A stretch of DNA of 64,000 bases from Candidatus Saccharimonadota bacterium (lineage in GTDB: Bacteria > Patescibacteriota > Saccharimonadia > Saccharimonadales > Saccharimonadaceae), in the NCBI GenBank assembly GCA_017404795.1, contig JAFRBR010000005.1, forward strand, positions 129 to 64,128, in the 5' to 3' direction. The notes below the pieces were generated by a model that did not search any database, was not told the origin of the DNA, and was given only the letters and a program-made list of their open reading frames with translations. The translations under genes were made by a program, and so were the position numbers. This document shows, one piece after another, positions 1-64,000 of this stretch (within the stretch, counting starts at the first letter, position 1; each line of letters opens with the position of its first letter).

Positions 1-1
1 C

Positions 2-295
2 AATACTTTACCAGCTAATTACGATAGTAGCTCCAGCCCATACTACAATGGTTCCACTGAAGCCGGCCCTGTAGACAAACTAATCAGAGCCTTTCCTAAC
101 AACTTCGTCTACTCCGGCAACTTCAATACGGCGTCGGCGTACAGTCGGGGTAGCAGCGGGTACTATCGGTCGTCTTCGGCGGACGCTAGCAACTATGCCT
201 ACTACCTGCATTTCACCTCCACGGGCGTCTACCCAGGGACCAGCAACAACGGTAAGTACTACGGTAGGACAGTCCGTTGCTTATTATCTAGCTAG
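2..295 (+). CDS. 3' end (partial) of a FISUMP / Fibrobacter succinogenes major paralogous domain protein with CLec-like C-terminus
   Basis: Open frame from base 2 to TAG 293-295 reads ...IRAFPNNFVYSGNF...YYRSSSA...AYYLHF...GKYYGRTVRCLLSS*, matching the FPNNF..SG / YWSS / G.SVRC FISUMP tail. Not in the ORF track because its start lies outside the window. Confidence 0.8.
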   Translation, partial: NTLPANYDSSSSPYYNGSTEAGPVDKLIRAFPNNFVYSGNFNTASAYSRGSSGYYRSSSADASNYAYYLHFTSTGVYPGTSNNGKYYGRTVRCLLSS

Positions 296-326
296 CTCCT
301 AGCCCCCACTGTAGTAATTTTTACAA

Positions 327-378
327 TGTCGCAAACTGTCGCAAAAATTGTCGCAAACTGTCGCAAGTGTGTTATAAT
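327..378 (+). promoter_or_regulatory. Four direct repeats TGTCGCAA (327, 337, 349, 359) abutting an extended -10 box (TG-T-TATAAT 370-378) of the fic gene; probable operator
   Basis: Seen directly; spacing 10/12/10 nt. ATG follows 6 nt after TATAAT. Confidence 0.7.
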
Positions 379-384
379 AAACAT

Positions 385-1440
385 ATGAAATATACGCCAA
401 GATATACTATCAATAACAAAATTCACGCCAATCTGCAAGAAATTGAAGACCTAAAAGACATCGTACGAGGGCATCAAATTCTGCCCGCAGCAGAGGCTTC
501 GATTCGTCTTCGGGCTACAGTAGACACCGTGCATAGCTCCACCTCTATCGAAGGCAACCCTCTTAATATCAATGAGGTACGAGCCGTAATCACCGAAGAC
601 AAAAAAATATCCAAAAAAGAATACGCCGAAATTGAGGTGCAAAACTATAAAAAGGCCATTGACTATATTTCGGAGCGCAAAAATGGAACTACTAAGCTTG
701 AGATATCTGACGTCCTAGAGCTTCATCGTATCATTACCAATAGGCTCCTAGATAAGACCCGTTGTGGCCATTTTCGTCACAACCCAGTTTATATTGAAGA
801 CCAGGATCATAACTTAATTTATGAAGCGGGTCCAGCAGATATGGTAGAAAATGACGTGCAGGCCTTGCTGGATTGGGTTAATGATAACCGCGCGATTATC
901 CCTGTGGCTATTATTGCCGGAGTGCTACATTACCAGCTAGTTACGATTCACCCCTTTACAGACGGCAATGGACGTACATCGCGCGCTCTTACTATGCTAT
1001 GGCTTTCGCTTAATAATTATGATTGCAACGGTACTTTATCTTTGGATCCCTATTATGCCTCAGACCGACGTACATATTACGAAATACTACAAAAAACGCA
1101 CGGAAAAAACTACTCAGAATCTATGGATACAGATTTGACCTCATGGCTAGAATACTTTACGAATGGATTTGTCGCTTCGTTACATGTATTGAATGCAGAA
1201 ATTCGTATTCTAGATACTATGCTACCCAAAACTGATAGTCTCAGTCGTGAAGATGAGGACATTTTGAGTTACGTGGCAAAATTTGGGGCGATTGAAATTT
1301 CAGAAGCGGAAGCAATCTTACCAGAGATGAACCGGCGTTCTATTCAGCGTAGACTCAAAAAACTAGTCGACAGCGGATACTTAGAACTCGTAGGCGCTAC
1401 TCACGACGCTAAATACATCATGCGGCGGCCTACTTCGTAG
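385..1440 (+). CDS. Fic family protein with C-terminal winged HTH
   Basis: Fic motif HPFTDGNGRTSR, N-terminal inhibitory-type SSTSIEGN motif, C-terminal HTH-like segment. Start moved from 367 to ATG 385 because the upstream codons are the promoter. Confidence 0.9.
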   Translation: MKYTPRYTINNKIHANLQEIEDLKDIVRGHQILPAAEASIRLRATVDTVHSSTSIEGNPLNINEVRAVITEDKKISKKEYAEIEVQNYKKAIDYISERKNGTTKLEISDVLELHRIITNRLLDKTRCGHFRHNPVYIEDQDHNLIYEAGPADMVENDVQALLDWVNDNRAIIPVAIIAGVLHYQLVTIHPFTDGNGRTSRALTMLWLSLNNYDCNGTLSLDPYYASDRRTYYEILQKTHGKNYSESMDTDLTSWLEYFTNGFVASLHVLNAEIRILDTMLPKTDSLSREDEDILSYVAKFGAIEISEAEAILPEMNRRSIQRRLKKLVDSGYLELVGATHDAKYIMRRPTS

Positions 1441-3865
1441 TCTTTTTGGCGGCAACCTTCTTCGTGGTTTTTTTAGCGCTCTTTCTTGTTGTCTTCTTAG
1501 CAGCGGTCTTCTTCCGCCCACCACGCGTACCTCGGCGGGTGGTTTTGGGCTTGTTTTCGAGCATCTCGCGCGCCTTAGCTTCAGTGATTTTCTTAGGGTC
1601 AGTTTCTTTAGGGATTTTGACGTTATTGCGCCGCCCTGGCCCCTTGACATACGGCCCGTAGGCGCCGTTAATAATCATAATCTCGCCCCAGTCGGCGATG
1701 ATCGAATCTACTTTTTTCTGGTATAACGGCAAAGCCTCCTCTAAACTCACAGTATAGGGGTCATGGTCCTTCATTGGAATATTATATTTGCCACCTTTAA
1801 GATACGGCCCAAATGGCCCACTGGCCGCCACCAGCTCCGCTCCATCTGGGGCCTTGCCGAGCACTCTAGGTAGAGCCGGCAACTCTAATTGTTTCAAAGC
1901 CTGCTCCAAAGTCACAGTTTTGACAGATTTCCGCTTTGGCAAAGGCGCAAACCGCGGCTTTTCTCCCGACTCCTTCTCGTTATCGCCGAGTTGGATAAAA
2001 CCGCCGTTCTTTCCGACCTTCGCGTATATTGGCTTGCCATCCTTAGGGTGATGACCGAGTAGCCGCGCATTATTGTACCTCTCTACTCCGTTAGCGACTA
2101 ACACCGTATCCCGAAACGGTCCGTAAAAATCCCGCAGCATCTTGACTCGCTCCAACTTAGCATCTGCAATCAAATCCAAGTCTTTCTCGATATTCGCTGT
2201 AAACTTATAATCCACAATATTCTTAAAATTATCGGTCAAAAACCCCGAGACCAGCTCTCCTATCGGCGTCGGGATCAACTTGCCCTTATTCGCGCCGTAT
2301 TTTTCCTTAACTATTTTGCGTTTTACGGAGGAAGCAACAGCCGGAGCGTGCCCTTCGGGCAGCAGCTCCCAAGCCGCTCTGGCCAAGTCCTCATGTCCCT
2401 TAGGACACATCGCGGCTGTTGCTCCCTCCACTTTCAGCTCAACCACTTCACGTTCTTCCCCTTCGCTCTCGCCCTTAACCACGTATCCCCGCGCCTGAAT
2501 TGCAGACATAATCGAGGCGTAGGTCGACGGTCGGCCAATACCTAGCTCCTCCAATTTCTTCACCAGCGACCCCTCGGTGTATCTAGCCGGTGGCTTAGCA
2601 AAACATTGCCTAGCCACTAATTCTAAGCAATCTACACTGTCGCCCTTTGCCAACTTGGGTAGTTCCGTATCCTTGCTCTTACCATAAACCTTCAAAAACC
2701 CATCGAATATCACCACCTCACCTTTTGCTATAAAAGCCGAAACCTGTTCCTCGGCTTTTATTGTAATGGTAGTTTTGGCGACTCTGGCATTGGCCATTTG
2801 GGTGGCCACAGTCCGCGCCCAGATTAATTGATACAGCCGTTTTTCGTAATTATTCTTCCCCGCCGTAGTTTTAAACACATCGGTTGGCCGGATAGCTTCA
2901 TGGGCCTCTTGGGCACTGGCCGATTTGGTCTTAAAATTGCGTGTTTTTAGATATTTTTCGCCAAATTCTCCCTTGATATAGCCAGAAATCGCCCCTAGTG
3001 CTTGCTTGGACAGGTTCAAAGAGTCAGTTCTGTGATAAGTAATCAACCCCGCCTGATACAGCCCCTGAGCTGCACTCATCGTGGTTCGTGCCGAAAACCC
3101 CAGTTTAGAGTTGGCCTCAATTTGCAGCGCCGCCGTAGTAAATGGCACCGGCGCTGACTTCGCCCCCTCCGCCTCTTCCACTTTTGCCACCACGAACCGC
3201 GCCTGCGCGAGCTCCTCTAGTAATTTCCTAGCAGATTCTTCATCTGTTAAATTACTTTTTTCTAAATTAGCACTAAACTCTGTATCTTTAACAAATCTAC
3301 CACTGATCTTGAAATCTGATTTACTTTCAAACTTCTCAATCTCTTTCTCCCGCTCCACAACGAGTCTTAGCGCCGGCGACTGCACCCGCCCTGCCGAAAT
3401 CGCCCCTGGCACCTTGCGTCGCACCATATCCGACAAATCGTACCCCACCAGCATATCTAGGGTCTGCCTAGCCTGCTGGCTGGAAACCATATCCATATCT
3501 ACCTTGCGCGGGCTCTTAATCGCTTCTTCTAAGGCCGGCTTGGTAATCTCGTGAAAAGTAATCCGCGCGGTGTTTTTGGGTAGCCCCAGCACCTCACACA
3601 GGTGCCAAGAAATCGACTCACCTTCGCGGTCTTCATCCGTCGCTAGCCAGACTTTGTCAGCGGCCTTCGCCGCCTTTTTTAACTCTGAAATAATCTTGGT
3701 ATGTTCTGGGTCTATTTCGTAGGTCACCTCAAAAGTCTCTTTATCTACCTTGGTATCCTTCCGAATATGCCCAATCGAGGCCAAGACCTTATAATCTGAC
3801 CCCAGGTATTTCTCAATCGTCTTCGCTTTTGCCGGGCTCTCCACTATTACCAAATTCTTTGCCAT
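1430..3865 (-). CDS. topA: DNA topoisomerase I with C-terminal Toprim_C repeats and Lys-rich tail; carries a 34-aa in-frame insertion
   Basis: NLVIVESPAKAKTI, ATDEDREGE, SAGRVQS, GLITYHRTDS, AHEAIRPT motifs; start at the ATG 7 nt after TATAAT. Confidence 0.97.
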   Translation of the reverse strand: MAKNLVIVESPAKAKTIEKYLGSDYKVLASIGHIRKDTKVDKETFEVTYEIDPEHTKIISELKKAAKAADKVWLATDEDREGESISWHLCEVLGLPKNTARITFHEITKPALEEAIKSPRKVDMDMVSSQQARQTLDMLVGYDLSDMVRRKVPGAISAGRVQSPALRLVVEREKEIEKFESKSDFKISGRFVKDTEFSANLEKSNLTDEESARKLLEELAQARFVVAKVEEAEGAKSAPVPFTTAALQIEANSKLGFSARTTMSAAQGLYQAGLITYHRTDSLNLSKQALGAISGYIKGEFGEKYLKTRNFKTKSASAQEAHEAIRPTDVFKTTAGKNNYEKRLYQLIWARTVATQMANARVAKTTITIKAEEQVSAFIAKGEVVIFDGFLKVYGKSKDTELPKLAKGDSVDCLELVARQCFAKPPARYTEGSLVKKLEELGIGRPSTYASIMSAIQARGYVVKGESEGEEREVVELKVEGATAAMCPKGHEDLARAAWELLPEGHAPAVASSVKRKIVKEKYGANKGKLIPTPIGELVSGFLTDNFKNIVDYKFTANIEKDLDLIADAKLERVKMLRDFYGPFRDTVLVANGVERYNNARLLGHHPKDGKPIYAKVGKNGGFIQLGDNEKESGEKPRFAPLPKRKSVKTVTLEQALKQLELPALPRVLGKAPDGAELVAASGPFGPYLKGGKYNIPMKDHDPYTVSLEEALPLYQKKVDSIIADWGEIMIINGAYGPYVKGPGRRNNVKIPKETDPKKITEAKAREMLENKPKTTRRGTRGGRKKTAAKKTTRKSAKKTTKKVAAKKTTK
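2327..2429. repeat. In-frame palindromic element in topA
   Basis: Arms GGAGGAAGCAACAGCCG / CGGCTGTTGCTCCCTCC with inner hairpins TGCCC-TTC-GGGCA and TGTCC-CTTA-GGACA; encodes EGATAAMCPK...APAVASS. Confidence 0.85.
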
Positions 3866-3884
3866 ATCACCCATTATATCACAA

Positions 3885-4206
3885 AAACCAAAATACCCCC
3901 ATTAGGTAAGGGTGGGCATCACCTAATAGGGGTATTTTGGCCCTCTAACGCTTCACTACTATACCGGGTGAACCCCGGAGCGTAACCCACCTCACACGAT
4001 ATTGGGGCCCGCCGGTTAGAGGGATTGCTAAGCCTTCGAAATGGTCCTTTCAAAGTGGAGGTAATACTTATAAGCAGTTAAACCATGAAGAAATTTAACG
4101 CCCGAAAGGGTTTCAAAAGCTCGCAATTTCTGTTATACTAGGAGTAGTATAACTGAAATTATAACTTATTTAGGTGCGGTGTGGAGCACTTTTTTGTGCC
4201 CCAACT
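3885..4206 (-). ncRNA. Candidate ~320-nt structured non-coding RNA of unknown class
   Basis: Bounded by a consensus promoter (4241-4213) and a terminator (3940-3888); no sizeable ORF; several long stems (CCCTCTAAC/GTTAGAGGG; 16-bp inverted repeat at 4125-4160). Confidence 0.45.
3888..3940 (-). terminator. Intrinsic terminator-like hairpin
   Basis: CCAAAATACCCC / GGGGTATTTTGG with inner ATTAGGT/ACCTAAT pairing; T-tract follows on the minus strand. Confidence 0.75.
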
Positions 4207-4212
4207 GAGTTA

Positions 4213-4241
4213 ATTATATCACAGGAGGAAAAATATGTCAA
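4213..4241 (-). promoter_or_regulatory. Consensus sigma70 promoter TTGACA-N17-TATAAT with TG extension
   Basis: TTGACA 4241-4236 and TATAAT 4218-4213 on the minus strand; overlaps the dprA start. Confidence 0.75.
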
Positions 4242-5215
4242 CACTTTTTTCACTTATTTTTACAAAAATCAATCAAATTTCACCCCAAGAGCACGATTTT
4301 ACAGAGGTGTTAAGCACTATTGCGCTTACGCCTAAAACATTGTATTTTCGTGGAAAATTACCCGAAAATGTGTCAAAAAATGGTCACAAAATCCGTCCTA
4401 AAACCGTAGCTATCGTGGGTTCTAGGCATAATACCCGCTATGGTCAGGAGGTAGCCCATAATCTAGCCTATAAACTGGCTCAGAAAGGTGTTATTGTCGT
4501 CTCTGGACTAGCCTACGGTATAGACAGCATCGGCCATCAGGGGTGCTTGGACGCTGGCGGTATCACCGTGGCCGTTCTCGGCAATCCTATAGACCGTATC
4601 CACCCCAGTAGCCACACACCTCTTGCTAAAGAAATTATCAAAAATGGCGGAGCCATCATCTCTGAATATCCACCCTCTACCTCGGATAGTACCTATTTCG
4701 CTCCAGGCGAATACCTATCCGACACCGGTCGTCGTCAAGTGAAGTACAAGACCTCTTTTCTCTATCGCAACCGCCTCATCTCTGGTCTCTCTGATATTGT
4801 CGTTGTGATCGAGGCCGCTGAGAAATCCGGCTCCCTCAATACCGCCTCCCACGCCCTAGAGCAAGGCAAAACCGTTTTTGCCGTCCCTGGCAATATCACC
4901 AACCCTTATTCTCAGGGGTGCAACAAACTCATTAAACAAGGCGCCCTCCCCTATACTTCCCCTGATGATGTTCTTCGGGAACTCTTCCCAGAAGATTACA
5001 CCAAAAAGCACCAAAAACTCCGTGAGCAGCAGTTATTTGGCGACACCGATGTCGAAACCATAATCCTCCAGGCCATTGCCAGAGGCTGTCGCTCCGGCGA
5101 AGAAATCATGGCCAAAACCCACCTTCCCCCAGAAGTCTTCAACCAGACTGTCACCCTCCTTGAAATTAAATCCCGCCTCCGTCCACTCGGAATGAATAAT
5201 TGGGGTCTAATCTAA
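4235..5215 (+). CDS. dprA: DNA-processing protein DprA
   Basis: VAIVGSR, VSGLAYGID, FLYRNRLISGLS, EAAEKSGSLNTA, VPGNI..PYSQGCNKLIKQGA motifs; AGGAGG SD upstream. Confidence 0.95.
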   Translation: MSTLFSLIFTKINQISPQEHDFTEVLSTIALTPKTLYFRGKLPENVSKNGHKIRPKTVAIVGSRHNTRYGQEVAHNLAYKLAQKGVIVVSGLAYGIDSIGHQGCLDAGGITVAVLGNPIDRIHPSSHTPLAKEIIKNGGAIISEYPPSTSDSTYFAPGEYLSDTGRRQVKYKTSFLYRNRLISGLSDIVVVIEAAEKSGSLNTASHALEQGKTVFAVPGNITNPYSQGCNKLIKQGALPYTSPDDVLRELFPEDYTKKHQKLREQQLFGDTDVETIILQAIARGCRSGEEIMAKTHLPPEVFNQTVTLLEIKSRLRPLGMNNWGLI

Positions 5216-5334
5216 TGACCCAGCTTCAAGCCCAAGACCCAACCCAGGCTCCGCACCCCGCTCTCAGGGCATGAAAAAGGTCGCTCTAATACCTAAAAGC
5301 GACCTTTATCTCATCTTAGCCTATAGACTAGGGG

Positions 5335-5907
5335 CTACCACTCAATCGGCGCCCCTCCACCGTTGGCCAGAATAATCTGGCGCGTCAGCCGGAACAAGAA
5401 GTTGATATCCGTAGTAGGGTGCCGTTCCATCATATACTCAAACAGCGCCCCCTTCCCCGAAATCCTCGTGCCGTCCACAAATCTCCGCCGGTTAATCACG
5501 AAGATGTTGTTCATCAGGGGTGGCTGGTCAAAATCCAGCTCCTCCATCTCGATCATCTGCTTTTCAAAACCAGTGGTCATGACCGTCTCGTTCAGGGGTA
5601 GACCCAACTCCTCTAGACAATCCTGGGCCTTTTTGGCCCAAATATTGTAAACGACGGGGCCAGCCAATTCCAAGCGAGCAGCTGCGTTCAAAGAGTTAGC
5701 GTACTCTTCCGAACCAATCAACTCCGCAAAGCCAGGCCTAGTTCGCCAGGTGTTGTGAGCTTCTTCCAACGCGCACCAGATGCCGTCCGCCACTAGGGGC
5801 AGAGACGACTGATTCTGGAGCACGGCCGTGTAATTCTCAAGTGCGTCAGTTACATACTTCCCCTCCATCGTTTTCCATAGTTTGGCAGGGATTACTGTTT
5901 TTGCCAT
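5335..5907 (-). CDS. Hypothetical protein (orphan)
   Basis: ORF with AGAAAGGAAG SD before ATG 5907 and an upstream TGATATAAT promoter; no recognised motif. Confidence 0.7.
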   Translation of the reverse strand: MAKTVIPAKLWKTMEGKYVTDALENYTAVLQNQSSLPLVADGIWCALEEAHNTWRTRPGFAELIGSEEYANSLNAAARLELAGPVVYNIWAKKAQDCLEELGLPLNETVMTTGFEKQMIEMEELDFDQPPLMNNIFVINRRRFVDGTRISGKGALFEYMMERHPTTDINFLFRLTRQIILANGGGAPIEW

Positions 5908-6023
5908 AGCCTTCCTTTCTCTAGAAATCCCCATCTATAGCACCACGGTATTTTCATAGTCTTCAGACTAACTATCTAAAAGAACGACTAGGGTAATTTC
6001 GGCCCCAGCCACCCTCTATTATA

Positions 6024-6548
6024 TCACATTTTTGTCCAAAAATCAACCCTGTCAGCCACCTCTCTTAGTATCTGAGGTAGTAACCCCTTTTCCTCAGGGG
6101 TGAATTTTGACAGCACAAAGTCCACATCTCCCACCTTAGCCCGCAATTCATCGTTAGCCGTCCCGATTCTCAATCTAGTAAATTCATCAGTGCCCAACTC
6201 CGCACTAATGGACTTTAGCCCATTATTTCCCCCAGCCGACCCCTTAGCACGGTAGCGAATTTTGCCAAATTCTAAGTTAAAATCATCACACACCACCAAA
6301 ATATCAGAGGTGTCTACCTTATAAAATCGCTGATATTCACGCACCGCCTGCCCGCTCAAATTATAAAAATCTTGCGGTTTAATAAACCAAACATCCCCAG
6401 AACGGCCAGCAATCGCCCCCAGGCGCGGTTTTGCCCCCCACTCCAGCCCCTTTAGCTTAAAATAAAAATCTAGCGCCAAAAACCCCGTATTATGCCGCGT
6501 CCAGTTGTATTTACTCTCTGGATTCCCCAGTCCAACTACTAATTTCAT
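6024..6548 (-). CDS. pth: Peptidyl-tRNA hydrolase
   Basis: MKLVVGLGNP..KY..TRHNTGF, DDFNLEFG, GGNNGLKSI, RLRIG motifs; leaderless start. Confidence 0.97.
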   Translation of the reverse strand: MKLVVGLGNPESKYNWTRHNTGFLALDFYFKLKGLEWGAKPRLGAIAGRSGDVWFIKPQDFYNLSGQAVREYQRFYKVDTSDILVVCDDFNLEFGKIRYRAKGSAGGNNGLKSISAELGTDEFTRLRIGTANDELRAKVGDVDFVLSKFTPEEKGLLPQILREVADRVDFWTKM

Positions 6549-6630
6549 GCCCCTATTATACAAAAAATCACCCAAAATTAAAAGAGAAACCCCCTGTCCT
6601 AAAACAGGGGGTTTAAGGAGGACGAATAGC

Positions 6631-8280
6631 CTAGTTTAAGGGGGGCTTAGTCTGCTCGTCCTTTTGCCGCTGGGCGACCATTTTCACCAAGGGGTGCCTC
6701 ACCACTTCATCTTCAATGAAATGGACTTGCGCCACCATCGGATTGTCAAACAGCTGCCTCGAGGCATAGACTAGGCCGTTGTTGTCTCGGTCCAGATAGG
6801 GGGCGTGAATCTGCTCGATGTCACCGGTCAGGATGATTTTACCTTCCATGCCGATTCGCTTAATCAGAGTATCCGCTTGGGCCGCGTTTTGGTCCTGGAA
6901 CTCGTCGTAGATAGCCAACTCATAGGCAAAATCTCGCCCACGGGCATGCTCAATCGGGACGCTCGAGAACCAGTTGTCCCAAATCATATCCACGCGGTCT
7001 TTCAGTTTAGCCTTGATTGAACGTCGAACCGTCTCGCCATTTTGACCATTGCAACAACCGTTGCCATTCTTACCGTTGCCATTGCCATTGCCGTTCTTTT
7101 TGGCGCTACCAGTTCCATACTTCTTTAGATTCGCCAGCTCTTTATTGAGCTTAGAGTCCTCATGCAGTAGGTAATTTCTCAGCGCATTTTTGAGCGGCTG
7201 GATATCCGGATCCATTTTTTCATCCAAATCTCCCGGCAGAGCTCCCAACTTGCTTCGGCTTTCGCACGGCACTGCCGTCACGCCGATAAAGCTCCCATCC
7301 TTGCAAGCCTCATAGCCAAAAATCGTGGCCATGTAAGTCTTGCCCGAGCCAGCCGGCCCAGTGCAAACAACCGCCGCAATATCGGGATCCATCAATGCTT
7401 CGGCGTAGATAGCTTGGCCATCGTTTTCGATACGAGTCGGAAAATCTCCCACATAGCGCAGGGGCAAGATGGCGTCTTCCTTAATGTCGTAGCGCCCGAT
7501 ATGCTCGAAATACGGGTTGTAGGTCGGATCAAACCCTACCGGTAAGTCCTCTAGCTCCGCTACATCCATCACGATGAATTCGTTAGCCACCAAATCTGGC
7601 TCGTTCGGCATCAGCTCTTTGAACCTATCGTGCGGCAAGTATTTGGCACTGTAGAACTCGTGAAACAGCTCCCTCGGCACCTCGATATCACGTCGGCCCG
7701 TATAGGGCTCGGGATACTTGTAGCCATAGCGCATGGTAGCAATCCCGCGTTCGCGCGCTCGGATAGCCAGACCGTTGTCGTTGGTCAGGAGCACCACATT
7801 GTCAAACGAGATATTTTGCACGCTACCCTTCAGTTCACAGCCATTAGTTGGACGGCCCTTTTTAGCTAAACTTGCTGTTAGCGCCGTCAAGATGATTTGT
7901 CCGTCCATGTCGTCGTCAGCCGGATGAAACGGCAGACATTTCCAAAAACTCTCATGCACTGGCAAAATCGAAATCAACTGATTGCTCTCTGGGATTTCAA
8001 TCGGTGCCTGCAAATTATAGACCTCACTCAGAGTATGAAGGCTGTCTTCAGACAAGCCCCTCAGTCGCCTCAGAATCATGCGTGCCGCCCTGCCGCGGTC
8101 AGACTTTTCCCCCTTAAAATTAGACAGCTCACGCACTACAACGGTCGGAATCACGAGGTGTGCCCCGCTCAAATCAATCGTCGGCTCATGCGGCTGCTTT
8201 CCGTCTGCCCCCGGGATGACACCAGGATAATCTACCAAGATATTGGTGTCAATGACGTAGGTAGGTCGATCTTCAGCCAT
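6631..8280 (-). CDS. PIN-domain + PhoH ATPase protein (PhoH2/YlaK type)
   Basis: N-terminal YVIDTNILVD PIN motif, LLTNDNGL, P-loop GPAGSGKT, RGRD, DEFQD, GDIEQI. Confidence 0.9.
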   Translation of the reverse strand: MAEDRPTYVIDTNILVDYPGVIPGADGKQPHEPTIDLSGAHLVIPTVVVRELSNFKGEKSDRGRAARMILRRLRGLSEDSLHTLSEVYNLQAPIEIPESNQLISILPVHESFWKCLPFHPADDDMDGQIILTALTASLAKKGRPTNGCELKGSVQNISFDNVVLLTNDNGLAIRARERGIATMRYGYKYPEPYTGRRDIEVPRELFHEFYSAKYLPHDRFKELMPNEPDLVANEFIVMDVAELEDLPVGFDPTYNPYFEHIGRYDIKEDAILPLRYVGDFPTRIENDGQAIYAEALMDPDIAAVVCTGPAGSGKTYMATIFGYEACKDGSFIGVTAVPCESRSKLGALPGDLDEKMDPDIQPLKNALRNYLLHEDSKLNKELANLKKYGTGSAKKNGNGNGNGKNGNGCCNGQNGETVRRSIKAKLKDRVDMIWDNWFSSVPIEHARGRDFAYELAIYDEFQDQNAAQADTLIKRIGMEGKIILTGDIEQIHAPYLDRDNNGLVYASRQLFDNPMVAQVHFIEDEVVRHPLVKMVAQRQKDEQTKPPLN

Positions 8281-8438
8281 TTTCGTTCCTCCTTTTTAAA
8301 GATCGTAAGGTTCCTAAGCTACGAAAAAGAGTAGTTTCACGCTTAGTAAACCACTCCCACTTATATCCAGTTTAGCACAAAAAATGGGCGATTAAAAGCC
8401 CCATTCACCCCTTATTATATCACACTTATGTTATTTTG

Positions 8439-9884
8439 TCAATCTTTACCCTTGTCGTTCCGAAAAGAAAACATTACCGGAGTGCCGACCAAGGGATATT
8501 TTTCACGCAATTTTCGCTCCAAAAACCGTTTCCACGACCAATGCAAAAGCCCCAAATCGTGTCCATGGACCACAAACCAAGGCGGGCAAACGTCCGTCTG
8601 CACCATGTATTTAGGTTTCGGGCGAGTGTTTTTGAGCCCAGCCGGCGGATGCGCGGCTACCGCTTCGCTTAAAATCTTGTTTAATTCCGATGTCTTTATC
8701 TCTGTATGGCGGCTTTCATCTATCTCTAGCGCCAACTCAAACAGCCGGGTTACATTTTTCCCTGTCTCAGCGCTAGTAATTAGCACTGGCGCATAAGGCA
8801 AAAAATCAAAATCTCTCTCTAACTCGTCCAAGATTTCATCAGTATCTTCCACCAAATCCGTCTTAGTCAAAACCAATACAACTCCCTTCCCCGCCTCTAC
8901 AATTTGCCCCGCTAGGGACTGGTCCAGCTTGGCGTGTGGTTCAGTACTGTCGACGAGTAGCGCACAGACATCAGATTCCTCAATTGCCGCCAGAGTGCGG
9001 ATAGCGCTAAACTTCTCTATCCCCACTTCTCGTTTGCCAGGCTTACGCAGCCCCGCCGTATCTAAAATCTCCAGCTCTCGTCCCTTGTACTTGACCTGCA
9101 CTCGGTTCACATCTCGAGTTGTCCCTTGTTTAGAGCTCACAATCGCCTGCTGTTTCTTCCCCAGCGAATTAAACAAGCTACTCTTCCCTACATTCGGCCG
9201 CCCAATTAGCGCTAATCTAAGAGGAAGTTTGGCGCGGGTGGTGGGAAATGCCTTTTTCACGGACGTTTCCCGATTTTCGAGCCCCGAGACGTATATTCCT
9301 GACGGCGCCGAGAAAGCTGCCCGAAGGGCAGACTTTCCCGGACGCCCAGTGTATGACGTCGAGGGCGAGAAAGTCGGTCCTGAAAAAGGCATTCCCACCA
9401 GGACCCGCGCCAACGCGCCTTTTAGATCACGAATGCCTTGGCCGGTCGTAGCCGAAGTATAGAAGATCCTTTCGGGGTCAACCCCCAGCGCCCGAAACTC
9501 TGTCACCGGCAACGATTCTTTCAAATCGCACTTATTCAGCACCAAAAACACCGGTTTGTTGGACCGCAACGCATCTTTGGCGATTTTAGCATCTTTATGG
9601 TCAAAATATTTAGTTGAATCTAGCGTCACCAAGATTATATCCGCTACCTCTATCGCATCTGCAATCTGCTCTTGAATCGAAGCCTCAAAATCATCCGTCG
9701 GATCCTTCAGCCCCGCCGTATCAATTAGGACAAACGCGTCGTCAATCGTTGCTACTACATTATCCCGAGTGGTCCCCTCTTCCCGCGCCACAATCGCGAT
9801 ATTTTTGCGGGCCATTCGGTTGAGTAGGCTGGATTTTCCGGCGTTAGTCTGTCCAATCAGTGCTACAATCGGCAGTTTACTCAT
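8439..9884 (-). CDS. der: Ribosome biogenesis GTPase Der (EngA), with a ~60-aa insertion in the GD1-GD2 linker
   Basis: Two GTPase domains (GQTNAGKS/DTAG/NKCD and GRPNVGKS/DTAG/TKTD) and a KH-like C-terminus; leaderless start. Confidence 0.96.
   Translation of the reverse strand: MSKLPIVALIGQTNAGKSSLLNRMARKNIAIVAREEGTTRDNVVATIDDAFVLIDTAGLKDPTDDFEASIQEQIADAIEVADIILVTLDSTKYFDHKDAKIAKDALRSNKPVFLVLNKCDLKESLPVTEFRALGVDPERIFYTSATTGQGIRDLKGALARVLVGMPFSGPTFSPSTSYTGRPGKSALRAAFSAPSGIYVSGLENRETSVKKAFPTTRAKLPLRLALIGRPNVGKSSLFNSLGKKQQAIVSSKQGTTRDVNRVQVKYKGRELEILDTAGLRKPGKREVGIEKFSAIRTLAAIEESDVCALLVDSTEPHAKLDQSLAGQIVEAGKGVVLVLTKTDLVEDTDEILDELERDFDFLPYAPVLITSAETGKNVTRLFELALEIDESRHTEIKTSELNKILSEAVAAHPPAGLKNTRPKPKYMVQTDVCPPWFVVHGHDLGLLHWSWKRFLERKLREKYPLVGTPVMFSFRNDKGKD
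9229..9413. repeat. In-frame palindromic element in der
   Basis: Arms TTGGCGCGGG..TGGTGGGAAATGCCTTTTTCA / TGAAAAAGGCATTCCCACCA..CCCGCGCCAA; inner CTGCCC-GAA-GGGCAG hairpin and CGAGCCCCG core. Confidence 0.88.
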
Positions 9885-9996
9885 ATCCAAATTATACCAT
9901 AAAACCATAAAAAATAAAGTATTGACACGGTTGCTATTCATATGATACAATAAAACTGCGGACCTAACCCCCCTTGGGTCCGCAATTTTGAGTTAA

Positions 9997-10073
9997 GGTC
10001 TCGTCGTCTAGCGGTCTAGGACTCCTGGTTCTCATCCAGGCAATCGCGGGTTCGAATCCCGCCGAGATCACCA
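9997..10073 (+). tRNA. tRNA-Glu(CTC)
   Basis: Acceptor GGTCTCG/CGAGATC, anticodon stem CCTGG-TTCTCAT-CCAGG, T-loop TTCGAAT, encoded CCA; upstream TTGACA-N18-TACAAT. Confidence 0.97.
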
Positions 10074-10106
10074 AGAAATAAAATAGACACTAAGGGTCTC
10101 ATTTTT

Positions 10107-11405
10107 TTAATAAACCACATTACCATAATTTGGCACTGCGGTAATAAAAGTCTGCCCGGGGGCTAATTTGATTTCCTCCCCGTTCGCATCAGTAAATTTA
10201 ATCTGATCCGCAGCACTAGATTTTTGCCAATTACCCTTTATTACGATACCGTTTTGAAAGATATACGCCTCGCCCGAGCCAATCGCCGTGATGTCCTCGT
10301 GATAATTATCTGAGGCTCGTGATTCTTGCACTATCATCGCTATTACCACCGATGGCGCAACTTGGGTCAAACTACAGACATCCTCGGGGTTTTTCTGGCC
10401 CAAATCCTCTGCTCCGCAATTGTAGACTTGATGAGGGCCCCCACTGGCATAGCTTCGTGCGTAAGTGTTGCTGTTCGAATCATAATTATAATTAACATTA
10501 AAATCTGCCCAGCCCCCCAAATTCAAAGCAACCGTGGGGACCTTTGTCTCCATTGCTGAGGTATCTTTCTCTGTAGCCTTAGTGATCTCCAATTTTTCTG
10601 CTACCGATTCATCCACTCTCTGCTGCTCAGACTCTGCTGGCGTCAATCTCGCAAAACCCTTCACATCTGAGCTGTTGTATCCCTGGTCAACCCCAAATTG
10701 CTTCAAACTAGCCGATGTGGTAAACAAATTGTTCCACAACCTACCCCCATAAGTCCCCCGGTACATATAAGTATAGTTTTCATCAAGATTTCGGTACCCG
10801 TTAGCTACTGCGCTCAGAGCATCGCCAGAACCACCAGCGTGAACAATTGTACAATCAAACGGCGTATCCCACTGTAAATAGTAAATCCTGAGCGACCGCA
10901 CCGGCCCAATAATTGCCGCAGTCGGATTTTGGTAAATCGCTGCAAAACGCGTAATCCCCGCCTCGGCAATGGCCTCAAATACCACCCCTGCATCAGTTAG
11001 CCCCGCTTGCGGTCTAGCTCCATCGGTGCCGTTTGGCATCTGGACGCAGTATGTAGGCGCGTTCAAAAGTTCCGCATTAGTCACAATCTCCCCGGTTAAG
11101 GCACTATAATCGGCCTTTTCGGATGTTTTAGACGGGATGGTCGGAAAATTCAAACTAGCCGGTTCGGTATTAAACCCCAGCAAAGCCACCAACAAACAAA
11201 TCAATCCTCCTGCAAAACTTACCCCACCGGCTATTTTCATCACCAGCCACTTTTTACCACCCGCGGACTGGACCGACCTTTCTTTTTTTACTAATATCCT
11301 TTCTTGTCCCTGTTCTTTCCCTAATTTTTTTTCTGGCTTTGTTTCACCAGTAAAAGCCGCTCTCAGTTCCTCGCTTGTCACAGTTGAATTATTTTGTTTG
11401 TCCAT
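10107..11405 (-). CDS. DUF3048 (YerB-like) membrane-anchored protein
   Basis: N-terminal TM, ARPQAGL..A.VVFEAIAEAGITRF, GPVRSLR, L.PGQTFI motifs. Confidence 0.85.
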   Translation of the reverse strand: MDKQNNSTVTSEELRAAFTGETKPEKKLGKEQGQERILVKKERSVQSAGGKKWLVMKIAGGVSFAGGLICLLVALLGFNTEPASLNFPTIPSKTSEKADYSALTGEIVTNAELLNAPTYCVQMPNGTDGARPQAGLTDAGVVFEAIAEAGITRFAAIYQNPTAAIIGPVRSLRIYYLQWDTPFDCTIVHAGGSGDALSAVANGYRNLDENYTYMYRGTYGGRLWNNLFTTSASLKQFGVDQGYNSSDVKGFARLTPAESEQQRVDESVAEKLEITKATEKDTSAMETKVPTVALNLGGWADFNVNYNYDSNSNTYARSYASGGPHQVYNCGAEDLGQKNPEDVCSLTQVAPSVVIAMIVQESRASDNYHEDITAIGSGEAYIFQNGIVIKGNWQKSSAADQIKFTDANGEEIKLAPGQTFITAVPNYGNVVY

Positions 11406-11632
11406 AGCTTACTCCACTTTTAAACTATTTCTCCTCTATTATAACCTAAACATAAGTTTATTACAAATTTTTCAGAAGTTTTCCACAACCTTTTTCAAAA
11501 AATTAGCATAATAGTTTACTTTTGTAATTTCTTATGTTAATATAAACCTATAAAGGTCACACACTGAAAATGAAATACAAAAATTTTCAAAAAAGTCGTA
11601 AATGTCTAAAGTTCTTATGTTATAATAAGACT

Positions 11633-12613
11633 ATGCTTAAGACAAAAACGAGGGTCAACATTGCTTTTGTGGCGGTCTTGTCAATTGCGGCAGGGGTCCA
11701 GGCTGGTAATTTTGTTGCTAATCAGGCTACTGCTGCTAATACAACCTTCGAAGTTAATGTCGTAGAGAACCTCACCGTCAGCGTAACCTCTCCCCAGACC
11801 GGGGCAGTTGGCAATATCAACACTTTCCTTCGTAACGACATTAACGTCAGCGTTATCTCTAATAATACCGCCGGCTTTACGGCCTCAATGTATTCCAAGG
11901 ATACCACTGATCTTACTAATACCGCCAAGAGTACGGCTACTATCCCTACTATTTCTTCCGGCACTACCTATACTTGTAGCACAGCTGCTTGTACAGAGTT
12001 TGGTACTAACGTTTGGGGGTATTCTACTAATGACGCCTCCCATACCGGCACCTACAGCCCGATGGTCAGCACTAGCAGCAGCCCCATTAACCTCATCACT
12101 GCCGCTTCTGGCACTACCTCTGCTAGTCAAGATGTCTATTTTGGCGCTAAAGCCGATGTGACCAAGGCTTCCGGTACCTACATTGGTACCGTGATTATTA
12201 GTGTAGTTGGCGGCGCCATCGAAAACGATAATACCGATCCCGATTACAACCCAGTTACACCAGTCAACCCAGCCGTAGACAACGATACTAACGGTACCAA
12301 TCCATCCTACGCCACCAATTATGGCAATAATGGCGACGAGGGCTGGACCACTTACACTACCACCTCTACTAGCGGTTCTGGTTCTTCCGCTACCAACACC
12401 ACTACTACTCAGGTCAGCGGTGGCGATACTCGCAACAGTTACTCCAACCCAGCTGGCGTCACCGAAAACACCGTTGCTAGCATCAACGACAATACCCCAG
12501 TCGCCACTGGTCTAGCCGTAGCCTCGACCGTCGCCGCTACTTCTGGCATGTTCTTCTTCATCCTAGCCAAGCGTCGAGGAGACGACGAAGACGAAGAAGA
12601 AGAGTCCGCCTAA
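11633..12613 (+). CDS. Secreted Thr/Ser-rich surface protein (WxL/pilin-like beta domain) with C-terminal TM and basic/acidic tail
   Basis: Signal peptide, SNNTAGF / WGY / ASGTY.GTV pattern, NPAG..TM..KRR tail; leaderless start. Confidence 0.65.
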   Translation: MLKTKTRVNIAFVAVLSIAAGVQAGNFVANQATAANTTFEVNVVENLTVSVTSPQTGAVGNINTFLRNDINVSVISNNTAGFTASMYSKDTTDLTNTAKSTATIPTISSGTTYTCSTAACTEFGTNVWGYSTNDASHTGTYSPMVSTSSSPINLITAASGTTSASQDVYFGAKADVTKASGTYIGTVIISVVGGAIENDNTDPDYNPVTPVNPAVDNDTNGTNPSYATNYGNNGDEGWTTYTTTSTSGSGSSATNTTTTQVSGGDTRNSYSNPAGVTENTVASINDNTPVATGLAVASTVAATSGMFFFILAKRRGDDEDEEEESA

Positions 12614-12640
12614 ATCCCCAGAGTATGGTATAATACAGAT

Positions 12641-14086
12641 ATGAAAATTGTTACTAGATTTGCCCCTAGTCCTACCGGCTATATCCATATTGGTAATGTC
12701 CGCTCGGCTATTTACCCCTATTTGTTAGCCCGTCAAGCCGGCGAGAATGGCATAATGATTCTACGGATTGAAGATACCGATCGTGCTCGCCATGTTGAAG
12801 GTGCCACCGAATTAATTGAAGACACTTTGGAGTGGTTAGGCCTTAATTGGGATGAGGGTCCCATTGTGGGTGGCCCACATCGGCCTTATTTCCAAAGCGA
12901 ACGCCAAGAAATTTATCACCGGTGGGCTCGTAAACTAATTGAATCCGGCCGCGCCTATGCCGATCCTACCCCGCCAGAGCAGATCGAAGCTTACCGCAAG
13001 GAATGTAGCGCCAAGAAAATCCCTTTTCTCTATCGTAATTTCCGCCCCAAGGACACTCCTGAATGGCAACCAGGTATACCTCTCAGGTTCAAGGCCGAGC
13101 CTAGGCCTTACACTTGGCATGATGAAGTCATGGGCGATCTTAGTGCCGGTCCCGAAATCCAAGATGACATTATTTTAATCAAAAGGGACGGCTACCCGAC
13201 TTACAACTTTGCCCATATTGTCGACGATGCCGAAATGGGGGTCACCCACGTTATGCGTGGTGCAGAATACCTTTCTAGTACCCCTAATTACTTGGCCCTC
13301 TACGACGCCCTAGGCCTTGAACGCCCTAAGCTTGTTTCCCTTCCTCATATTTTAGCTCCTCAGGGCAATAAGAAGCTCGGCAAGCGTGATGGCGCTAAAT
13401 CTGTCACCGAATACCGCGATGACGGCATTCTTTCCGAGGCTATGCTCAACTACTTGGCTTGTCTAGGCTGGAACGATGGCACCGAGCAAGAAATCTACAC
13501 CAAAGATGAGCTCATCCAGCGCTTTTCTCTAGACCATATTCAGAGCTCCGGTGCGCGCTACGATGAAACCAAACTACTCTGGTATAATGGCCAATGGCTC
13601 CGCCGGATTTACGACGAACAAGGCCCCGAGGCTCTTTATGCTCGCACTACTAGGTTTTGGCCCGAGTCTGCCAGTAGCTACGACGACGCATACAAACTCA
13701 AAGTCCTCAGCATCATCTATGACCGTTTAAAGACCCTTTCTGACCTTCGGGTTATGACCGATTATTTCTTTGCTGATCCTGTTATCGACCTCGACATGCT
13801 AACAAATAACAAATTCCTCAAAAAACTGTCCGAATCCACCATAGAAGAGCTACTAAAACAGACCATCCAAAAGCTTACAGACCTAAAAGATTGGCAAGCC
13901 GACAGCCTGCAACAGGCCCTAAACGAACTATTATTAGAAACCGGCCGCAAACCCGCTGAACTGTTTAGCCTCATCCGAATCGCCCTTAGTTTTGCCCCCT
14001 TTAGCCCCGCACTCAATCTCACCCTCGAGGTCTTAGGTCGGGACACCTCCCTCTCCCGACTAAACGCCGTAGCTAGAAGTATCTAG
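12641..14086 (+). CDS. gltX: Glutamate--tRNA ligase
   Basis: TRFAPSPTGYIHIGN, LRIEDTD, KRDGYPTYNFA, KLGKR motifs. Confidence 0.97.
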   Translation: MKIVTRFAPSPTGYIHIGNVRSAIYPYLLARQAGENGIMILRIEDTDRARHVEGATELIEDTLEWLGLNWDEGPIVGGPHRPYFQSERQEIYHRWARKLIESGRAYADPTPPEQIEAYRKECSAKKIPFLYRNFRPKDTPEWQPGIPLRFKAEPRPYTWHDEVMGDLSAGPEIQDDIILIKRDGYPTYNFAHIVDDAEMGVTHVMRGAEYLSSTPNYLALYDALGLERPKLVSLPHILAPQGNKKLGKRDGAKSVTEYRDDGILSEAMLNYLACLGWNDGTEQEIYTKDELIQRFSLDHIQSSGARYDETKLLWYNGQWLRRIYDEQGPEALYARTTRFWPESASSYDDAYKLKVLSIIYDRLKTLSDLRVMTDYFFADPVIDLDMLTNNKFLKKLSESTIEELLKQTIQKLTDLKDWQADSLQQALNELLLETGRKPAELFSLIRIALSFAPFSPALNLTLEVLGRDTSLSRLNAVARSI

Positions 14087-14967
14087 AGCGATACTGCAAT
14101 CGAACGAATCTGCTTATTGGTCAAAGTCCCAGCCGTGGTTGTAATTTTGTAAACCATCCCCCCATTAACCCAAGCTGCATCACTCTCGCTGATATAAATA
14201 GTCAGGCCCTGTTCACGCACAATAGTGTAATCTTCTCCGTAAGTGTCCTTAACGTAATTAGAAACAAGCGCATTAGTGTCCCAAGACGACTTTTCTTCGG
14301 ACAAAGTAAAGCTGTCACCTGTGTCACCATTAGTAAAGACCATGGTAATTTTGCCTTCTTCTGAGGTAATACTAGAAATACTGTAATCTCTAGGCACATA
14401 ATTAGGGTAAGCCGGGTCCATTCCTGTCTGCATCGCTGCCACCCGAAGCGAGATATCGGGCATGTTCAAATTTACAAAATAAACAATTGCAAATACTGCT
14501 GCCGCTGCACAAGCTGTAGCTAGCATAACCCGTCCAAATCCAAAATGCATCCGTCCACTCACTTTGTTAGCCTTTATTTTCTTAGTCTGAGCTTGCATCG
14601 TTGCTTTTTCCTCCACTTTGACCTTTTCCGCTGATGCCAAGGCTTTTTGGATGGCCTGGTCTTTTAGTTCTTTGGCGCTAACTTTAGACATTTCGGCTGG
14701 TGCCGCCACTTGCATTCGTTTTTGCATCCTAGTGCGGGCGGTTTCCTGCAAGGGGTGAGCCATAGCGGGAGCCATCATCTCTTCCTGCTGCATCGGCTGC
14801 TCTTGCTTTGGCATATTAAAATGCTGTACCTTGTCGCTACGTTTAATCTTTACCTTTACATCCGAGCTTTGCGCGGGGCGCTTAGTGTATTTACGACTCA
14901 GAGTAGTAGAAGCCTGCACCCGACGATGATTAGCTTGATTAACTCGCTGATTTTCAGTTGTCTGCAT
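14083..14967 (-). CDS. Membrane protein with C-terminal DUF4367-like domain
   Basis: Basic N-terminus, single TM, PNYVP.DY...AAWVNGG C-terminal domain; start chosen at the SD-preceded ATG. Confidence 0.6.
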   Translation of the reverse strand: MQTTENQRVNQANHRRVQASTTLSRKYTKRPAQSSDVKVKIKRSDKVQHFNMPKQEQPMQQEEMMAPAMAHPLQETARTRMQKRMQVAAPAEMSKVSAKELKDQAIQKALASAEKVKVEEKATMQAQTKKIKANKVSGRMHFGFGRVMLATACAAAAVFAIVYFVNLNMPDISLRVAAMQTGMDPAYPNYVPRDYSISSITSEEGKITMVFTNGDTGDSFTLSEEKSSWDTNALVSNYVKDTYGEDYTIVREQGLTIYISESDAAWVNGGMVYKITTTAGTLTNKQIRSIAVSL

Positions 14968-15084
14968 ATTACCTCGCTTATTCTTATATCTATCATACTC
15001 CACTTTTTATAAAAACACAAGGGTTATTTTTATTAATTATTATGTTATAATATAGTCAACTGGTAAATTCCGGTATTAATAGTT

Positions 15085-16482
15085 ATGGACAGCGAAAAAA
15101 TCAAAAAAAAGCAGAGCCTCAAAGTAATCATTTCGGAGGCTATTATGGTTTTGGCCGTAGTGATTATGGTGGCGGTTCTAGCGCTGATTGTTTCCGGTTA
15201 TTGGGTAAATTCAGATTTCAAAGTAGAACGTCAAGGCATGCTCCAGGTCGCCTCTATCCCTACCGGCGCCGACCTAGATATTGATGGTGAATCATCTTGG
15301 CTGCAACGTACCAATACTTCTAAAGTTTTACCTAGCGGTCAGCATACCGTCACTATCTCCAAAGAGGGCTACGACACTTGGTCCAAGCAGATCAATATCA
15401 CCGAAGGCTTGCTCTATCGCTTACAATATCCGCGGCTCTTTCTTATCGATCGCGAATCCACCAAAGTCCTCGATACCAGCAGCGCTACTTCGGCCAGTGT
15501 TTCCCCTGATCGCAACAAACTTCTACTTCTCAACAACACTACCGAATGGGAGCTAGTTAATTTGCGCAATGACAATCTAGAACCCAAAAAACTCAATATC
15601 GCCCCGTATTTTTCTAGTGTTAGTCTAGCCGAGGGCGCTTCAGTCGGGCTTTTTACTGGTAAAATCACAAATATTGACTGGGATCGTGGTAGTAGCCACG
15701 TTCTCGTAAGGGTAGAAACTCCAGATAGCACCGAATGGGTCCTTATCGACACCGAAAACCTCAAAAACAGCCTCAACCTTTCCAAAGAATTTGGCGCTAA
15801 CTTTACCTTAGTAGAGATTTTGGATAATTCCTCTAGCAATCTACTCGCCGTTCAAGACGGTCATCTTCGCAAGATTGACATTCCTGGCAAGGCCATCTCT
15901 GCTGTTCTCGCTGATCAGGTGGTAGATTTCGATCATTACGAAACCGAAATCGTTTTTTCAGCTACCAATTCCACCGGTGGATATACTATTAATCTTCTTC
16001 GGATTGGCGACGACGAAATCACCAAATTAGAATCTACCTCCACATTCGCCAAAGTAGTAATTTCCAAATTTTATGACGAAATGTATCTTACTGTCTTGCA
16101 AGGTAACACCGTTTCTCTCTATCAAAAAACCGACTTCACCCCAGTTTCGAGTTTTGAACTAAGCTTTAACCCCGAATACATAAAAGTCGGCCAAGGCGGC
16201 GAATTCATTACTATGTATACTGGTACCGAGATAGCTACTCTCGACATGGAAGCTTTGTCTGTTCGCGAATGGCGAGCCGAAGGCGACAGTTTTGGCTGGT
16301 TAGACAATGATATGATTTACACAATTACTGATGGCGAACTAATCGTTTATGATTTCGATGGTTTTAACCGCCGGACTCTAGCCCACAATGTTTCTAGCCA
16401 TTTTCCAGTCACCATTACCGATGACAAATGGCTTTATTATTTTAGTGACGGCAGTTTAATTCGGGAATTAGTTGCCCGTTAG
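15085..16482 (+). CDS. PEGA domain-containing protein with propeller-like C-terminus
   Basis: TM then GMLQVASIPTGADLDIDG...LPSGQHTVTISKEGYDTWSK PEGA signature. Confidence 0.85.
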   Translation: MDSEKIKKKQSLKVIISEAIMVLAVVIMVAVLALIVSGYWVNSDFKVERQGMLQVASIPTGADLDIDGESSWLQRTNTSKVLPSGQHTVTISKEGYDTWSKQINITEGLLYRLQYPRLFLIDRESTKVLDTSSATSASVSPDRNKLLLLNNTTEWELVNLRNDNLEPKKLNIAPYFSSVSLAEGASVGLFTGKITNIDWDRGSSHVLVRVETPDSTEWVLIDTENLKNSLNLSKEFGANFTLVEILDNSSSNLLAVQDGHLRKIDIPGKAISAVLADQVVDFDHYETEIVFSATNSTGGYTINLLRIGDDEITKLESTSTFAKVVISKFYDEMYLTVLQGNTVSLYQKTDFTPVSSFELSFNPEYIKVGQGGEFITMYTGTEIATLDMEALSVREWRAEGDSFGWLDNDMIYTITDGELIVYDFDGFNRRTLAHNVSSHFPVTITDDKWLYYFSDGSLIRELVAR

Positions 16483-17685
16483 CCAGTTCCAAATCCCTTC
16501 AAAGAAAGACGGCTCATTAGACGGCATTGATTCGGACGTGTTTTGGTCTACAGTGGGCAGACTCTCAGCCTTTTCGGCCCCTTCGTAATCTGGCGCAATT
16601 TGTTCCGCCGTCACCAGTAAACGGTATCTCGAAGTCCCTAATGGCGTGCAAGTCACCAGGGTGAGTAGTGGTTTATCTGTCTGCACCACTAGGGCCGCCA
16701 CATTGGTCGGCTCCACCACTTCTTTTTTGATTACTTGGTAAGTATAGCGCACCGAGTTGTAGTTGATATAAATCAAATCCCCGTCTTCTAGTCTCTCAAG
16801 TCCCGAGAAGATGTATTTGTACTGGTTTGAACTATACACATCCCCCGCTGAGTGGCCGGTAATCACCAAATTGCCGATTTCGCCCGGGTAGGCGCTAGCC
16901 CCCGCAACGCGGTAATGCGCCACACCATTATTCATTGCGCTCATTACCTCGCTAAGTGGAATTCCAAAATGTACTGGCACATCTACGTTTAGTTTGGGGA
17001 TAATTAACCGCGGGTCAGCCGAAACTTTCTGGGTGATCGTAGGGTCCACCGCTTCAATCTGCGAAGCTGGCGCATTGCCTGGTGACACATAGGCCATAAT
17101 CGGCGCAAAAATCAATCGGTTGTATTGCAAGAACAAAATCAATAATGCCACCGCTACTCCTGCTAGAATCGGGATTAAATGCCGGTGTCGGCGAGATTTT
17201 TTGGCGTTGTCAGTAGCTTTTTTGCGGATTTTACGGCGCAAATCGTCCCGGATACTCTCCTCACCTGCGGAGTTTGCGGACGCGCTAGCAAGCGTCCCGT
17301 TCCCTGTTTGAAGCGTCATGTCTGATTTTTTGCCCAATTTAGCGCTAGACTTTGTCAAAGATTTCAAAATCTCTTCTTCTTCGGCTTTTTCCCTAGCTTG
17401 TTTGAGTTTTTCCTTTTCTATATAGGTCCGAGCCGCCTTGGAATAGTATTCGCTGTAGTATTTCTGGTAGTAATCTTGCCAAGCCGAGTGGTATTTTTTC
17501 CAAGATTCGGAATTGATTTTGGGGCTGATAGGCTCGTCTTTCAAGTGACCATCATTGGTAACGGCCTCTTGGGCTGATTTTTTGGCATTCTCAGCATAGG
17601 CCGCCAGAACCTTCTTTCTGGCTAGCGCAGCTGCTGCTTGTCTCTGTAAGTCATTCGAAGACTGCCCACCGTTTGCTGAATCCAT
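16468..17685 (-). CDS. Sortase
   Basis: ITGHSAG, LTLVTCTPLGT, RLLV catalytic His/Cys/Arg motifs after a TM. The ORF-track N-terminus is spurious (antisense tRNA plus promoter). Confidence 0.93.
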   Translation of the reverse strand: MDSANGGQSSNDLQRQAAAALARKKVLAAYAENAKKSAQEAVTNDGHLKDEPISPKINSESWKKYHSAWQDYYQKYYSEYYSKAARTYIEKEKLKQAREKAEEEEILKSLTKSSAKLGKKSDMTLQTGNGTLASASANSAGEESIRDDLRRKIRKKATDNAKKSRRHRHLIPILAGVAVALLILFLQYNRLIFAPIMAYVSPGNAPASQIEAVDPTITQKVSADPRLIIPKLNVDVPVHFGIPLSEVMSAMNNGVAHYRVAGASAYPGEIGNLVITGHSAGDVYSSNQYKYIFSGLERLEDGDLIYINYNSVRYTYQVIKKEVVEPTNVAALVVQTDKPLLTLVTCTPLGTSRYRLLVTAEQIAPDYEGAEKAESLPTVDQNTSESMPSNEPSFFEGIWNWLTGN

Positions 17686-17780
17686 AGGCCAATTATAGCA
17701 TAAATCATTAAAATATGATATAATGCCTCTATGAACGTCTCTAGGAGCGGTTTCTACGAGCATCTTTAGGGGCATTCTAC

Positions 17781-17867
17781 GGGCGAGTGGCGGAACTGGT
17801 AGACGCGCTAGACTCAAAATCTTGTGGCCTTCGGGCCGTGAGGGTTCAAGTCCCTCCTCGCCCACCA
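17781..17867 (+). tRNA. tRNA-Leu(CAA)
   Basis: Acceptor GGGCGAG/CTCGCCC, anticodon loop CTCAAAA, long variable arm, encoded CCA. Confidence 0.97.
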
Positions 17868-18000
17868 GAAAAAATACAAAATCTTCAGATTCTGTATTTT
17901 TTCTGGTGCGACTTTACGATGTCGCTAGAACCTATTTTAGTATGAAAAATCAAAACTCCTTATCCTTTTTAGCCTCCACCCCCAATATATTATCTACCTA

Positions 18001-18122
18001 TTGACATTTAATACAAAGTATGCTATAATGAAGATATTAAGCAAAAGTTTTATTGCTTCGTAATATTATCAATCTGTTAGTTGTTTAGGCAACCGGGCTT
18101 AAAGCCCAGAAAGGAGTCAGCT
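18001..18122 (+). promoter_or_regulatory. Cassette A promoter and conserved leader
   Basis: TTGACA(18001)-N17-TATAAT(18024); TAAGCAAAAGTTTTATTGCTTCGTAA; hairpin GGGCT-TAA-AGCCC directly before AGAAAGGAG. Homologous to 32804-32946. Confidence 0.85.
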
Positions 18123-18671
18123 ATGCTGACCGTCACCCCTAGTGCACGCGTATCCAAACTCGAGCAGAAGGTTAAGGCCTTCGGAAAGCAAATTGCCACA
18201 GACGATCATCCTATGCCCGTCACCGTCAAGTCCTTCCCCTCGGTGTATTTCGAGGAGGATAGCTACGAAGGTCAAAACTACCCATTACTGAAGACCGAGT
18301 ACCGGACTTCGGACGGGGTTCATGGCTGTTCTGGCTTCACGCTGGACGAAATCCTCTGTCGTAATGCCGGAGACCTAACTGGGCGCACTTCCTGTGCATT
18401 CCTGAACGATCATTGCGCCATCCCCTATTGGCCTACCGTACACGAACTTCATGATCATATCATTGAAGTGGCGGAAAACTGGGAAAGCTGGGGACAAGGC
18501 GACTTCGGCGCGATGGTTTTCTCAGTCTTTATGGTAGAGGAACACACCGCCGACTGCTTGCGTGGCGTCTTGCGCAGATACCAGTATACCACCCACGAAG
18601 GACATCGGTTCCGTCATCATGAGACTGTTGATGAGGAGGTCATCATCCTCCTCCACCCCAACGACCGCTAG
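18123..18671 (+). CDS. Hypothetical protein (cassette A cargo), His/Cys-rich
   Basis: Strong SD before ATG 18123; no recognised family. Confidence 0.75.
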   Translation: MLTVTPSARVSKLEQKVKAFGKQIATDDHPMPVTVKSFPSVYFEEDSYEGQNYPLLKTEYRTSDGVHGCSGFTLDEILCRNAGDLTGRTSCAFLNDHCAIPYWPTVHELHDHIIEVAENWESWGQGDFGAMVFSVFMVEEHTADCLRGVLRRYQYTTHEGHRFRHHETVDEEVIILLHPNDR

Positions 18672-18690
18672 ATTAAAAAGGAGGCGCCAG

Positions 18691-18705
18691 ATGCCCTGGC
18701 CCTAA
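18691..18705 (+). CDS. Micro-ORF MPWP*
   Basis: AAAGGAGG (18677-18684), 6-nt spacer, ATG CCC TGG CCC TAA. Confidence 0.5.
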   Translation: MPWP

Positions 18706-18717
18706 AAGCAACTAAGC

Positions 18718-18814
18718 AGAAAAACACCCGAAGCTGGCGCCCCTGCGCCCCGCCTCGGTGGTACCCCGAGGTCGGCTTAGCGCTTCTTTGCGTCCCTACC
18801 CTCGGGGTTTTTCT
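18718..18814. repeat. 97-nt structured repeat, copy A
   Basis: Ends GAAAAACACCCGA / CTCGGGGTTTTTC, inner CCTCGG-tggtac-CCCGAGG; highly similar to 33235-33330. Confidence 0.9.
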
Positions 18815-18824
18815 TTCCCTACCC

Positions 18825-19229
18825 CTATCTATTATGATTCCAGTAAACAACCGCACCGACAAGGCTGGCAATCGTCATCATGCTACCAACCGCTACCAGC
18901 AAAATGTCGTTTTGATAGGAATTAATCGTAGCGGTGAAATTGATTTTGTCATAAAGGAACATCGTGTGGTCTCTTTGGCTGGTCGCCTCTTCGGTCCCGT
19001 TCAGCACGCACGGATAAGTATCCTGAATCACGGTTCCGTCGTTTTTTTCGTATAATTCTTCGTCAAAACAAAGCGCCGGAGCATCCGAAATCCCAATCAA
19101 ATTTTTCCTAAACTTAGCCAGCTCATTCACCCCGCAAAAAGTAATCACGCCAAACATTATCGCCATCAAAATCAGCAGCCCCGCGTTAATCTTGACTCTC
19201 GTGGAAGTTTTGTTGTTTTTTGTTGCCAT
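18825..19229 (-). CDS. Hypothetical membrane protein (2 TM)
   Basis: Two hydrophobic segments flanking a Cys-pair loop; AGGAG SD. Confidence 0.75.
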   Translation of the reverse strand: MATKNNKTSTRVKINAGLLILMAIMFGVITFCGVNELAKFRKNLIGISDAPALCFDEELYEKNDGTVIQDTYPCVLNGTEEATSQRDHTMFLYDKINFTATINSYQNDILLVAVGSMMTIASLVGAVVYWNHNR

Positions 19230-19303
19230 GTTCTCTCCTTTTGGGCTTTTGCCCGATTAATCCTTAGCTACATTATAGCATAAAGGTCAAGCTTACCTTC
19301 TCG

Positions 19304-21070
19304 CTATTTCTCTTCCAAAAAAGCTCCGCTCTGTCGTGACCAGAGCTTGGCATATTCCCCGCCGGCCTTTAATAGCTCCTGATGTGAACCTCGCTCCACA
19401 ATCAAACCGTTCTTCAGTACTATAATTTCATCTAATCCTGCGATTGTCGATAGCCGATGCGCTACCACAATGGAAGTCCGGTCTTTCATCAAATTTGCCA
19501 AAGCCCCCTGGATTAACCCTTCTGATTCCGAATCTAGCGCCGAGGTGGCCTCGTCTAGTACTAGTATCGGTGCATCTTTCAGAATCGCCCGGGCTATTGC
19601 CACCCGCTGTCTCTGACCACCAGACAATTTTACTCCTCGTTCGCCGACCAAGGTATCATAGCCATCCGGCAGCTCTTTAATAAATTCATCGGCATTAGCC
19701 AGCTTCGCTGCCTGCAGCACCTCCTCGCGCGTCGCATTTATCTTTCCATAAGAAATATTTTCGTAAATTGAACGATGAAACAGCGAAGATTCTTGAGGTA
19801 CATAAGCAATCGCTTCGCGCAAGCTTTTCTGGGTCACGTCGCGGATGTCTTTCCCGTCAATATAAATCGCCCCCTTCATTACATCATCAAACCTCAGTAG
19901 CAGTTTTGTTAATGTAGTTTTTCCTGACCCCGACACTCCAACCAGCCCAACACTCTTCCCGGCCGGCACATCTAGACTAAAATCATTGAACAGTGGTTCT
20001 TTTTGTTCGTTGTGTTTAAAGGTAATATGGGCAATTTCAATTTTAGCTTGAGCGATTTTCAAAGGCTGGTCAGTCTTATCGTCGACAATCAGCGGCAAAT
20101 CTAGTATCCCCACCATTTCTTTAGCGTTCCCTAGCGACCGATTGACGGATCTAAGGATGTGGTTAATCGTCCACACATTCGAAAGTAGCGAATTGGACAA
20201 AGAATACAAGAACACCATATTTGCAATAGTCAGCCCAAACCAATCATGGCTCATAATTATCAAAATTAGAAGTCCTGCAAAAGTCACCAGATTTATCGAA
20301 TTCATTGATAGATTCCGCCAAAACGACACTTTGGCCGCTCGGAAGGTCGCTTGTTTAGTCTGCTTAGTGGCCCCACTGAATCGAGTTTCTTCTAAATCTT
20401 CGCGAGCGTAGGACTTCACCGACATTTCGTTTGTAATCGCGTCCGCTAGTTGTCCAGTCTGCTTGTTCTCGGCATCCGCCAACGCTTCATCTACTTTACG
20501 CGTTTTATAATAAGTGGTTATTGCTACTACCATATATATTACTGTGTATATCGCCAAAATTCCCGCAAAAGGTGCACAAACTATCGCCGTTACTCCAATC
20601 GAATAAAACGCCGTCAATATCAATGGGTAAAGATCCCACACAAAATTAGATTTCAGGCTAATAAACGCCCCAGGCAATTTGTTGGCCGCGCTCGTCAGTG
20701 ACCCAGAGAATTTATCATTATGAAAAGTCATTGACTGGTTTATCACCGCCGTAAAAGCCAGTTTTGACAAATATTCTCCACCCAGCGCATCCAGCGACCA
20801 ATCTAGCCAGTCGATCGACCGAAGCACCACCAAATTATTTGCCGCCGCTGACAAAATAGTCAGTAGTAATATACTGGTATAATTCGCGATTTCAAAATCT
20901 CCGTCCGATAGCTTACCGATAATTTCCGAAGTACCATATGGCACCACCACATTTGATAAGAAAATCCAAACTGGAACTAATGCTAACAGCAAGATCGTCC
21001 TAATTTTGTGTTGCATTAGTGTCTGCCAAAAGTAATGCAGAGTCCGCTTGATATTTTTAGATTGTGCCAT
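19304..21070 (-). CDS. ABC transporter permease/ATP-binding protein (MdlB/MsbA-like)
   Basis: 6-TM domain, GVSGSGKT, LSGGQRQR, LVLDEATSALD. Confidence 0.95.
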   Translation of the reverse strand: MAQSKNIKRTLHYFWQTLMQHKIRTILLLALVPVWIFLSNVVVPYGTSEIIGKLSDGDFEIANYTSILLLTILSAAANNLVVLRSIDWLDWSLDALGGEYLSKLAFTAVINQSMTFHNDKFSGSLTSAANKLPGAFISLKSNFVWDLYPLILTAFYSIGVTAIVCAPFAGILAIYTVIYMVVAITTYYKTRKVDEALADAENKQTGQLADAITNEMSVKSYAREDLEETRFSGATKQTKQATFRAAKVSFWRNLSMNSINLVTFAGLLILIIMSHDWFGLTIANMVFLYSLSNSLLSNVWTINHILRSVNRSLGNAKEMVGILDLPLIVDDKTDQPLKIAQAKIEIAHITFKHNEQKEPLFNDFSLDVPAGKSVGLVGVSGSGKTTLTKLLLRFDDVMKGAIYIDGKDIRDVTQKSLREAIAYVPQESSLFHRSIYENISYGKINATREEVLQAAKLANADEFIKELPDGYDTLVGERGVKLSGGQRQRVAIARAILKDAPILVLDEATSALDSESEGLIQGALANLMKDRTSIVVAHRLSTIAGLDEIIVLKNGLIVERGSHQELLKAGGEYAKLWSRQSGAFLEEK

Positions 21071-21088
21071 GCTTATATTATGGCACGA

Positions 21089-22054
21089 TTATTTATCCCA
21101 GTCAAACCCTTCGCCGTAATGGCCCCACATAGCAGTTTTTTCGTAAATCGGCCGTCGCAAATCCAAAAACTTAATAATCCCCGCCGGTGTCAAATCGTAC
21201 CCCTCGATTTCTTCAGGTTTACTATCAATTAACACGGTCTTTTCCAGAGGTTCCGCGTAGCCAATGGCGTAGGCTAGCCGCACCAAGACTTCGTGCGCTT
21301 TGCGCTCCCGCAAATAATCCACCGCGATTTTGCGCGCCATGTAAGCGGCTGAGCGGTCTACCTTTGTCGCATCCTTACCAGAATAGCAGCCCCCGCCAAT
21401 CGCCACTCGTGGCCCGTAGTTGTCCACGATTAATTTGCGACCAGTCAGGCCGGTGTCGGCGTCAAATCCACCTTGGTTCCAATCGCCAGCAGGGTTGATA
21501 TGGAGCTCTAACTTGCCAGCCAGTTTTTTATTTTTGACAAATTCTTGTACCAATTTTGCTAGTTCGTCATGAGGCACATTTTGAAAACTTGCCACCACCG
21601 AATCCACAGAGCCATCCGGCGCCAAGGTTATTTGAGTCTTGCCATCATATGGGTGTTTATCAAAAATAAACTGATTCAGCCGCCGCGCCAAAATCACTTC
21701 CAGCGGCAACATCTCGTCGGTCTCGTCGCAGGCGTAGCCAATCATGATTCCTTGGTCGCCGGCGCCGCCCGTGTCTACGCCTTGGGCAATCTCTGGTGAC
21801 TGCTTGACGATTTTAGTGTGGACTTCTGCGTCATCACCAGCAATCCGTTTAACGATTGCCGGAATATCCATCTCGTCGGCCGTTGAAGTGACCTCGCCAG
21901 TCACAAATACCACTCCGTGCCCGCCACAAGTCTCTACCGCCACACGCGCCATCGGGTCGGTAGCTAAATACGCGTCCAAAATCGCATCGCTAATCTGGTC
22001 GCAAAGTTTATCTGGGTGTTTTGGAGAAACGCTCTCCGCCGTTCGATAGAACAT
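21089..22054 (-). CDS. metK: S-adenosylmethionine synthetase
   Basis: TAESVSPKHPDKLCDQISDA, GAGDQG, DGKTQ, GLTGRKLIVDNYG, SGKDATKVDRSAAY; true start MFYR at 22054. Confidence 0.97.
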   Translation of the reverse strand: MFYRTAESVSPKHPDKLCDQISDAILDAYLATDPMARVAVETCGGHGVVFVTGEVTSTADEMDIPAIVKRIAGDDAEVHTKIVKQSPEIAQGVDTGGAGDQGIMIGYACDETDEMLPLEVILARRLNQFIFDKHPYDGKTQITLAPDGSVDSVVASFQNVPHDELAKLVQEFVKNKKLAGKLELHINPAGDWNQGGFDADTGLTGRKLIVDNYGPRVAIGGGCYSGKDATKVDRSAAYMARKIAVDYLRERKAHEVLVRLAYAIGYAEPLEKTVLIDSKPEEIEGYDLTPAGIIKFLDLRRPIYEKTAMWGHYGEGFDWDK

Positions 22055-22143
22055 ATCTTTCCTTTCTTGGTCGGATTTACCACCTTGGTTTTCACTAGGT
22101 TGGCAGGGGGTCACCGGGCCGTTCCCTCACCCCTTCTTGATAT
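22053..22143 (-). ncRNA. SAM-I riboswitch aptamer upstream of metK
   Basis: AUAUCAAGA..GGGGUGAGGGAACGGCCCGGUGACCCC..GCCAACC..GGUGGUAAAUCC..AAAGAUAU aligns element by element with the SAM-I consensus (UUAUCAAGA, GAGGGAnnGGCCCGnUGA, GCAACC/GGUGC, AAUUCC, AAAGAU). Confidence 0.9.
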
Positions 22144-22160
22144 TAATATCCCCATTATAA

Positions 22161-22781
22161 CTATTTTTTGGATTTTTTACCAGCTTTTTTCCGAGTTGCC
22201 GACTTCCGCGCCACCGACCGAGCGGTCTTGTCTTCAATCCCCTGCGCACGGTTGTGCGCGCCATAAATCATACTCGTCACCCCCACAATCAGCATATACA
22301 CACCAAAGAAGCGCATGAAGGTCATCATCTCAAACCCACCCGCGTTCAAAATCACCAGGCCAATCACACAGCCAGCTGCCCCCGCCAAAATCCGGATAAA
22401 CCGATCGGTCGGGTCCACCGTCGACAAAAACCCATGAAAAATATCAATCACCCCAGACAGAATCGTGTAAACCGAAATAATCACCACTCCTAGTACCAAA
22501 TTGTTCTTAGCAAAGAAGAGTAGCGCCACCGCCGCTATTACATCAATCAACGCATCGATAATCGAATTAATCCAGCCGTGCTTCTTGGTCGACGCATAAA
22601 GCGCGCCCACCGCATCCACAATCCCCATCGACAGTAGAAAAACACTCGCCAGTGCAACAATATTGTCTACTTCCGTCATCCCGCTAAACAAAATCACACA
22701 ACCAAAGGCGATTGCTAGCCCCCCGCGGATTAAAAACATTAACCAATGTTTGTCAATATATTTTCGATTTATCTTTGCCAT
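22161..22781 (-). CDS. HdeD/DUF308 family membrane protein
   Basis: W.MFLIRGGLAIAFG start, ~6 TMs, basic tail. Confidence 0.75.
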   Translation of the reverse strand: MAKINRKYIDKHWLMFLIRGGLAIAFGCVILFSGMTEVDNIVALASVFLLSMGIVDAVGALYASTKKHGWINSIIDALIDVIAAVALLFFAKNNLVLGVVIISVYTILSGVIDIFHGFLSTVDPTDRFIRILAGAAGCVIGLVILNAGGFEMMTFMRFFGVYMLIVGVTSMIYGAHNRAQGIEDKTARSVARKSATRKKAGKKSKK

Positions 22782-22919
22782 AAAAATCCTTTATTACTTA
22801 TGCTCATTATAGCACAAATTTTATGTCATTTTCAAAAATTATGCTATAATCAAAGTGCAACGATTTTATAATTTACGTGTACCGAGATTTTAATATCGAT
22901 ACGCAATACGAATTTAAAG

Positions 22920-23054
22920 ATGGCACCACAAGGTGATCCGAATTCAGCGTCCAGAAAGAATATGGATTATAGATATTTTAGCGCCACTACTACGGGTGGA
23001 GGCAGCAATGATAGATTTAGAGGTCTTACAGCTCGTTGCATCGCTGATAATTAA
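22920..23054 (+). pseudogene. Remnant 3' end of a FISUMP/CLec-type gene
   Basis: Reads ...SASRKNMDYRYFSATTTGGGSNDRFRGLTARCIADN*, alignable to the tail at 1-295; an orphan TGCTATAAT promoter lies at 22842-22850. Confidence 0.5.
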
Positions 23055-23056
23055 CT

Positions 23057-24271
23057 CTACACCCGCCGAATCCTCTTCCGCGCCGATTCAATTAACTTAG
23101 TTTTTTGATAAATTAGTGGCTTCAAGATCAGATCATGCGCCGGAGTATAGCGGAGCTCTTCACAGCCGAACGAACGCTTGAATTCGGAAACCCCATAGAA
23201 CCGATGGGTCGTCTCCTCCGGCTCCACTATCCCCCACAGATTATAGCGGATGCAGCCTCGCTCCCTAGCCTCCTTCATCGCCGCCATGTGGAGTAGCGGC
23301 GCCGCCGAATACTTTGTCCCCAGCTCCGACGATACTCCGTAATGATAGCTCGCTTCCGGCCCATAAAAAATCATAAAATTCTGCGCCAAAACTTCCCCGT
23401 CCTTCTTCGCAGTGTAGATTAACACCTCTCCGCCCTCGCGGAAGGCTTCAAATTGCTTGCGCAGGAAATCACTCGAAAACGCCACATATTTTTGTCGCTC
23501 AGCGTGCAATTTTTCTAATCGGCAAAATTCGTCAATCGCCTGATCACTAGTCTCGGCCGCAATTTCGATTTCGTTCTTTTCGGCTTTGCGTAGTTTGCGT
23601 CGGAAACCTTGCGACGCTCCGGCCAGAATCTCTTCCTCCGACTTCCGCAAATCCAGTACTCCAGCAAACTCCACCGATAGATACATTGGTGCTCGCTTCA
23701 GGCCTAGCTCCCGCATTAGCGCCAAAGATTTATCTGATAGCTCCAGCTGCGGCCGTACTCGCACAAACACACAGCCAGTCTCTAAACCTTGCGCCTCGAT
23801 ATCGTCAAACACTGCCTTTACCGCCTTATCGTCCTCCCAGTCCATAATCGGCCCACCGGCAATCGCCAAGTATTTGCCCCGCTTAGCCGTTTCCACTACC
23901 CCAGCATACGCCGCCACAATTTTATTATCCTCATCTGTCAGTGCTCTTCGAACTATCTTTTTCCCTCGCGCCTTATGGAACTCGTAAAAATCCCACGACT
24001 GCAAGAAATTCGCCTCAGGATGCGAAGTAATAAACCGGTCCCAAGTAGAACGATTGTCGATATTAGTAAGGCAAAGTGTTTTATCGCAATCGAGGGGATT
24101 TCGGAGCGCGGCAGCGCGAGAGTTAGCGCGCGAGCCCCGTGGCGGACTGCCGGAGGAGTCGAGCGAAGAACGAACTAGTTCGTTCTTCCGAGATGACAAC
24201 TGGCAGACGACATCAGTCGACGGGCGCGAGCGACGCGACCCGAGATGCGATGAAACACTTTGCCTATTCAC
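23057..24271 (-). CDS. FemAB/FemX family peptidyltransferase with a 65-aa N-terminal in-frame insertion
   Basis: FLQSW.F, GGP..DW, FRRKLRKA, YHYG.S, YNLWG, FKRSFG motifs; GTG start overlaps the upstream TGA. Confidence 0.9.
   Translation of the reverse strand: MNRQSVSSHLGSRRSRPSTDVVCQLSSRKNELVRSSLDSSGSPPRGSRANSRAAALRNPLDCDKTLCLTNIDNRSTWDRFITSHPEANFLQSWDFYEFHKARGKKIVRRALTDEDNKIVAAYAGVVETAKRGKYLAIAGGPIMDWEDDKAVKAVFDDIEAQGLETGCVFVRVRPQLELSDKSLALMRELGLKRAPMYLSVEFAGVLDLRKSEEEILAGASQGFRRKLRKAEKNEIEIAAETSDQAIDEFCRLEKLHAERQKYVAFSSDFLRKQFEAFREGGEVLIYTAKKDGEVLAQNFMIFYGPEASYHYGVSSELGTKYSAAPLLHMAAMKEARERGCIRYNLWGIVEPEETTHRFYGVSEFKRSFGCEELRYTPAHDLILKPLIYQKTKLIESARKRIRRV
24070..24264. repeat. In-frame palindromic element (195 nt) in femAB
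   Basis: Arms GGCAAAGTGTTTTATCGCA / TGCGATGAAACACTTTGCC; cores GCGAGCCCCGT and GACGGGCGCGAGCG; inner perfect palindrome GAAGAACGAACTAGTTCGTTCTTC. Confidence 0.9.
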
Positions 24272-25284
24272 AATCGCCTCCGTTTCTTCCGGACCTTTTC
24301 TACTACTAAGTCTTTTAGGTATCCCACGCGCGAAATTACTAGGTCGTGGGCTGGTACGTATTCTACCACCGAGCCCCCAAACCCCGTCTTAAAGGTCGTC
24401 ACCCCAGCATAGCGGTGCCCCGGCTGCCCAGCCGGTGCAATCCCCCAGAGGTTAAATCGCTCATACCCCTCGGCCTTCAAATCCCGCATCGCCTGCCAGA
24501 GCAAAGCATACGCCCCAGGGAGTTTGCGATTCAAATCGGTCGAGGCCGCCTCGTAATAATCTCCTTCGCGCCCATCCTTTATTATCAGGCCATAAGCCAC
24601 AGGTTCTCCCTCGGCTGTTCGCGCCACATAAATCGCAAAATTGTCCCCAAAAGCTTCCCTTTCTGCCAGCAATACCTCTAGTGACGGCGGCACAAACCCC
24701 TGTCGCCGCGCCGTCTCCATCTGTACCTGGTGGAATTCGCGCAAAATCTCCTCCGAATCATCCCGCTCTACCGTAATCCCCAGTTTACCCGCTCGGCGCA
24801 CCTCGTAGCGAGTCTGTCGTCGCATTCCAGCCAGTAATTCTTCCTCGGATAAACTGAGATCTATCATCACTGTGTGCTCGGCCGCTAGGTGCATCGGTGA
24901 TTTTTTCAGCCCCATTCGTTCCAAAACCTCCAAATTCTCGCGGTTAGCCAGAAGTTGTGGCCTCAGTCGCACAAACACACATTTTTCCTTCTCCGCCACC
25001 TCAGTAATCCGGCTCATCACTTCTTTCACTAGCCCTTTATCACCCCAGTCAATCAGTGGCCCACAAGGAATCTCCAGATAGCGTCCTCGCTTGGCATTGC
25101 GCACTACCATTATCGCCCACCCCTTACCGCCAAAATCTTCACTCACCACCTTGGCCCCCATCAGCTCATTCATCCGCCCATAAGCCGGCGACTGCAAGAA
25201 GTTCGCCTCAGGGAATTCCTCAATTGCCTCTCGCCACCCCGCCTCTGTGATCGTGAATTTGGCTGCCTTATTGTTATTTTTCAC
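24268..25284 (-). CDS. FemAB/FemX family peptidyltransferase
   Basis: FLQSP.Y, CGP..DW, MRRQTRYEVRRA, FNLWG, FKTGFGG motifs. Confidence 0.92.
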   Translation of the reverse strand: MKNNNKAAKFTITEAGWREAIEEFPEANFLQSPAYGRMNELMGAKVVSEDFGGKGWAIMVVRNAKRGRYLEIPCGPLIDWGDKGLVKEVMSRITEVAEKEKCVFVRLRPQLLANRENLEVLERMGLKKSPMHLAAEHTVMIDLSLSEEELLAGMRRQTRYEVRRAGKLGITVERDDSEEILREFHQVQMETARRQGFVPPSLEVLLAEREAFGDNFAIYVARTAEGEPVAYGLIIKDGREGDYYEAASTDLNRKLPGAYALLWQAMRDLKAEGYERFNLWGIAPAGQPGHRYAGVTTFKTGFGGSVVEYVPAHDLVISRVGYLKDLVVEKVRKKRRRL

Positions 25285-26491
25285 GTCCCCCCCTAGTATC
25301 TCTTAACAAATATTTCTCAATAATCTTTAGCGCTGGCGCTAAATCCGCCTTGCTGTAATATGTCGGCAAATTGATGATATGCTTCGCCACAAACACCGAA
25401 TTCGGGCAATTCTCCTCTGGGAAGTGGACTTTTTTGTAATATCTCTCGGGTGACACCGGCCGTTCATACCAGAATCCACCAAAATAATACCCTGCCTTCT
25501 GTAATTCTCGCAAAACTTCACCCCTATTCTGCACCAAACAGAACTTCCTCAGAGGCGCCTCACCAGATTTTTTAAACTTTTTAAACTGTTTCAAAGCTAG
25601 CCGGGCCTCAAATTTGCTGATTTTGCGCTCCAAGTCTAATCTGTTGTCTGCTGATTTTTCTACCCAGTGAATCTTGACTAACCCTCGCATCAAAGCGCCC
25701 CCAAGATGTACAGAGGCTAGCCCCCGACAAACCGTCCCAAAAAATGGATAAAATCTCGCCCTCAAGTGGTCTGACAATTTCGGAAGTTTGCTAGGCGCTT
25801 TAATCTCGCGTTTACAGGGGTGGCGTAGTACCACCGCTCCACCAGACACCGTGTCTATTGCTTTGTCCTTACCAAACGAAAACACCGCCGCCGCTCCCAC
25901 CGTCCCCGCCTCGCGTCCATCGGCGTATTTCACCCCTGCCGAATGTGCTAAATCCTCGATTATAGTCAACTCGTGCTTCCTGGCAAAGGCCTCAACTTGC
26001 TTGACATCCACCGGATTCCCTAAACTGTTTTGGATAATAATTCCAGCAATTTTCCGGGCGGGTCCTGCCGGCTCTTTTCCTCCCCAAAAATTTTTACTTC
26101 GTAAAACATTTTTGGGGTTCCCCCCAGAGCCGTCACCCGCCCGTGTGACCTGCAGTAAACTCAAGTCAAAATTCAAATCCTCTCTAGAAACATCCGTCCA
26201 AATAGGAGTAAGCCCCGCGGATTTCACCGCCTCATATACCGCATAACAGGTAAACCCATTCACGATCACCGCGTCCCCAGGCTCAAAATATGCCATCAAG
26301 GCCAAACAGAGGGCCGAGCGTCCATTTTTACACAAAACCACCCTAGTATCCTCTGTCGATTCACCCCCGTACCGTCCCCGCAAATACTTTTTTAGCGCTC
26401 GACAATCACTTTTCCGCCCCATGGCAAAAGTATGTCGCCATACTTCCCCTGTAGAATATCCCGCAGCCATCCCTAGAAAATACCGCTTCAC
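25274..26491 (-). CDS. DegT/DnrJ/EryC1/StrS-like PLP-dependent aminotransferase with a 30-aa insertion
   Basis: NGRSAL, FTC.AV, IIEDLAHSAG, FSFGKDK..D.VSGG, INLPTY. Confidence 0.88.
   Translation of the reverse strand: MKRYFLGMAAGYSTGEVWRHTFAMGRKSDCRALKKYLRGRYGGESTEDTRVVLCKNGRSALCLALMAYFEPGDAVIVNGFTCYAVYEAVKSAGLTPIWTDVSREDLNFDLSLLQVTRAGDGSGGNPKNVLRSKNFWGGKEPAGPARKIAGIIIQNSLGNPVDVKQVEAFARKHELTIIEDLAHSAGVKYADGREAGTVGAAAVFSFGKDKAIDTVSGGAVVLRHPCKREIKAPSKLPKLSDHLRARFYPFFGTVCRGLASVHLGGALMRGLVKIHWVEKSADNRLDLERKISKFEARLALKQFKKFKKSGEAPLRKFCLVQNRGEVLRELQKAGYYFGGFWYERPVSPERYYKKVHFPEENCPNSVFVAKHIINLPTYYSKADLAPALKIIEKYLLRDTRGGREK
26055..26143. repeat. In-frame long hairpin in the aminotransferase gene
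   Basis: CGGGCGGGT/ACCCGCCCG, CGGCTCT/AGAGCCG, CCCCAAAAAT/ATTTTTGGGG, TTTTAC-TTC-GTAAAA nested stems. Confidence 0.8.
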
Positions 26492-27252
26492 TAGATTACT
26501 CCCTCCTTTTTTGGCGCAGGTTTCTTGAAAGTAGCTTTTGTATTCTTATCATTTTCGTTCTTGGCTTCGGGCTCCTTTTTCATCCTCTCTATCAATATAC
26601 CAATAGCTCGGGCCAGCCCCTCTGGATCCGAAATATATGGCGCATGGGTCCAATTAGCATAGAACTTCAGTTCTGCATTGGGTAATTTCTCATACATCTC
26701 TGTAGCCTGCCGAGGTGGCGTGGTAGTGTCCTTCTTGCCCCAGAGGATAAAGGTCCTTGTTTCTACCTTGGTAAGGTCTAATTCTTTATCTGATTCCAGC
26801 ATATTAGCCAAAGTTTTCTTCATATTCTCTGGCGCCTTGGAATAATCTGTAGACCCCGTCACACGGTGGAAACCCTTGTCTACTAGAGGTATTTTTTTCA
26901 GTGGCTGTCCAATTTTGGCTAGTTTTTCCACTATTTTCTTGCGCATTGACGGCTCATACACCCCCGCCGAATCCAGCAAAATCAAATATTTCAGCTTCCC
27001 TGATTTCTGAGCACAGAGGTTCAGCAAAATCCGGCCCCCGTTACTATGCCCTAGTGCCACCGCTCCGTCAGGGATTTCTCTGTCAGCCCACTTCATATAG
27101 TCATAGATTGTCCACTCCTTCTTTGACTCCTCTGTTAGCCCCGGCACATGCAGCATTTTGACGCTAATCCCCTTGTCGCGCAACAGTGAAATCGTTTCCT
27201 TCCACGGCTCCACCGTGTAAGTCCACCCATGAATTATGTACAAATCCGCCAC
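26491..27252 (-). CDS. Alpha/beta hydrolase
   Basis: IHGW, GHSNGG nucleophile elbow, LWGKKD, WTHAP. Confidence 0.92.
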   Translation of the reverse strand: MADLYIIHGWTYTVEPWKETISLLRDKGISVKMLHVPGLTEESKKEWTIYDYMKWADREIPDGAVALGHSNGGRILLNLCAQKSGKLKYLILLDSAGVYEPSMRKKIVEKLAKIGQPLKKIPLVDKGFHRVTGSTDYSKAPENMKKTLANMLESDKELDLTKVETRTFILWGKKDTTTPPRQATEMYEKLPNAELKFYANWTHAPYISDPEGLARAIGILIERMKKEPEAKNENDKNTKATFKKPAPKKEGVI

Positions 27253-27268
27253 TAAAAACCTCCTTTCA

Positions 27269-28537
27269 TCAATCTAACCCCCAACTTTTACGTCTAGCTA
27301 CCGCGGCCTTTTCTCGCCGGCATAATTTGTCCGCATCAGAGGGGTCGGCTAGTAGCTTCTCGACCACCCATTCTAGATATTGGCTCCCCTTAAAAATCAA
27401 AGTCTCCGTTCCTCTAACATTCTTCTTGATATATTCCAAGGCTTTCCTGGGGTCAGTCGTTGCCACCGCCGAAATACCCAGTTTCTTTAGTTCCGGTGCC
27501 GTGTACTCCTTAGTCCGCCGCCCTACTAGCACTACTTTGTCCGGTTTTACTCTGGCAATCAAATCCGCCAACCGCCGATGCTCCTCCTCCGCTAGCGACC
27601 CCTGATCGACAATATCCCCAATCACCAGCCACTTTTTCTCTGCGTGCATCCTTTTCGCCATATCTAGGGTCGAAGCCATGCTAATCATGTGCGCATTGTA
27701 GCTACAATCCACAATATCTATCCCCTTATACCCCTTAAAATGCGAACTTCGCCCCGGCGCCACTTCCATCCCGGTGAAATCAGGATTAAACTTTAGTTTC
27801 AGATATTTCATCAAATCCTGCAACACGAACAGATTGAACGCCACGTCCTTTGGCTCTGGTCGGTCAAAATGAAAAGTCGTATCCCCATAGGTAAAATCAG
27901 TCGAATCAGGGTAAACTACGTATTTTTTCATCTCCGTCTTCTTGATTGGAATCACTTGAGCCTTGACTCCCTTGGTCGCCTCTACCATCAACCTAGAATC
28001 TGCATCGATATACACTCGCTTGCTCGTATTGGCTGGCAAATTAGCAAATTCTGCTGTAATCGCCTCTGATAAATCTTTGAATTTACCTTCTTCCACCACT
28101 CTTTCAAACTGCACCGCATGGGATAAACCTATCGATACCCAAATCGTCACCTCTGGGCGCAGCCACTCTGCCAGGAATTCCGCCTCGTGCGGGCGTTCAC
28201 CGTCAATCTCTACCACGTAGTACCTCTGTTTATGGCGTTTAATCAGCCCCTTAATCGGCGCCATGATAAACAGATAAATCCAGCGCAGTTTAGACCCAGT
28301 CACCCCCTTTAGCCCTAGCAAATCAAACGAAATTCCAAAAGCACTATTAGCATTATGTGAATAATGCGCCTTATCCCCCATTTCAAACTCGATCATGTTC
28401 AGCATCGTAGTCTTACCAGCCGAGCCCGTCACCGCTACTGTTCGCGGATTCCACCTCTTATACACTCGATTCGCAAAATGCCGAAAATACTTCGCCGCAA
28501 CAAAGTAAAACCGTTTCTTGTAACTAGAAACACTCAT
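27269..28537 (-). CDS. murF: MurF-like Mur ligase (lacks the usual N-terminal domain)
   Basis: VAVTGSAGKTT, DCSYNA, VIGDIVDQG, FKGSQ correspond to MurF motifs. Confidence 0.75.
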   Translation of the reverse strand: MSVSSYKKRFYFVAAKYFRHFANRVYKRWNPRTVAVTGSAGKTTMLNMIEFEMGDKAHYSHNANSAFGISFDLLGLKGVTGSKLRWIYLFIMAPIKGLIKRHKQRYYVVEIDGERPHEAEFLAEWLRPEVTIWVSIGLSHAVQFERVVEEGKFKDLSEAITAEFANLPANTSKRVYIDADSRLMVEATKGVKAQVIPIKKTEMKKYVVYPDSTDFTYGDTTFHFDRPEPKDVAFNLFVLQDLMKYLKLKFNPDFTGMEVAPGRSSHFKGYKGIDIVDCSYNAHMISMASTLDMAKRMHAEKKWLVIGDIVDQGSLAEEEHRRLADLIARVKPDKVVLVGRRTKEYTAPELKKLGISAVATTDPRKALEYIKKNVRGTETLIFKGSQYLEWVVEKLLADPSDADKLCRREKAAVARRKSWGLD

Positions 28538-28585
28538 ACTCTCTATTATACCTTATTTATGCGTAAATTCTTAGAAAAAATCCGC

Positions 28586-28774
28586 CAGATTGGTATTTTC
28601 TCCGAGTGAAGCGCGTCTATTGGACGAGCGAAATTCCGAAAAAGGTGAGATGTGTAGTTGTCGTAATTTGCCAATTAAAATCGCACAGATTGCCTTTTGA
28701 GGAATTGAAGCGCGTCTATTGGACGAGCGAAATTCCGAAAAAGGTGAGATGTGCGATTTTAATGGCAAATTTAC
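28586..28774. repeat. Tandem intergenic palindromic elements downstream of rpsJ
   Basis: Identical 48-mer at 28607-28654 and 28706-28753; 25-nt inverted arms at 28663-28687 / 28750-28774. Confidence 0.9.
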
Positions 28775-29100
28775 ATGCGGATTTCGGCGTCTACGCCAGC
28801 CGGGAGGGATAGGTTTTGCAAGCTCTCGATCGTCTTCGGTGTAGCATTAGAGATATCAATCAGCCGTTTATGGACTTTCATTTCAAACGCTTCCCCGCCA
28901 GTCTTATAGACGTGAGGTGACTTAACCACGGTAAAAGTAGACCGCTTGGTCGGCAGAGGAATCGGCCCCGAAACGCTTGCCCCAGTCCGAATTGCCGTGT
29001 CCACAATCTGTCGAGCACTCTGGTCAATTACTCGGTGATCGTAAGCCTTCAGCCGAATCCGAATGGTCAGCCCAGTATCTTTTTCTTTTTTATCTGCCAT
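28771..29100 (-). CDS. rpsJ: 30S ribosomal protein S10
   Basis: [33 protein letters not shown]. Confidence 0.98.
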
Positions 29101-29311
29101 AATTTGTTGTCCTTTCTGCTCTATAACCTCAGGTTCGCCCCTAGACAGGCCGCCGGTGAGTAGTTAGAGCTAGATAATTAATTTACTTGTAGCCCCATTA
29201 TACCACACTCTGCCAAAAATGCAAATCAAGCCCCCAAGTTGACAAAAACGCTCCCCAGTGGTATAATTGAGTCAACTATTGGGCAGTCTATAATTGAGGA
29301 AGGAGATTACT

Positions 29312-29833
29312 ATGCCCACGCACGTTACAGATGCAAGTACGTCCAAGTATCCAGTAGAGCAATTAAAGCCCTATTATAAGGCTTTGCTTTACATGGCTGA
29401 GTTGCCAAAGTATTGGGTTGCGTACGACTACCGGCTCGAAGAGTTTTTTGACAAGGGCCACCCGATCATTTCCAGTCAACCACAAGAATTCAAGGATTTT
29501 TGCGAGGCCTATGAGATGGTCTGTCGGGCCTCTGCCAGGCTTGACATTGAGCAGGGACTCAACTACCGCATGTTGCGCGCTCTCGCTCGCAATCTGTACT
29601 ACGGTGGAGCTCGTCGGAGTTTTTACATTAGATATTTGGAGGGGCAAATCGACCAACTCTCCAAAATCTCCGAGCCCGTAACTATTGTCGGAATCGAAGA
29701 AAGGTACCAATACTACATTTATCGGAAGGAGCGTAATCACAAAGGTCTTGGTATTGGCCCCAACTTTGAGACTTGGAAACAAGAGGGCGGCTGCCCCGTC
29801 ACTTTCTACAGCATCATGTCTTACCGAAAGTAG
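29312..29833 (+). CDS. Hypothetical protein (Tyr-rich orphan)
   Basis: Own TTGACA-N17-TATAAT promoter and AGGAG SD; no recognised motif. Confidence 0.7.
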   Translation: MPTHVTDASTSKYPVEQLKPYYKALLYMAELPKYWVAYDYRLEEFFDKGHPIISSQPQEFKDFCEAYEMVCRASARLDIEQGLNYRMLRALARNLYYGGARRSFYIRYLEGQIDQLSKISEPVTIVGIEERYQYYIYRKERNHKGLGIGPNFETWKQEGGCPVTFYSIMSYRK

Positions 29834-29876
29834 ACTCAAGTCCAACCAGTATTAAAAGCGTCTTAACTTGCATCAA

Positions 29877-29903
29877 AAAGCCACCCTCATGTAGGGTGGC
29901 TTT
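29877..29903. terminator. Bidirectional terminator between the orphan gene and tuf
   Basis: AAAGCCACCCT / AGGGTGGCTTT. Confidence 0.85.
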
Positions 29904-29915
29904 CTCAGGCTCAAA

Positions 29916-31100
29916 TTATTTGATAACCTTGGTGATGACACCAGAACCAACGGTCTTACCGCCTTCGCGGATCGCGAAGCGGTCGTTGTCGTTCATCGCG
30001 ACTGGCTGGAGCAATTTGACCTTGAAGGTCACTTGGTCACCAGGCATCACGATTTCCTTGTCGGCTGGTAGCTCTACCTCACCCGTCACATCAGTGGTAC
30101 GGAAGTAGAACTGAGGCTTATAGCCCTTGGAGAACGGAGTGTGGCGGCCGCCTTCTTCCTTCTTCAAGATGTAAACCTCTGCCTCAAACTCGGTATGCGG
30201 AGTAATCGTGCCTGGCTTGGCAATCACCTGACCACGCTCGATTTGGTCGCGTTCAATACCACGGAGCAAGAGACCTGCGTTATCGCCAGCTTGGCCCTGA
30301 TCCAAAGTCTTGTGGAAGGCCTCAATACCGGTCACTACGGACTTTTGAGTGTCTTTCAGACCAACAATCTCAACTTCGTCGTTTAGCTTGATCACACCCT
30401 GCTCGATACGACCAGTAGCCACGGTCCCACGGCCTTTAATTGAGAACACGTCCTCAATTGGCATTAGGAACGGCTTGTCAAGATCGTGCTCAGGTACTTC
30501 AAAGTATTCATCCATCGCCTTGACGAGCTCCATCACTGCGTCTTCGTTTTCTTTGTCACCCTCAAGAGCCTTAGTAGCGGAACCCTTGATGATTGGCGCA
30601 TTGTCGCCATCAAAGCCGTACTTGTTCAAAAGCTCACGGACGTCCATTTCTACTAGTTCTACTAGTTCAGGATCAGCGAGGTCCATTTTGTTCAAAAATA
30701 CGATGATTTTTGGTACGTTTACCTGGTGAGCCAAAAGTACGTGCTCACGAGTTTGTGGCAACGGGCCATCATTAGCAGCTACCACGAGGATAGCGCCATC
30801 TACCTGGGCAGCACCGGTAATCATGTTTTTGATGTAGTCGGCGTGGCCTGGCATGTCAACGTGCGCATAGTGGCGCTTGTCGGACTCATACTCCTGGTGT
30901 GAAGTCGCGATAGTAATACCGCGGGCCTTTTCCTCAGGCGCGTTATCAATTTGATCATAAGCGACAGGCTTGTTAACATCCGAAGGTAGGCGATCAGCCA
31001 ACACCTTGGTGATAGCAGCCGTCAAAGTGGTTTTTCCATGGTCTACGTGACCCATGGTGCCAACATTGATATGTGGCTTGGAACGGTCAAAATTTGCCAT
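29916..31100 (-). CDS. tuf: Elongation factor Tu
   Basis: [34 protein letters not shown]. Confidence 0.99.
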
Positions 31101-31444
31101 TCTTTCTCCTTTTTATTAATTACGGTTGGAGCGCTAATAAAAACCAGCTCCAAGACTCTACCCTCTTATTTTAGACTATTTTTGGCAAATTGTAAAGAGG
31201 CTATTTTGTTATTTTAAAAAAACTTCATTCTGACTAAAAAATCCTCGGTTACTTAGAACCGGGGACGGGTCCGCTAAATCCCTCAATTGAGACCAAATAT
31301 TACACATATCTTGACAAAATAAACCTTTTGTGCTAAAATTAGAAGACAAATTGGCAAGGGGCAATTTAAGCACATTAATATTGGATTCTAGGTAGAAAGG
31401 CATATTAGTCTAGGCAAAGAACAGAGAGATAAGGTGGTAATGAA

Positions 31445-32095
31445 ATGAGCAATGTAATTGAATTTAAGGTGGTGAGCAGTCGGCAGAAAACGCACAATAA
31501 TCGTAATGTTGTCAAGACTATTCAGATTCCGCGCAAAGAGGTAATGGTCTGCGCAAGTCCAATTCAAGTAGAACGAGTTGGCTGGAATATGATTTCAATC
31601 GGCTTTTGGCTGGATTGTTTCGAGCCGAATCTCGTTGACCTTGCTATGAGGCAAGTTTGCCATGCACAGTATGAGCTCTACAAGGTTGGACGCGATAATC
31701 CAAGCTACGAGCCCATGCGGTCGACGTTCATCGTGCGAGTAGTTGGGGATTATTCCCTTTCTGAGACGGACGAAATCCTTACTCAGATTGCGGCCCTGTC
31801 GGCCAAAGAGGCCTATTTGAAAGAAATCAGCATGCGAGGCAGCAAGGTGGATGTGTCCGAACTTGCAACCCCCTACGCGGCCGATCCTTTTAACGGTTCG
31901 ATCGTCAATCGCAAAACTGTGGCTATTTTGCGAAGAGCCGGTATTCAAAACGCTTACGAAGTGGCAAAAAACACTCGCGAGACGATCTGCCAGCTTCCTG
32001 GTATAACCACGAAGGAGGTATACAAGCTCGAAAAAAGCTTAGCTGCAAGAGGAATCTATCTCAACGCAGCCGCGGTGCCAAGTTGGAGCGAATGA
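31445..32095 (+). CDS. Hypothetical protein with C-terminal RNA polymerase alpha-CTD-like (HhH) domain
   Basis: C-terminal ..AILRRAGIQNAYEVAK..ETICQLPGITTKEV..LEKSLAARGIYL resembles alpha-CTD. Confidence 0.65.
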   Translation: MSNVIEFKVVSSRQKTHNNRNVVKTIQIPRKEVMVCASPIQVERVGWNMISIGFWLDCFEPNLVDLAMRQVCHAQYELYKVGRDNPSYEPMRSTFIVRVVGDYSLSETDEILTQIAALSAKEAYLKEISMRGSKVDVSELATPYAADPFNGSIVNRKTVAILRRAGIQNAYEVAKNTRETICQLPGITTKEVYKLEKSLAARGIYLNAAAVPSWSE

Positions 32096-32113
32096 CCTCA
32101 CCCAGAATCACAA

Positions 32114-32140
32114 AAAGGCCGTCCCGCAGGGACGGCCTTT
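32114..32140. terminator. Bidirectional terminator
   Basis: AAAGGCCGTCCC-GCA-GGGACGGCCTTT. Confidence 0.85.
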
Positions 32141-32152
32141 AATTATGCAAAA

Positions 32153-32695
32153 TTATTCGCCGGGGGTTGCGTCAACGGATCCGGTCTCAGTGCTGGTCTC
32201 AATAGATGTGCCTTTTTCTTGCTCATTAGCATCAGCCTGAGTGGTCGCTGGCTGAGTTTCAAGCCTTTCTGTGCCACGGAGAGCGGTTTCGCCCGCTTTT
32301 TTGTTGCGATTAACTTCACTCTTTTGGCGTAACATCTGTGCCATGTTTTCAAATACGTCAGCCAATTCGCGATCGATGTAACTGGCCTGCTCGTACGTAT
32401 CAAAGCCAGATTCCATAAAATTAGGGTCATGTCGACGATCTACGGCTTCATCAACATTATTAAAATGCCCACGCTCCTCATCGAGTTCATCTAGAAAAGC
32501 ATTTACTTCTTGGGTTTCTGGGCTATTATTAACAGGGGTAATTTCCGCACGTACCTCTGGTTTTTGAGGCTCTTCGCGGCGAAATCCGTCTGCCTCGATA
32601 CCAGCATATTCTTGGTCTAGCGCACTGTCGCTCATCCTCTTCGCGTTGGGGTTTGTCAAGGCTTCATCGACATTGTTCAATCCTTCTCTATTCAT
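32153..32695 (-). CDS. Acidic hypothetical protein
   Basis: GGAG SD before ATG 32695; E/D-rich, internal NNVDEA duplication. Confidence 0.7.
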   Translation of the reverse strand: MNREGLNNVDEALTNPNAKRMSDSALDQEYAGIEADGFRREEPQKPEVRAEITPVNNSPETQEVNAFLDELDEERGHFNNVDEAVDRRHDPNFMESGFDTYEQASYIDRELADVFENMAQMLRQKSEVNRNKKAGETALRGTERLETQPATTQADANEQEKGTSIETSTETGSVDATPGE

Positions 32696-32803
32696 AAGTA
32701 TTATCTCCATTAAATTGTTATTGCCCTTATTATAACACATTTTCTATAATGAGAACCATTAACTCAATGGACTTGTAAAAAGAAAGATTTTATATAAAAC
32801 CCA

Positions 32804-32946
32804 TTGACAAAAATAACTATGTGTGCTATAATATAAACAATAAGCAAGAGTTTTACTGCTTAGTAAATTAAGAACCAATTTAGTTGTGAGTTGTGAGTTG
32901 TGTTTCATTCCGGGTTGGACCAGGAGGTCCAGAAAGGAGGCCATCT
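32804..32946 (+). promoter_or_regulatory. Cassette B promoter and conserved leader
   Basis: TTGACA(32804)-N17-TATAAT(32827); TAAGCAAGAGTTTTACTGCTTAGTAA; hairpin GGACC-AGGA-GGTCC directly before AGAAAGGAGG. Confidence 0.85.
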
Positions 32947-33087
32947 ATGGCCACGCAGAAGAAGGACGTCTTCGAGACTTCGTATAAGAACCGTCAGGAA
33001 ATGCAGCGCGATGTGCTGCGGCTCGCCGCCGACAAGGGCTGGCGAACGATTCAGGCGAAGGGTGAACAGATGATCATCCGCCGCTAG
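32947..33087 (+). CDS. 46-aa small protein (cassette B cargo)
   Basis: AGAAAGGAGG SD then ATG: MATQKKDVFETSYKNRQEMQRDVLRLAADKGWRTIQAKGEQMIIRR. Confidence 0.7.
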   Translation: MATQKKDVFETSYKNRQEMQRDVLRLAADKGWRTIQAKGEQMIIRR

Positions 33088-33123
33088 CCCGCCCCTGCAG
33101 ACGGACCATGAAAGGAGTGGCCA

Positions 33124-33141
33124 ATGAAGACTTGGCCTTGA
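33124..33141 (+). CDS. Micro-ORF MKTWP*
   Basis: AAAGGAG (33111-33117), 6-nt spacer, ATG AAG ACT TGG CCT TGA. Confidence 0.45.
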   Translation: MKTWP

Positions 33142-33179
33142 CGCTGCAAAAATCGTAAATGAAAGGAGGTGCCCAAACT

Positions 33180-33194
33180 ATGTTTTGGCCTTAG
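33180..33194 (+). CDS. Micro-ORF MFWP*
   Basis: AAAGGAGGT (33162-33170), 9-nt spacer, ATG TTT TGG CCT TAG. Confidence 0.5.
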   Translation: MFWP

Positions 33195-33234
33195 CTCACG
33201 CGGGTAACGCCCGCGCCCCATACAACTGAATATT

Positions 33235-33330
33235 GGAAAAACACCCGAGGTCGGCGCCCTGCGCCCCGCCTCGGCGGTACCCCGAGGTCGGCTTGCGCAC
33301 TCTAGCGCCCCTTACCCTCGGGGTTTTTCT
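33235..33330. repeat. 97-nt structured repeat, copy B
   Basis: Homologous to 18718-18814, with the stems preserved. Confidence 0.9.
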
Positions 33331-33417
33331 TACCTCAAAAAACAAAAGAAACCCCCCGGTCGATTGACCGGGGGTGCTTGAGCCACCCAAGAGAGTCCAT
33401 AAAGGCTCAAAGAGGTT

Positions 33418-33717
33418 TTACCAAGGGGTACCGTCATGCTTCAGCATCGGGATTTCCTCGTACTTCCCAGAGGTGGTGTTGTGCTTATTGCGGAAGTTGC
33501 CTTTCGCAAAGTACCACCCCTCTGGGTAATAGAGAGTTTCCGGGTCGGCATCGGTGATAATTATCCCCGCTGCGGGCAGCGACATTTGGTTAAACGGATG
33601 ATATCGCATGTACTCAACTTCCATCGGGTTGAGTGCAGCAAACAGGTTGGCCGCCAAGCTAGCAGCCAGGTCAGCCGTTTTCACCGTAAGTTGGTTAGAT
33701 TTGGATTTCTTACCCAT
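33418..33717 (-). CDS. Hypothetical protein
   Basis: GAGGT SD; 99 aa; no recognised motif. Confidence 0.6.
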   Translation of the reverse strand: MGKKSKSNQLTVKTADLAASLAANLFAALNPMEVEYMRYHPFNQMSLPAAGIIITDADPETLYYPEGWYFAKGNFRNKHNTTSGKYEEIPMLKHDGTPW

Positions 33718-33756
33718 AATTCTTACCTCTTTCTCTAGGTGCGGTTTGGGTTTAGC

Positions 33757-34389
33757 TTAGGCCTCATCGGTAGAGCTAATGCCTTCCATCGGAGTAGACG
33801 AACCGTCCGCCCGGTGAATCGTTTTCTTTCCGGAAACGACATCGGTTTCCAGATAAGAGAAGCCGAGTCCCTCTAGCGGGTCATCTTTTTCTTCCCATAA
33901 ATTTCCAGAGGTCATTAACTCAATTAAGTCCTCTAAGCTGGATTTTTCTAGTTTTTGTCGCCAAGGACGTAGACCGGAGTCGCGCACTAACACCTGATCA
34001 GGTTGTGACACGGTACGTGGCATCGAGTCCTTAAGATGTCCAAAAGCATACGAAGAAGGCAGTCCCTCCTTCGATAGCAGTATTTGGGTACACCGAAACG
34101 GCTCATCTTGTCCAGATTTTATTTCGTAGTTTTCGATTCGAATCGCCCAACCATTGCAGTCGGCGATAATACCATTTCCTTCTTGCTGAAAGACTACCAC
34201 TGCTCCGCAGGCTACCATGAAATCTTCCAATCGGTAGCCGCCATAGCCATATTCGTCATTCAGGGTACCGTAACCAGCGTAATCTACAGAACGCGCCTGA
34301 TCGGCCGTAGTAGATTTGTCCATACAGCCAATCATGAAGAACATCATCATCGACAGTACGAACAAACCAACAATTTTTGCTACTTGCAT
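33757..34389 (-). CDS. Putative lipoprotein
   Basis: Hydrophobic N-terminus ending MIG-C (lipobox-like); AGGAG SD. Confidence 0.6.
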   Translation of the reverse strand: MQVAKIVGLFVLSMMMFFMIGCMDKSTTADQARSVDYAGYGTLNDEYGYGGYRLEDFMVACGAVVVFQQEGNGIIADCNGWAIRIENYEIKSGQDEPFRCTQILLSKEGLPSSYAFGHLKDSMPRTVSQPDQVLVRDSGLRPWRQKLEKSSLEDLIELMTSGNLWEEKDDPLEGLGFSYLETDVVSGKKTIHRADGSSTPMEGISSTDEA

Positions 34390-34565
34390 TATTTCTCCTT
34401 CCCTAGTAGCAACCTGTCCAATCTATATCCAGTTGGTTTTGGCCAACAAAATCCAAATAAATCCCCCATTCCTTTCTCTTAAAGAACACCCCCTATATAC
34501 CCTAATTATATCACACTTATGCCAAAAAGTCAAACAAAACGTAATGGTTCAGGACCATTGCAACA

Positions 34566-34594
34566 AAATAGCCGGTCTTTAAGACCGGCTATTT
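34566..34594 (-). terminator. fusA terminator
   Basis: AAATAGCCGGTCTT / AAGACCGGCTATTT. Confidence 0.85.
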
Positions 34595-34608
34595 ATGCCC
34601 CCAAAGAA

Positions 34609-36705
34609 TTATTTAGAATTTCGCTTCTCGATAATCTCCTGAGCTACATTGGGCGGTACTTCTTCGTAGGAGAAGAGCTCCATCGAGGAAGCCGCCCGAC
34701 CCTGCGTCATGCCGCGGAGGTCGCCAGTATAGCCAAATAGATTCGCCAGCGGGCAAAACGCTTTAATTAGTTTAGCACCGCCGTTCAAATCCTCCATTTC
34801 GTCAATTCGGCCTCGACGCGAGTTGATATCACCAATCACGTCACCCATAAACTCCTCAGGGGTGGTAATTTCGAGCTTCATCACTGGCTCGAGGAGCACC
34901 GGATTAGCTTTTTTAATACCCTCACGCGTCGCTAGAGCACCTGCCAAGGTAAAGGCTAGTTCCGAAGAGTCTACATCGTGATAACTACCATCATATAGAG
35001 TAGCCTTAACGTCTACCACTGGATAGCCGGCAATCACGCCACCAGCGAGAGTGTCTTCGATACCTTTCTGTACCGGTTTGCGGTATTCTTGCGGCACCAC
35101 ACCACCCTTAATTTGGTCAATAAACTCAAAGCCCTTCCCTGCTTCGTTGGGTTCAAATTTAATCCATACGTCGCCATACTGACCGCGGCCACCAGATTGC
35201 TTGACGTGTTTACCCTGAGCCTCGGCTGTGCCGCGGATAGTTTCACGATAAGCCACTTGTGGCGCACCAGTGTTGGCTTCTACGTTGTGTTCTCGTTTCA
35301 AACGGTCAATGATAATTTCTAGGTGGAGTTCCCCCATCCCGGAGATAATGGTTTGTCCGGTTTCTTCATCGGTGTGGACTCGGAAGGTCGGGTCTTCCTC
35401 GGCCATCTTAGAGAGGCCAAGAGCCATTTTTTCTTGGTCGGCCTTAGTTTTGGGCTCTACCGCAATTGACACCGGTGGGTCTGGAAATTCGATTGACTCT
35501 AGGAGAATCGGAGCATTGGGGGCGCACAGAGTTGTACCAGTAGTACAATTCTTTAACCCCACCACCGCCGCGATATCGCCAGCGCCAATTTCGTTGATGT
35601 CCTTACGGTCGTTAGCGTGCATTCGCACCAAGCGCCCAATCCGTTCCTTGTCGCCAGTCGAAACGTTTAATACCGTATCACCAGATTTTAATTTACCAGC
35701 ATACACGCGGATAAAAATCAACTTACCCACAAACGGGTCGGTTGCAATCTTAAAGGCGAGAGCCGTCAGAGGCTCAGAATTATCCGCCTTGCGAACCACC
35801 TGATCGCCAGTCTTTGGATCAGTTCCTACAGTTTGTCCTTGATCACGGTCTAGAGGCGACGGCAAATAATCCGTCATCAAATCTAGCAATTTCTCTACGA
35901 TTACCCCGCGACCATCCCCGCCAGTCACCAGGAAGAAATCACCATCCAAAACTCTCTTGCGCAGGGCAGATTTTAACTCATCTACAGTAATGGCTTCTTC
36001 ACCCTCGTTAAAGAACTTTTCCATCAAAGCTTCATCGGCTTGGACGGCTTCCTCAACCAACATTGAACGAGCATTTTTGGCCTTTTCTACCATATCTTCA
36101 GGGATTTCGCCCACTGTCAACTCATGGTCAGCGTAATCTTTGTAGGTGTAAGCCTTCATGTCAAGGAGGTCTACCACCCCACAAACATCCTTTTCAAACC
36201 CAATCGGCAAGTGAATTGCCACCGCGTTTTTAGATAAACGCTTGTGAATTGAATCTAGAGATTTATAAAAATCGCCACCAATTTGGTTAATCTTATTCAC
36301 AAAACAAATCCGCGGCACGCCGTATTTAGTTGCTTGGCGCCACACGGTTTCAGACTGGGCTTCCACCCCCATTTTACCGTCAAACACTACCACGGCGCCG
36401 TCTAGCACGCGAAGACTCCGTTCCACCTCTGCAGTAAAGTCAATATGCCCCGGGGTATCAATAATATTAATCTGGTGGTTTTTCCAATACACCGTCACCG
36501 CTGCCGAAGTAATCGTAATTCCCCGCTCCTTCTCCTGCTCCATCCAGTCGGTATCAGCACCACCGGTGCCACCCTTCACGAGGTCAATTTTGTGTTTTAG
36601 CCCCGTACGATACAAAATCGCCTCCGAAGCCGTAGTCTTGCCTGCGTCAATATGGGCAATAATCCCAATATTCCGCAAATTGTGCAAATCTTTAATGTCA
36701 GCCAT
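34609..36705 (-). CDS. fusA: Elongation factor G
   Basis: AHIDAGKTT, ERGITITSAA, DTPGHIDF, GMGELHL, QSGGRGQYG, DGSYHDVDSS. Confidence 0.99.
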   Translation of the reverse strand: MADIKDLHNLRNIGIIAHIDAGKTTASEAILYRTGLKHKIDLVKGGTGGADTDWMEQEKERGITITSAAVTVYWKNHQINIIDTPGHIDFTAEVERSLRVLDGAVVVFDGKMGVEAQSETVWRQATKYGVPRICFVNKINQIGGDFYKSLDSIHKRLSKNAVAIHLPIGFEKDVCGVVDLLDMKAYTYKDYADHELTVGEIPEDMVEKAKNARSMLVEEAVQADEALMEKFFNEGEEAITVDELKSALRKRVLDGDFFLVTGGDGRGVIVEKLLDLMTDYLPSPLDRDQGQTVGTDPKTGDQVVRKADNSEPLTALAFKIATDPFVGKLIFIRVYAGKLKSGDTVLNVSTGDKERIGRLVRMHANDRKDINEIGAGDIAAVVGLKNCTTGTTLCAPNAPILLESIEFPDPPVSIAVEPKTKADQEKMALGLSKMAEEDPTFRVHTDEETGQTIISGMGELHLEIIIDRLKREHNVEANTGAPQVAYRETIRGTAEAQGKHVKQSGGRGQYGDVWIKFEPNEAGKGFEFIDQIKGGVVPQEYRKPVQKGIEDTLAGGVIAGYPVVDVKATLYDGSYHDVDSSELAFTLAGALATREGIKKANPVLLEPVMKLEITTPEEFMGDVIGDINSRRGRIDEMEDLNGGAKLIKAFCPLANLFGYTGDLRGMTQGRAASSMELFSYEEVPPNVAQEIIEKRNSK

Positions 36706-36791
36706 ATGCTCCTTTATTTAATATTTTGCTCTCTTGAGTCCACACTCAAAAAGAATGTTCATCTGCATTAATTATAGCATAAAAATTCAAG

Positions 36792-38306
36792 TTATGACAA
36801 CTTTTCCCGCAAAATTTCTTGCACGGCGCTAGGGTTGGCTTTGCCTTTGGATTCTTTCATCACTTGTCCGACCAAAAAGCCAATCACTTTTTCTTCTCCA
36901 GCCTTAAAATCTGCCTGGGCTTTTTGAGTTTCCGGCTTGGCCAGTACTGCATCTACGATTTTTTCCAAGGCTCCGAGGTCGTTTTCCTGAATCACGCCCA
37001 GCTCCTTTGCAATCTGCCGTGCTCCATGTCCCTTCATCTGCGGACCAAATAATCTCAAGAAGACTTCCTTCGTCGCCGTAGAGGATAACTCCTTTTTCTC
37101 ATTCATCTCCGCCAACTCATTCAAATCCTTCGCGCTTGGCAAGTCGTTCAAATATTCTGCCGACTTCTCCTCCGCTAATAACACAGAGGTAAATAAGTTG
37201 GCAATTAAGACCAATCGAGAACACACTTTCCGGGACCTTTCGGAGGTTACGACCGAGAATGAGCGCGCCTCGCCCGTGACGACGGGCCGAGGCGACGCGT
37301 GTCCCGGAAAGTCGTGTTCCGATTGGTCCATTTCGTTTAGTTTGTTCATTAGCTCGGGGTAATCAAGCAATATTTCCAAAATATCGGCCTTAATTGTATC
37401 TTTAAACTTGACCCGGTAATCAGAAGGCATCAATGGTAATTTAGCTGATTCAGTTTTAATAAACTCAGCCGATAGATTAATCGGCGGCAGGTCTGGTTCT
37501 GGCATATAGCGATAATCTTTAGCCTCTTCCTTTGAGCGTTGTCCAGTAGTCTTGCCATCCGCATCACTCCACCCCCGTGTTTCCTGCACCACTTTTTTGC
37601 CAGACTCCAAAACTCGCGTTTGCCGCTTAATTTCATACTCTACTGCTCTTTCCACACTTCTAAACGAATTCAAATTCTTCACTTCCGCCCGCGTGCCCAA
37701 CTCAGACGAGCCCTCCGGTGCTAGCGAAATATTCACGTCAAACCGCATGTTGCCGTTGTAGAGATCCCCATAAGTCACTCCCGCAAATCGCATCAAGCGC
37801 CACAATTCTTTACAGTAATCGTGCGCGTCCTTGGCCGAATGAATATCCGGCATCGAGACAATTTCGATTAGCGGCGTATCTACCCGATTCAAGTCCACCA
37901 AAGAATAATCCGAGAAATGAGTCAATTTCCCCGCGTCGCCCTCTAGATGCGCGTGTTCGATCCGAATCTTTGTGCCCGACGGCAATTCCACATACCCCTC
38001 GCCAATAATCGGCGCATAGAATTGGGTAATCTGGTAGCCCTTCGGTGAATCCGGATAAAAATAATGTTTGCGGTCAAACCTGCTAAAAGCGTTAATTTTG
38101 CAATTCATCGCTCGCCCCGCCCGAATTGCATACCGAATCGCCTCGCCGTTTAAGCGCGGCAACATCCCCGGCAGAGCATAATCCACCGGCGACACACACG
38201 AATTTGGCTCTTTACCCCGCGCGTCATTATCTACCTCCGAAAACAATTTGGTCTTCGTACATAGTTGTACATGACACTCAATCCCAATCGTCGGCACATA
38301 TTTCAT
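36792..38306 (-). CDS. gatB: Asp-tRNA(Asn)/Glu-tRNA(Gln) amidotransferase subunit B with a 40-aa insertion
   Basis: IGIECHVQL.TKTKLF, DRKHYFYPD, HLEGDAGK, YRYMPEPDLP, GQVMK..KGKANP. Confidence 0.97.
   Translation of the reverse strand: MKYVPTIGIECHVQLCTKTKLFSEVDNDARGKEPNSCVSPVDYALPGMLPRLNGEAIRYAIRAGRAMNCKINAFSRFDRKHYFYPDSPKGYQITQFYAPIIGEGYVELPSGTKIRIEHAHLEGDAGKLTHFSDYSLVDLNRVDTPLIEIVSMPDIHSAKDAHDYCKELWRLMRFAGVTYGDLYNGNMRFDVNISLAPEGSSELGTRAEVKNLNSFRSVERAVEYEIKRQTRVLESGKKVVQETRGWSDADGKTTGQRSKEEAKDYRYMPEPDLPPINLSAEFIKTESAKLPLMPSDYRVKFKDTIKADILEILLDYPELMNKLNEMDQSEHDFPGHASPRPVVTGEARSFSVVTSERSRKVCSRLVLIANLFTSVLLAEEKSAEYLNDLPSAKDLNELAEMNEKKELSSTATKEVFLRLFGPQMKGHGARQIAKELGVIQENDLGALEKIVDAVLAKPETQKAQADFKAGEEKVIGFLVGQVMKESKGKANPSAVQEILREKLS
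37209..37328. repeat. In-frame palindromic element (120 nt) in gatB
   Basis: Arms GACCAATCG..AACAC.ACTTTCCGGGAC / GTCCCGGAAAGTCGTGTTCCGATTGGTC; core CCCGTGACGACGGG. Confidence 0.9.
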
Positions 38307-38364
38307 AATTTGCTCCTTCCGCGCTTCACCGTTAAATAGGCTCGTATGGCTTTGTTTTTTAGTC

Positions 38365-38784
38365 TCATATTGCTCCTAAATCTTTTAAGGCTTGTTTATA
38401 AACCGCCAATGCATTCGACGCCTGCTTATAACTAATCTCAAAACCCGACTCATGCGCAATGGCATTACGCAGTTTATGTACTCGCCACACCGCATTCAAA
38501 TGTTCAAATTTGTCCCCGCGTCGCTTCAGTCTATCACCCATAGTTTTGCCCGGCACGCCCATTTCTACCATTGCTTTGTCCAATAATTTGTCTGCCTCAA
38601 TAATCACCACTGTCCAAGTCGCCGGACTGTCTTGGTTTAGTTTATTTTCAATAGCTAAAAATCTAGTCTGATATAACTCCTTATTAAAAGTATATCCGCG
38701 CTTACCTGTCAGCAAAATCGCCACAAAGATAAACACTGCCACAATCAAAACAGCGATAATAAAAGTCACCACTCCGCCATCCAT
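38365..38784 (-). CDS. Single-TM hypothetical protein between gatA and gatB
   Basis: N-terminal TM, EADKLLD..M...G..GKTMGDRLK, HKLRNAIAHE. Confidence 0.8.
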   Translation of the reverse strand: MDGGVVTFIIAVLIVAVFIFVAILLTGKRGYTFNKELYQTRFLAIENKLNQDSPATWTVVIIEADKLLDKAMVEMGVPGKTMGDRLKRRGDKFEHLNAVWRVHKLRNAIAHESGFEISYKQASNALAVYKQALKDLGAI

Positions 38785-38805
38785 CACATTTCACCCCTGT
38801 TAAAC

Positions 38806-38834
38806 TTGACATTTGTAGTCATCTGTGATATAAT
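38806..38834 (+). promoter_or_regulatory. Consensus sigma70 promoter pointing antisense into the 3' end of gatA
   Basis: TTGACA 38806-38811, 17-nt spacer, TG-A-TATAAT 38826-38834. Confidence 0.6.
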
Positions 38835-38841
38835 GGTAGTA

Positions 38842-40320
38842 TTAGTCATCTTCTTGTAACTCCTTGCTAAACTCTATTAAGCTCTTGTCGCTTCGTCGTG
38901 GCCCCACTAATTGTAAACCAATTGGTAGGCCAGTTTTGGTTTTACCCGCTGGAATCGTCAGTCCTGGTACCCCCGCCAAATTCAAGGGCACGCTCATCAC
39001 ATCCTCTAGATACATCGCCACCGGATCGTTTACCTTTTCACCCAGTTTAAAAGCCGGGTTTGGTGCCACAGGTGTCAAAATATAATCACACTGTTTAAAC
39101 GCCTTTTCGTATTCCTTAACAATCAAAGTCCGAGCTTTGGCCGCTTTCAGGAAATAAGCATCATAGAACCCGCTTGACAGCACAAAATTCCCAATCATAA
39201 TCCGTCGCTTGTTTTCGGGCATAAAACCCTCGTCCCGCGTATTGGAATAAAGCGCGTCCAAATCTTCCGAATTTTCTGACCGAAATCCATATCGCACCCC
39301 GTCGTAGCGCGACAGATTCGAAGCCACCTCCGCCGGCACAATAATATAATATGCTGCCAGGGCATATTTTAATGCCGGCATTTCGAGCTCCACGATTTCA
39401 TGACCTTTAGACTTCAGTAGTTCGCATTTATGTTTCAATGCGTTCCGAATTTCCTTATCTACGCTATCATTATCAAATTCCTTAATAATTCCTATTCGAA
39501 CGCAAGAATCAGACGCTTCGTTCGCCTCCTCGCTCGCGCCCGTCGTCACGGGGCTCGCTTCGTCGATTGCTCCCGTTGTCGCAAACGCTCTCGAATCGTC
39601 CGATTCTGCGTTCGAACTTACGTTATAGTAATCATCAAGAGTAGTCAGATCCTTCGGATCACGACCGCTCGCAACTGACATTAGTAAATCCATATCCTCT
39701 GGTGTCTTAGTAAAGAAGCCAATGCAATCAGTGGAGGAAGCCATCGCCACCACGCCATATCGCGAAACACATCCATAAGTAGGCTTCAGGCCATATACGC
39801 CGTTAAACGAAGCCGGTTGCCGAATCGAACCACCCGTATCAGTGCCAGTCGCAAACTCGACAATATCTAGCGCCACCGCCACCGCCGAGCCGCCAGACGA
39901 CCCTCCAGCCACTCGCTCGCGGTCATAGGCATTCAAAGTCGGTCCAAAATACGAATTTTCCGTCGATGACCCGTGAGCAAAAGCATCAAGATTGGTCCGC
40001 CCAATCATAATTGCTCCCTCATCTTCCAATTTTTTCACCGCCGTAGCCGTAATCGGCGCCGTAAACCCTTGTAAAATATGAGCCGAAGCAGTCGTCTCGC
40101 CCTCTGGCGAAAGAAAATTGTCCTTCAAAGCATACGGCACACCCGCCAGGCGTCCAACCTTTTCACCGCGGGCAATCCGGGCATCAATCTCTCGTGCTCG
40201 CTTCAAGGCTCCCTCCTCATTTAAATACGTAAAAATGTTATAATCTGCAAAATGTTTCGCCTTTGCCAGGGCGTCCTTCACTAATCTCTCGGCGGTGACT
40301 TTCTTGTTAGCTATTTTCAT
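38842..40320 (-). CDS. gatA: Amidotransferase subunit A with a ~41-aa insertion
   Basis: ALKDNF, GGSSGGSA, GTDTGGSIRQPAS amidase signature. Confidence 0.97.
   Translation of the reverse strand: MKIANKKVTAERLVKDALAKAKHFADYNIFTYLNEEGALKRAREIDARIARGEKVGRLAGVPYALKDNFLSPEGETTASAHILQGFTAPITATAVKKLEDEGAIMIGRTNLDAFAHGSSTENSYFGPTLNAYDRERVAGGSSGGSAVAVALDIVEFATGTDTGGSIRQPASFNGVYGLKPTYGCVSRYGVVAMASSTDCIGFFTKTPEDMDLLMSVASGRDPKDLTTLDDYYNVSSNAESDDSRAFATTGAIDEASPVTTGASEEANEASDSCVRIGIIKEFDNDSVDKEIRNALKHKCELLKSKGHEIVELEMPALKYALAAYYIIVPAEVASNLSRYDGVRYGFRSENSEDLDALYSNTRDEGFMPENKRRIMIGNFVLSSGFYDAYFLKAAKARTLIVKEYEKAFKQCDYILTPVAPNPAFKLGEKVNDPVAMYLEDVMSVPLNLAGVPGLTIPAGKTKTGLPIGLQLVGPRRSDKSLIEFSKELQEDD
39495..39616. 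repeat. In-frame palindromic element in gatA
   Basis: Arms TTCGAACGCAAGAATCAGACG / CGTCCGATTCTGCGTTCGAA; core CGCTCGCGCCCGTCGTCACGGGGCTCGCT. Confidence 0.9.
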
Positions 40321-40604
40321 AATACTTTTGGCACCTTTATTTGATTATCTTTGGCCTCTACCGTCAAGGCCAGCAAAGCCTCTCTATCGGCCTCTTGCGG
40401 CAAAATCTCATCTTCGCGCCAGACATTTTCCATCTCAAATACTTGGTAAGTTGGCTCCACGTCTGCAGTGTCTAACTCATCCAGCTGCGATATATACTCA
40501 ATAATACTCTGCAGATCCTTTTGCAAAGACTCGGCCTCCCCTTCCGAAACTGCAAAATTCGACAAATCAGCCAAATGCAAAATATCCTCGCGTTTTATAT
40601 CCAT
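40317..40604 (-). CDS. gatC: Amidotransferase subunit C
   Basis: HLA.LS, I.EYISQL.ELDT..VEPT, WRED, KVPKVL. Confidence 0.95.
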   Translation of the reverse strand: MDIKREDILHLADLSNFAVSEGEAESLQKDLQSIIEYISQLDELDTADVEPTYQVFEMENVWREDEILPQEADREALLALTVEAKDNQIKVPKVL

Positions 40605-40621
40605 AAAACCATTATACCAGA

Positions 40622-42262
40622 TTATTTGGCGTTACGGAACAGAATTTTCTTAATATAATTAAACACTGGTTTGGCTTCTTTTAAGTCTAGGAAATAACTC
40701 GCAATCAAATAAGCCGCCAAAGATACTCCCGCAATCAATAGGAACTTCGGAATCGTAATTACTAACGATGTATCCGTCACCATCAGCGGCACAAACTTCG
40801 TCATTGAAAATGCCACACAACCAGTAATAACCCCCGCAAATGCCATTCGCCCCGCCGCCTTCCAAAAAGCCTTATTTAGAAGCTCACCATGCGCTCTTTT
40901 TTGCAAAATCGAAAGCAAAATTACAATTTCTACTACTGCGCCAATTGACTGCGCCGCACCCAGCCCGTCCACACCCCAACTTAGCGAATAAAACCATACC
41001 GACAACCCAATCGTCAGCCCAATCGCTAGAATTGACACGTAAAACGGTGTCTTGGTGTCCTGAAAAGCGTAAAACCCCCGCGAAGCAATATGAAAAACGC
41101 TCCGGGCAAAAATCGCAATACAGAGCACTCCGAGCACCGAAGCAATCGTCCCGTTACTATCGTTATTACCGATGTTTGAGATAAAGCTCGTCACGTAACC
41201 TCGGGCAAAAAACGCAATCACAGTTACCGGCAAAGCAATCCAGACAATTGTCCTTAAAGCCTGGCGAAAAGTTTCATAGAATTCTTTTTTATCTCCTGCC
41301 CCTAATTCTTCAGTTAGTTTCGGGAAGAACGCCGTGGAAATCGCCACCCCAATTAAATTCACCGGCATCTGGTGCAAAGTCGAGGCTTGGTTAAACGACC
41401 GCACCGCTCCCGCCCCCATCCGAGATGACAGATTGGTATTTACGATTCCGTTTACATAATCCATCCCTTGGTCTAAAGATCGCGCCGGCAATAATCGTAA
41501 AATCGACCGGAATCCTTGATTTTTCCATTTAATCTTGAAATTGTAATCCATTCCTAGACCAAATAATCCAATCAATGACACAATTAATTGCATCACCGCC
41601 CCCAGAATCACGCCGACCGCCACCCCCATAATCCCTCCACCAAACACTTCCACGCCAAACAAATTAATACCGTCAGTAAAGCAAGTGATACCAATGATAA
41701 TTCCAATATTATAAATCACTGGCGCTAGTGAATAAAAGATAAACCGCCCCACAGCTTGCTGAATTGAAGTCAGTACCGTCGCAATCGAAAACAAGAACGG
41801 GTTAATCGCAATTACGCGTGTCATATTTATCGCCAGCACCATTCCAGATTCATCTAACCCCGGCGACACCACATAACGAATTAACGGATCCGCAAAAATC
41901 ATAATTAGTACTGACGCAATCAAAGTCAAAATCGCCATCAGATTCAAAAGAGATGACGACAATTCCCAGGCGGATTTTTTGTTCCCCTTCGCCAACCTTT
42001 CATTAAACACTGGTATAAACGACACCGACAGGGCGCCACTAGTCAAAATAAAAAACATAAAGTCCGGCACCGTAAAGGCCGCCGTATAAGCATCAATCCC
42101 CGTTGGGTAGGTTCCTAGATAATACGAGTTTAGTAGCCGGTCTCGAAACAGCCCCAGCAAAGCCGAAATCAAAGTCGATGAAGCCAATACAATTGCTGCC
42201 GATTTAACCGACATTTTGGCCTGCGCTAACGCCACCACCGACTTAAATTTAAACTTTCTCAT
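40622..42262 (-). CDS. murJ: Lipid II flippase MurJ
   Basis: SALLGLFRDRL, DAY.AAF.VPD, GALSVSFIP, ~14 TMs. Confidence 0.93.
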   Translation of the reverse strand: MRKFKFKSVVALAQAKMSVKSAAIVLASSTLISALLGLFRDRLLNSYYLGTYPTGIDAYTAAFTVPDFMFFILTSGALSVSFIPVFNERLAKGNKKSAWELSSSLLNLMAILTLIASVLIMIFADPLIRYVVSPGLDESGMVLAINMTRVIAINPFLFSIATVLTSIQQAVGRFIFYSLAPVIYNIGIIIGITCFTDGINLFGVEVFGGGIMGVAVGVILGAVMQLIVSLIGLFGLGMDYNFKIKWKNQGFRSILRLLPARSLDQGMDYVNGIVNTNLSSRMGAGAVRSFNQASTLHQMPVNLIGVAISTAFFPKLTEELGAGDKKEFYETFRQALRTIVWIALPVTVIAFFARGYVTSFISNIGNNDSNGTIASVLGVLCIAIFARSVFHIASRGFYAFQDTKTPFYVSILAIGLTIGLSVWFYSLSWGVDGLGAAQSIGAVVEIVILLSILQKRAHGELLNKAFWKAAGRMAFAGVITGCVAFSMTKFVPLMVTDTSLVITIPKFLLIAGVSLAAYLIASYFLDLKEAKPVFNYIKKILFRNAK

Positions 42263-42322
42263 ATATATTATAATACCATATAAAAAACTTTATGTTTTTG
42301 AAATTTGATGTATAATGTATAT

Positions 42323-45043
42323 ATGGCTAAAAAGAAATTGGAGAGGATTTTGCCGTCCAAGTCTAATTCTAAGACCAAAAAACGCAAAAAATCCTCTAAA
42401 ACTGCGAAAAAGAACATGAACCTTTATTCTAGTTTGGCGTATAATTATCGCGCCAAAAAAGAAGCCAATTCTCGTCGTCAAGCCGAGGATATGGCCAAAC
42501 TCCCTAAAGAGCCCGTTAAACGTTTTTTTGCACGACTACACCCCAAGAGAGCCTTCAAATGGTGGTTTTCTTGGCGGGGGCAAAAGGCTATCCTCAAGTT
42601 TTTTGCAGCTTGTATTCTAATTTTCATCATCTTCCTTGGCGGCTTGTTCCTCTACTACAAGAAAGATTTAGACGAAATCCGCCTCGACGAAATGTCTATC
42701 TCCGAAACAGTCAATACCTACCTTGATCGCAACGGTGAATTACTTTGGAAAGACACTGGTAACGATGATTATCGTTTAGTAATTGACGCCGAAGATATAC
42801 CAGAAACCATGTACCAAGCCACTGTTGCTATCGAGGATCGCAATTTCTATAACCACTCCGGTGTAGATTTTGGGGCCATGATTCGGGCCGCTTTCTCCAC
42901 CCTGTCCGGTCAGGGCGTTCAGGGTGGCTCTACCCTTACTCAACAGCTGATTAAACAAGTTTATTTCTCTGATGAAGCTCAAAGTGCCGACCGTGGTGGT
43001 CTTACCCGTAAGGTCAAAGAGCTAATTTTGGCTGTAGAGCTCGAAAAGATGTATTCCAAAGACCAAATTCTTACAATGTATCTCAATCAGTCGCCTTATG
43101 GTGGTCGACGTAACGGCGTAGAATCGGCTGCCCAGACTTATTTTGGCAAACACGCCAAAGAATTGACCTTAGCCGAATCAGCTCTCCTCGCCTCTATCCC
43201 CAACAATCCCGGCGTTTTTAACCCCTACAATGAATATGGTCACGAACAACTGATTTGGCGTCAGCACTATACTCTAGACGCCATGGTCGAAATGGGCTAT
43301 ATCACGGAGGAGCAAGCCGAAGAAGCTAAGGCCGTAGACATTTTAGCCACTATTAAGCCCGAATCTAGCCAATACGCTGACATGTTGGCTCCGCATTTCG
43401 TTCTAGAAGTCAAAAAACAGCTAGAAGACAAATACGGTATTTCTACTATGCGAGCTGGTGGTTGGACTATTAAGACCACTCTTGATCTTCGTGCTCAAAA
43501 AATCGCCGAAGACGCCATCGCTGTTGGCTCTCAACACATGTACAAAAACAACAGTGACGACCTCGCCCTAGTATCGGTCGATGTCGAGACTTCTCAGGTT
43601 GTGGCTATGGTGGGCTCAATTGATTTCTTCAACGCCGAATATGGCGAAATGAATGCCACCACTGATTCCCTCATCGAACCGGGTTCTTCGATTAAGCCGA
43701 TTTTGGACTATTCCCCGCTCTTTATGCAACGTGAAGGCGTCAATTACGGTCCGGGCAGCGTCTTGAAAGACGAAAACATCAACAGCCTTTATTGTGCTGG
43801 CTATTCTGGTAGCTGTTCACTAACCAATGCTACCGGTACTTTCTATGGCAATGTCACCATTCGCTTTTCACTAGGCCACTCTCTTAATATCGCCGCCGTT
43901 AAGGCTCTTTACATCAATGGTATTGACAATTCTCTTGAAATCGCACATCAACTTGGCGACAAGACCTACTGTGAAGGCCAAGAAGGTTACGGTCTCTCCA
44001 TTGCTATTGGTTCTGGTTGTAATGTTCGGATGGTCGAGCATGCCAACGCTTATGCTTCACTAGCTCGTGGCGGTTCTTATAAAGACCTTGCCTATGTCCT
44101 AGAAATGAAAAATTCTTCCGGCGAAGTCATCGAATCGTGGACCGATCCAGAGGCTACCCCAGTGGTCGACCCCCAAGTTGCTTATATGATTGCTGATATT
44201 CTGAGCGATCCTAGTGCCCGCTGGTTTAATAACGAGGGGTTCGTGGTTCCAGGTGTTTGGACTGCTACCAAGACTGGTACTACCACTACCACTAATTCTG
44301 CCGTTACCAAAGACTCCTTGATCGAAAGTTTTTCTACCGCTGTTTCTACATTCGTCTGGAACGGTAATCACGACGGCGCCGGTCTTAGCTCCAACTCTAA
44401 TGATATCGTGCGTCATACCGTAGGCTATTATATGGAGCACGTCCACAAAGAAGTTTACCAGCCCGATGGTCGTTGGAACCCTGGTGACCAACCCGTTCGG
44501 CCCGCTGGCATTCAGACTCTCACCGTCAACGGCCGCACTGATATTTGGCCTAGCTGGTATAATTCAAAGAACTCTGGCGTTACCACTGAGAAACTCACTT
44601 TCAACCGCTACAACCATCTACTGGCTGCTGCTTGTACCCCAGAAGATCAAAAAATCGAAGTCGATGTCACCAAGACTATTGATCCAATGACCGGCAACGC
44701 CGTTTATAGTGTTCCCGAGCCATATAACCGCGACCAAAACGATACTTGTGATTATCAACCACCTCGGGTTTCTCTTTCGGTTAGTGGTTGCAAACTTAGC
44801 GCCAACATTAGCCGAGGGACATCCGACCTCGCTGGTGCTACGCTCTACATCAATGGCGTAGAAAAAGGCGGTGTTTCCCTTGGTGGTGGTGTCATCTACG
44901 CTCTCGATGGCACCGAAACTTCAGCTCGTCTTACCGTTTCCGATGCTGCTGGCTACACTTCTACTGGCGAAATCACCCTCACCCCAGACAGTTCATGTAA
45001 AAAGAGCTCTTCTGGTAGCACCAATGTCGACAGCAACTCTTAA
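42323..45043 (+). CDS. Class A penicillin-binding protein (transglycosylase-transpeptidase)
   Basis: EDRNFYNHSG, GGSTLTQQLIK, RKVKE, YLNQSPYG; SSIK, SLN, KTG motifs; leaderless start. Confidence 0.95.
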   Translation: MAKKKLERILPSKSNSKTKKRKKSSKTAKKNMNLYSSLAYNYRAKKEANSRRQAEDMAKLPKEPVKRFFARLHPKRAFKWWFSWRGQKAILKFFAACILIFIIFLGGLFLYYKKDLDEIRLDEMSISETVNTYLDRNGELLWKDTGNDDYRLVIDAEDIPETMYQATVAIEDRNFYNHSGVDFGAMIRAAFSTLSGQGVQGGSTLTQQLIKQVYFSDEAQSADRGGLTRKVKELILAVELEKMYSKDQILTMYLNQSPYGGRRNGVESAAQTYFGKHAKELTLAESALLASIPNNPGVFNPYNEYGHEQLIWRQHYTLDAMVEMGYITEEQAEEAKAVDILATIKPESSQYADMLAPHFVLEVKKQLEDKYGISTMRAGGWTIKTTLDLRAQKIAEDAIAVGSQHMYKNNSDDLALVSVDVETSQVVAMVGSIDFFNAEYGEMNATTDSLIEPGSSIKPILDYSPLFMQREGVNYGPGSVLKDENINSLYCAGYSGSCSLTNATGTFYGNVTIRFSLGHSLNIAAVKALYINGIDNSLEIAHQLGDKTYCEGQEGYGLSIAIGSGCNVRMVEHANAYASLARGGSYKDLAYVLEMKNSSGEVIESWTDPEATPVVDPQVAYMIADILSDPSARWFNNEGFVVPGVWTATKTGTTTTTNSAVTKDSLIESFSTAVSTFVWNGNHDGAGLSSNSNDIVRHTVGYYMEHVHKEVYQPDGRWNPGDQPVRPAGIQTLTVNGRTDIWPSWYNSKNSGVTTEKLTFNRYNHLLAAACTPEDQKIEVDVTKTIDPMTGNAVYSVPEPYNRDQNDTCDYQPPRVSLSVSGCKLSANISRGTSDLAGATLYINGVEKGGVSLGGGVIYALDGTETSARLTVSDAAGYTSTGEITLTPDSSCKKSSSGSTNVDSNS

Positions 45044-45049
45044 ACTAAG

Positions 45050-45748
45050 CTAATTATTACGTCGTGGTTTAGTCACGATTCTCGCAAAAATAATTTTGCC
45101 GGCCGGCGTTTCGTGGAAACGGACAAATTCCACAGTTAAGGTCTTGCCAATTTTGCTGGCTGCTTTATCTACTACTACCATTGTCCCATCAGTCAAATGC
45201 CCCACACCTTGTCCACGGTTAGAACCTTTTTCGGTAATTTTGACTTCCATTTTTTCACCCGGCAAAAACTCTGTGCGTACCGCTAGGGCCAGCTCATTAA
45301 CATTTAAAGCCTCGATTTTTTCTGCTTCTGCTACCTTGATCAAATTATAATCAATTGTTAGTATTGCCCCTTTGTTCTCTTTGGCAAATTTTAACAATTG
45401 TTCATCCACCATTATTCTCCCCTCCCCATCATCATAAATTTCGGTGTTTACATTGATGACTCGCTCTAGCTCTGCTACTGCTTCTAGCCCCGCCCGAGCT
45501 TTAATGCGCCTCTCCGAATCCTTGCCATCGGCCAAGAGTTGCAATTCTCTCAACACGCTTTTTAACACCACAATATCCCCATCCATAAACCCTGACCGTG
45601 CCACGTTCAAAATCCGCCCGTCAATCAGTGCTGAGGTATCGATATATATTTTCCGTCTGCTTGTGCGGAGTGGCTTTAGTCGCTTCACAGTCAGAAACGA
45701 TGTCTCCGCCAAAATCACCAGCACAATTATTAAAATCAATATTTCCAT
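45050..45748 (-). CDS. PIN/TRAM domain protein (YacL-like)
   Basis: IYIDTSALIDGRI, ELQLLAD, QGVGHL.DGTMVVV. Confidence 0.9.
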   Translation of the reverse strand: MEILILIIVLVILAETSFLTVKRLKPLRTSRRKIYIDTSALIDGRILNVARSGFMDGDIVVLKSVLRELQLLADGKDSERRIKARAGLEAVAELERVINVNTEIYDDGEGRIMVDEQLLKFAKENKGAILTIDYNLIKVAEAEKIEALNVNELALAVRTEFLPGEKMEVKITEKGSNRGQGVGHLTDGTMVVVDKAASKIGKTLTVEFVRFHETPAGKIIFARIVTKPRRNN

Positions 45749-45780
45749 AGAACTTATTATATCATAGAGCCGGCTCACTC

Positions 45781-46953
45781 TTAAACTATCAAATCTGCAC
45801 CATACTTGGTGGCGTGTAAATGATTTTGGGCCAAAAATGCCTCATATTTAGTAACCAAATCATCTCTACCTACAACTCTTGCAATATCCATTGCTAGGTC
45901 ATAACGCGAAGCCGCATTCCGCCTCAACATCTCAAATGGTGTAGTAGTAGAGCCTTCTTCATTAAACCCATGTACTCTCAGCCGTCCTCTCGCCGTATAA
46001 TTCTCCAAAATATTTTCCAGAGTTTCGGGATAACCGTGGAAATTTGCTAAAATCGGTTTATTTTCGGTAAATAACTCTGCAAATTGTTCTTTAGTCAATT
46101 TGTGCTGAGTAGTGCCAATTGCCCGATAGCTCAGTGCATTAATCCCCACAAATCGCATTTTGATTTCTGGGATATCCTCGCGAATAATCTTCATCGCCTC
46201 CAAAGTTTCGTGTGTTACGATATCTCCTGCCGCCGTCAGCACAAAATCCGGCTTTTCATCTGAAATAAACTCATAAATGCTGGCCCCGTTGTTGTCGTAT
46301 TGATATTTTGCGTGGTGCGAATCAATATAACGCGGCCGGGGATTTTTATCAAATGTTGTCAAATTTACAACATCCTTTGAATTTAGCATGAAATTAAAGG
46401 CTTCTTCAGCCGCTACATCATCTACCGGAAAGATACAATTAGCCAGATTTGACGGCACCGACAGCAAAGTAGAAATCAGCGCTGGCGATTGATGCGTAAA
46501 TCCATTGTGGTCTTGCCGCCAACAAGTAGAAGTAGCCAGCAAATTCACCGCCGGCAAAGGTTGACGCCAAGTCACCTGTTTGGCCTGCTTGATAAATTTC
46601 ATCTGTTGCAACAGCTGTGCAGTAATAATGGGCAGAAACGCTTCGTAGCTCCCCAGCATCGCTTGTTCCCCGTTCATCAAATGACCAGTCATCACAGAAA
46701 ACAGTACATTTTCTGACAACATTTCGACAATTCTCCCCCCTGCCACTTCCGGCAAATCCCAAGACGCTTGCTCCAAATCTCCCCAGGCGCGTTTTTCGAC
46801 CGTAAAAATCCGGTCAAACTTATTTGAAGTCGTCTCATCTGGTGAAAAGAAGTAAAAGTGCGGGTTCTTTTCAAACTGTTCAGTCAGTAACTCTCCGATT
46901 TTCTCTGCTGGCGAATATAGCTCTGCACCCGGATTATCTACTCGCTCAATCAT
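45781..46953 (-). CDS. xfp: Phosphoketolase, C-terminal part (split gene)
   Basis: FSPDETTSNK, EMLSE, SYEAF, QDHNGFTHQ, GF.EEGSTTTPF. Confidence 0.88.
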   Translation of the reverse strand: MIERVDNPGAELYSPAEKIGELLTEQFEKNPHFYFFSPDETTSNKFDRIFTVEKRAWGDLEQASWDLPEVAGGRIVEMLSENVLFSVMTGHLMNGEQAMLGSYEAFLPIITAQLLQQMKFIKQAKQVTWRQPLPAVNLLATSTCWRQDHNGFTHQSPALISTLLSVPSNLANCIFPVDDVAAEEAFNFMLNSKDVVNLTTFDKNPRPRYIDSHHAKYQYDNNGASIYEFISDEKPDFVLTAAGDIVTHETLEAMKIIREDIPEIKMRFVGINALSYRAIGTTQHKLTKEQFAELFTENKPILANFHGYPETLENILENYTARGRLRVHGFNEEGSTTTPFEMLRRNAASRYDLAMDIARVVGRDDLVTKYEAFLAQNHLHATKYGADLIV

Positions 46954-47890
46954 TTGCTTCTCCCGCTGTTATTATTTCGGCTAACAACTCTGCCGGTTCA
47001 TAGCTTTGTAGCCATCTCTCGAGTTGTTTCAATTCTTCTGGGTCGGTCTTGGGGTTTTTGAGTGGAATCTGATGAGCCTCTTGGTGACGGTTGGGTCCGC
47101 CTTCACCCTTTTCGGTCCGCATGATGATAAACGGTGCTTCTACTTCTTTTGCTAGCGCGTGTTGAAAATCTTCAGTCTTGTCACCCTCAATCGCTATCGG
47201 CGTGTAACCAAATCCGCGGATTAGCTCCATTAGTTCCCGCTCAGATTTACGGGCATAGATAGACGGTGCCGAAATCTTATAACCATTCAAATGCAAAATC
47301 GGCAGTATCCGTCCGTTATTCTCGCTCGCCAGTAAATCTCGCAAATTCAACGAGTCTAAGGCTGTAGCGGTTTCTAATTCTCCATCTCCAATCAGTACGG
47401 CGGTAGTTTTTTCTGGGTGGCCTAGGCTCAGTCCGTAGGCATTGGCTAGCGCATAACCGAGTTCACCGCCCTCAGTGATAATTCCTGGTGTTAATGGACT
47501 AGCGTGACTCGGAAACCCGTCCGGCCAAGAAAACTGCTTACAAAGATAAGCCAGTCCCTTGGCATCACGCGTTGCTTTTGTATCTACTTTGGCTAGCTCC
47601 CCGTCCAGCCAGAGGTTTGCATTGAGTGCCGGAAATCCGTGTCCTGGCCCCAAAATAAAGCTAAAATTCGGGTCATCACCAAAATGCGCCTTGAGATTGG
47701 CATAGGCCACATTAATTCCGTGGCAAGTCCCCCAGTGCCCGAGTAGTCTCGGCTTGATATCGTCAAAGGCTAGTTCTCTTTCCATTAAAAAATTATCTTG
47801 CAAGAAAAGCTGCGCCACCACCAAATAATCGCACAATCGTATCCGTCGGCGGATTTTTTCTAATGCTTCAAAACTACTCTGCCCACTCAT
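46946..47890 (-). CDS. xfp: Phosphoketolase, N-terminal TPP-binding part (split gene)
   Basis: LLGHWGT, GPGHG, EGGELGY, GDGELET, LHLNGYKI, HQIP. Confidence 0.88.
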   Translation of the reverse strand: MSGQSSFEALEKIRRRIRLCDYLVVAQLFLQDNFLMERELAFDDIKPRLLGHWGTCHGINVAYANLKAHFGDDPNFSFILGPGHGFPALNANLWLDGELAKVDTKATRDAKGLAYLCKQFSWPDGFPSHASPLTPGIITEGGELGYALANAYGLSLGHPEKTTAVLIGDGELETATALDSLNLRDLLASENNGRILPILHLNGYKISAPSIYARKSERELMELIRGFGYTPIAIEGDKTEDFQHALAKEVEAPFIIMRTEKGEGGPNRHQEAHQIPLKNPKTDPEELKQLERWLQSYEPAELLAEIITAGEAND

Positions 47891-47900
47891 TCTATCACCA

Positions 47901-49997
47901 TTATATCATAATCGCTTTGATTTTTTCAATTTCGTCTCGGAGTAAAGCCGCTCGCTCAAACTCTAGATTCGCTGCAGCCAGTTGCATCTCGGAAGACAGT
48001 TGTTTCACTAGCGCCGGCAACTCATCCTTGGGTATTTTCTTAATGTCTAGTTTATCCACCTTTTCTTTCTCTGGAATAATCGCGCGAAGGCCCTTTGATA
48101 CTTCCTTTTTGATCGAATGCGGCGTAATTCCGTGTTTTTCATTGTATTCTTTCTGAATCTCGCGCCGGCGGTTGGTCTCACTAATCGCCCTTTCCATACT
48201 TTCGGTGATATAATCAGCATACATAATCACTTTGCCTTCTTCATGTCGCGCCGCCCGGCCAATCGTCTGAATCAATGCCGACTCTGAGCGTAAAAACCCT
48301 TCCTTGTCCGCGTCCAATATTGCGACTAATGATACTTCTGGTAAATCCAGTCCTTCACGCAGCAGATTAATCCCTACTAGCACATCATATACCCCTTCAC
48401 GCAAGTCACGCAGAATATCGCCCCGCTCCAAAGTATCAATATCCGAGTGAATATACGCTGTTTTTACTCCCCGCTCTTTCAAGTGATCTGAGAGGTCTTC
48501 CGCCATCCGTTTGGTCAGGGTGGTGATCAAAGTCCGCTGTCCCTTAGCGATGCGTCGGTCAATTTCCTCCATCAAATCATCAATCTGTCCTTCCGAGGGC
48601 CTTACTTCTATTTCGGGGTCCAGTAGCCCCGTTGGGCGAATCACTTGCTCCGCTGGCTCAGGCGAATGTTCTAGCTCGTATTCCCCTGGTGTAGCCGATA
48701 CATAAATCGCTTGGTTGATATGCCCTTGAAACTCACCGTAAGTTAATGGCCGGTTATCTAGCGCGCTCGGCAGCCGGAACCCGTATTCCACGAGATTCAA
48801 CTTCCGCGCGTGGTCGCCATTATACATTCCCCGTACCTGCGGCAGGGTCATATGCGATTCATCTACAATCAGCAGCCAGTCCCTCGGGAAGAAATCTAGC
48901 AGAGTCGCCGGTGGCTGCCCTGGGGCTCTCCCGTCTAAGTGCCTTGAATAATTCTCAATCCCCTTTACGAACCCCGTTTCTTTTAACATTTCTAGATCAT
49001 ATTTTGTGCGCTGGCTTAATCTTTGTGCCTCTAGATATTTTTGGTGCTTTTCGAAATATTTTAACCGCTCTTCGAACTCCGCTCGTATCGTCACGAGAGC
49101 CCTCTCCAGTTGCGACTGCGGTGTGGCATAATGCGTGTTCGGGAATAAATGCACATGGTCCGGATTCTCCCGCACTTCAAAAGTCAACGGGTCCACAATC
49201 TTCACCTCTTCCAGCGTATCAAATCCAAACTCAAACCGATACGCATATTCCCCATTAGCCGGATATAAATCAATCGTATCCCCCATCACCCGAAAATTCC
49301 CTCGTTCAAACGCCAGATCATTCCGATGATACTGCATATTGACGAGGTGTCGGATAAACTCTAATTGCGATAGGCTAGCAACAGATCGGTCTTTTTCGGA
49401 AACGCTTCGCTCGCGCCCGTCGTTACGGGGCTCGCTCGCTCTAATTGCTCCCGTCGTTGCTCTAACCTCCTCAAAAGACCGATCTGCTGCTACCCCCCAG
49501 CCTTCTACACTTTTCCATAACGGTAACGACATCTCGGTATAATTCTCCGGCGAGCCAATACCATAGATACAAGAAACGCTCGCAACTACGATCACATCCC
49601 GCCTCGTGAGTAGCGCCTCGGTCGCTCCATGCCGAAGCCGATCAATTTCATCATTAATCGCCGAGTCCTTCTCGATATAAGTATCGGTCGAGGCAATATA
49701 GGCTTCTGGCTGGTAATAGTCGAAATAACTCACAAAATAATGCACTTCGTTGTCCGGAAAAAACTCTCGAAATTCCGAATATAATTGTGCCGCCAAGGTC
49801 TTATTGTGCGCCAAAATCAAAGTCGGACGCTGAGTCTGCTCAATGATATTAGCCATGGTAAAAGTCTTACCCGACCCAGTTACCCCTAGTAAGGTCTGTT
49901 CGTGGACACCACGATTAATGCCGTCCACCAACTGCTTGATTGCGGCCGGTTGATCGCCCATCGGGGAATATTTTGACACTAACTTAAATTTAGCCAT
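47901..49997 (-). CDS. uvrB: Excinuclease ABC subunit B with a ~40-aa insertion
   Basis: [34 protein letters not shown]. Confidence 0.98.
49376..49492. repeat. In-frame palindromic element (117 nt) in uvrB
   Basis: Arms TAGCAACAGATCGGTCTTTT / AAAAGACCGATCTGCTGCTA; core CGCTCGCGCCCGTCGTTACGGGGCTCGCT. Confidence 0.9.
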
Positions 49998-50038
49998 ATC
50001 TATTATTATAACACGCCAGATTATTATATAATATAGTT

Positions 50039-50290
50039 ATGAAATACCAAGTCACAGTTAAACCTGGTTCATCACAAGAAAAAATCATCGAGGTCGCACC
50101 TGCAACCGATACTTCTGCTGGCGAACTTACAGTCTATCTTCGGGCCAAGCCCCACGATGGCGAGGCCAATACTGCTCTTATTAAGTTACTTTCCAAGCAT
50201 TTCAAAATTGCTAAAACCAATATTCAGATTACTCGCGGCGCCCATTCTCGCGTCAAGATTGTCGAATTTCTCTACCTTGACTCAGGCTAA
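50039..50290 (+). CDS. DUF167 (YggU/UPF0235) family protein
   Basis: VTVKPGS, RAKPHDGEAN.ALIKLLS.HF, I.I.RG..SR.K. Confidence 0.9.
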   Translation: MKYQVTVKPGSSQEKIIEVAPATDTSAGELTVYLRAKPHDGEANTALIKLLSKHFKIAKTNIQITRGAHSRVKIVEFLYLDSG

Positions 50291-51030
50291 CTATGACAGT
50301 GAAACTGGGGTGTTGTCTGCCGCTCTATCTAGCGTAACTGCTTTGACTGACCAACGTGACGGTGAAACCTATGCGGTAGCTCGTCTGGCTGACGGTAATT
50401 GTTGGATGATAGAGAATCTACGTCTTGATGCCGAAGACACCCTTGGCGACACCAACAAGGTTTTAGCCCAACACTAATCGTGATGGTATTAATTCGACCG
50501 GCATAAATCTTATCGTCAGTCGCAACGCTAATAATGATTATGCTCAATGGTATAGCTATGGTAATTATTACACTTGGGCTGCTGCTATAGCTAGTATAAT
50601 CCCATATGATGGTGCTAATACTCAAACAGACGGCTATACATCCGAAACCGCAGGCACCTCTCTTTGTCCCGCTGGTTGGCAACTACCTTATGGTAGAAAT
50701 ACGGGTAATGGCGCCACCACTAAAGGCTTCTCCTACCTTGATATTCAAATGGGCGGTACCGGCACGTCTATCAACGCATCCACCCCCGGCATAGAATATC
50801 GTTCCAATATGTGGCGTAGCTTCCCAAACAATTTTATCCAATCCGGATTTTTCACTGCAACATCGGCGCGAAGCCGGGGTGTTACTGGGATTTATTGGTC
50901 GTCAACAGCGAGCGGCTATAATTATTCATATTCTTTTTATATTGACAGCTTAAATGTTTCCCCAGGTACGAGCAATGGCATGGTCCCGAGGTCGGGCAGC
51001 ACTTCTATCCGCTGCCTCACCAGTCCTTAA
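50271..51030 (+). pseudogene. 5'-truncated, internally deleted FISUMP gene
   Basis: Frame A: LTDQRDGETYAVARLADGNCWMIENLRLD, stop at 50477; frame B from 50467: YGNYYTWAAA, CPAGWQLP, FPNNF, YWSST, SIRC. No start codon or promoter of its own. Confidence 0.85.
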
Positions 51031-51046
51031 TTCCAAGCCTCCTAGT

Positions 51047-52489
51047 CTACCCCCGCTTCATCGTTGGGAATGGCACCGCCTCACGGCCGGACACGCCTTC
51101 GAGTAGCCAGAAATTCCGCTCTGAATTCCCCCAGCCACAAGCTGGCGGCATTCCATATTCTAGCATCTCCACAAAATCCATATCCATCATCTGGGCTTCT
51201 TCGTCGCCCGCATCACGCGCCGCCTGCTGCTCTTCAAACCTAGCCAATTGGTCCAGTGGATCATTTAGCTCCGAGAATCCATTTCCCATCTCCGTCCCCG
51301 CAATAATCGGGTGGAAACGCTCAGTCACCAGAGGATTGTCGCTAGACTTCTTCGCCAGTGGCGACAAAGAAAGTGGCTCCTCCACCACCCAATACGGCCC
51401 AGCTGAAGTCTTGCGAATCAGCTTCCAGACATGGTCAATTAGGTGCGGCGTAGTCATATCAAAGTTAGACTCCACTCCATTCTCCTTCAAAATTTGAATT
51501 AGTTGCTCTCTATCTGGGTTAAACACATCTACCCCAAACTTCTCGCGCAACAAATCTGCATACTTGTATCTCGGCCATTCACAGTCGAGATCAATCTTAA
51601 ACCCACCCACCTCGAACTGCAGAGTCCCCCAAGTTTCCCGGCAGACATATTTAATCATTTCTTCGTAAAACTTCATTCCATCTTCGTAATCCTCGTACGC
51701 GGCATAGGCCTCAAAGGCAATATGCTCCGGCAAATGCTCATCATCTACCCCCTCATTTCTAAATCTCGGTCCAATATCATAGACTTTTTCAAACCCACCA
51801 CCCAGTAACCGCTTTAGCGGCAACTCGTGCGAAATCCTTAAATAAAAATCTTCATCTAGCGCGTTCATGTGGGTCATAAATGGCTGCGCATCTGCTCCAC
51901 CAGTAGTGTGCTCTAGCACCGGTATATTTACCTCTACAAACCCGTGCTGATTCATAAAATCTCGCGTGGCCTGCCAGAACCGTGACCGTCGCACCAACCG
52001 CTCGCGTACCTCTGGATTGACATTCATATCCACATAGCGCCGGCGGTAGCGCTCTTCTTTATTGGTGAACTTCTCCGGCAGAGGCCTGAGAGACTTAGTC
52101 AGAAGCCGCACATAATCACAAAACACCGAAATCTCACCCGTCTGAGTCTTATCTACCGTCCCCCGAGCTTCGATAAAATCGCCCGTATCCAGTAACTTGA
52201 CTTGCTTAACGCCAAACAACCCTTCGCGCTCTTCTCCAGTATCGCGCATGAAAATCTGCACTTCACCACTCAAATCCCGCAACTTCAAAAACACTAACTT
52301 CCCAAACGACCGAATCGCTACAATCCGCCCGGCCACACAGACTTCTTGCCCCTTAAGCTCATCAAAATGCTTTACCACTCTAGAAATAAGTGTGTCGCGC
52401 CCCGTCTTAGCTGGGTAGGGGTCAATCCCGCGGCCCCGAATTTCTTCTAATTTGCGTAATCTCTCATTTCTATAATCATCAAGTATCAT
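51047..52489 (-). CDS. lysS: Lysine--tRNA ligase (class II)
   Basis: RYRRRYVD, FRNEG, YGMPPACG.G. Confidence 0.97.
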   Translation of the reverse strand: MILDDYRNERLRKLEEIRGRGIDPYPAKTGRDTLISRVVKHFDELKGQEVCVAGRIVAIRSFGKLVFLKLRDLSGEVQIFMRDTGEEREGLFGVKQVKLLDTGDFIEARGTVDKTQTGEISVFCDYVRLLTKSLRPLPEKFTNKEERYRRRYVDMNVNPEVRERLVRRSRFWQATRDFMNQHGFVEVNIPVLEHTTGGADAQPFMTHMNALDEDFYLRISHELPLKRLLGGGFEKVYDIGPRFRNEGVDDEHLPEHIAFEAYAAYEDYEDGMKFYEEMIKYVCRETWGTLQFEVGGFKIDLDCEWPRYKYADLLREKFGVDVFNPDREQLIQILKENGVESNFDMTTPHLIDHVWKLIRKTSAGPYWVVEEPLSLSPLAKKSSDNPLVTERFHPIIAGTEMGNGFSELNDPLDQLARFEEQQAARDAGDEEAQMMDMDFVEMLEYGMPPACGWGNSERNFWLLEGVSGREAVPFPTMKRG

Positions 52490-52506
52490 ACTTCTATTAT
52501 ATCAGA

Positions 52507-52953
52507 TTATTTTACTTCAACAATTCGTACTTTTTTACCATTAAATTCAAACTCATCCCCAGCTTTATGCCCCATCAGGGCCTTACCAATCGGCGCTTCA
52601 TTAGAAATCTTGCCCTCCAAAGGGTTGGCCTCAGTCGGACCTACCAAGGTATATTCCATTTTGCGCCCGCTTAGGGTCAAGGAAACGCATGCCCCTAGCG
52701 CCACCTTATCCTTCTTGCCACCCCGGATCACCTTGGCATTTTTCAAAATCTCTTGAATCTCCAAAATCCGGCTCTCGGCCACCTTCTGCTCGTTGCGCGC
52801 CGAAGAATACTCCTCATTTTCGCTCAAATCACCAAAAGACCGCGCCGTAGCGATTCTCTCGGCAATCGCCGGACGCTCTTTAATCAAATCAGCTAATTCC
52901 TGCTCCAATTCCTTCTTGCCGGCCGCTGTCAGACTAATAGTTTTTTTGATCAT
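52507..52953 (-). CDS. greA: Transcription elongation factor GreA
   Basis: GDLSENEEY, IS.EAPIGKAL.G. Confidence 0.96.
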   Translation of the reverse strand: MIKKTISLTAAGKKELEQELADLIKERPAIAERIATARSFGDLSENEEYSSARNEQKVAESRILEIQEILKNAKVIRGGKKDKVALGACVSLTLSGRKMEYTLVGPTEANPLEGKISNEAPIGKALMGHKAGDEFEFNGKKVRIVEVK

Positions 52954-53016
52954 AATTAACTCCCACTATTGATACATATAGAGTTTATCTAAAAACTGCC
53001 CAAATGTCAACACTAA

Positions 53017-54240
53017 TTATTTGAATAATTCAGCCAATTTTACCAGCGAAGTCTGGCCAGTTAAGCGCCCAGTTACTTCTGCCGAATCCGACTCCAAAGT
53101 CTTATCCGAAATTACCACTCGGTACGGTATCCCCATTAGTTCGCTATCGGCAAATTTCTCCCCCACTCTAGCATCGCGGTCATCAAACAAAATCTCTTCC
53201 TCGCGCCCCCTATATACCTCCTCAGCTCGCGCTAAGCCCTTCTCGCCAATCCCCACTAGATAATACTTAAACGGCGCCACTGTTTCTGGCCAAATTAGCC
53301 CCTTGTCATCGGCATATTTCTCGGCGATTACCCCCATCAGTCGTGATACGCCGATTCCATAGCACCCCATGTAAACGGTCTGAGTGGCATTATCCTCATC
53401 CGTAAATTTTAACCCCAGAGGCTCAGAATATTTGAACATTAATTTGAAAATATTCCCTACCTCAGCGCCAGTCGTCTCGGCGAAACCACTCTTATCAGCC
53501 CCAAACTCCGCCAGCACCTCATCATTAAACACCTCTTTATTTAATACTAATGAATAATCGTCATTGTAATAAATCGTGTCCTCCCCCACCGGCAAAATCG
53601 TCTGATATTCGTGCGAAAACTTGGAAAAAATCCCGCCACTGGCAAAAGTCTCATAGGTGCAATCGCCTAGCCCCACGCGCTCAAAAATTCGCTCATAAGC
53701 CCCCTCTACTTCTGCATAAAACCGGTCCAAATCCTCCTCCGAAGTATGAAAACTATATAGATCCTTCATCAAAAATTCGCGTCCGCGCAGAATCCCCGAT
53801 TTGGCCCGAAGCTCATTTCTAAACTTATTCTGAAACTGATACACCGCAAACGGTAAATCTTTGTAGCTTGATACGTATTTTTTGACCATGTTGACCATCG
53901 GCTCTTCGTGCGTAGGTGCCAGCCCTAGCACGCCTCCGGCCGACAATTCAGTTTTGAACCAAATATCTACTTCTTGGTCAGAAAATCGCCCGGTCCTTTC
54001 CCAAAGTTCTGGGTTCTGCAAGGCGGACATCAACACTTCTTCCGAGCCGATTTTGTTTAGCTCTTCGCGGATGATGTTTTTGATGTTTTCTAATACTCTC
54101 AGCCCCAGCGGCAGAAAGTCATATACTCCCGCCATCTCTTTATGAATATAGCCCGCCCTAGTGAGCAATGCCCCATTAACGGCAGTCTCGTCCTTTGGTG
54201 CCTCGCGCAAAGTCTTGATAAAAGTCTGTGATAATCTCAT
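53017..54240 (-). CDS. proS: Proline--tRNA ligase (short, no editing domain)
   Basis: L.PTHEE, KFRNELR...G..RGREF.MKD.YSF, MGCYGIGVSR. Confidence 0.95.
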   Translation of the reverse strand: MRLSQTFIKTLREAPKDETAVNGALLTRAGYIHKEMAGVYDFLPLGLRVLENIKNIIREELNKIGSEEVLMSALQNPELWERTGRFSDQEVDIWFKTELSAGGVLGLAPTHEEPMVNMVKKYVSSYKDLPFAVYQFQNKFRNELRAKSGILRGREFLMKDLYSFHTSEEDLDRFYAEVEGAYERIFERVGLGDCTYETFASGGIFSKFSHEYQTILPVGEDTIYYNDDYSLVLNKEVFNDEVLAEFGADKSGFAETTGAEVGNIFKLMFKYSEPLGLKFTDEDNATQTVYMGCYGIGVSRLMGVIAEKYADDKGLIWPETVAPFKYYLVGIGEKGLARAEEVYRGREEEILFDDRDARVGEKFADSELMGIPYRVVISDKTLESDSAEVTGRLTGQTSLVKLAELFK

Positions 54241-54307
54241 ATTTTATATTATATCACACCTCGACCATTATCGCGCCCCAGCTACATCGACACCCCCAGC
54301 CACATTA

Positions 54308-55189
54308 TCACACCCCAGCCACATATAAGAGATAAAACGCCACTCCGTTTTTGAGCATATGTACCAACATTCCGGCGTAAATCGTGCCAGTAATTTCGCG
54401 CAAAGCACATAGCACCACCGACACCGCAAACACATTTACTCCCACATTCCACTGCATATGAATCACTCCGAATAGCAGCGATACCAAGAAAATCGCCAAA
54501 ATCATCCCGGCAACATTTGACATCCGCTCCGATAACTTGCGGCGGATTTTGCCATATAGCCACCCCCGAAAAATGATTTCTTCGGCAATCGGCGCAATCA
54601 CCACTAGTGCCAAGAACGCCACTATCCGGTCCACCCCTCCGTTTAGCACATTGTATCCCACATCTTGAGCCTGCTCCACGTCAAACCACGGGAACAGCAT
54701 CCCAAATAACCCCACCAGTAAGGCCGCCAATATCAATTGGACCACAAACCCTACCGGCGCCAGGCCAATATCAGTCCATGTCGGCCAACCCCTTAGCCCT
54801 AGCAAATCTCGCATAGATGAAGATGTGTTTGCCCCCTGATCCTTAGTCGCATTTTTATTTTTTGCTGGCACTCGTCGTGGCACCAGAATCACTAGTACCA
54901 TCGCCAGAATATAAGACAGCGCCGAATAGACTGTGGTCACCACTGGCGTTTGAAAAGTTTCGGCCCCCACTATCCATAAAATCAAATACCCCACCACCAC
55001 CTGTGAAGCAACCACCGACACCGCCACCCAAGCCAACATCATCAAAATGCTTAAAGCCACTCTCCACCCCTGTTTTTGCGGAGTTTCGGTACGCGCTTGC
55101 TTGACGCCGGCCCTACTCTCTACCGACCCCTTATCCGACCCCGTATCCAACCCCTTGACTGAGCCCCTGACCGACCCCTTATCCACCAT
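54308..55189 (-). CDS. CPBP/CAAX-family intramembrane metalloprotease
   Basis: EEIIFRG, FGVIH, HMLKN motifs; start overlaps the rseP stop. Confidence 0.9.
   Translation of the reverse strand: MVDKGSVRGSVKGLDTGSDKGSVESRAGVKQARTETPQKQGWRVALSILMMLAWVAVSVVASQVVVGYLILWIVGAETFQTPVVTTVYSALSYILAMVLVILVPRRVPAKNKNATKDQGANTSSSMRDLLGLRGWPTWTDIGLAPVGFVVQLILAALLVGLFGMLFPWFDVEQAQDVGYNVLNGGVDRIVAFLALVVIAPIAEEIIFRGWLYGKIRRKLSERMSNVAGMILAIFLVSLLFGVIHMQWNVGVNVFAVSVVLCALREITGTIYAGMLVHMLKNGVAFYLLYVAGV
55123..55182. repeat. 5 x 12-nt tandem repeat in the CPBP gene N-terminus
   Basis: Units resembling CCGACCCCTTAT encode DKGS/VRGS/VKGL/DTGS/DKGS. Confidence 0.8.
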
Positions 55190-56453
55190 TCGCAATCCTC
55201 ACAATATCTAGGATTGTCACAATAAAGATTAGGGCCAGCAGTATCATCATCGCGCGTGAGACTATTTTTTCTTCCGTCTCTTTGGTTAACTCCTTTTTGC
55301 GGACCTTATAAATCGCAATCAGTAGCCACCGCCCACCATCAAGAGCCGGAATCGGCAGTACATTCATACAGGCCAGCGACACCGAAATTAGTGCCGTCAA
55401 AAACGCCAAATTCGACGGCCCCGCTGCCGTAAAGGCCGGGAATAATTGCCCCACTATCCCTACCGGACCCGCCACCGAATCGCCCACCGAGGAAATCGCC
55501 TCTTGGCCGCTTTCGCGCACGCTGTCATCAAAACTAAATTGTTGCGCTACTCCAGATACCAAATTTCCTAGCAATATCCCCACGCCCTTAAAAGTCTCAC
55601 CAGTTAGTTGCGCCGTTAATCCTACACCCACCACTGGCGCCGACCAAGTAGAATAAGACAAAGATTGCGTAGAAGACATTGTCACCCCCAGCAAGTATTC
55701 TGAATCCGATGGGTTTAAGGTCACATTGGTATTGAATCTGACTTTATCCTCGCCCTCCTCCAGGCACGGGCAGGGCTCTTGGTAACAATCCGGCTGATTT
55801 ACACACACTGTCTCCATCCGCGCCACGGTATAAGCCACTTCCTCACCCGCATGGGCTTGGTTGATTTCGTTAATCTCACTAGTGTATTTGACCTCGGTGC
55901 CATCGATCGCAATAATGTAATCATCTACCATCAACCCAGCACGAGAAGCCGGTGAATCTTCTGCCACATTGGTAATCTGCACCGGTGTAAAATCCGTCCG
56001 CGTATCCGACTCTACTGTAAACTGCCCCTGCAAAAATTCTGGCATCCCAGTCCAGGCCAAAATCGTAAAAATGATGATCGCCGTTAGCCAGTTCATCGCT
56101 ACTCCAGCAAACAAAATCTTAGTCTTGGCCCAGAAGCTAGCGGCGCCAAAAGTCCCCTTACGGGTGTCAGCGGCCGATTCCCCATCCATCTGACAGAAGC
56201 CCCCAATCGGCAGCCAGTTCAGACTAAAAACCAACCCCTCTTGCGGCTTTTTCCAATCTTTACGCGGTAACCGTTTCCATTTCTTGGTTTTGGGGTCTTT
56301 GACCCAAGCGATCGCTCGCGGCGGGAAACAAATCCCAAATTCTAATACTCTTACGCCATTGCGACGCGCTGCAATAAAATGCCCAAATTCGTGCAAAGTC
56401 ACCAGTGTCATTAGCACCAACAACCCTACAATCACACCTAAAAATATATCCAT
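55179..56453 (-). CDS. rseP: RIP metalloprotease RseP with PDZ domain
   Basis: HEFGH, LPIGGF, NVLPIPALDGG. Confidence 0.95.
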   Translation of the reverse strand: MDIFLGVIVGLLVLMTLVTLHEFGHFIAARRNGVRVLEFGICFPPRAIAWVKDPKTKKWKRLPRKDWKKPQEGLVFSLNWLPIGGFCQMDGESAADTRKGTFGAASFWAKTKILFAGVAMNWLTAIIIFTILAWTGMPEFLQGQFTVESDTRTDFTPVQITNVAEDSPASRAGLMVDDYIIAIDGTEVKYTSEINEINQAHAGEEVAYTVARMETVCVNQPDCYQEPCPCLEEGEDKVRFNTNVTLNPSDSEYLLGVTMSSTQSLSYSTWSAPVVGVGLTAQLTGETFKGVGILLGNLVSGVAQQFSFDDSVRESGQEAISSVGDSVAGPVGIVGQLFPAFTAAGPSNLAFLTALISVSLACMNVLPIPALDGGRWLLIAIYKVRKKELTKETEEKIVSRAMMILLALIFIVTILDIVRIANGG

Positions 56454-56468
56454 AAACTTATTATACCA

Positions 56469-57137
56469 CTATTTGCCAAATCTGCGGTTACGTTTTTCAT
56501 ACTCAGCCAAAATCAACTTCATATCTGCGGGCTCCATCTCTGGAAAATATTTCTCTACGAACATCAGCTCCGAGTAGGCCCCTCGCCAGAGCATAAAACC
56601 AGAAATCCGCTGCTCTCCGCTTGTCCGGACAATCATGTCTACGTCGGGCACCTCCGGATGATACAAGTGCTTACGGATAGCTTCGGGCGTAATCTCTCCC
56701 TCGCTGGCCGCGATCGTCGCTGCATCCGCAATTTCCTGTTCCCCACCGTAATTAAAGCAAAAACAAACTGTAATTCCAGTGCAATCCGCGGTCAATTTTT
56801 CAGCTTTTTCAATCGTGCTAATTAGTTTTGGTGAAACTCTATCTCGAGACCCTAGCACCAACAGGCGCCCGTTTTTGTCGGCCAGCTTCTTAGCAAACTT
56901 CATCACATACACGTCCACCAATTTCATCAAATACGACACTTCCGTCTCACTCCGCCCCCAGTTCTCGGTGCTAAAAATATAAAAAGTGATATATTTAATC
57001 CCCTCATCCGCAGCGGCATTAACTAGGTCTTCGATTTTATACATCCCCTTCTTGTGCCCCTCGATTGTTGGCAAACCTTGTTCCCTAGCCCACCGCCGAT
57101 TGCCATCAGGGATAATTCCTAAATGCGTTAAACCCAT
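56469..57137 (-). CDS. uppS: Undecaprenyl diphosphate synthase
   Basis: IPDGNRRWA, FSTENWGRS, RTSGEQRISGF. Confidence 0.97.
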   Translation of the reverse strand: MGLTHLGIIPDGNRRWAREQGLPTIEGHKKGMYKIEDLVNAAADEGIKYITFYIFSTENWGRSETEVSYLMKLVDVYVMKFAKKLADKNGRLLVLGSRDRVSPKLISTIEKAEKLTADCTGITVCFCFNYGGEQEIADAATIAASEGEITPEAIRKHLYHPEVPDVDMIVRTSGEQRISGFMLWRGAYSELMFVEKYFPEMEPADMKLILAEYEKRNRRFGK

Positions 57138-57139
57138 AA

Positions 57140-57691
57140 TTACAACTTCATAATTTCCGCTGATTTGTCTTTAAACTCAGCTTCGACCTTGTCGCTGAAT
57201 TCCTTAGTCAGTTCGTCAATTTCTTTTTCGGCCCGCTTCTTGGCGTCTTCGCCTAGTTCGGTGGCACCCTTCACGTCTTTACGAGCATCCTCCCGCACAT
57301 TGCGCAGAGCCACCTTAGCTTCCTCTACCTTAGCGGAAGCATTTTTGACGATTTCTTTGCGTCGCTCCTCGGTCAAAGCCGGAATCGGTACTCGTATTAC
57401 TCGTCCATCGTCCGCTGGATTAAGCCCCAGAGATTGGTCCGCTCGAATCGCTGAGCTAATCGCCTCAATATTCGCCGGGTCAAAAGGCGTAATCACCAAC
57501 AAAGTCGCATCTGCCGCTACAATATTAGACACCTGATTCAAAGGCATCATTTGTCCATAAACTTCAACTTTGACACCAGAAAGCATATCTGGATGAGCCC
57601 GCCCCGTACGTACCTTCTTCATTTCACTCTTAAACCGCTCCACTACTTTTTCCATTTTTTGGCGGTATTCTGATGAATCAAACATATTCAC
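57140..57691 (-). CDS. frr: Ribosome recycling factor
   Basis: RTGRAHP, P.LTEERRKE, RNVREDA. Confidence 0.97.
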   Translation of the reverse strand: MNMFDSSEYRQKMEKVVERFKSEMKKVRTGRAHPDMLSGVKVEVYGQMMPLNQVSNIVAADATLLVITPFDPANIEAISSAIRADQSLGLNPADDGRVIRVPIPALTEERRKEIVKNASAKVEEAKVALRNVREDARKDVKGATELGEDAKKRAEKEIDELTKEFSDKVEAEFKDKSAEIMKL

Positions 57692-57754
57692 TCCTTGTTT
57701 ATTAACCCTATTATACCAAAAATCCGGCGTTATTTAAGCCGGATTTTGGTCAGA

Positions 57755-58099
57755 TTATTTTTCGATTTTATTGGTTTCTTTGGCCAGTTTCTTTTCGGCT
57801 TCTTTGGCGGCCTTCTTGGCTTTGTTCTCTAGAGCTTCTCGCATCTTCTTGGCCTTCTCGGCTCGAGCCTTAAAGCGGTCTACGCGACCTTCAGTATCGA
57901 TAATTTTTTCCTCGCCAGTAAAGAAAGGGTGACTCTTAGAAGAAATCTGAATCTTCACTAGCGGGTATTCTTTGCCGTCTTCCCATTTGATGGTCTCTTC
58001 GCTCTTAGCGGTGGACTTGGTCAAAAACGCAAAGCCAGCCGCCTCATCAGAGAACACGACATACCTGTAATCTTTTGGATGTAACTCTTTTTTACTCAT
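57755..58099 (-). CDS. rpmE: 50S ribosomal protein L31 type B (Zn-independent) with C-terminal charged extension
   Basis: HP.DYR.VVF.D, YPL....ISS.SHPFFTG, GRVDRF; no Cys. Confidence 0.93.
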   Translation of the reverse strand: MSKKELHPKDYRYVVFSDEAAGFAFLTKSTAKSEETIKWEDGKEYPLVKIQISSKSHPFFTGEEKIIDTEGRVDRFKARAEKAKKMREALENKAKKAAKEAEKKLAKETNKIEK

Positions 58100-58189
58100 A
58101 TCTCCCTCCATTATATCAGATAAAATAAAAAAAGTAAAGCAGTTGGGGCAGACTAAGGCCTGCCCCAAGAGATAAAGAACTCCCACCAG

Positions 58190-58834
58190 TTAGAGGATGG
58201 TATCAATGTCGGTGACGATTTCGTCGATGAAGCCACGCTCCAGAGCGTCTTCTGGCAACATATAGAGCTCTACGCGCTTCAAAGCGTCGTAGTCGATACC
58301 TTTCATCTTGCTGTGCTTCAAAATATGTTTCTTGATTACGTCATTCTCAAACTTCTTCTCGAAGTCGACTCGGTCTTGGACCTTATTCGTCGTGCCACCA
58401 GCAATCGAAAAGCCATCATGGAGCAAGAAAGTCGTATTTGGCAGTGAAAGACGCTTTTTACCTGTAATGCCGATTAAAAACGACATTGAGCTCCACTCGC
58501 CCACATTAATAGTATAAATTGGGGTCTTGCTTAGCTCCATCATTGAAATCAGCGCAAATCCTTCCGTCATATTACCGCCAGGCGAATTAATATAAAGATA
58601 AACTGGTTCACGCTCTTCTGGCTCGATGTCTTTATCCATCCGATTACAATCAAGAATATCATCGATTAGTTGCGAGACGATAGAAGAGTTTAAAAAACCT
58701 ACTTCGTCTTCGTCTACTGACGTAATTTCTCCATAAAGATATAGCCTCCTCATTGTTCGTGCATTGATGCGTTCAATTTCTTCTATGGTGCTGTTAATAC
58801 TTATCGTCGCCGGCAAGTCATTCGTTGAAGCCAT
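58190..58834 (-). CDS. ClpP-like protease subunit (divergent)
   Basis: LYINSPGG, G..SSM (Ser), LLHD (His), EDALERGFIDEI. Confidence 0.85.
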   Translation of the reverse strand: MASTNDLPATISINSTIEEIERINARTMRRLYLYGEITSVDEDEVGFLNSSIVSQLIDDILDCNRMDKDIEPEEREPVYLYINSPGGNMTEGFALISMMELSKTPIYTINVGEWSSMSFLIGITGKKRLSLPNTTFLLHDGFSIAGGTTNKVQDRVDFEKKFENDVIKKHILKHSKMKGIDYDALKRVELYMLPEDALERGFIDEIVTDIDTIL

Positions 58835-59023
58835 AAACTACCTCCTTTTTAAGTTACGACCCACCTTCATAAACACCAATTCTACCTCAAAATCTTGCTT
58901 TTTTCAAGCATATGTGATATAATGGAAACATATATTAATTTAACGAAACAGCTTTTGGGAGGTTTCCTGTTTGTGCGGAGCACAATTCAATTTCCCAGAG
59001 GCAAAGAGAAAGGAAATCATATA

Positions 59024-59716
59024 ATGACAGTAGCTGTCGATATGAAAGCACTGCTAGAATCTGGTGCTCATTTTGGTCACAAGACCAGCCGCTGGCACCC
59101 CAAAATGGCCCCTTATATTCATAGCAAACGGGGCGAATCCCACATTATCAACCTAGAGAAGACGGTCGAGGCTTTGGAGCAGGCCCTTCCCAAAATCACC
59201 GAAATCACCAAATCCGGCAAGAAGATTCTCTTTGTCGGCACCAAGAAACAGATGAAGGACATCGTTAAAGAGGCCGCCGAATCGGTCGAGATGCCCTATG
59301 TTACCGTGCGTTGGATTGGTGGAGCTCTGACCAATGTCGATACCGTTAATCGCCAGATTAAGAAACTAAAAGATTTGGAACGCCGTATGAGTTCTGGCGA
59401 GCTCGAGAACCGCTATTCCAAGTTGGAAGTCCAGAGATTCCAAGAAGAAATCGATATGCTAAACGAGCGTTACGGCGGCATCAAGGATATGACCGAACAG
59501 CCAGCCGCGATTTTTGTAGTGGATGCCAACGAGGAAAAGAATGCCATCAAAGAAGCCAACATTCTCAAAATTCCGGTTTTTGCGATGGTGGATACCAATG
59601 TTGACCCCAGCCCAATTGACTACGTCATCCCTGCAAACGATGACTCTATCAAGGCAACCAAACTAATTCTCGACTACGTCGTCGAGGCAATTAAACAAGG
59701 CAAAAATAGGAGGTAA
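59024..59716 (+). CDS. rpsB: 30S ribosomal protein S2
   Basis: LLESGAHFGH.T.RW.PKM, RW.GG.LTN, PANDDS. Confidence 0.98.
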   Translation: MTVAVDMKALLESGAHFGHKTSRWHPKMAPYIHSKRGESHIINLEKTVEALEQALPKITEITKSGKKILFVGTKKQMKDIVKEAAESVEMPYVTVRWIGGALTNVDTVNRQIKKLKDLERRMSSGELENRYSKLEVQRFQEEIDMLNERYGGIKDMTEQPAAIFVVDANEEKNAIKEANILKIPVFAMVDTNVDPSPIDYVIPANDDSIKATKLILDYVVEAIKQGKNRR

Positions 59717-59718
59717 AA

Positions 59719-60318
59719 ATGGCCAAAAATAACGAAATCACAATCGAACAAATCAAAAAATTAAAAGAACTCTCCGGCGTCGGTCTGACTGATGCCAAGA
59801 AGGCTTTAGTCGAAGCCAAGGGCGATTTTGATAAGGCCTTAGAGGCTATGCGCAAAAAAGGTCTCACCAAAGCCGAAAAACGCGGCGAACGCGAGACTCG
59901 CGAAGGCCTGATCGACGCCTATATTCACGATGGCCGTCTTGGTGCTATCGTCGAGGTCAACTGCGAAACTAGTTTCGTAGCCAAGACCGATGAATTCAAG
60001 ACCCTGGCCCACCAAATTGCTATGCAAGTAGCTTCTATGAACCCACTTTATGTGTCAGAAGATGATATCCCCGAGGCTGACCGCAAGGCCAAGATGAAAG
60101 AGCTAGAAGCCAATTTCAAAGGCCCAGACAATATGAAGGAAAAGATCCTCGAAGGCCAGATAAAGAAGGCTTTCTCCGACAAAGTCCTGATGAACCAGCC
60201 CTACATCTTGGATGACACCAAGACCGTCGAGCAGTTCATTAAGGAGGCCATTGCCAAAACAGGTGAGAATATTACCGTCCGTCAGTTCAAGCGTATCGAA
60301 CTCGGCGTCACGGAGTAA
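59719..60318 (+). CDS. tsf: Elongation factor Ts (short form)
   Basis: IKKL.E.SG.G..D.KKAL, EVNCETSFVA. Confidence 0.97.
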   Translation: MAKNNEITIEQIKKLKELSGVGLTDAKKALVEAKGDFDKALEAMRKKGLTKAEKRGERETREGLIDAYIHDGRLGAIVEVNCETSFVAKTDEFKTLAHQIAMQVASMNPLYVSEDDIPEADRKAKMKELEANFKGPDNMKEKILEGQIKKAFSDKVLMNQPYILDDTKTVEQFIKEAIAKTGENITVRQFKRIELGVTE

Positions 60319-60323
60319 TAATC

Positions 60324-60358
60324 AAAAACGAGTTGGAATTCACTTCCAACTCGTTTTT
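60324..60358 (+). terminator. rpsB-tsf terminator
   Basis: AAAAACGAGTTGGAA / TTCCAACTCGTTTTT. Confidence 0.85.
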
Positions 60359-60430
60359 CTTGCTAAGAAATCGGGCACCCTCGCAGTATATCGGTGCCCG
60401 ATTTTACAGAGTATGAATTTTAATTACTAA

Positions 60431-61369
60431 TTATTTTCGTCGATTCGCCTTCTTGGCGCGTGGTGTCTTTTTATCGTTTCGCATAATGAACACAACCCCA
60501 GCTACTGCTACCACCCCAAAGATAATCAGCCCAGTCACTAGATAATCCGTTTGCGAAATATTGCTGTCCTTAAACATCCCACCGGTATTCGCCGTATTTG
60601 GCACTGGTATCACTCGCCCCTGTTCCACATAGTCTACATACGTAGTATAAGATTTATAAAGTAGCCCATTTTCATCGTAAGCCGTCACCGTAATCTTATA
60701 ATTTCCACTTTCAAGTCCACTAAAATCGATCTGAGCTGTGTCCGCCGGGTAATTCACCGTGATGCTTTTTACGACTTCATCTCCATCATACACATTTATC
60801 ACTATTGTATCAATAATACTGGCATCACTTTGGTCATAACTTAGATCCACATTTACTGTGTCTGTGCCCTCTTCCTGTGCCGCATCACCAATTACTGGAT
60901 AATAAGAAAAAGTGGCATAATCCGTATCTGTTAGACTACCAGAAACAGCGGTCACAATTAATTTGTATTCACCATATCCATAATCGTAGTCGCTTTCCCC
61001 AAGTCGATAATCAGCCAAATTCAAAGTGCCCGTAAAAGTCCCATCTTGTTGTCCCGCATCAATGTCCGCAATTGGGTAAGTATATTTGTTGCCATCCTTA
61101 TTCGTGTATTCCAATACGGCCGTCACCGTGCTCGCGCTATGGTATTTAAATATTATTTCCTTTTCAGGGGTAACGAAAATCGGATCCCCTAATGGTTCGA
61201 CGATTGTGGCATCCACATCCGTTCCGACCACTGTCACAGTGATAGTGTCGACCACGGTTGATGTAGCCAGGGCTTCTGGGTTACTTGGCAAAGCCAGCGC
61301 CACCGCTGTAGTCGCCACTACAACGCCCAGCCCAAAGAGCCCAAATAACTTTTTTTGTGTTTTTTTCAT
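60431..61369 (-). CDS. Secreted Ig-like surface protein with VPNT(A/G)-type sorting signal
   Basis: Signal peptide; C-terminal VPNTANTGG..TM..RNDKK..RRK. Confidence 0.65.
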   Translation of the reverse strand: MKKTQKKLFGLFGLGVVVATTAVALALPSNPEALATSTVVDTITVTVVGTDVDATIVEPLGDPIFVTPEKEIIFKYHSASTVTAVLEYTNKDGNKYTYPIADIDAGQQDGTFTGTLNLADYRLGESDYDYGYGEYKLIVTAVSGSLTDTDYATFSYYPVIGDAAQEEGTDTVNVDLSYDQSDASIIDTIVINVYDGDEVVKSITVNYPADTAQIDFSGLESGNYKITVTAYDENGLLYKSYTTYVDYVEQGRVIPVPNTANTGGMFKDSNISQTDYLVTGLIIFGVVAVAGVVFIMRNDKKTPRAKKANRRK

Positions 61370-61440
61370 ACTCTACACTCTCTTTGTTTTTTATTTTATA
61401 TTTGTATGTTGGTTTTGTAAAGTTTTCCACAAGTAGGACG

Positions 61441-62463
61441 CTAAATTGCGAGCCTCGAGCGGCGTTCTTTACGCTTCCTGACCCCTATTATAACGGAAAC
61501 CACGATAATTGTCAAGATGATTATGGTAATAATAATCGCAATTGGGTTAATTACAAAAATCACTTTTTCGATTGTTTCGGTATTCTCACCGGCTACCACC
61601 GTCCAAGTCACCCTATAAAGCCCAAAATCTGGCGTTTCGGCCCACTCGTCCTGCACTACTCGCTCCGATTCAGGGATGATTGATACCGCGTTAGTGTTGT
61701 TCGCCGTTTCGTAGCTACTAAACCCGATAATCGGCTCCACCTTTAGAGTGCCCTTAGCAAAGAAATCAACATTACCAGTATTTTTAACTTTGGCTATTCC
61801 GTAAAAATTATTATTGCTGCCACTTGCTTCGTCTGACTTTAGTCCCTGACCGATCTCTAAATCGCGAATTTCAGACTCAATTTTGGATTCTCCTTCTGTC
61901 GAACGGCCATACAGAATCATCCCAGCACTCGCTTCGGTCCTAATCCCGCCAGATTCCTCACCACTTGAAACCGTCTGTGCAAAAATCACCGCATATTGCC
62001 CGCCAGCCGGAATACTCGCCGGCGTCTTGATTTGGTACTCCACGGTCAAACTTTCCCCTGCCGGAATAGTAAAACCCGGTTGAGTCACGTAATTACCGCT
62101 CTTATCTTTAATCTTAATCCAGCGCGAAATTTGAGTAAAATTATTCTCGTTGCTAAAACCTAGCTGGTACGAATCTTCTTCTTCGGAGTAAACATAAGAA
62201 TACGGCGCCGCATAAACTTCTATTTTCATTTCTTCGGCTCCGTTGTTAGTTACGCTAAAGTTCCCATCATAAACCGAGTTAGACGCAATCTCTAGTGTCC
62301 GGCTTACCGGCGTCAAAGTCATGCTAGTCTTAGGAGCCTCTACGTTTTCGGTATTTTCGACCTGGTTATCGCCTTCTTCTGCATGGGCATTAATTGCTAT
62401 TAAGCCCATCCCTAGCACGGCTACTAGGCTCGCCAGCACTGAGTTCACAATAAATCTCTTCAT
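61441..62463 (-). CDS. DUF916/DUF3324-like (WxL-interacting type) surface protein
   Basis: Signal peptide, P..IPAGGQYAVI, NTGNVDF, G.Y.V, C-terminal TM with basic tail. Confidence 0.6.
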   Translation of the reverse strand: MKRFIVNSVLASLVAVLGMGLIAINAHAEEGDNQVENTENVEAPKTSMTLTPVSRTLEIASNSVYDGNFSVTNNGAEEMKIEVYAAPYSYVYSEEEDSYQLGFSNENNFTQISRWIKIKDKSGNYVTQPGFTIPAGESLTVEYQIKTPASIPAGGQYAVIFAQTVSSGEESGGIRTEASAGMILYGRSTEGESKIESEIRDLEIGQGLKSDEASGSNNNFYGIAKVKNTGNVDFFAKGTLKVEPIIGFSSYETANNTNAVSIIPESERVVQDEWAETPDFGLYRVTWTVVAGENTETIEKVIFVINPIAIIITIIILTIIVVSVIIGVRKRKERRSRLAI

Positions 62464-62516
62464 TTACCTCCTTTACTTTTGTCCATTATATCATACCTAA
62501 CTCAAAATAAAAACCT

Positions 62517-64000
62517 TCAAATTGCCCTAAATGTGGTATAATTATAACTGTCCCAAGCGCGCGTGGTGGAATTGGTAGACACGCTACCTTGAGGTGGTAG
62601 TGGCCGTGAATTAGGCTGTGCTGGTTCAAGTCCAGTCGCGCGCACCAGTTCCAGACTTTTTTCAGAGTTTTTGCCTGTAGGGCAATTTTTTATTGCCGAG
62701 CGCAGCGCGGAGTAAAGGCGAAAATAGGCTCGCGGTGCGGGGGTCGCGAGCCCATTTTCGCCCGCCCTTTTATCATTATGGTAGTCTTTTAGTGTGGGGG
62801 TTTGGTTTATTAAATACAGGTTCAACCCAAACAAATCTATTGCGAGTTGCTTTTTAGCACATAAGTCGTTAGATTTTGCGATTTTACAGATAGAACCGAG
62901 CGAATCTAGCCATTTTCGCATAGGTTCAACCCAACTTTTTTGGCTGGTTTCAAAATTATTTAAAAACTCTGCAAGTGATTTCTTCTCACCGAGCAGTTCC
63001 GCTTTTTTATCCAGGAAGGTTTCACGGTCTATATCTTGCTCTAAATAACTATCAAATAAGATTTTCTGTTTAGTAGAGATGTTACGGAGTTTCTGCTCGG
63101 CGTCAGCTCGCGTTTTGTTATAATTGGCGCGCTCGGCTTCCGCATCTTGCTCTAACTTGTTAAGCAGAAAATCATAAATCGCTTGCGGAGGCGCAAATTC
63201 TAATAAGAATTCGCTTAATCTACTATCGAGCAATTCTTCGCGGAGTGGCTTTTCTCTACATTTGACAGTTTTACTCTTACGAGAGCATCTATAATAGATA
63301 TAATTATGACGATTGCCATTTTTCTGGATCTTAGTTTTATTTTCGGCAGTAATCATCATGCCACACGAACAATGGAACAACCCGCATAGGTCGTGTTTAA
63401 TCTTTTTTCTTTTATATTGGTGACCACGCTCCGCTAGAACTCTTTGGACTCTGTCGTAAAGAGATTTCTCTATAATTGGTTGATGGTTGCCTTCGTGCAG
63501 TTCGCCGTCATAGCGAAATAGTCCATAATAAAAGGGGTTGGACAGTATAGATTTTACTCTATCAACGTGATATGGCTTACCACTACGCGTTGCGGCTCCT
63601 TTTTCTTTTAATAGGAGAGAAATCTCTCGGAGTGTATAATGCCCGCTAGAGTAAGTTTCGTATATCTGTCTAATAACGCCCGCAAACTGTGGGTCTGGCA
63701 CTATCGTCTTTGTGCGATAATCATTCAAATAGCCGATTGGTGCCGGTCCAGGAAACTCGCCACGCCGAACTTTCTCTCGCAGTCCTCGCTTTGTATTCTC
63801 GGACAAACTATCCACGTAATACTTGCTTTGCCCGAAGGCCATATTTAGCATAAACTTGCCCTGTGGCGTGGGCTCAAACCAAAAGGTTGGAAAAACTAAT
63901 TTCGTAATAGCACCCGTATCTACTAAATAGACAATCTCACCGCCGTCCACCGAATTGCGCGCTAACCTATCTGGATGCCAAGCCAAAATGCCAGTCGCCT
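62517..64000 (-). mobile_element. Large serine recombinase (5' end outside the window) reading through tRNA-Leu; probable edge of an integrated element
   Basis: WHPDRLARN, SENTKRG, APIGYLN recombinase domain, HQPII, Zn ribbon C.CG...YY.C, coiled coil. Confidence 0.85.
62557..62647 (+). tRNA. tRNA-Leu(GAG)
   Basis: Acceptor GCGCGCG/CGCGCGC, anticodon stem CTACC-TTGAGGT-GGTAG, long variable arm, encoded CCA. Confidence 0.96.

What the first reader, a model, noticed from the sequence alone, without database searches (positions are those of the whole stretch)
104..295. FISUMP C-terminus with a DGR variable-region codon signature
Seen: in the 59 codons from 104-280 only 2 end in A, versus 8 of the 34 preceding codons. 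Scaffold codons are A-free (TCG, GCG, CGG, GGG, CTG, TTC, GTC), and intervening codons look like AAY derivatives (AAC, TAC, AGC, GAC, ACC, TAT, CAT). Established: DGRs mutate template adenines in C-terminal CLec-fold regions and are common in CPR. No reverse transcriptase or template repeat is in this window, so this would be a remote target, or its DGR lies to the left. The usual YWSS reads YRSS (CGG).
Basis: partly seen in the sequence, partly recalled or inferred. Interest (0 to 1): 0.65.

Follow-up and report, generated by a model that had tools for sequence, protein, structure and literature searches.

The report
Remote DGR variable region, rarely rewritten
The flagged stretch is a real variable region of a diversity-generating retroelement: it ends a surface-protein gene in a tiny gut Saccharibacteria genome and is rewritten from a template lying beside a reverse transcriptase on another contig, a well-known kind of system that here seems to rewrite this copy only rarely.

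Summary
The observation and the interpretation both hold. Window 103-298 is 89% identical to a non-coding template repeat (TR) at C23:95172-95367 of the same genome. That TR sits 70 nt from a DGR-type reverse transcriptase (RT).

- **Adenine bias.** 18 of the 20 TR/VR differences fall on TR adenines (P=9e-9).
- **Cassette (DGR1).** The order is target gene, 277-aa accessory, RT, then an inverted TR with its own terminator. It serves four variable regions (VRs): one in cis and three elsewhere, of which the window is one.
- **Target protein.** It is a 624-634-aa signal-anchored protein whose C-terminal FISUMP domain (TIGR02145) passes the curated cut-off.
- **Turnover.** The window VR is identical in 9 of 10 assemblies and in four runs. 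A second allele, differing at 26 TR-adenine sites, exists at the same locus. The cis VR differs in three of three assemblies.

I read it as a genuine but rarely rewritten, probably recombination-captured remote target. This is a new member of a known kind. The genome holds four such cassettes and at least eight VRs in 0.69 Mb.

The parts
2..295 (+). 3' end (97 codons) of the DGR target gene. The full gene is 624-634 aa in other assemblies. Its 5' part is missing from this genome because the contig starts 128 nt before the window.
   Evidence: ORF list. Full-length copies are L022:1037-2911 and L023:1007-2911. TIGR02145 FISUMP scores 48.2 bits against a cut-off of 41.65. For the fragment, Pfam Fib_succ_major stays sub-threshold at 21.3 bits against 33.9.
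103..298 (+). Variable region (VR): the stretch homologous to the template repeat at C23:95172-95367.
   Evidence: BLAST in the own genome gives 89% identity over query 103-298.
119..269 (+). Mutable part: from the first to the last TR-adenine position seen to vary among the VR alleles of DGR1. In the window allele the differences run from 140 to 260.
   Evidence: Table of 50 variable sites across 7 alleles. In the TR, 20 of 62 codons are AAY, and A stands 29, 25 and 4 times at codon positions 1, 2 and 3.
167..167 (+). Non-adenine mismatch T->C (TGG->CGG, Trp->Arg in the YWSS motif), specific to the window allele.
   Evidence: The second allele at this locus (L029) and all the other VRs keep TGG. 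Trp stands there in 82 of 93 family members.
250..250 (+). Non-adenine mismatch T->C (AAT->AAC, synonymous), shared by both alleles of this locus.
   Evidence: The TR has T at this position in all 7 samples.
270..291 (+). Invariant 3' stretch, CAGTCCGTTGCTTATTATCTAG, identical in the TR and in all four VRs. It is the candidate IMH-like 3' boundary.
292..326 (+). 3' flank that departs from the DGR1 type. It has three T->C changes and then no homology. It lacks both the GATTCCCGGGAATC palindrome and the GGGGGTCC-N4-GGACCCCC hairpin, and it resembles the 3' flanks of other FISUMP paralogues.

Best explanation
Window 103-298 is a variable region of a diversity-generating retroelement, DGR1 of this genome. 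It forms the last ~65 codons of a signal-anchored 624-634-aa FISUMP-domain protein, presumably on the cell surface.

The template repeat lies on another contig at C23:95172-95367. It is read from the strand opposite to the RT gene, as a separate transcript that ends at its own hairpin-plus-T-run terminator. The DGR-type RT, probably together with the 277-aa accessory protein whose C-terminal four-helix bundle resembles Avd, copies that RNA into cDNA and misincorporates opposite template adenines. The cDNA then replaces the VR, anchored at the invariant 3' stretch (window 270-291).

The cassette serves four VRs: one in cis and three elsewhere, including this one. This copy has been rewritten at least once, because two alleles exist at the locus and differ at TR-adenine sites. 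It nevertheless turns over much more slowly than the cis VR. Its 3' end is recombinant, it lacks the hairpins that follow the other VRs, and it has picked up non-adenine substitutions. I take it to be a rarely hit, partly decayed remote target.

Shown: the TR/VR pair, the adenine bias, the RT type, the gene order, the alleles and the depths. Inferred: transcription of the TR, the role of the accessory protein, the homing mechanism, surface exposure and the ligand-binding role.
For: - **TR and three further VRs in the own genome**.
- **Adenine bias.** 18 of 20 differences are at TR adenines, P=9e-9. The other VRs score 19/19, 17/17 and 21/24.
- **RT.** It is a 410-aa ORF with IGNLTSQ and YVDDF. 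Pfam RVT_1 gives 5e-14. The best solved-structure match is 8ub7, E=2e-18; the sister entry 8ubb of that set is titled 'Diversity-generating retroelement ribonucleoprotein reverse transcriptase'.
- **Terminator on the TR strand** at L008 9414-9434, with the tail TTTTTTATCT.
- **Architecture.** The same gene order with an inverted TR recurs in all four RT paralogues of the genome.
- **Accessory protein.** The model's C-terminal helices match Avd 4dwl_D (prob 0.99, TM 0.74) and the S23-IVS family entries 2gsc and 2rld.
- **Second allele.** L029 is a different allele at the same locus: 27 differences to the window allele, 26 of them at TR-adenine sites. It coexists about 1:1 with the window allele in run X1 (unitig depths 6.46 and 6.51, flank 15).
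- **Slow turnover.** The window allele is identical in 9 of 10 assemblies and present in 4 of 4 runs.
- **Fast cis VR.** The three cis alleles from three assemblies all differ, at A sites only. The G000 cis allele is found in only 1 of 4 runs although its flanks are present in all.
- **Homing footprint.** The cis alleles of G000 and L033 share sites 16-58 and differ from site 79 on, which is 3'-anchored partial rewriting.
Against: - **Remote VRs in general are static.** The two other remote VRs (C5, C9) are just as static across runs X1-X4. C5 has intact hairpins and no non-adenine mismatch, so missing hairpins cannot be the sole reason for the stasis.
- **T147C.** It is shared by both alleles of the locus, yet a 3'-anchored homing tract from today's TR (T in 7 of 7 samples) should have reset it.
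- **Sampling.** All samples seem to come from one or two projects and hold near-clonal strains. Only assembler unitigs could be laid, not reads, so low-frequency variants are invisible.
- **No expression data.** No RNA run was found.
- **CLec fold.** It was not confirmed: Foldseek against the PDB found nothing for the domain model.
Confidence: 0.85

Rival explanations
1. Fossil or imported VR. The locus is never homed directly. Its C-terminal part, with whatever allele it carried, was copied in by ectopic recombination or gene conversion from the actively diversified cis target gene or another paralogue. The two alleles would then reflect two such imports followed by ordinary point mutation.
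For: - The first 141 nt of contig C24 are identical to the cis gene, while the 90 nt just before the VR are closer to C5 and C9. That is a mosaic.
- The 3' flank is of the type found after non-DGR1 FISUMP paralogues at C20:34712 and C2:11807.
- In run X5, a related strain carries at the same flank a FISUMP end with many non-adenine differences to the TR (18 differences over 105 nt). The DGR1-type VR at this locus therefore looks recently acquired.
- Both alleles carry T147C, which today's TR cannot write.
- Scaffolds join the same C-terminal half to different N-terminal halves.
Against: - Neither allele matches any known allele of the other three loci. Shared derived states stay near chance: 1-8 identical bases out of 7-12 sites that are derived in both.
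- The 22-nt invariant 3' stretch is intact and the ORF is intact.
- Trans action on non-adjacent targets is established for DGRs (Wu et al. 2018, PMC5758913).
Confidence: 0.15
2. A fully active target, diversified as often as any DGR VR. The apparent constancy would be an artefact of sampling near-clonal populations from one project and of assemblers that drop rare variants.
For: - Two alleles coexist about 1:1 in X1 and both are present in X4.
- Only unitigs were available.
- GC-rich inverted repeats are found in only 34% of DGRs, so their absence need not matter (PMC5758913).
- Arg, Leu, Gln and Cys occur at the Trp position in other family members.
Against: - In the same runs and assemblies the cis VR does change, so the sampling can detect turnover.
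- The window allele sits at 77-105% of flank depth in X2-X4.
- T64C and T147C have survived, although each homing event from today's TR would erase them.
Confidence: 0.12
3. Not DGR-related. The A-poor third positions and the AAY-like codons would simply be the codon usage or paralogue divergence of FISUMP genes.
For: FISUMP family members share the Asn/Tyr/Ser-rich C-terminal motif.
Against: - A non-coding near-copy with A at the variable positions lies next to an RT.
- The differences fall at A with P=9e-9.
- The 34 codons just upstream in the same gene do not show the bias.
Confidence: 0.01

Closest known systems
Legionella pneumophila DGR (target LdtA), that is Wu et al. 2018 target category 'd' / VR class CLec2 (DUF1566 / DUF823 / Fib_succ_major), PMC5758913
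   Same: The VR lies at the C-terminal end of a surface-anchored protein whose VR overlaps Fib_succ_major and DUF1566 (Lcl_C) motifs. The Pfam matches are weak and mixed, exactly as that paper describes. The template uses AAY codons, mutagenesis is adenine-specific, and the element is chromosomal rather than phage-borne.
   Different: The host is a 0.69-Mb Saccharibacteria genome. The accessory protein is 277 aa with an extra N-terminal domain. The TR lies downstream of the RT and is inverted. The target has a signal-anchor-like N-terminus and an InlB-type repeat; no lipobox was tested. This VR lacks a GC-rich inverted repeat.
Treponema denticola DGR (TvpA plus six remote targets)
   Same: One RT/TR serves several target genes, some far from the cassette. 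The remote VRs match the same TR with A-only differences (PMC5758913).
   Different: The Treponema element uses an HRDC accessory gene and a CLec/FGE-sulfatase-type target. Here the accessory is Avd-like and the target is FISUMP. The distances cannot be measured because the genome is in 27 contigs.
CPR/Patescibacteria DGR clade (Paul et al. 2017; clade 2 of Roux et al. 2021, PMC8144416)
   Same: Cell-encoded DGRs are enriched in CPR genomes. The host here is a Saccharibacteria genome: family members are named Candidatus Saccharibacteria by NCBI.
   Different: That clade is described as mostly aquatic and, in Wu et al. 2018, as tending to have a single target. This one comes from a gut metagenome, has four VRs per cassette and four cassettes per genome. 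I did not place the RT in a tree, so clade membership is untested.
Bordetella phage BPP-1 DGR (Mtd, Avd, TR, bRT)
   Same: The RT is the closest solved homologue of this RT and shares the IG(N/S)LTSQ motif. The accessory C-terminus resembles Avd in fold. The cis VR shows 3'-anchored partial rewriting. Three of the four VRs carry a hairpin after the VR.
   Different: The gene order differs: target, accessory, RT, inverted TR, against mtd, avd, TR, brt. The target fold family is different, and there is no phage context.

Membership tests
Diversity-generating retroelement (variable region of a target gene) | A TR/VR repeat pair whose mismatches fall almost only on adenines of the TR | tested here: met
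   18 of 20 mismatches over 188 nt fall on TR adenines, P=8.9e-9. The other VRs score 19/19, 17/17 and 21/24.
Diversity-generating retroelement (variable region of a target gene) | A DGR-clade reverse transcriptase close to the TR ([I/L]GxxxSQ motif, YxDD) | tested here: met
   A 410-aa ORF lies 70 nt from the TR and carries IGNLTSQ and YVDDF. Pfam RVT_1 gives 5.2e-14. The best PDB match is the RT chain of 8ub7, from the 8ub7-8ube set of DGR ribonucleoprotein structures, at E=2.3e-18. No phylogenetic placement was done.
Diversity-generating retroelement (variable region of a target gene) | VR at the 3' end of an ORF, with template adenines at codon positions 1 and 2 (AAY) | tested here: met
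   The VR ends at the stop codon, 293-295. TR adenines stand 29, 25 and 4 times at codon positions 1, 2 and 3, and 20 of 62 TR codons are AAY.
Diversity-generating retroelement (variable region of a target gene) | Accessory gene (Avd, HRDC, MSL or CH1) in the cassette | tested here: inconclusive
   A 277-aa ORF lies between the cis target and the RT and is conserved in all four cassettes. It has no Pfam, NCBIfam or PDB sequence match. In the AF2 model (pLDDT 62) the C-terminal four helices match Avd 4dwl_D with prob 0.99 and TM 0.74, but at E=0.39.
Diversity-generating retroelement (variable region of a target gene) | IMH-like 3' boundary shared with the TR, followed in the VR only by a GC-rich inverted repeat | tested here: not met
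   This VR has only a 22-nt invariant stretch (270-291). The extended homology, the GATTCCCGGGAATC palindrome and the 8-bp GC hairpin are present after the cis, C5 and (in part) C9 VRs but absent here. The repeat is not universal: 34% of DGRs have one (PMC5758913). This therefore lowers the claim of efficiency, not the claim of membership.
Diversity-generating retroelement (variable region of a target gene) | Population-level diversification confined to TR-adenine sites | tested here: met
   Two alleles exist at this locus with 27 differences, 26 of them at TR-adenine sites. They coexist in runs X1 and X4. Only two alleles were seen in 10 assemblies and 4 runs, and reads were not available.
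FISUMP domain (TIGR02145 / Pfam PF09603 Fib_succ_major) | Score above the curated cut-off of the family model | tested here: met
   For the full-length protein P0001, TIGR02145 scores 48.2 bits against 41.65. Pfam PF09603 stays below its cut-off at 24.7-28.5 bits against 33.9. The window fragment alone scores 21.3 bits.
C-type lectin (CLec) fold of DGR targets | Structural similarity of the VR-bearing domain to solved CLec-fold DGR targets (Mtd, TvpA) | tested here: inconclusive
   The AF2 model of residues 350-624 has pLDDT 76, rising above 90 over the last 120 residues. Foldseek against the PDB gave no match with E below 0.6. The CLec2 assignment rests on Wu et al. 2018 only.

The most novel reading that the evidence does not exclude
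This Saccharibacteria genus carries its own DGR sub-architecture: target, then a two-domain accessory protein with an Avd-like C-terminus, then the RT, then a convergently transcribed and self-terminated TR. In this genome it is amplified to four paralogous cassettes with at least eight VRs in 0.69 Mb. The cassette would write strongly in cis and only sporadically in trans. Remote VRs would arise by recombination between paralogous FISUMP genes and then decay. That would give a natural series of target sites of graded efficiency (cis, C5, C9, window) for working out what a DGR needs in a target.
Probability: 0.3. Interest if true: 0.55.

Novelty: new member of a known kind. Interest (0 to 1): 0.38.

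Why it matters
The finding shows that a codon-level signature read by eye can point correctly to a DGR target whose template and RT lie on another contig.

Biologically, it documents a gut Saccharibacteria genome that spends four RT cassettes and at least eight variable regions on one family of FISUMP proteins that carry an N-terminal signal anchor. These are the likely contact proteins of an episymbiont; that role is an inference.

The contrast between a cis VR that changes from sample to sample and remote VRs that stay fixed is a usable natural experiment on DGR target choice. It is also a caution for surveys: a TR/VR match with adenine-only differences is not proof of current activity.

Tried and rejected
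- **Read-level variation could not be checked.** All six DNA runs are held only as Logan unitigs. A 30-nt invariant stretch separates the last variable site from the unique flank, so alleles cannot be phased to loci by k=31 unitigs. I used depth bookkeeping instead.
- **No RNA run holds the cassette**, so TR transcription and its strand are untested.
- **One neighbour look-up failed.** The exact-match look-up of the gene next to the C5 VR found nothing, so that locus has no cross-assembly comparison.
- **Foldseek on the FISUMP domain model found nothing**. Foldseek on the accessory model gave only weak E-values.
- **Hairpins as the cause of stasis: rejected as the sole cause.** I considered that the missing hairpins explain why the window VR is static. 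C5 has the hairpins and is just as static.
- **Strain variants of one locus: rejected.** I considered that the four VRs are strain variants of a single locus. Their downstream flanks and neighbouring genes differ, and all are at full depth together in single runs.
- **A second TR with C at position 147: not found.** The own genome and seven sample copies of the TR all have T.

Full report
**1. Observation**

The frame 2-295 (+) is open from the window's first bases and stops at TAG 293-295. Within those 59 codons A stands 17, 18 and 2 times at codon positions 1, 2 and 3. YRSS with CGG is present at 167-169.

**2. The template and the RT exist, on another contig**

The window is contig C24:129-64128 of a 0.69-Mb, 27-contig genome. 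A search of that genome with window 1-300 gave four further copies.

- Three of them (C23:97694-97991, C5:5289-5586, C9:17094-17391) cover the whole query.
- The fourth (C23:95172-95367) covers only query 103-298, which is exactly the flagged stretch.

The short copy is non-coding and carries AAC or AAT wherever the coding copies vary. A 410-aa ORF ends 70 nt from it. That ORF has IGNLTSQ and YVDDF and matches Pfam RVT_1 at 5e-14. Its best solved relative is the RT chain of 8ub7 (E=2e-18, IGSLTSQLFANVY aligned to IGNLTSQLLSNIY). That entry belongs to the 8ub7-8ube set of DGR ribonucleoprotein structures (title seen).

No RT lies on the window's own contig.

**3. Adenine bias**

| VR | Differences to the TR | At TR adenines | Non-adenine changes |
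|---|---|---|---|
| Window | 20 in 188 nt | 18 (P=8.9e-9; A is 58 of 188 bases) | T64C (window 167, Trp->Arg); T147C (window 250, synonymous) |
| Cis (C23) | 19 | 19 | none |
| C5 | 17 | 17 | none |
| C9 | 24 | 21 | three |

In the TR, 20 of 62 codons are AAY, and its adenines stand 29, 25 and 4 times at codon positions 1, 2 and 3. This is the textbook DGR design.

**4. The cassette**

On C23 the order is: cis target gene (VR at its 3' end), a 277-aa ORF, the RT, then the TR. The TR is inverted relative to all three genes, so its adenine-bearing strand is the strand opposite to the RT. On that strand it is followed by an 8-bp hairpin and the tail TTTTTTATCT (L008 9414-9434). A promoter-like site with an extended -10 lies about 220 nt upstream. 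I infer a separate TR transcript that converges on the RT gene. Wu et al. 2018 (PMC5758913) already note that the TR and the RT can be on different strands.

The 277-aa protein has no sequence match in Pfam, NCBIfam or the PDB and only five homologues in the large protein collection. Its model (pLDDT 62) ends in four helices. Their best confident fold matches are the S23-IVS/Avd family: 2gsc, 2rld and Avd 4dwl_D (prob 0.99, TM 0.74), but with weak E-values.

The genome has three more RT paralogues, 46-49% identical, on C19, C12 and C4. Each has the same order, an accessory paralogue and an inverted TR, with A-specific TR/VR pairs of 20/21, 16/16, 33/34 and 31/34. That makes four cassettes and at least eight VRs. 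In the genus, 19 of 24 other species carry one to three such RTs. Only 1 of 16 other genera of the order has one.

**5. The target protein**

The 5' part of all four DGR1 target genes is missing from this genome. The contigs break in a 141-mer that the paralogues share.

An exact-match look-up of the neighbouring Fic protein retrieved the same locus from ten metagenome assemblies, four of them with a complete gene of 624 or 634 aa. The protein has these parts:

- a hydrophobic N-terminal signal or anchor;
- an InlB-type repeat (Flg_new, sub-threshold);
- a C-terminal FISUMP domain that passes the curated cut-off (TIGR02145, 48.2 bits against 41.65).

More than 700 relatives exist, and many are named Candidatus Saccharibacteria. 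[quoted passage not shown] A structural test of the CLec fold failed to give any match.

**6. Is this VR being rewritten?**

*Window VR.* It is letter-for-letter identical in 9 of 10 assemblies, both non-adenine changes included. The tenth assembly (L029) has another allele at the same locus, with the same unique flank. The two alleles differ at 27 sites, 26 of them TR-adenine sites, and L029 has TGG at the Trp codon.

In the unitigs of four runs of one study, the window allele is present in all four:

| Run | Window allele depth | Flank depth |
|---|---|---|
| X1 | 6.46 | 15 |
| X2 | 27.9 | 36.1 |
| X3 | 12.9 | 12.3 |
| X4 | 14.1 | 17 |

In X1 a second unitig of depth 6.51 carries the diagnostic bases of the L029 allele, and X4 has both alleles as well.

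*Cis VR.* It differs in all three assemblies that span it, at A sites only. The G000 cis allele is found in only one of the four runs although its flanks are present in all. Two cis alleles share sites 16-58 and differ from site 79 on, which is the footprint of 3'-anchored partial rewriting.

*Other remote VRs.* C5 and C9 are as constant as the window VR.

On this time scale, then, the cassette writes in cis and only rarely in trans. One caveat applies to all of this. The samples appear to come from one or two projects, and only unitigs could be laid, not reads.

**7. Peculiarities of the window VR**

*3' flank.* Homology to the TR ends about 30 nt earlier than in the other VRs. After the invariant 270-291 stretch come three T->C changes and then unrelated sequence. 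The palindrome GATTCCCGGGAATC occurs after the cis, C5 and C9 VRs, and the hairpin GGGGGTCC-N4-GGACCCCC after the cis and C5 VRs. Both occur nowhere else in the genome and both are missing here. The flank instead resembles the 3' flanks of other FISUMP paralogues at C20:34712 and C2:11807.

*Related strain.* In a related strain (run X5) the contig that carries the window-specific flank holds a FISUMP end with many non-adenine differences to this TR.

*Mosaic upstream sequence.* The upstream sequence is identical to the cis gene for 141 nt and then closer to C5 and C9.

Together these three points suggest that the DGR1-type VR reached this locus by recombination between paralogues.

*T147C.* It is unexplained. 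It is shared by both alleles of the locus, while the TR has T in all seven samples. An older TR version, patchy conversion or paralogue conversion could each account for it.

*W->R.* This change is not necessarily damaging. Trp stands there in 82 of 93 relatives, but two unrelated members also have Arg.

**8. Verdict**

The stretch is a DGR variable region and a non-adjacent target of a cassette on another contig. Its distance from the cassette is unknown because the genome is fragmented.

The kind is well known: DGRs in CPR bacteria, FISUMP/DUF1566-class targets, remote targets and TR/RT on different strands are all in the literature. I therefore rate it a new member of a known kind.

Modest added interest comes from four things: the fourfold cassette amplification in a 0.69-Mb genome, the two-domain accessory protein, the conserved inverted self-terminated TR, and the cis-versus-trans difference in turnover.

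Noticed in passing
G000 contigs C19:43685-46417, C12:9284-11925, C4:24233-26939 and C11:418-676 (outside the window): There are three further complete DGR cassettes, with RTs 46-49% identical to DGR1. Each has the order target, accessory paralogue, RT, inverted TR, and each has A-specific TR/VR pairs. That makes four cassettes and at least eight VRs in a 0.69-Mb genome. 19 of 24 sister species have 1-3 such RTs.
   Followed up: partly
window 327-378: Four copies of TGTCGCAA start at 327, 337, 349 and 359 (spacing 10, 12, 10). They lie directly upstream of a TATAAT at 373-378 and of the fic gene at 385-1440 (Pfam Fic 5.7e-19, with weak HTH matches at its C-terminus). This looks like an operator array for autoregulation.
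   Followed up: no
window 50157-51030 (+): A stand-alone FISUMP gene between uvrB and lysS is split by one frameshift near 50480. Its C-terminus has the YWSS..VRC motif, but no TR in the genome matches it. It is either a pseudogene or an assembly error.
   Followed up: partly
L008 11698-11900 (C23 cis VR) versus L033:114-524: The cis VR alleles of two samples are identical at variable sites 16-58 and differ from site 79 on. This is the classical footprint of a 3'-anchored homing tract with a variable 5' end.
   Followed up: yes
L010 7098-7300 (C9 VR): The C9 VR carries three clustered non-adenine changes (CTG AAT -> TTA TAC). It keeps the palindrome but has lost the GC hairpin, and it is identical in three assemblies and four runs. 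It is a second slowly decaying remote target.
   Followed up: partly
L022:1037-2911 versus L023:1007-2911: Assemblies join the same C-terminal half and VR to two different N-terminal halves and two different upstream genes (a sigma-70 gene or an LPG-synthase gene). This is either real paralogue mosaics or chimeric scaffolds across the shared middle of the gene family.
   Followed up: no
L008 11500-11700 (between the cis VR and the accessory gene): A roughly 150-nt GC-rich run of hairpins follows the cis VR: GGGGGTCCGCAAGGACCCCC, GCGGGCGCCATAGCGACCGC..., CCTTGCCCC-N7-GGGGCAAGG and AGAGCGTGG-N9-CCACGCTCT. Its first 100 nt are shared with the C5 locus. It may be related to the GC-rich palindromic elements noted earlier in this genome.
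   Followed up: no
run X2, laid on L008 9300-9329: In run X2 the summed unitig depth is fully accounted for by the TR, C5, C9, the window VR and a foreign species. The cis VR has no unitig at all although its flanks are at 34x. Either many low-depth variants were dropped by the assembler, or the allele is less than 80% like the TR.
   Followed up: partly

Follow-up and report, generated by a model that had tools for sequence, protein, structure and literature searches.

Palindromic elements with a structured core inside protein-coding genes of gut Saccharibacteria

Palindromes in seven genes

The window, by which we mean the whole 64,000-nt stretch of DNA analysed here, belongs to a Saccharibacteria genome from the ruminant gut and carries palindromic elements inside essential genes (Table 1). 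A preliminary description had listed seven genes with in-frame palindromic insertions, and all seven were confirmed as long, imperfect palindromes by their folds, with gene identities assigned by Pfam and ORFs that stay open across the insert with no stops. The stems are strong, ranging from -58 to -124 kcal/mol. In UvrB, GatA and Der the insert segments are extra in comparison with PDB homologues, and inserts are also extra relative to empty orthologues.

Table 1. Palindromic elements of the window. The z-scores compare RNAfold energies with 100 mononucleotide shuffles per element, which do not preserve dinucleotides.
Element	Position	Strand	Length (nt)	Details	z
topA palindrome	2327..2429	-	103	TopA residues ~483-516	-7.1
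der/engA composite palindrome	9215..9427	-	213, including outer arms	residues ~175-246	-13
femAB palindrome	24069..24265	-	197	N-terminal; residues 3-68	-5.8
DegT-like palindrome	26055..26143	-	89	'family 2'
Intergenic hairpin (eighth element)	28661..28776	+		junction CTTTTGAGG...CCGAAAAAG of the core family
gatB element	37209..37328	+	120	residues 327-366	-8.9
gatA element	39496..39615	-	120	core sense; hairpin 2 at 39531-39558	-5.4
uvrB element	49373..49495	-	123	core sense; residues ~168-209; hairpin 2 at 49408-49435	-6.9

Regarding their positions, the der element lies in the linker separating the two GTPase domains, the gatB element in the linker from GatB_N to GatB_Yqey, and the uvrB element directly N-terminal of the UvrB_inter domain. 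The der palindrome, previously given as 185 nt, grows to the length in Table 1 when its outer arms are counted, and on either side its outermost arm bases belong to native codons (D-L-K-G and P-L-R-L). The femAB palindrome comes directly after a GTG start codon at 24271. When compared to empty orthologues, the gatB and gatA elements add 102 and 99 nt, respectively.

The gatA and uvrB elements carry an exact 28-nt core, which gatB has in inverted form and which a nested palindrome splits in femAB. The sequence GCGAGCCCCGTRACGACGGGCGCGAGCG has 2 exact matches in the window (gatA and uvrB) vs 0 expected, and CCCGTNNNNACGGG has 3 (gatB, gatA and uvrB) vs 0.02 expected. We scored the elements with a covariance model trained on 48 copies outside the window, and obtained 90 bits for uvrB, 87 for gatA, 61 for gatB on the strand opposite the gene, and 31 for femAB, also on the opposite strand and with an interrupted core. 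The gatB copy, which is antisense to its gene, belongs to core subfamily B. The femAB copy is a core-family element in antisense orientation, with a nested palindrome of ~88 nt placed exactly in the loop of hairpin 2. The single family proposed earlier stands for gatA, uvrB, gatB and femAB, while topA, der and the DegT-like gene carry other palindromic families, with at least three to four distinct families present. The split core also claimed for der found no support in the sequence search, and der presents nested-palindrome anatomy only. Similarly, the GCCCTTCGGGC said to be common to topA and der does match twice (vs 0.05 expected), and it hints only faintly at kinship because it is an 11-mer tetraloop hairpin.

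Among these other families, the inner sequence of the topA palindrome was found again at loci L072 and L095. The DegT-like element has conserved termini (CGGGTGACG...GGCAGGACCCG) and a variable inner stem, with relatives at L072, L116, L092, L018, L024, L057 and L059. As for the intergenic hairpin, its centre is only 24 nt and its arms, of ~30 bp, are AT-rich, which makes it a mini or core-less relative, with 16.7 bits (E 0.05) in the covariance model. Rfam gave no match on the elements at the gathering threshold and none at E up to 10 over 37100-39700, which leaves self-cleaving ribozymes, self-splicing introns and other known structured RNAs without a covariance-model match. Nor did we find in the literature any description of such elements in Saccharibacteria, as the preliminary description had supposed.

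Anatomy of the core and its arms

Only a core of about 80 nt is common to the copies of the main family, and the hairpin stem around it differs at each site. This core has a length mode of 78-81 nt, is GC-rich and T-poor, and runs from TYGAG to CGARAA. Its two ends meet in a short helix that closes the fold and includes a tandem G·A loop, and inside it are two hairpins with ACG-containing loops, the whole having two tandem G·A motifs. Hairpin 1 varies in sequence with the subfamily, with ACG invariant in the loop. Hairpin 2, in which the second tandem G·A lies, is almost invariant (GCCCCGU-(A/G)ACG-ACGGGCGC), and its lower stems covary. A one-base bulge falls mostly in the 5' arm (56 vs 19). 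Besides, G·T mismatches exceed A·C on the core's own strand, both in sense copies (63 vs 38) and in antisense copies (29 vs 14).

The arms measure 17-48 bp, are unique to each copy and sit at variable linker positions of the host protein. All 15 arm pairs examined have changes on both sides, and the arm covariation score was 0.569 vs 0.177 in shuffles, of which 0/500 reached it, with slid controls at 0.12-0.19. Information at arm positions is 0-0.5 bit. Among paralogues the outer 9 nt are near random (mostly shared in 0.33% of pairs vs 0.10% by chance), and the inner 12 nt are shared ~18-fold above the null. Within one genome, identical cores occur between unrelated arms (L117 and L020). Hence the long inverted arms noted at the outset are present, although they are copy-specific and not conserved terminal repeats.

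The arms overlap native coding sequence. Net insertions are 81-105 nt vs palindromes of 115-135 nt, except at one site, whose net insertion of 153 nt is longer than its palindrome. In three orthologues the outer arms of der are native codons on both sides, each with its own sequence, and the R-I/V-G codons of GatA fall within arms. The comparison with orthologues, which had been suggested as a way to define target-site duplications, showed no direct repeat flanking the inspected palindromes; their flanks are inverted instead.

Copies, alleles and re-used sites

The expectation of many copies was borne out. GTDB genomes contain the exact core in at least 119 places, nearly all in animal-gut Saccharibacteria/Nanosyncoccus MAGs. 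In four metagenomes, word depth spikes precisely where the gatB and gatA elements lie, and the flanks there are many and varied. Long ORFs contain 102 of 116 copies (88%), 72 in sense and 30 in antisense orientation, in five reading frames. Sense copies use frames 0 and 2 only, and never frame 1, which has TAA/TGA in the hairpin-2 loop. Depending on the frame, the core is translated as EPRNDG, SPVTTG, PVVTG or RRHG, among others; the peptides first read in the window (PVTTG in GatA, PRNDG in UvrB and PVVTG in GatB) were verified. This occupancy agrees with the earlier proposal that selection acts on DNA or RNA rather than on the peptide. Open frames are no more frequent in the cores than in shuffled cores, and we see no sign of special coding adaptation beyond the T-poor composition.

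Metatranscriptome contigs hold core, arms and flanks together, at contig level and with DNA contamination possible, and we saw no skip joints in these RNA-derived contigs. As the femAB copy comes right behind the start codon and no alternative start exists, it would have to be translated. Judging from the reading frames, the elements are probably translated through as low-complexity peptide.

Empty alleles were found for gatB, gatA, uvrB and der. About 45 of 79 gatB orthologues are empty, GatA orthologues mostly so, and naive Der alleles exist; most close homologues have a filled uvrB site. In a strain 97% identical to the window (L200) the uvrB insert is absent. Given this strain and the empty gatB orthologues, the inserts are real polymorphisms. 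Beside the uvrB site, this strain has ~20 mismatches per 60 nt vs ~2 per 60 nt elsewhere, and the filled/empty difference is an allelic recombination tract, not a transposition. This was the sole close filled/empty pair, and no de novo insertion was caught at strain level. Several 'empty' alleles have longer linkers (L158, L136 and L204) and may be scars, which makes the pre-insertion state uncertain at several sites. Another objection raised at the outset, that orthologues might share the same insert with a conserved peptide, did not hold in the orthologue comparison.

Insertion sites are few and re-used. Across lineages the gatB site holds at least four families or orientations and the uvrB site at least four families, and the gatA and der sites likewise hold different families or orientations. 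One protein of ~1000 aa carries three element sites. Two loci, L205 and L201, have a common outer arm, ACT(A/G)GCATCAGA, with different cores inside. In 851 kb of neighbourhoods picked solely by GatB similarity, 10/10 model matches were at the gatA or gatB sites, and the length differences of these site segments are always multiples of 3. Orthologous copies (L031/L076/L096 and L021/L041) show compensatory changes in the arms and hairpin 1, which could reflect selection on the hairpin at the host level and not pure selfishness.

Known elements and the origin of the inserts

The closest likeness is to the Rickettsia palindromic elements (RPE; Ogata et al. 2000 Science 290:347; Ogata et al. 2002 Genome Res 12:808; as cited in PMC10969869). 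Both are short palindromic repeats (~100-150 nt) with no coding capacity of their own, occur in bacteria that have reduced genomes and depend on a host, lie in frame within unrelated housekeeping genes at permissive protein positions where they are apparently tolerated, and form several families per genome. In-frame, stop-free repeats in unrelated conserved genes, which define RPE, were found in 7/7 window genes and at the other intragenic copies. According to PMC10969869, RPE families encode a conserved peptide; here, in contrast, copies of one core occur in five frames and both orientations and no conserved element-encoded peptide was found. Further, only the ~80-nt centre is conserved here and the stem is copy-specific and at host-linker positions, a probable difference from RPE as regards the arms, and one site is re-used by different families. 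The host phylum also differs (Saccharibacteria, not Rickettsiales), and no sequence kinship emerged from Rfam or other matches; the two are set apart on these features.

Bacterial MITEs (among them Correia/NEMIS, ERIC, RUP, BOX and Nezha) are likewise small, non-autonomous, hairpin-forming and multi-copy, and can be co-transcribed with adjacent genes. MITEs are recognised by conserved terminal inverted repeats that match those of a parent IS, and they usually have direct target-site duplications and an overwhelmingly intergenic distribution. In the core family, in contrast, the termini are the least conserved part, most copies are intragenic and no direct duplication is visible at the inspected palindromes; the DegT-type family 2 does show conserved termini. 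We found no parent IS with matching ends in the scanned window ORFs (see below), and no copy split around a gene in ~1.8 Mb of loci. With REP/REPIN sequences, which RAYT (Y1 HUH) transposases mobilise, and IS200/IS605-derived palindromes, the elements share a putative recognition by DNA hairpin shape, a preferred strand and bulged or mismatched bases as landmarks, and by analogy a single-strand-DNA chemistry is plausible. REPINs have conserved arms and variable loops and are extragenic; here the arms vary, the core is conserved, 88% of copies are intragenic, and no RAYT was seen in a non-exhaustive search.

Other elements target hairpins, such as group IIC introns at terminators and the elements that use integron attC sites. 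Each comes with an enzyme of its own, encoded by the element or by its partner, and is either of kilobase size or associated with cassettes. attC sites have conserved R''/R' boxes (RYYYAAC...GTTRRRY) at their ends and lie outside genes, 3' of cassettes, with IntI nearby. IS1397/ISKpn1 and IS110-family elements are reported to insert into REP loops (PMC1525189). The elements described here resemble all of these in their apparent insertion at a palindrome that already exists, in its centre or at its apex (femAB nesting and core swapping), and attC in a conserved structure (extrahelical base and internal loop) with free stem sequence. Unlike attC, they have no end consensus and are intragenic, with no integrase among the scanned ORFs. 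Mobile GC-rich palindromes that invade coding genes of an AT-richer, reduced genome are reportedly also known from yeast mitochondria, as GC-rich palindromic clusters and 'byp' translational-bypass elements (Lang et al. 2014 PNAS). Byp elements break the reading frame, and the ribosome hops across them; here, in contrast, frames stay open and lengths differ by multiples of 3.

Regarding a mobilising enzyme, the window has 54 ORFs of 150 aa or more, and the 18 of these that were scanned with Pfam hold housekeeping or unassigned proteins only, with no transposase, other mobilising gene or integrase among them. No autonomous copy, with split halves around a gene, was found in the ~1.8 Mb of loci, and no RAYT or TnpA gene was seen in the window or loci in the non-exhaustive search.

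One could argue that the inserts are assembly artefacts or chimeric MAG sequence, as such repeats break short-read contigs at the core (the X1 contigs stop at 39545 and resume at 39561). This doubt, already voiced in the preliminary description, is effectively refuted: a Logan contig assembled independently runs through the gatB element with 0 mismatches, the identical 503-aa Der protein is recorded in 2 contigs and 10 member sequences, hundreds of independent assemblies (ENA, NCBI, JGI and Logan) contain homologous filled alleles, and reading frames are always preserved. It is very improbable that the inserts are intervening sequences kept out of the protein, either cut out of the mRNA in the manner of rRNA intervening sequences and bulge-helix-bulge introns or passed over by the ribosome like byp. 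Against this stand the long frame, open in 7/7 window copies and 102/116 others, the stop-bearing core frame that is never used, the multiples of 3 at gatA and gatB, the absence of any Rfam ribozyme or intron family match at E up to 10, and the retention of core, arms and flanks in RNA-derived contigs, even if the stem base juxtaposes the two gene flanks, the stems are strong, and rRNA insertions are known in lineages related to Saccharibacteria.

Two further explanations are both unlikely, the first by a shade less than the second. Inserts could come from templated repair or replication template switching with no dedicated machinery: a stalled or broken 3' end would copy a core at another locus via short conserved junction motifs, snap back and copy its own flank, with cores later homogenised by gene conversion. 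This fits arms that are host-derived and unique, the short junctions with a T-run and an A-run (possible microhomology), core swaps inside persistent arms, identical same-genome cores with unrelated arms, active inter-allele recombination and the missing transposase. However, the anatomy (length mode, 5'-arm bulge and invariant loop bases) is too regular for sloppy repair, several unrelated palindromic families share the lifestyle, and inner arms are partly inherited among paralogues. Alternatively, the host could maintain the hairpins for a function at the RNA or DNA level, with spread being secondary; for example, they might serve RNase III or mRNA decay, make ribosomes pause at domain boundaries and so help folding, or bind a nucleoid or replication protein. 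Orthologues without the insert nonetheless work (in GatB, GatA, Der and the uvrB of the 97%-identical strain), antisense copies make up 30% of the intragenic ones, the excess of G·T over A·C tracks the element strand and not the mRNA, families are interchangeable at a single site, and copies look spread over permissive sites rather than over a functional gene set. These points weigh against the compensatory evolution in arms and hairpins, the core conserved between species with neutral sites expected to be saturated, the inter-domain positions, the mostly filled uvrB site, and two ACG loops with two tandem G·A that resemble a protein-binding platform.

We therefore favour, as the likely explanation, a new superfamily of non-autonomous, selfish, intragenic structured DNA elements, RPE-like and architecturally distinct, comprising several related families, specific to animal-gut Saccharibacteria and resident in protein-coding genes. 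The RPE-like selfish repeats first suggested are supported in that the insertions are in frame, read in several frames and both orientations, and polymorphic. Such elements would be tolerated because they occupy variable loops or inter-domain linkers, preserve the frame, contain no stop and yield low-complexity peptide on translation. For the main family, the core would be the transferable unit and the moving part, with hairpin centres as its target; the outer stem would not be carried from site to site but made locally from the host's variable linker, perhaps by template-switch (quasi-palindrome) conversion or snap-back copying, the linker turning palindromic as far as the first constrained codon on each side. 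A structure-recognising enzyme, probably single-strand-DNA-specific and encoded elsewhere, may drive the process. New cores and nested palindromes would arise at the centre of existing hairpins and, with occupied sites re-used, cores would turn over within persisting outer arms. Filled and empty alleles are also exchanged among strains via homologous recombination.

Palindromic inserts and a core shared by some of them

The window is densely packed with housekeeping genes, most of them encoded on the minus strand, and Pfam identified topA, der, two femAB paralogues, a DegT-type aminotransferase, EF-Tu, EF-G, gatB, gatA, murJ, a class A PBP, uvrB and aminoacyl-tRNA synthetases. Close protein homologues carry the name Candidatus Saccharibacteria. 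Sequence that matches the window exactly is present in four gut-metagenome runs from one study, and bovine and sheep gut runs contain more distant relatives.

The preliminary description had reported a palindromic insertion in each of seven genes, and we found one in all of them, with the host ORFs uninterrupted across the seven segments and minimum free energies 5 to 13 standard deviations under mononucleotide-shuffled sequence. Insert positions in the proteins were taken from Pfam and PDB alignments; TopA and DegT gave no PDB homologue at strict search thresholds.

GC-rich, long, imperfect palindromes within genes of the window, with the residues that are extra against solved homologues and the number of residues in whose place these stand
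Gene	Window coordinates	Residues in protein	Residues replaced
topA	2327-2429		
der	9215-9427	189-241	6
femAB	24069-24265		
DegT	26055-26143		
gatB	37209-37328		
gatA	39496-39615	228-271	16
uvrB	49373-49495	161-212	9

Seven palindromes do not amount to the single family that had been proposed, since those of topA, der and DegT, while genuine palindromic insertions, belong to other families, and the 11-mer that topA and der do have in common is weak evidence of relatedness. Regarding the remaining genes, the 28-nt core attributed to gatA and uvrB is exact in both (0 expected), its partial counterpart in gatB is present inverted and slightly different, and the halves of the split femAB core lie on either side of a nested palindrome. 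The peptides read from it (PVTTG in GatA, PRNDG in UvrB and PVVTG in GatB) were also correct. A candidate DegT element at the GC peak 25850-25960 was discarded as non-palindromic (z +2.4) in favor of the tabulated one, and covariance-model matches at 54023, 29185 and 56978 were weak and not convincing as hairpins.

Because a tandem G·A loop and a multiloop interrupt the stem, palindrome-boundary heuristics are unreliable, and element boundaries were set by anchoring on junction motifs. The aligned copies have a common centre of ~78-81 nt (the core), limited by TYGAG and CGARAA, and outside it an outer stem of 17-48 bp, whose two strands we call arms. Within the core, a short closing helix adjoins a symmetric G·A/G·A loop. 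Hairpin 1 occurs in several subfamily versions with compensatory stems, always with ACG in the loop. Hairpin 2 has a lower stem that covaries, another tandem G·A and the invariant upper stem GCCCCGU-(A/G)ACG-ACGGGCGC. All 15 stem pairs examined showed changes on both sides, and the stem covariation score was 0.569, vs 0.177 for shuffles (0 of 500 reached 0.569) and 0.12-0.19 for slid registers. One base, in most cases G or A, is bulged out, with a preference for the 5' arm (56 vs 19). G·T oppositions outnumbered A·C on the core's own strand in both sense (63:38) and antisense copies (29:14), a modest signal suggesting that what matters is folding of the element's own strand and not of the host mRNA. 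No Rfam family matched the elements at the gathering threshold, nor the stretch 37100-39700 at E up to 10; a hammerhead-like reading of YGAG...CGARA was rejected given this result and the absence of the invariant C3, U4, G5 and A6 bases.

Scanning GTDB species representatives with a 20-nt core pattern matched at least 119 stretches. Among the matches listed, almost all came from Saccharibacteria/Nanosyncoccus MAGs, whose sources were goats, sheep, cattle, buffalo, deer and the like. The core is a specific marker of animal-gut Saccharibacteria. Matches in a Clostridia (L023), a Spirochaetes (L047) and one further non-Saccharibacteria locus (L104) were set aside, as they have no arms and look like chance in GC-rich DNA. 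In four metagenomes, contigs stack at the precise positions of the gatB and gatA elements, from where they enter many different flanks. Also among the matches listed, 102 of 116 non-redundant copies (88%) lay in a reading frame that stays open for at least 150 nt to either side, 72 in sense and 30 in antisense orientation; we estimate that the coding density of such small genomes would predict about this share. The core frame with TAA/TGA was unused in every listed copy, and copies are read in many frames, so selection acts on frame and stops and not on any one peptide. The number of open frames per core showed no excess over shuffled cores. Hence the T-poor composition (T = 10%) explains them sufficiently, and we rejected the idea of cores 'designed' to be stop-free.

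Core words were present in many ruminant metatranscriptome runs, whose contigs join core, arms and unrelated flanks, with no skip joints reported in them. This contig evidence fits retention of the elements in mRNA, with DNA carry-over as a possible contributor. The femAB copy directly follows the sole usable start codon, so the protein could not be made without translating the element, which is thus predicted to be translated.

Proposed local formation of arms, and re-used sites

Arm positions hold almost no information. In one 8-kb locus (L117), three copies have identical cores and unrelated arms. Between paralogues, the outer 9 nt of the arms are near-random, with most of them shared in 0.33% of pairs vs 0.10% by chance, and the inner 12 nt are shared at ~18 times the chance level. 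We surveyed the gatB and gatA sites in 80 metagenome loci picked by GatB similarity, an unbiased sample of gatB neighbourhoods, and found empty sites among them. Empty gatB segments measured 93 nt and filled ones 177-198 nt, with 63 and 144-162 nt for gatA, all length differences being multiples of three. The palindromes themselves (115-135 nt) exceed the net gains of 81-105 nt, and the R-I/V-G codons of gatA sit within the right arm. At der, naive (empty) alleles have a 14-residue linker flanked by two Leu-Lys pairs. The palindrome of the L111 orthologue spans from Leu-Lys (CTTAAG) to Leu-Lys with a net addition of only 87 nt, and that of the window runs from D-L-K-G in the last helix of GTPase domain 1 to P-L-R-L in the first strand of domain 2; in each of three orthologues, the stem ends are its own native codons.

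The simplest reading of these alignments is that the arms are made locally and not carried between sites. An ~80-nt core would enter a variable linker, and the linker on both sides of it would be turned palindromic out to the first constrained codons, either during insertion, by snap-back copying, or after it, by template-switch 'quasi-palindrome' conversion or selection for pairing. A version in which the native flank forms one arm and a copy of it the other was refined at der, where comparison with naive alleles limits the native part to the outermost codons of both sides and shows the arms in the linker's place. Support for a native left arm at gatA from L136 was likewise weakened, as this locus and L158 look like scars of older elements. 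Separately, a 15-nt direct repeat, AAAAGGTGAGATGTG, lies at 28640-28654 and 28741-28755 of the window, one copy 8 nt upstream of an intergenic mini-element (28661-28776, plus strand; a core-less or short-centred relative) and the other within its right arm; it might be a trace of arm formation.

The same sites are re-used with different elements. Lineages differ in what occupies the gatB site, which may be subfamily B (seen in both orientations), an A-type core, an element of the femAB type or one of a fourth family, and re-use was likewise seen at gatA, uvrB, der and three sites in a ~1000-residue protein. A covariance model run over 851 kb of gatB neighbourhoods detected ten copies, all ten at gatA or gatB sites. 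At uvrB, locus L205 (A-type, sense) and locus L201 (B-type, antisense) have the same outer arm, ACT(A/G)GCATCAGA, and different cores, so the centre was exchanged within a persisting stem. In femAB, the apical loop of hairpin 2 is the exact location of a second palindrome, and the der element is a comparable nest. Taken together, re-use, exchange and nesting suggest that hairpin centres are preferred targets, though strong filtering for permissive sites would yield a similar pattern.

Nesting is not confined to femAB and der: L006 (~1130-1260, minus strand) and long alleles of the L033/P0053 type carry more nested or duplicated hairpins in hairpin 1 or next to the core. In the alignment of Der homologues (A3), columns 420-458 (P0140, P0126, P0122 and P0170) form a second insertion hotspot in GTPase domain 2, with element-like peptides such as ...ARARLHGAHSLRSG...; it is empty in the window.

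Allelic variation and proposed mobility

Locus L200 is 97% identical to the window across 5 kb, and its uvrB site is naive, with 54 nt vs 183 nt in the window, so filled and empty alleles are both viable within one species. Over ~60 nt on each side of the site we counted ~20 mismatches per 60 nt, vs ~2 per 60 nt elsewhere. Judged from this alignment, the difference is an allelic replacement via homologous recombination and not a transposition. Since the L200 flank (LGAPEHYLE...KVSKYNAM) is the odd one among homologues, the comparison suggests that the insert was lost from L200 by import of an empty allele. The divergent tract, a mark of inter-strain recombination, covers 49300-49560 of the window.

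Intermediate uvrB alleles of 661-674 aa (P0022/P0093 from L204, P0059 and P0032) keep PLW(R/K)xxxGW and have no core. Arm-like residues are sometimes retained, and these alleles are probably deleted-element scars or pre-insertion states; several 'empty' alleles may be scars. When filled/empty pairs were sought by all-against-all blastn at 85% identity or more, the sole result was an unrelated in-frame indel, and no de novo insertion was caught in the alleles compared. This 219-nt indel is AT-rich and non-palindromic, and its presence or absence distinguishes contigs, ~95% identical to one another, within another Saccharibacteria clade (L185-L194, ~7500-7720, vs L196/L192). An assembly artefact was ruled out by an independent contig over the gatB element with 0 mismatches and by a Der protein identical to that of the window, insert included, recorded from other contigs.

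Literature searches gave no description of such elements in Saccharibacteria or Patescibacteria. They do not pass the tests that define MITEs, REPINs, integron attC sites, bypass elements and known ribozymes or introns. Their counterpart in lifestyle is the Rickettsia palindromic element (RPE; reviewed in PMC10969869), from which they differ in being read in many frames, in conserving the centre and not the ends, in having stems at host-linker positions, in the re-use of sites with core turnover and in the host phylum. No mobilising enzyme was found with Pfam on 18 of the 54 window ORFs of at least 150 aa, nor split copies in ~1.8 Mb of loci, and there is a substantial chance that the mobility mechanism itself is new. 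Tentatively, and as a rather unlikely possibility, the core could be a new kind of mobile cassette, recognised by shape alone, that inserts at the apex or centre of a DNA hairpin and makes the host flank its stem, after which the element would be the landing pad of the next core. Recognition would depend on the bulge, the tandem G·A motifs and the two loops with ACG on one DNA strand, every new site would supply the terminal repeats out of its host gene, and a putative enzyme of Saccharibacteria, a naturally transformable group, would drive the process. If true, its mobility logic would differ from that of MITEs, REPINs, RPEs as now described and integron cassettes.

To our knowledge, in-frame 'protein-coding palindromes' have so far been held to be a Rickettsia peculiarity. 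Such a system, and a richer one, in an ultra-small episymbiont lineage unrelated to Rickettsia shows that the phenomenon recurs in reduced genomes, and its sampling is far better than in Rickettsia, with hundreds of metagenomic alleles per site that include filled, empty, swapped and nested states. Long-standing questions, namely how the elements move, why essential proteins tolerate them and whether they seed new peptide segments, become directly testable, and host-derived stems provide a natural experiment in intragenic palindrome formation. For candidate-phyla phylogeny and annotation, the inserts lengthen and diversify the marker proteins UvrB, GatA/B, Der and TopA, and short-read assemblies break at the core.

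Other features of the window

A third palindromic repeat of ~95 nt and up to 80% GC (GAAAAACCCCGAGG...CTTCGGGTGTTTTTC) is found at 18711-18810 and 33225-33330, both copies lying between ORFs and looking like bidirectional, terminator-like REP elements. The gap at 32741-33756 gave no ORF of at least 150 aa and no Rfam match. A SAM riboswitch (RF00162, 61 bits) at 22050-22146 on the minus strand extends into mechanical ORF 21089-22114 at its 5' end; the true start of this gene is therefore probably further downstream. Just past tRNA-Leu (62557-62647), and within the mechanical ORF 62517-63986, a perfect 18-bp hairpin (GGCGAAAATAGGCTCGCG/CGCGAGCCCATTTTCGCC) at 62717-62762 has CGCGAGCC in common with the core.

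What the first reader, a model, noticed from the sequence alone, without database searches (positions are those of the whole stretch)
18001..33330. Two copies of a modular cassette: conserved promoter and leader, interchangeable cargo ORF, WP-stop micro-ORF, conserved 97-nt hairpin
Seen: loci A (18001-18814) and B (32804-33330) share these parts in the same order. TTGACA-N17-TATAAT with TG extension. Exactly 9 nt later, AAGCA-N10-TGCTT inside a 26-mer identical at 23 positions (TAAGCAA[A/G]AGTTTTA[T/C]TGCTT[C/A]GTAA). TTAGTTGT. CCGGG, then a short hairpin butted against AGAAAGGAG. A cargo ORF. SD-led M-x(x)-W-P-stop micro-ORF(s). A ~97-nt near-identical structured element ending in a T-tract. 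The cargos are unrelated (182 aa vs 46 aa). Both cassettes lie on the minority strand, convergent on a neighbour; A follows tRNA-Leu(CAA), B sits between fusA and tuf. Inference: a gene-capture/expression cassette or co-regulated module whose flanks are maintained while the middle is swapped. I do not recognise it as an integron cassette (no RYYYAAC/GTTRRRY attC ends), MITE or TA family.
Basis: partly seen in the sequence, partly recalled or inferred. Interest (0 to 1): 0.9.

Follow-up and report, generated by a model that had tools for sequence, protein, structure and literature searches.

The report
Swappable gene cassettes with shared RNA ends
A small group of gut Saccharibacteria express unrelated genes of unknown function from one shared set of RNA control parts: a 5' hairpin, base-pairing between the two ends of the message, a four-codon mini-gene ending Trp-Pro-stop, and an elaborate terminator. 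This is a real and undescribed modular design, but its function is so far only inferred.

Summary
Both loci share every listed part in the same order, far beyond chance.

With related metagenome contigs, the family grows to at least 10 distinct full cassettes carrying four unrelated cargo families: A (175-182 aa), B (42-46 aa), C (111-112 aa) and E (96 aa). It is known only from a narrow Nanosyncoccus-like clade, at 2-3 copies per metagenome.

New findings:
- **5'-3' pairing.** It is predicted in every full-length transcript folded, and one arm differs on both strands between cassette types.
- **Hairpins.** The AAGCA/TGCTT repeat is an RNA hairpin at the transcript's 5' end. A second hairpin abuts the consensus SD and occurs with three different stems.
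- **Mini-ORF.** M-x-W-P-stop shows a coding pattern of substitutions.
- **3' element.** It has four segments that fit two mutually exclusive folds.
- **Modularity.** Cargo is replaced between the cargo's ribosome-binding region and the mini-ORF SD. The 5' module also occurs alone.

Nothing matches Rfam, Pfam, phage or plasmid collections. The closest known analogue of the 3' module is the CreT-type mini-ORF RNA toxin (SD, 15-nt ORF ending Pro-stop, GC-rich hairpin).

My preferred mechanism is a translation-gated clamp between the mRNA ends. It is inferred, not shown, and no RNA data exist.

The parts
18001..18029 (+). Cassette A promoter: TTGACA-N17-TATAAT with TGn extension
   Evidence: This promoter type is generic: 10 such sites occur in the window.
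18039..18058 (+). Cassette A 5'-terminal RNA hairpin (AAGCAA/UUGCUU), starting about 9 nt after the -10 box
   Evidence: A hairpin is predicted at this place in 12/12 cassettes. Loop length varies, G.U pairs occur in E, there is one A-U to G-C double change in L030A, and the stem is entirely different in L030C.
18073..18085 (+).
18095..18116 (+). Hairpin HP2 (GGGC-UUAAA-GCCC, 18095-18107) abutting the consensus SD AGAAAGGAG (18108-18116)
   Evidence: Three different stems occur across the family: GGGC/GCCC, GGACC/GGUCC and GUCUC/GAGAC.
18123..18671 (+). Cargo A, 182 aa, with no recognisable relatives outside this lineage
18677..18705 (+). Mini-ORF unit: SD AAAGGAGG (18677-18684) and ATG CCC TGG CCC TAA (MPWP*, 18691-18705)
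18707..18720 (+). Box X' (AGCAACUAAGCAGA), the 3'UTR half of the long-range helix. It starts 1 nt after the mini-ORF stop.
   Evidence: There are 13 pairs, with 1-2 G.U depending on register. Mean pair probability is 0.81 in the 778-nt transcript.
18719..18816 (+). 3' element: four segments (CACCCGARG, GCCUCGGYGG, ACCCCGAGG, CCCUCGGGGU) plus two small hairpins, flanked by an A-tract and a U-tract. It acts as a terminator and looks like a terminator on both strands.
32804..32832 (+). Cassette B promoter
   Evidence: It matches 28 of 29 positions (96.6%) of the promoter of a large ORF-less RNA candidate in L017.
32842..32861 (+). Cassette B 5'-terminal hairpin
32875..32902 (+). Box X of B (CCAAUUUAGUUGU, 32875-32887), followed by two further GAGTTGT heptamers up to 32902
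32917..32939 (+). HP2 (GGACC-AGGA-GGUCC, 32917-32930) abutting the SD AGAAAGGAG (32931-32939)
32947..33087 (+). Cargo B, 46 aa, hydrophilic and basic. Homologues of 44 and 42 aa are in L017 and L026.
33114..33141 (+). Mini-ORF 1 of B: SD and ATG AAG ACT TGG CCT TGA (MKTWP*)
33162..33194 (+). Mini-ORF 2 of B: SD AAAGGAGG and ATG TTT TGG CCT TAG (MFWP*)
33199..33215 (+). Spacer hairpin CGCGGG-UAAC-GCCCGCG between mini-ORF 2 and X'; found in B-type cassettes only
33222..33236 (+). Box X' of B (ACAACUGAAUAUUGG)
   Evidence: CCAAU:AUUGG replaces the CUGUU:AACAG of A, C and E.
33236..33332 (+). 3' element of B
   Evidence: 111 bits
17781..17867 (+). tRNA-Leu(CAA), bordering cassette A
   Evidence: Cassette-bearing islands also lie next to tRNA-Leu(CAA) in L025 and tRNA-Leu(TAG) in L023 and L017.
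33418..33717 (-). Convergent 99-aa gene, 55% identical to cargo E but in an ordinary (non-cassette) context

Best explanation
Each locus is one transcription unit built from two portable RNA modules around an exchangeable ORF.

The 5' module has four parts:
- a strong sigma-70-type promoter;
- a hairpin at the very 5' end of the transcript;
- box X;
- a second hairpin placed directly against a perfect Shine-Dalgarno sequence.

The 3' module has three parts:
- one or two strongly SD-led mini-ORFs encoding M-x-W-P-stop;
- box X', which pairs with box X over 13-15 bp and so ties the 3'UTR to the 5'UTR across the whole cargo;
- a very GC-rich four-segment terminator that can adopt two folds.

Shown by sequence and comparison:
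- the architecture itself;
- its conservation above that of coding DNA;
- the type-specific complementarity of X and X';
- the structural conservation of both 5' hairpins;
- the codon-like substitution pattern of the mini-ORF;
- the replacement of cargo between the cargo's ribosome-binding region and the mini-ORF SD, most simply by homologous recombination through the conserved flanks.

Inferred mechanism:
- The structured ends and the X:X' clamp make a long-lived, closed message.
- Ribosomes that start on the mini-ORF terminate slowly on Trp-Pro-stop. In A, C and E types they then sit directly over X', which begins 1-6 nt after the stop, and hold the clamp open.
- Ribosome availability would thereby switch the message between a closed form (stored, mini-ORF masked) and an open form (translated or degradable).
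- The need to satisfy two folds would explain why the terminator sequence is nearly frozen.

What the cargo proteins do is unknown.

Family:
- Ten distinct full cassettes carry 4 unrelated cargo families.
- The mini-ORF, X' and 3' element co-occur in all full cassettes, and the mini-ORF is absent wherever the element is absent (the L020A mini-ORF is seen).

Constraint:
- Leader identity is 82-87% and 3'UTR identity 85-88%, against 68-79% for cargo DNA among A-type orthologues.
- The 3' module is 88% identical between L023 and L017, against 71.5% for the neighbouring 671-aa (RecG-like) gene (Pfam RecG domains for the L017 copy).

X:X' helix:
- It is in the minimum-energy fold of all 9 full-length transcripts folded, spanning about 330-640 nt. 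Mean pair probabilities are 0.65-0.96.
- Duplexes of X with an X' of its own type score -12.0 to -18.7 kcal/mol. A-type or C-type X against B-type X', or the reverse, scores -4.6 to -9.2. E is intermediate.
- By my own tally of the sequences, mismatch-type positions are mostly G.U (about 7) against one C.A. In L030A an inserted U pairs the A that is bulged in the other cassettes. Both points fit RNA rather than DNA pairing.

Hairpins:
- 5' hairpin in 12/12 cassettes; HP2 in 11/13 units, with three different stems.

Mini-ORF:
- Among 11 alleles, ATG, TGG and the CC of Pro never change.
- All variation falls in codon 2, in third positions (CCC/CCT, ACT/ACG, CAC/CAT) and in stop identity (TAA/TAG/TGA).
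- Only CCY, the two rarer Pro codons of this genome, is used.

Two folds:
- Both are 98% paired across 11 sequences.

Precedent:
- An SD plus a 15-nt mini-ORF ending Pro-stop plus a GC-rich hairpin arrests translation in P. aeruginosa CreT (bioRxiv 10.64898/2026.06.02.729485).
Against: - No transcript data exist. Transcription start, 3' end, translation of the mini-ORF and the clamp are all predictions.
- In B-type cassettes a 27-30 nt spacer with its own hairpin separates the last mini-ORF from X'. A terminating ribosome could not cover X' there.
- The 3' element shows almost no covariation: one double change in 29 pairs. Its structure rests on energy and conservation alone.
- The X:X' covariation amounts to one replacement of a whole helix arm between two clades plus a few wobble changes, so it represents few independent events.
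- UGGC of the mini-ORF also pairs with GCCA in its own SD-AUG spacer. Part of the Trp-Pro conservation could therefore be structural.
- Predicted masking of the mini-ORF SD in full-length RNA is clear only in A and C types.
- The 5' module works with ordinary terminators, so the 3' module is dispensable for expression.
Confidence: 0.45

Rival explanations
1. The 3' module is a CreT-like small RNA toxin or addiction element. The highly translated mini-ORF ending W-P-stop would trap ribosomes or peptidyl-tRNA-Pro in trans. The stable GC-rich element would protect the RNA. Pairing with the leader of its own mRNA (X:X' and its extension over the mini-ORF) would act as a built-in antidote. The toxin would be freed, for example, when 5'-to-3' decay removes the leader.
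For: - The architecture matches the one shown to be necessary and sufficient for P. aeruginosa CreT: SD, a 15-nt mini-ORF (ATG-x-Pro-Pro-stop) and a GC-rich hairpin.
- There are also six-codon CreT toxins that sequester tRNA (PMC8501985).
- The A, C and E mini-ORFs are exactly 15 nt.
- The mini-ORF is duplicated in B.
- The mini-ORF strictly co-occurs with the stable element.
- The cassettes sit in variable, mobile-element-like islands.
- The mini-ORF SD is less accessible in full-length RNA than in the isolated 3' fragment in A and C types.
Against: - There is one Pro codon preceded by Trp, not two consecutive Pro or rare codons.
- No CRISPR array is in the window. No cas gene appears among the called neighbours. 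No creA-like partner was seen.
- The mini-ORF always sits behind a protein-coding cargo and under a strong promoter that looks constitutive.
- Predicted masking is weak in B and E types.
- Toxicity is untested.
Confidence: 0.15
2. The flanks are just good generic expression signals: a strong promoter, stabilising hairpins, a perfect SD and a strong bidirectional terminator. They would have been copied along with genes by duplication and gene conversion inside one island family. X:X' and the mini-ORF would have no dedicated function.
For: - The promoter type is generic.
- 5' hairpins and strong SDs are known mRNA stabilisers (established knowledge, recalled from memory: ompA, aprE, ermC, cryIIIA STAB-SD).
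- Copy number is low.
- Island genes are shared between loci.
- The 5' module occurs with ordinary terminators.
- The element reads as a terminator on both strands.
Against: - The non-coding flanks are more conserved than cargo DNA and than a neighbouring housekeeping-type gene.
- X and X' change together between cassette types.
- The mini-ORF keeps its reading frame, ATG, Trp, Pro and a stop through 11 alleles.
- A terminator does not need 87% primary-sequence identity or two competing folds.
Confidence: 0.17
3. This is a DNA-level mobile cassette. X/X' would be terminal inverted repeats or recombinase sites flanking the cargo, allowing inversion or excision. The 3' element would be a folded recombination site comparable to an integron attC.
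For: - X and X' are an imperfect 13-bp inverted repeat bracketing the cargo unit.
- Cargo content differs between strains and species at the same flanks.
- The islands lie next to tRNA-Leu genes.
- The 3' element is an imperfect palindrome of attC-like size.
Against: - No integrase, transposase or invertase appears among the called genes in the fetched flanks of any cassette.
This was not run as a pattern search.
- No target-site duplication was noticed in the sequences read. No systematic search was made.
- There are only 2-3 copies per metagenome.
- Mismatches in the repeat are mostly G.T on the + strand with a single A.C, by my own tally. This is the asymmetry expected of RNA pairing.
- Swap junctions lie at the cargo's ribosome-binding region and the mini-ORF SD, not at X/X'.
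- No inverted or deleted forms appear in the contigs of 4 runs, though contigs hide rare variants.
- Each cassette has its own promoter.
Confidence: 0.08
4. This is a leader-peptide-type attenuator acting at the 3' end. Translation or stalling on M-x-W-P would choose between the two folds of the element. That choice would control read-through into the convergent neighbour as antisense RNA, possibly in response to Trp or Pro supply.
For: - The form matches: a short ORF with a Trp codon, four mutually complementary segments and a U-tract.
- A convergent gene follows in most contexts, namely the window, L010, L017, L020 and L021.
- Saccharibacteria depend on their hosts for amino acids (general knowledge of the phylum, recalled from memory).
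Against: - Both folds end in a stem followed by the U-tract, so no anti-terminator state is evident.
- Segment 1 lies about 24 nt beyond the stop, out of reach of a terminating ribosome.
- In L023 the downstream genes are on the same strand and have their own start signals.
- In B and C the convergent gene has its own terminator beyond the element.
Confidence: 0.07

Closest known systems
CreT-type mini-ORF RNA toxins: the P. aeruginosa 'proline-codon toxin' (bioRxiv 10.64898/2026.06.02.729485) and the Halobacterium hubeiense CreT (PMC8501985)
   Same: A canonical SD, a 15-nt (or six-codon) ORF whose last sense codon is Pro followed directly by a stop, and a GC-rich stabilising hairpin downstream. 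In CreT all three are needed for translation arrest.
   Different: - The motif here is Trp-Pro-stop, not Pro-Pro-stop or consecutive rare codons.
- The mini-ORF lies in the 3'UTR of a protein-coding message, not in a free-standing small RNA.
- There is no CreA guide, no CRISPR repeats and no cas neighbourhood.
- It is linked to a pairing box for its own 5'UTR.
- Toxicity is untested.
Type I toxin mRNAs with 5'-3' fold-back (hok/sok fbi-tac; Helicobacter AapA1/IsoA1); recalled from memory, not re-read here
   Same: A long-range pairing between the 5' and 3' regions of one mRNA that locks it in a stable, inert form. A small extra reading frame is involved in control.
   Different: - The cargos here are hydrophilic proteins of 42-182 aa, not small hydrophobic toxins.
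- No antisense RNA gene was identified.
- X and X' are internal boxes, not the extreme ends.
- Four unrelated cargos share the device.
Leader-peptide attenuators and arrest peptides (trpL; TnaC with its essential Trp and Pro-stop); recalled from memory
   Same: A short translated ORF with Trp and a C-terminal Pro-stop, next to alternative hairpins and a U-tract.
   Different: - It is placed after the gene, not before it.
- At only 4-5 codons it is too short to fill the exit tunnel as TnaC does.
- Both folds terminate.
Integron gene cassettes
   Same: Interchangeable ORFs associated with a conserved structured 3' element of about 100 nt.
   Different: - Each unit has its own promoter.
- No intI gene is called nearby.
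- No attC core sites were seen on inspection.
- There are no arrays.
- Exchange junctions fit homologous recombination.
Phage morons and Neisseria 'minimal mobile elements'; recalled from memory
   Same: Self-contained units of promoter, gene and terminator with deviating G+C (cargo 0.51-0.59 against 0.47 for the window). They sit in variable islands and are exchanged through conserved flanks.
   Different: Here the flanks are the cassettes' own UTRs, under stronger constraint than the genes. No phage structural genes lie nearby, and there are no hits in phage or viral collections.
5' stabiliser hairpins and STAB-SD elements (ompA, aprE, ermC, cryIIIA); recalled from memory
   Same: A hairpin within a few nt of the 5' end. 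The perfect SD GAAAGGAGG may be used beyond plain initiation.
   Different: Here these are combined with a 5'-3' clamp and a mini-ORF, and are reused as a set across unrelated genes.

Membership tests
Integron gene cassette | Tyrosine-recombinase intI with attI and Pc next to the cassettes | tested here: not met
   No integrase domain appears among the called genes in the 6-10 kb fetched on each side of the cassettes, where contigs reach that far. Whole genomes were not available.
Integron gene cassette | attC with RYYYAAC / GTTRRRY core sites; promoterless ORFs in an array | tested here: not met
   No core sites are visible on inspection of the 3' regions printed; no pattern search was run. 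Every full cassette has its own TTGACA-N17-TATAAT promoter.
MITE / IS-type transposable element | Terminal inverted repeats with target-site duplication, many copies, a transposase somewhere | tested here: not met
   X/X' is an imperfect inverted repeat. No duplication was noticed at the cassette ends in the sequences read, though no systematic search was made. There are 2-3 copies per metagenome. The covariance model finds no further copies.
CreT-type mini-ORF RNA toxin (CreTA) | SD plus mini-ORF of about 5-6 codons plus downstream GC-rich hairpin | tested here: met
   compared with the description read
CreT-type mini-ORF RNA toxin (CreTA) | Two consecutive Pro or rare codons that are responsible for toxicity | tested here: not met
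   There is a single Pro codon (CCY, the rarer pair), preceded by TGG.
CreT-type mini-ORF RNA toxin (CreTA) | Repression by a CreA guide with CRISPR-like repeats and Cascade | tested here: not met
   No CRISPR-like repeats are in the window. No cas domains occur in neighbouring genes.
CreT-type mini-ORF RNA toxin (CreTA) | Growth arrest on expression | not testable with these tools
   This needs an expression experiment.
Type I toxin-antitoxin (hok/sok-like) | Small hydrophobic toxin peptide | tested here: not met
   The cargo sequences are hydrophilic and 42-182 aa long.
Type I toxin-antitoxin (hok/sok-like) | 5'-3' fold-back of the toxin mRNA | tested here: met
   The X:X' helix is predicted in 9/9 transcripts. 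This is prediction only.
Type I toxin-antitoxin (hok/sok-like) | Cis-encoded antisense RNA | not testable with these tools
   No RNA runs are available.
Leader-peptide transcription attenuator | Short ORF and alternative terminator/anti-terminator hairpins upstream of the regulated genes | tested here: not met
   The unit lies downstream of the cargo. Both folds keep a stem before the U-tract.
Any Rfam family / tRNA-like element | Match to a curated covariance model or a tRNA-type cloverleaf | tested here: not met
   Rfam finds nothing relevant at the gathering or E-value thresholds. ARAGORN finds only the three true tRNAs.
Phage moron | Promoter-ORF-terminator unit of deviating composition inside a prophage | tested here: inconclusive
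   The unit structure and G+C shift are met. Island neighbours include Bro-N/HTH_3 and HNH_repeat genes. There are no phage structural genes and no matches in phage or viral collections.

The most novel reading that the evidence does not exclude
The cassettes carry a previously undescribed single-transcript switch. A ribosome-arresting M-x-W-P-stop mini-gene in the 3'UTR would be silenced by pairing of the 3'UTR with the 5'UTR of the same mRNA. This would work either as a self-contained RNA toxin with a built-in antidote or as a ribosome-availability gate that stores messages in a dormant closed form. The device would be portable between unrelated accessory genes of ultra-small epibiotic bacteria.
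Probability: 0.22. Interest if true: 0.85.

Novelty: new variant of a known kind. Interest (0 to 1): 0.65.

Why it matters
- **New bacterial RNA biology, if confirmed.** It would be a natural example of communication between the two ends of a bacterial mRNA that is reused as a portable set of parts. It would also add a new very short arrest motif (M-x-W-P-stop) related in form to the recently described mini-ORF RNA toxins.
- **An uncultivated group.** It comes from Saccharibacteria, which have tiny genomes and almost no characterised regulatory RNA. Four families of proteins with no recognisable relatives outside this lineage are evidently worth expressing in this elaborate way.
- **A practical use.** The conserved promoter, leader, SD and terminator set is a ready-made native expression cassette for genetic work in these bacteria.
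- **Limits.** The distribution is narrow: one hit among 185,579 species-representative genomes. Copy number is low and there is no expression evidence.

Tried and rejected
**Database and collection searches**
- Rfam, at gathering and permissive thresholds, gave nothing for any part of the cassettes. It also gave nothing for the large RNA candidate.
- Collection scans gave 0 true viral hits (L024 is a chance match) and 0 JGI metagenome hits. The first genome scan gave 0 hits and the second gave 1.
- The phage and plasmid collections gave no DNA or protein match.

**Cargo function**
- Pfam, PHROGs and PADLOC gave nothing meaningful.
- A profile search of 1.84 billion representative proteins found only 5 family members.
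- AlphaFold models of A and C reached pLDDT 60-62 and have no significant PDB match. The weak PC4/Sub1-like hit for C (E = 0.17) is not trusted.

**Structural ideas rejected**
- A dimeric repressor operator at AAGCAA/TTGCTT. The spacer is 5, 7 or 8 nt, pairing is kept through G.U pairs, and one cassette has a wholly different stem.
- A kissing-loop dimer through the palindromic GGUACC loop. The loop is AGAUACU in L030A and CAGUACC in L021A.
- A tRNA mimic.
- A diversity-generating retroelement or retron. The differences between copies are not adenine-specific, and no reverse transcriptase appears among the neighbouring genes.

**Other checks**
- The window hits at 10381 and 45283-45303 are chance matches inside ordinary ORFs.
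- The covariance model of the 3' element found no further copies.
- Covariation could not choose between the two folds of the element.
- No RNA sequencing run could be listed for the stretch.
- Contigs of four DNA runs show no inversion or deletion joints inside cassette A.
- A test for complementarity between the large RNA candidate and the cassettes timed out and was dropped.

Full report
**1.

Reading both loci shows the same order of parts.
- An extended -10 promoter lies at 18001-18029 and 32804-32832.
- Nine nt later comes a 26-mer identical at 23 of 26 positions. It has only two hits in the window at up to 3 mismatches, with none expected from shuffles.
- Then come TTAGTTGT, a short hairpin butted against AGAAAGGAG, an ORF, SD-led mini-ORFs ending Trp-Pro-stop, and a GC-rich element of about 97 nt ending in a T-tract.
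- AGAAAGGAG occurs nowhere else in the 64 kb.
- The three WP-stop mini-ORFs are the only SD-led ORFs of six codons or fewer on the + strand.
- The 3' elements are 87/100 identical, with a 38-nt core at 37/38.
- The two cargos (182 and 46 aa) are unrelated and match no Pfam, PHROG or PADLOC family in a meaningful way.
- tRNA-Leu(CAA) precedes A. fusA and tuf bracket the island that holds B.
- The promoter itself is not special: ten sites of this type occur in the window.

**2. It is a family, and the middle really is swapped**

Exact-protein look-ups show that both cargos sit in ENA gut-metagenome contigs of the same species. In some strains a third cassette (C, 112-aa cargo, MHWP* mini-ORF) lies just upstream of B (L010:4087-4700).

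Diverged cargo-A homologues (51-73% amino-acid identity) from other species keep the leader, the mini-ORF and the 3' element. They sit in different chromosomal surroundings (L017, L020, L021, L030).

A generalised DNA pattern hit one genome among the species-representative genomes, a Candidatus Nanosyncoccus MAG. There a fourth cargo (E, 96 aa) lies in the same frame right after tRNA-Leu(TAG). L017 is syntenic with that MAG, so I infer that the window comes from a related Saccharibacterium.

The viral, JGI metagenome, phage and plasmid collections hold nothing.

Copy number is low. Contigs of one run hold two copies of the 3' element (A, B) and those of another hold three (A, C, B). A covariance model finds no further copy in the window or in any fetched locus searched.

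**3. The flanks are under stronger constraint than the genes**
- Among A-type orthologues the leader is 82-87% and the 3'UTR 85-88% identical. The cargo DNA is 68-79% identical.
- Between L023 and L017 the 3' module is 88% identical, against 71.5% for the neighbouring 671-aa (RecG-like) gene.
- Cassettes with unrelated cargos still share 80-86% of the 3'UTR (A, C, E).

**4. Where the exchanges happen**
- Homology between the window and L010 begins 7 nt upstream of B's -35 box (window 32797). To the left of that point the strains carry different genes.
- Window B and L010 B have 99% identical cargo and 97% identical 3'UTR. Their leaders are only 67% identical.
- L010:4557-5312 and L017:10551-11300 are 90.7% identical. 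This block runs from the mini-ORF SD through the 3' element and the convergent HNH_repeat gene. The cargos in front of it are unrelated (C and A).
- In another species, a C-type and a B-type cargo lie in one transcription unit, each with its own hairpin-plus-SD. A strain variant lacks the B unit; by my reading of the two sequences, a short repeat (AAACG) sits at the junction.
- The E family also exists as an ordinary gene in the window (33418-33717, minus strand, 55% identity).

The simplest reading is homologous recombination through the conserved flanks. Cargo would be drawn from the gene pool of a variable island that sits at different chromosomal sites: between fusA and tuf, and beside tRNA-Leu(CAA) or tRNA-Leu(TAG).

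**5. What the conserved pieces are**

(a) *The 5' hairpin.* The AAGCA-N10-TGCTT repeat is an RNA hairpin that starts about 9 nt after the -10 box, at or next to the 5' end of the transcript.
- A hairpin is predicted there in 12 of 12 cassettes.
- Loop length varies from 3 to 10 nt.
- Cassette E keeps it with two G.U pairs. L030A has an A-U to G-C double change. L030C has an entirely different 12-bp stem.
- A dimeric protein operator would not tolerate this variation.

- In A, C and E types, UCUGUU-AGUUGUU pairs with AACAACU-A-AACAGA.
- In B types, CCAAU-UUAGUUGU pairs with ACAACUGA-AU-AUUGG. One whole arm is replaced on both strands.
- Full-length folds place this helix in the minimum-energy structure of all nine transcripts folded. 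It spans about 330-640 nt, with mean pair probabilities of 0.65-0.96.
- Duplexes of X with an X' of its own type score -12.0 to -18.7 kcal/mol. A-type or C-type X against B-type X', or the reverse, scores -4.6 to -9.2. E is intermediate.
- By my own tally of the printed sequences, departures from Watson-Crick pairing are mostly G.U (about seven) with one C.A. In L030A an extra U pairs the otherwise bulged A. This asymmetry argues for RNA pairing rather than DNA inverted repeats.
- Where the 3' module is absent (L025, L026), box X has drifted.

(c) *The SD-proximal hairpin.* A hairpin abuts AGAAAGGAG in 11 of 13 units, with three different stems: GGGC/GCCC, GGACC/GGUCC and GUCUC/GAGAC.

(d) *The mini-ORF.*
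- Eleven alleles read ATG-x(x)-TGG-CCY-stop.
- ATG, TGG and the CC of Pro never vary.
- All variation lies in codon 2 (Pro, His, Phe, Thr, or Lys-Thr), in third positions, and in the choice among TAA, TAG and TGA.
- Only CCC and CCT are used, the two rarer Pro codons here.
- This is the pattern of a translated frame. However, UGGC also pairs with GCCA in the SD-AUG spacer, leaving the AUG in a loop. Part of the constraint may therefore be structural.
- In A, C and E types, X' starts 1-6 nt after the stop.
- In B types, a 27-30 nt spacer with its own hairpin intervenes.

(e) *The 3' element.*
- It consists of four mutually complementary segments plus two small hairpins.
- It can fold as a four-way junction (segments 1:4 and 2:3) or as two tandem hairpins (1:2 and 3:4).
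- Both folds are 98% paired across 11 sequences. There is almost no covariation to choose between them.
- In L030A the A-tract and the U-tract are both two nt shorter.
- Both folds end in a stem before the U-tract, and the reverse strand also folds and ends in a U-tract.
- A sequence that has to satisfy two structures would be expected to be nearly frozen, as this one is.

(f) *Co-occurrence.* The mini-ORF, X' and the element always occur together. The 5' module also occurs with plain terminators. The 3' module was never seen without the 5' module.

**6. How it most likely works (inference)**

The unit is an mRNA with both ends structurally protected and tied together by X:X'. I propose that the mini-ORF is a ribosome landing site whose Trp-Pro-stop ending terminates slowly.

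Slow termination after C-terminal Pro is established knowledge that I recall from memory. A 15-nt ORF ending Pro-Pro-stop with an SD and a GC-rich hairpin was recently shown to arrest translation.

A ribosome held on the stop would lie over X' in A, C and E types and keep the clamp open. Without translation the clamp closes. The output, whether cargo translation, mRNA life-time or both, cannot be told from sequence.

In A and C types the mini-ORF SD is predicted to be far less accessible in the full-length RNA than in the isolated 3' fragment: unpaired probability 0.03-0.13 in five of six, against 0.18-0.72. The effect is absent in B and E types.

I give this specific mechanism moderate-to-low confidence. 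The general statement, that these are RNA-level control modules shared by swapped cargo, deserves high confidence.

**7. Rivals**
- *A CreT-like RNA toxin with a built-in fold-back antidote.* This is the most interesting rival. The architecture of the 3' module matches what was shown to be necessary for CreT. However, there is no pair of Pro or rare codons, no CRISPR partner, and always a protein-coding cargo in front.
- *Generic expression signals spread by duplication.* This does not explain the co-variation of X and X', the coding pattern of the mini-ORF, or conservation above coding DNA.
- *A DNA-level mobile cassette.* This lacks any recombinase in the neighbourhood, visible attC cores, a noticed target duplication and high copy number. 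The mismatch asymmetry also speaks against it.
- *A 3' attenuator steering antisense read-through.* This lacks an anti-terminator state.

**8. Comparison with known systems**

No part matches an Rfam family. The device resembles several known things in pieces:
- CreT mini-ORF toxins (the 3' module);
- type I toxin mRNAs with 5'-3' fold-back (the clamp);
- leader-peptide attenuators and TnaC (Trp, Pro-stop, alternative hairpins);
- 5' stabilisers and STAB-SD (the leader);
- morons and integron cassettes (modular accessory genes).

It fails defining features of each; see the membership table. I therefore rate it a new variant of known kinds rather than a member of any of them. A minority reading would make it a new class.

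**9. Limits**

All structure and translation claims are computational. There are few independent lineages. The cargo proteins have no assignable function. The organism is uncultivated, and no RNA run could be found for it.

Noticed in passing
L017:11925-12724 (= L018:8985-9790, L019:4262-5067); L020:4274-5064; L021:1696-2067 (cut by the contig end): An ORF-less, GC-rich stretch of about 780 nt lies next to the cassettes. It starts at the same kind of promoter, matching 28 of 29 positions (96.6%) of cassette B's, and ends in a hairpin with a T-tract. It is 85% and 78% identical between species, with conserved blocks and variable hairpins. There is an 11-bp closing helix (ACUUUGCACUA/UAGUGCAAAGU). 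The folding z-score is -8.3 (20 shuffles). It has no Rfam match. It is a candidate large structured RNA and is not present in the window.
   Followed up: partly
L010:29-92, and L020:71-703 (minus strand): There is a match to the Rfam DUF3800-IX RNA (54.7 bits) at the edge of the strain-variable island. A DUF3800 gene lies in the island of another species. DUF3800-associated RNAs are of unknown function.
   Followed up: partly
window 33418-33717 (-) and 33757-34389 (-): The 99-aa gene convergent on cassette B is 55% identical to cargo E of the Nanosyncoccus MAG. Here it is an ordinary gene behind a gene that looks like a lipoprotein gene. Cargo families therefore also exist outside the cassette frame.
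   Followed up: yes
window 31445-32740, compared with L017:8603-9707 and L010:2431-3093: The 216-aa and 195-aa genes left of B belong to island gene families also found, in other arrangements, in L017 and L010. The island content is shared, but its chromosomal position differs: between fusA and tuf in one case, beside tRNA-Leu(TAG) in another.
   Followed up: partly
window 32880-32902: Three tandem copies of the heptamer [T/G]AGTTGT lie in B's leader. Each could pair with the ACAACU of X'. The L010 and L017 versions of B have a single copy.
   Followed up: no
window 22050-22146 (-): A SAM riboswitch (S-box, 61 bits) lies directly upstream of the S-adenosylmethionine synthetase gene. Its 3' end touches the likely start region of the gene.
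   Followed up: no
window 28607-28654 and 28706-28753: A perfect 48-nt direct repeat, 99 nt apart, lies in the spacer between the Mur-ligase gene and rpsJ.
   Followed up: no
window 39530-39559 and 49407-49436: Two copies (97% identical) of a 30-nt GC-rich sequence, TCGCTCGCGCCCGTCGTYACGGGGCTCGCT, lie 9.9 kb apart.
   Followed up: no
L010:162-2095 (-): The strain-variable part of the fusA-tuf island carries a 400-aa HTH_3/Bro-N gene and a gene with a weak RNA-polymerase alpha-CTD match. A 144-aa HNH_repeat gene lies further right at L010:4760-5194 (-). These are hints of a phage- or mobile-element origin.
   Followed up: no
window 18001-18041, in runs X1-X4: A more abundant organism in the same gut metagenomes has a contig that matches the 41 nt of cassette A's promoter region with 4 differences. 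It then diverges at the hairpin. The promoter sequence is therefore shared more widely than the leader.
   Followed up: no
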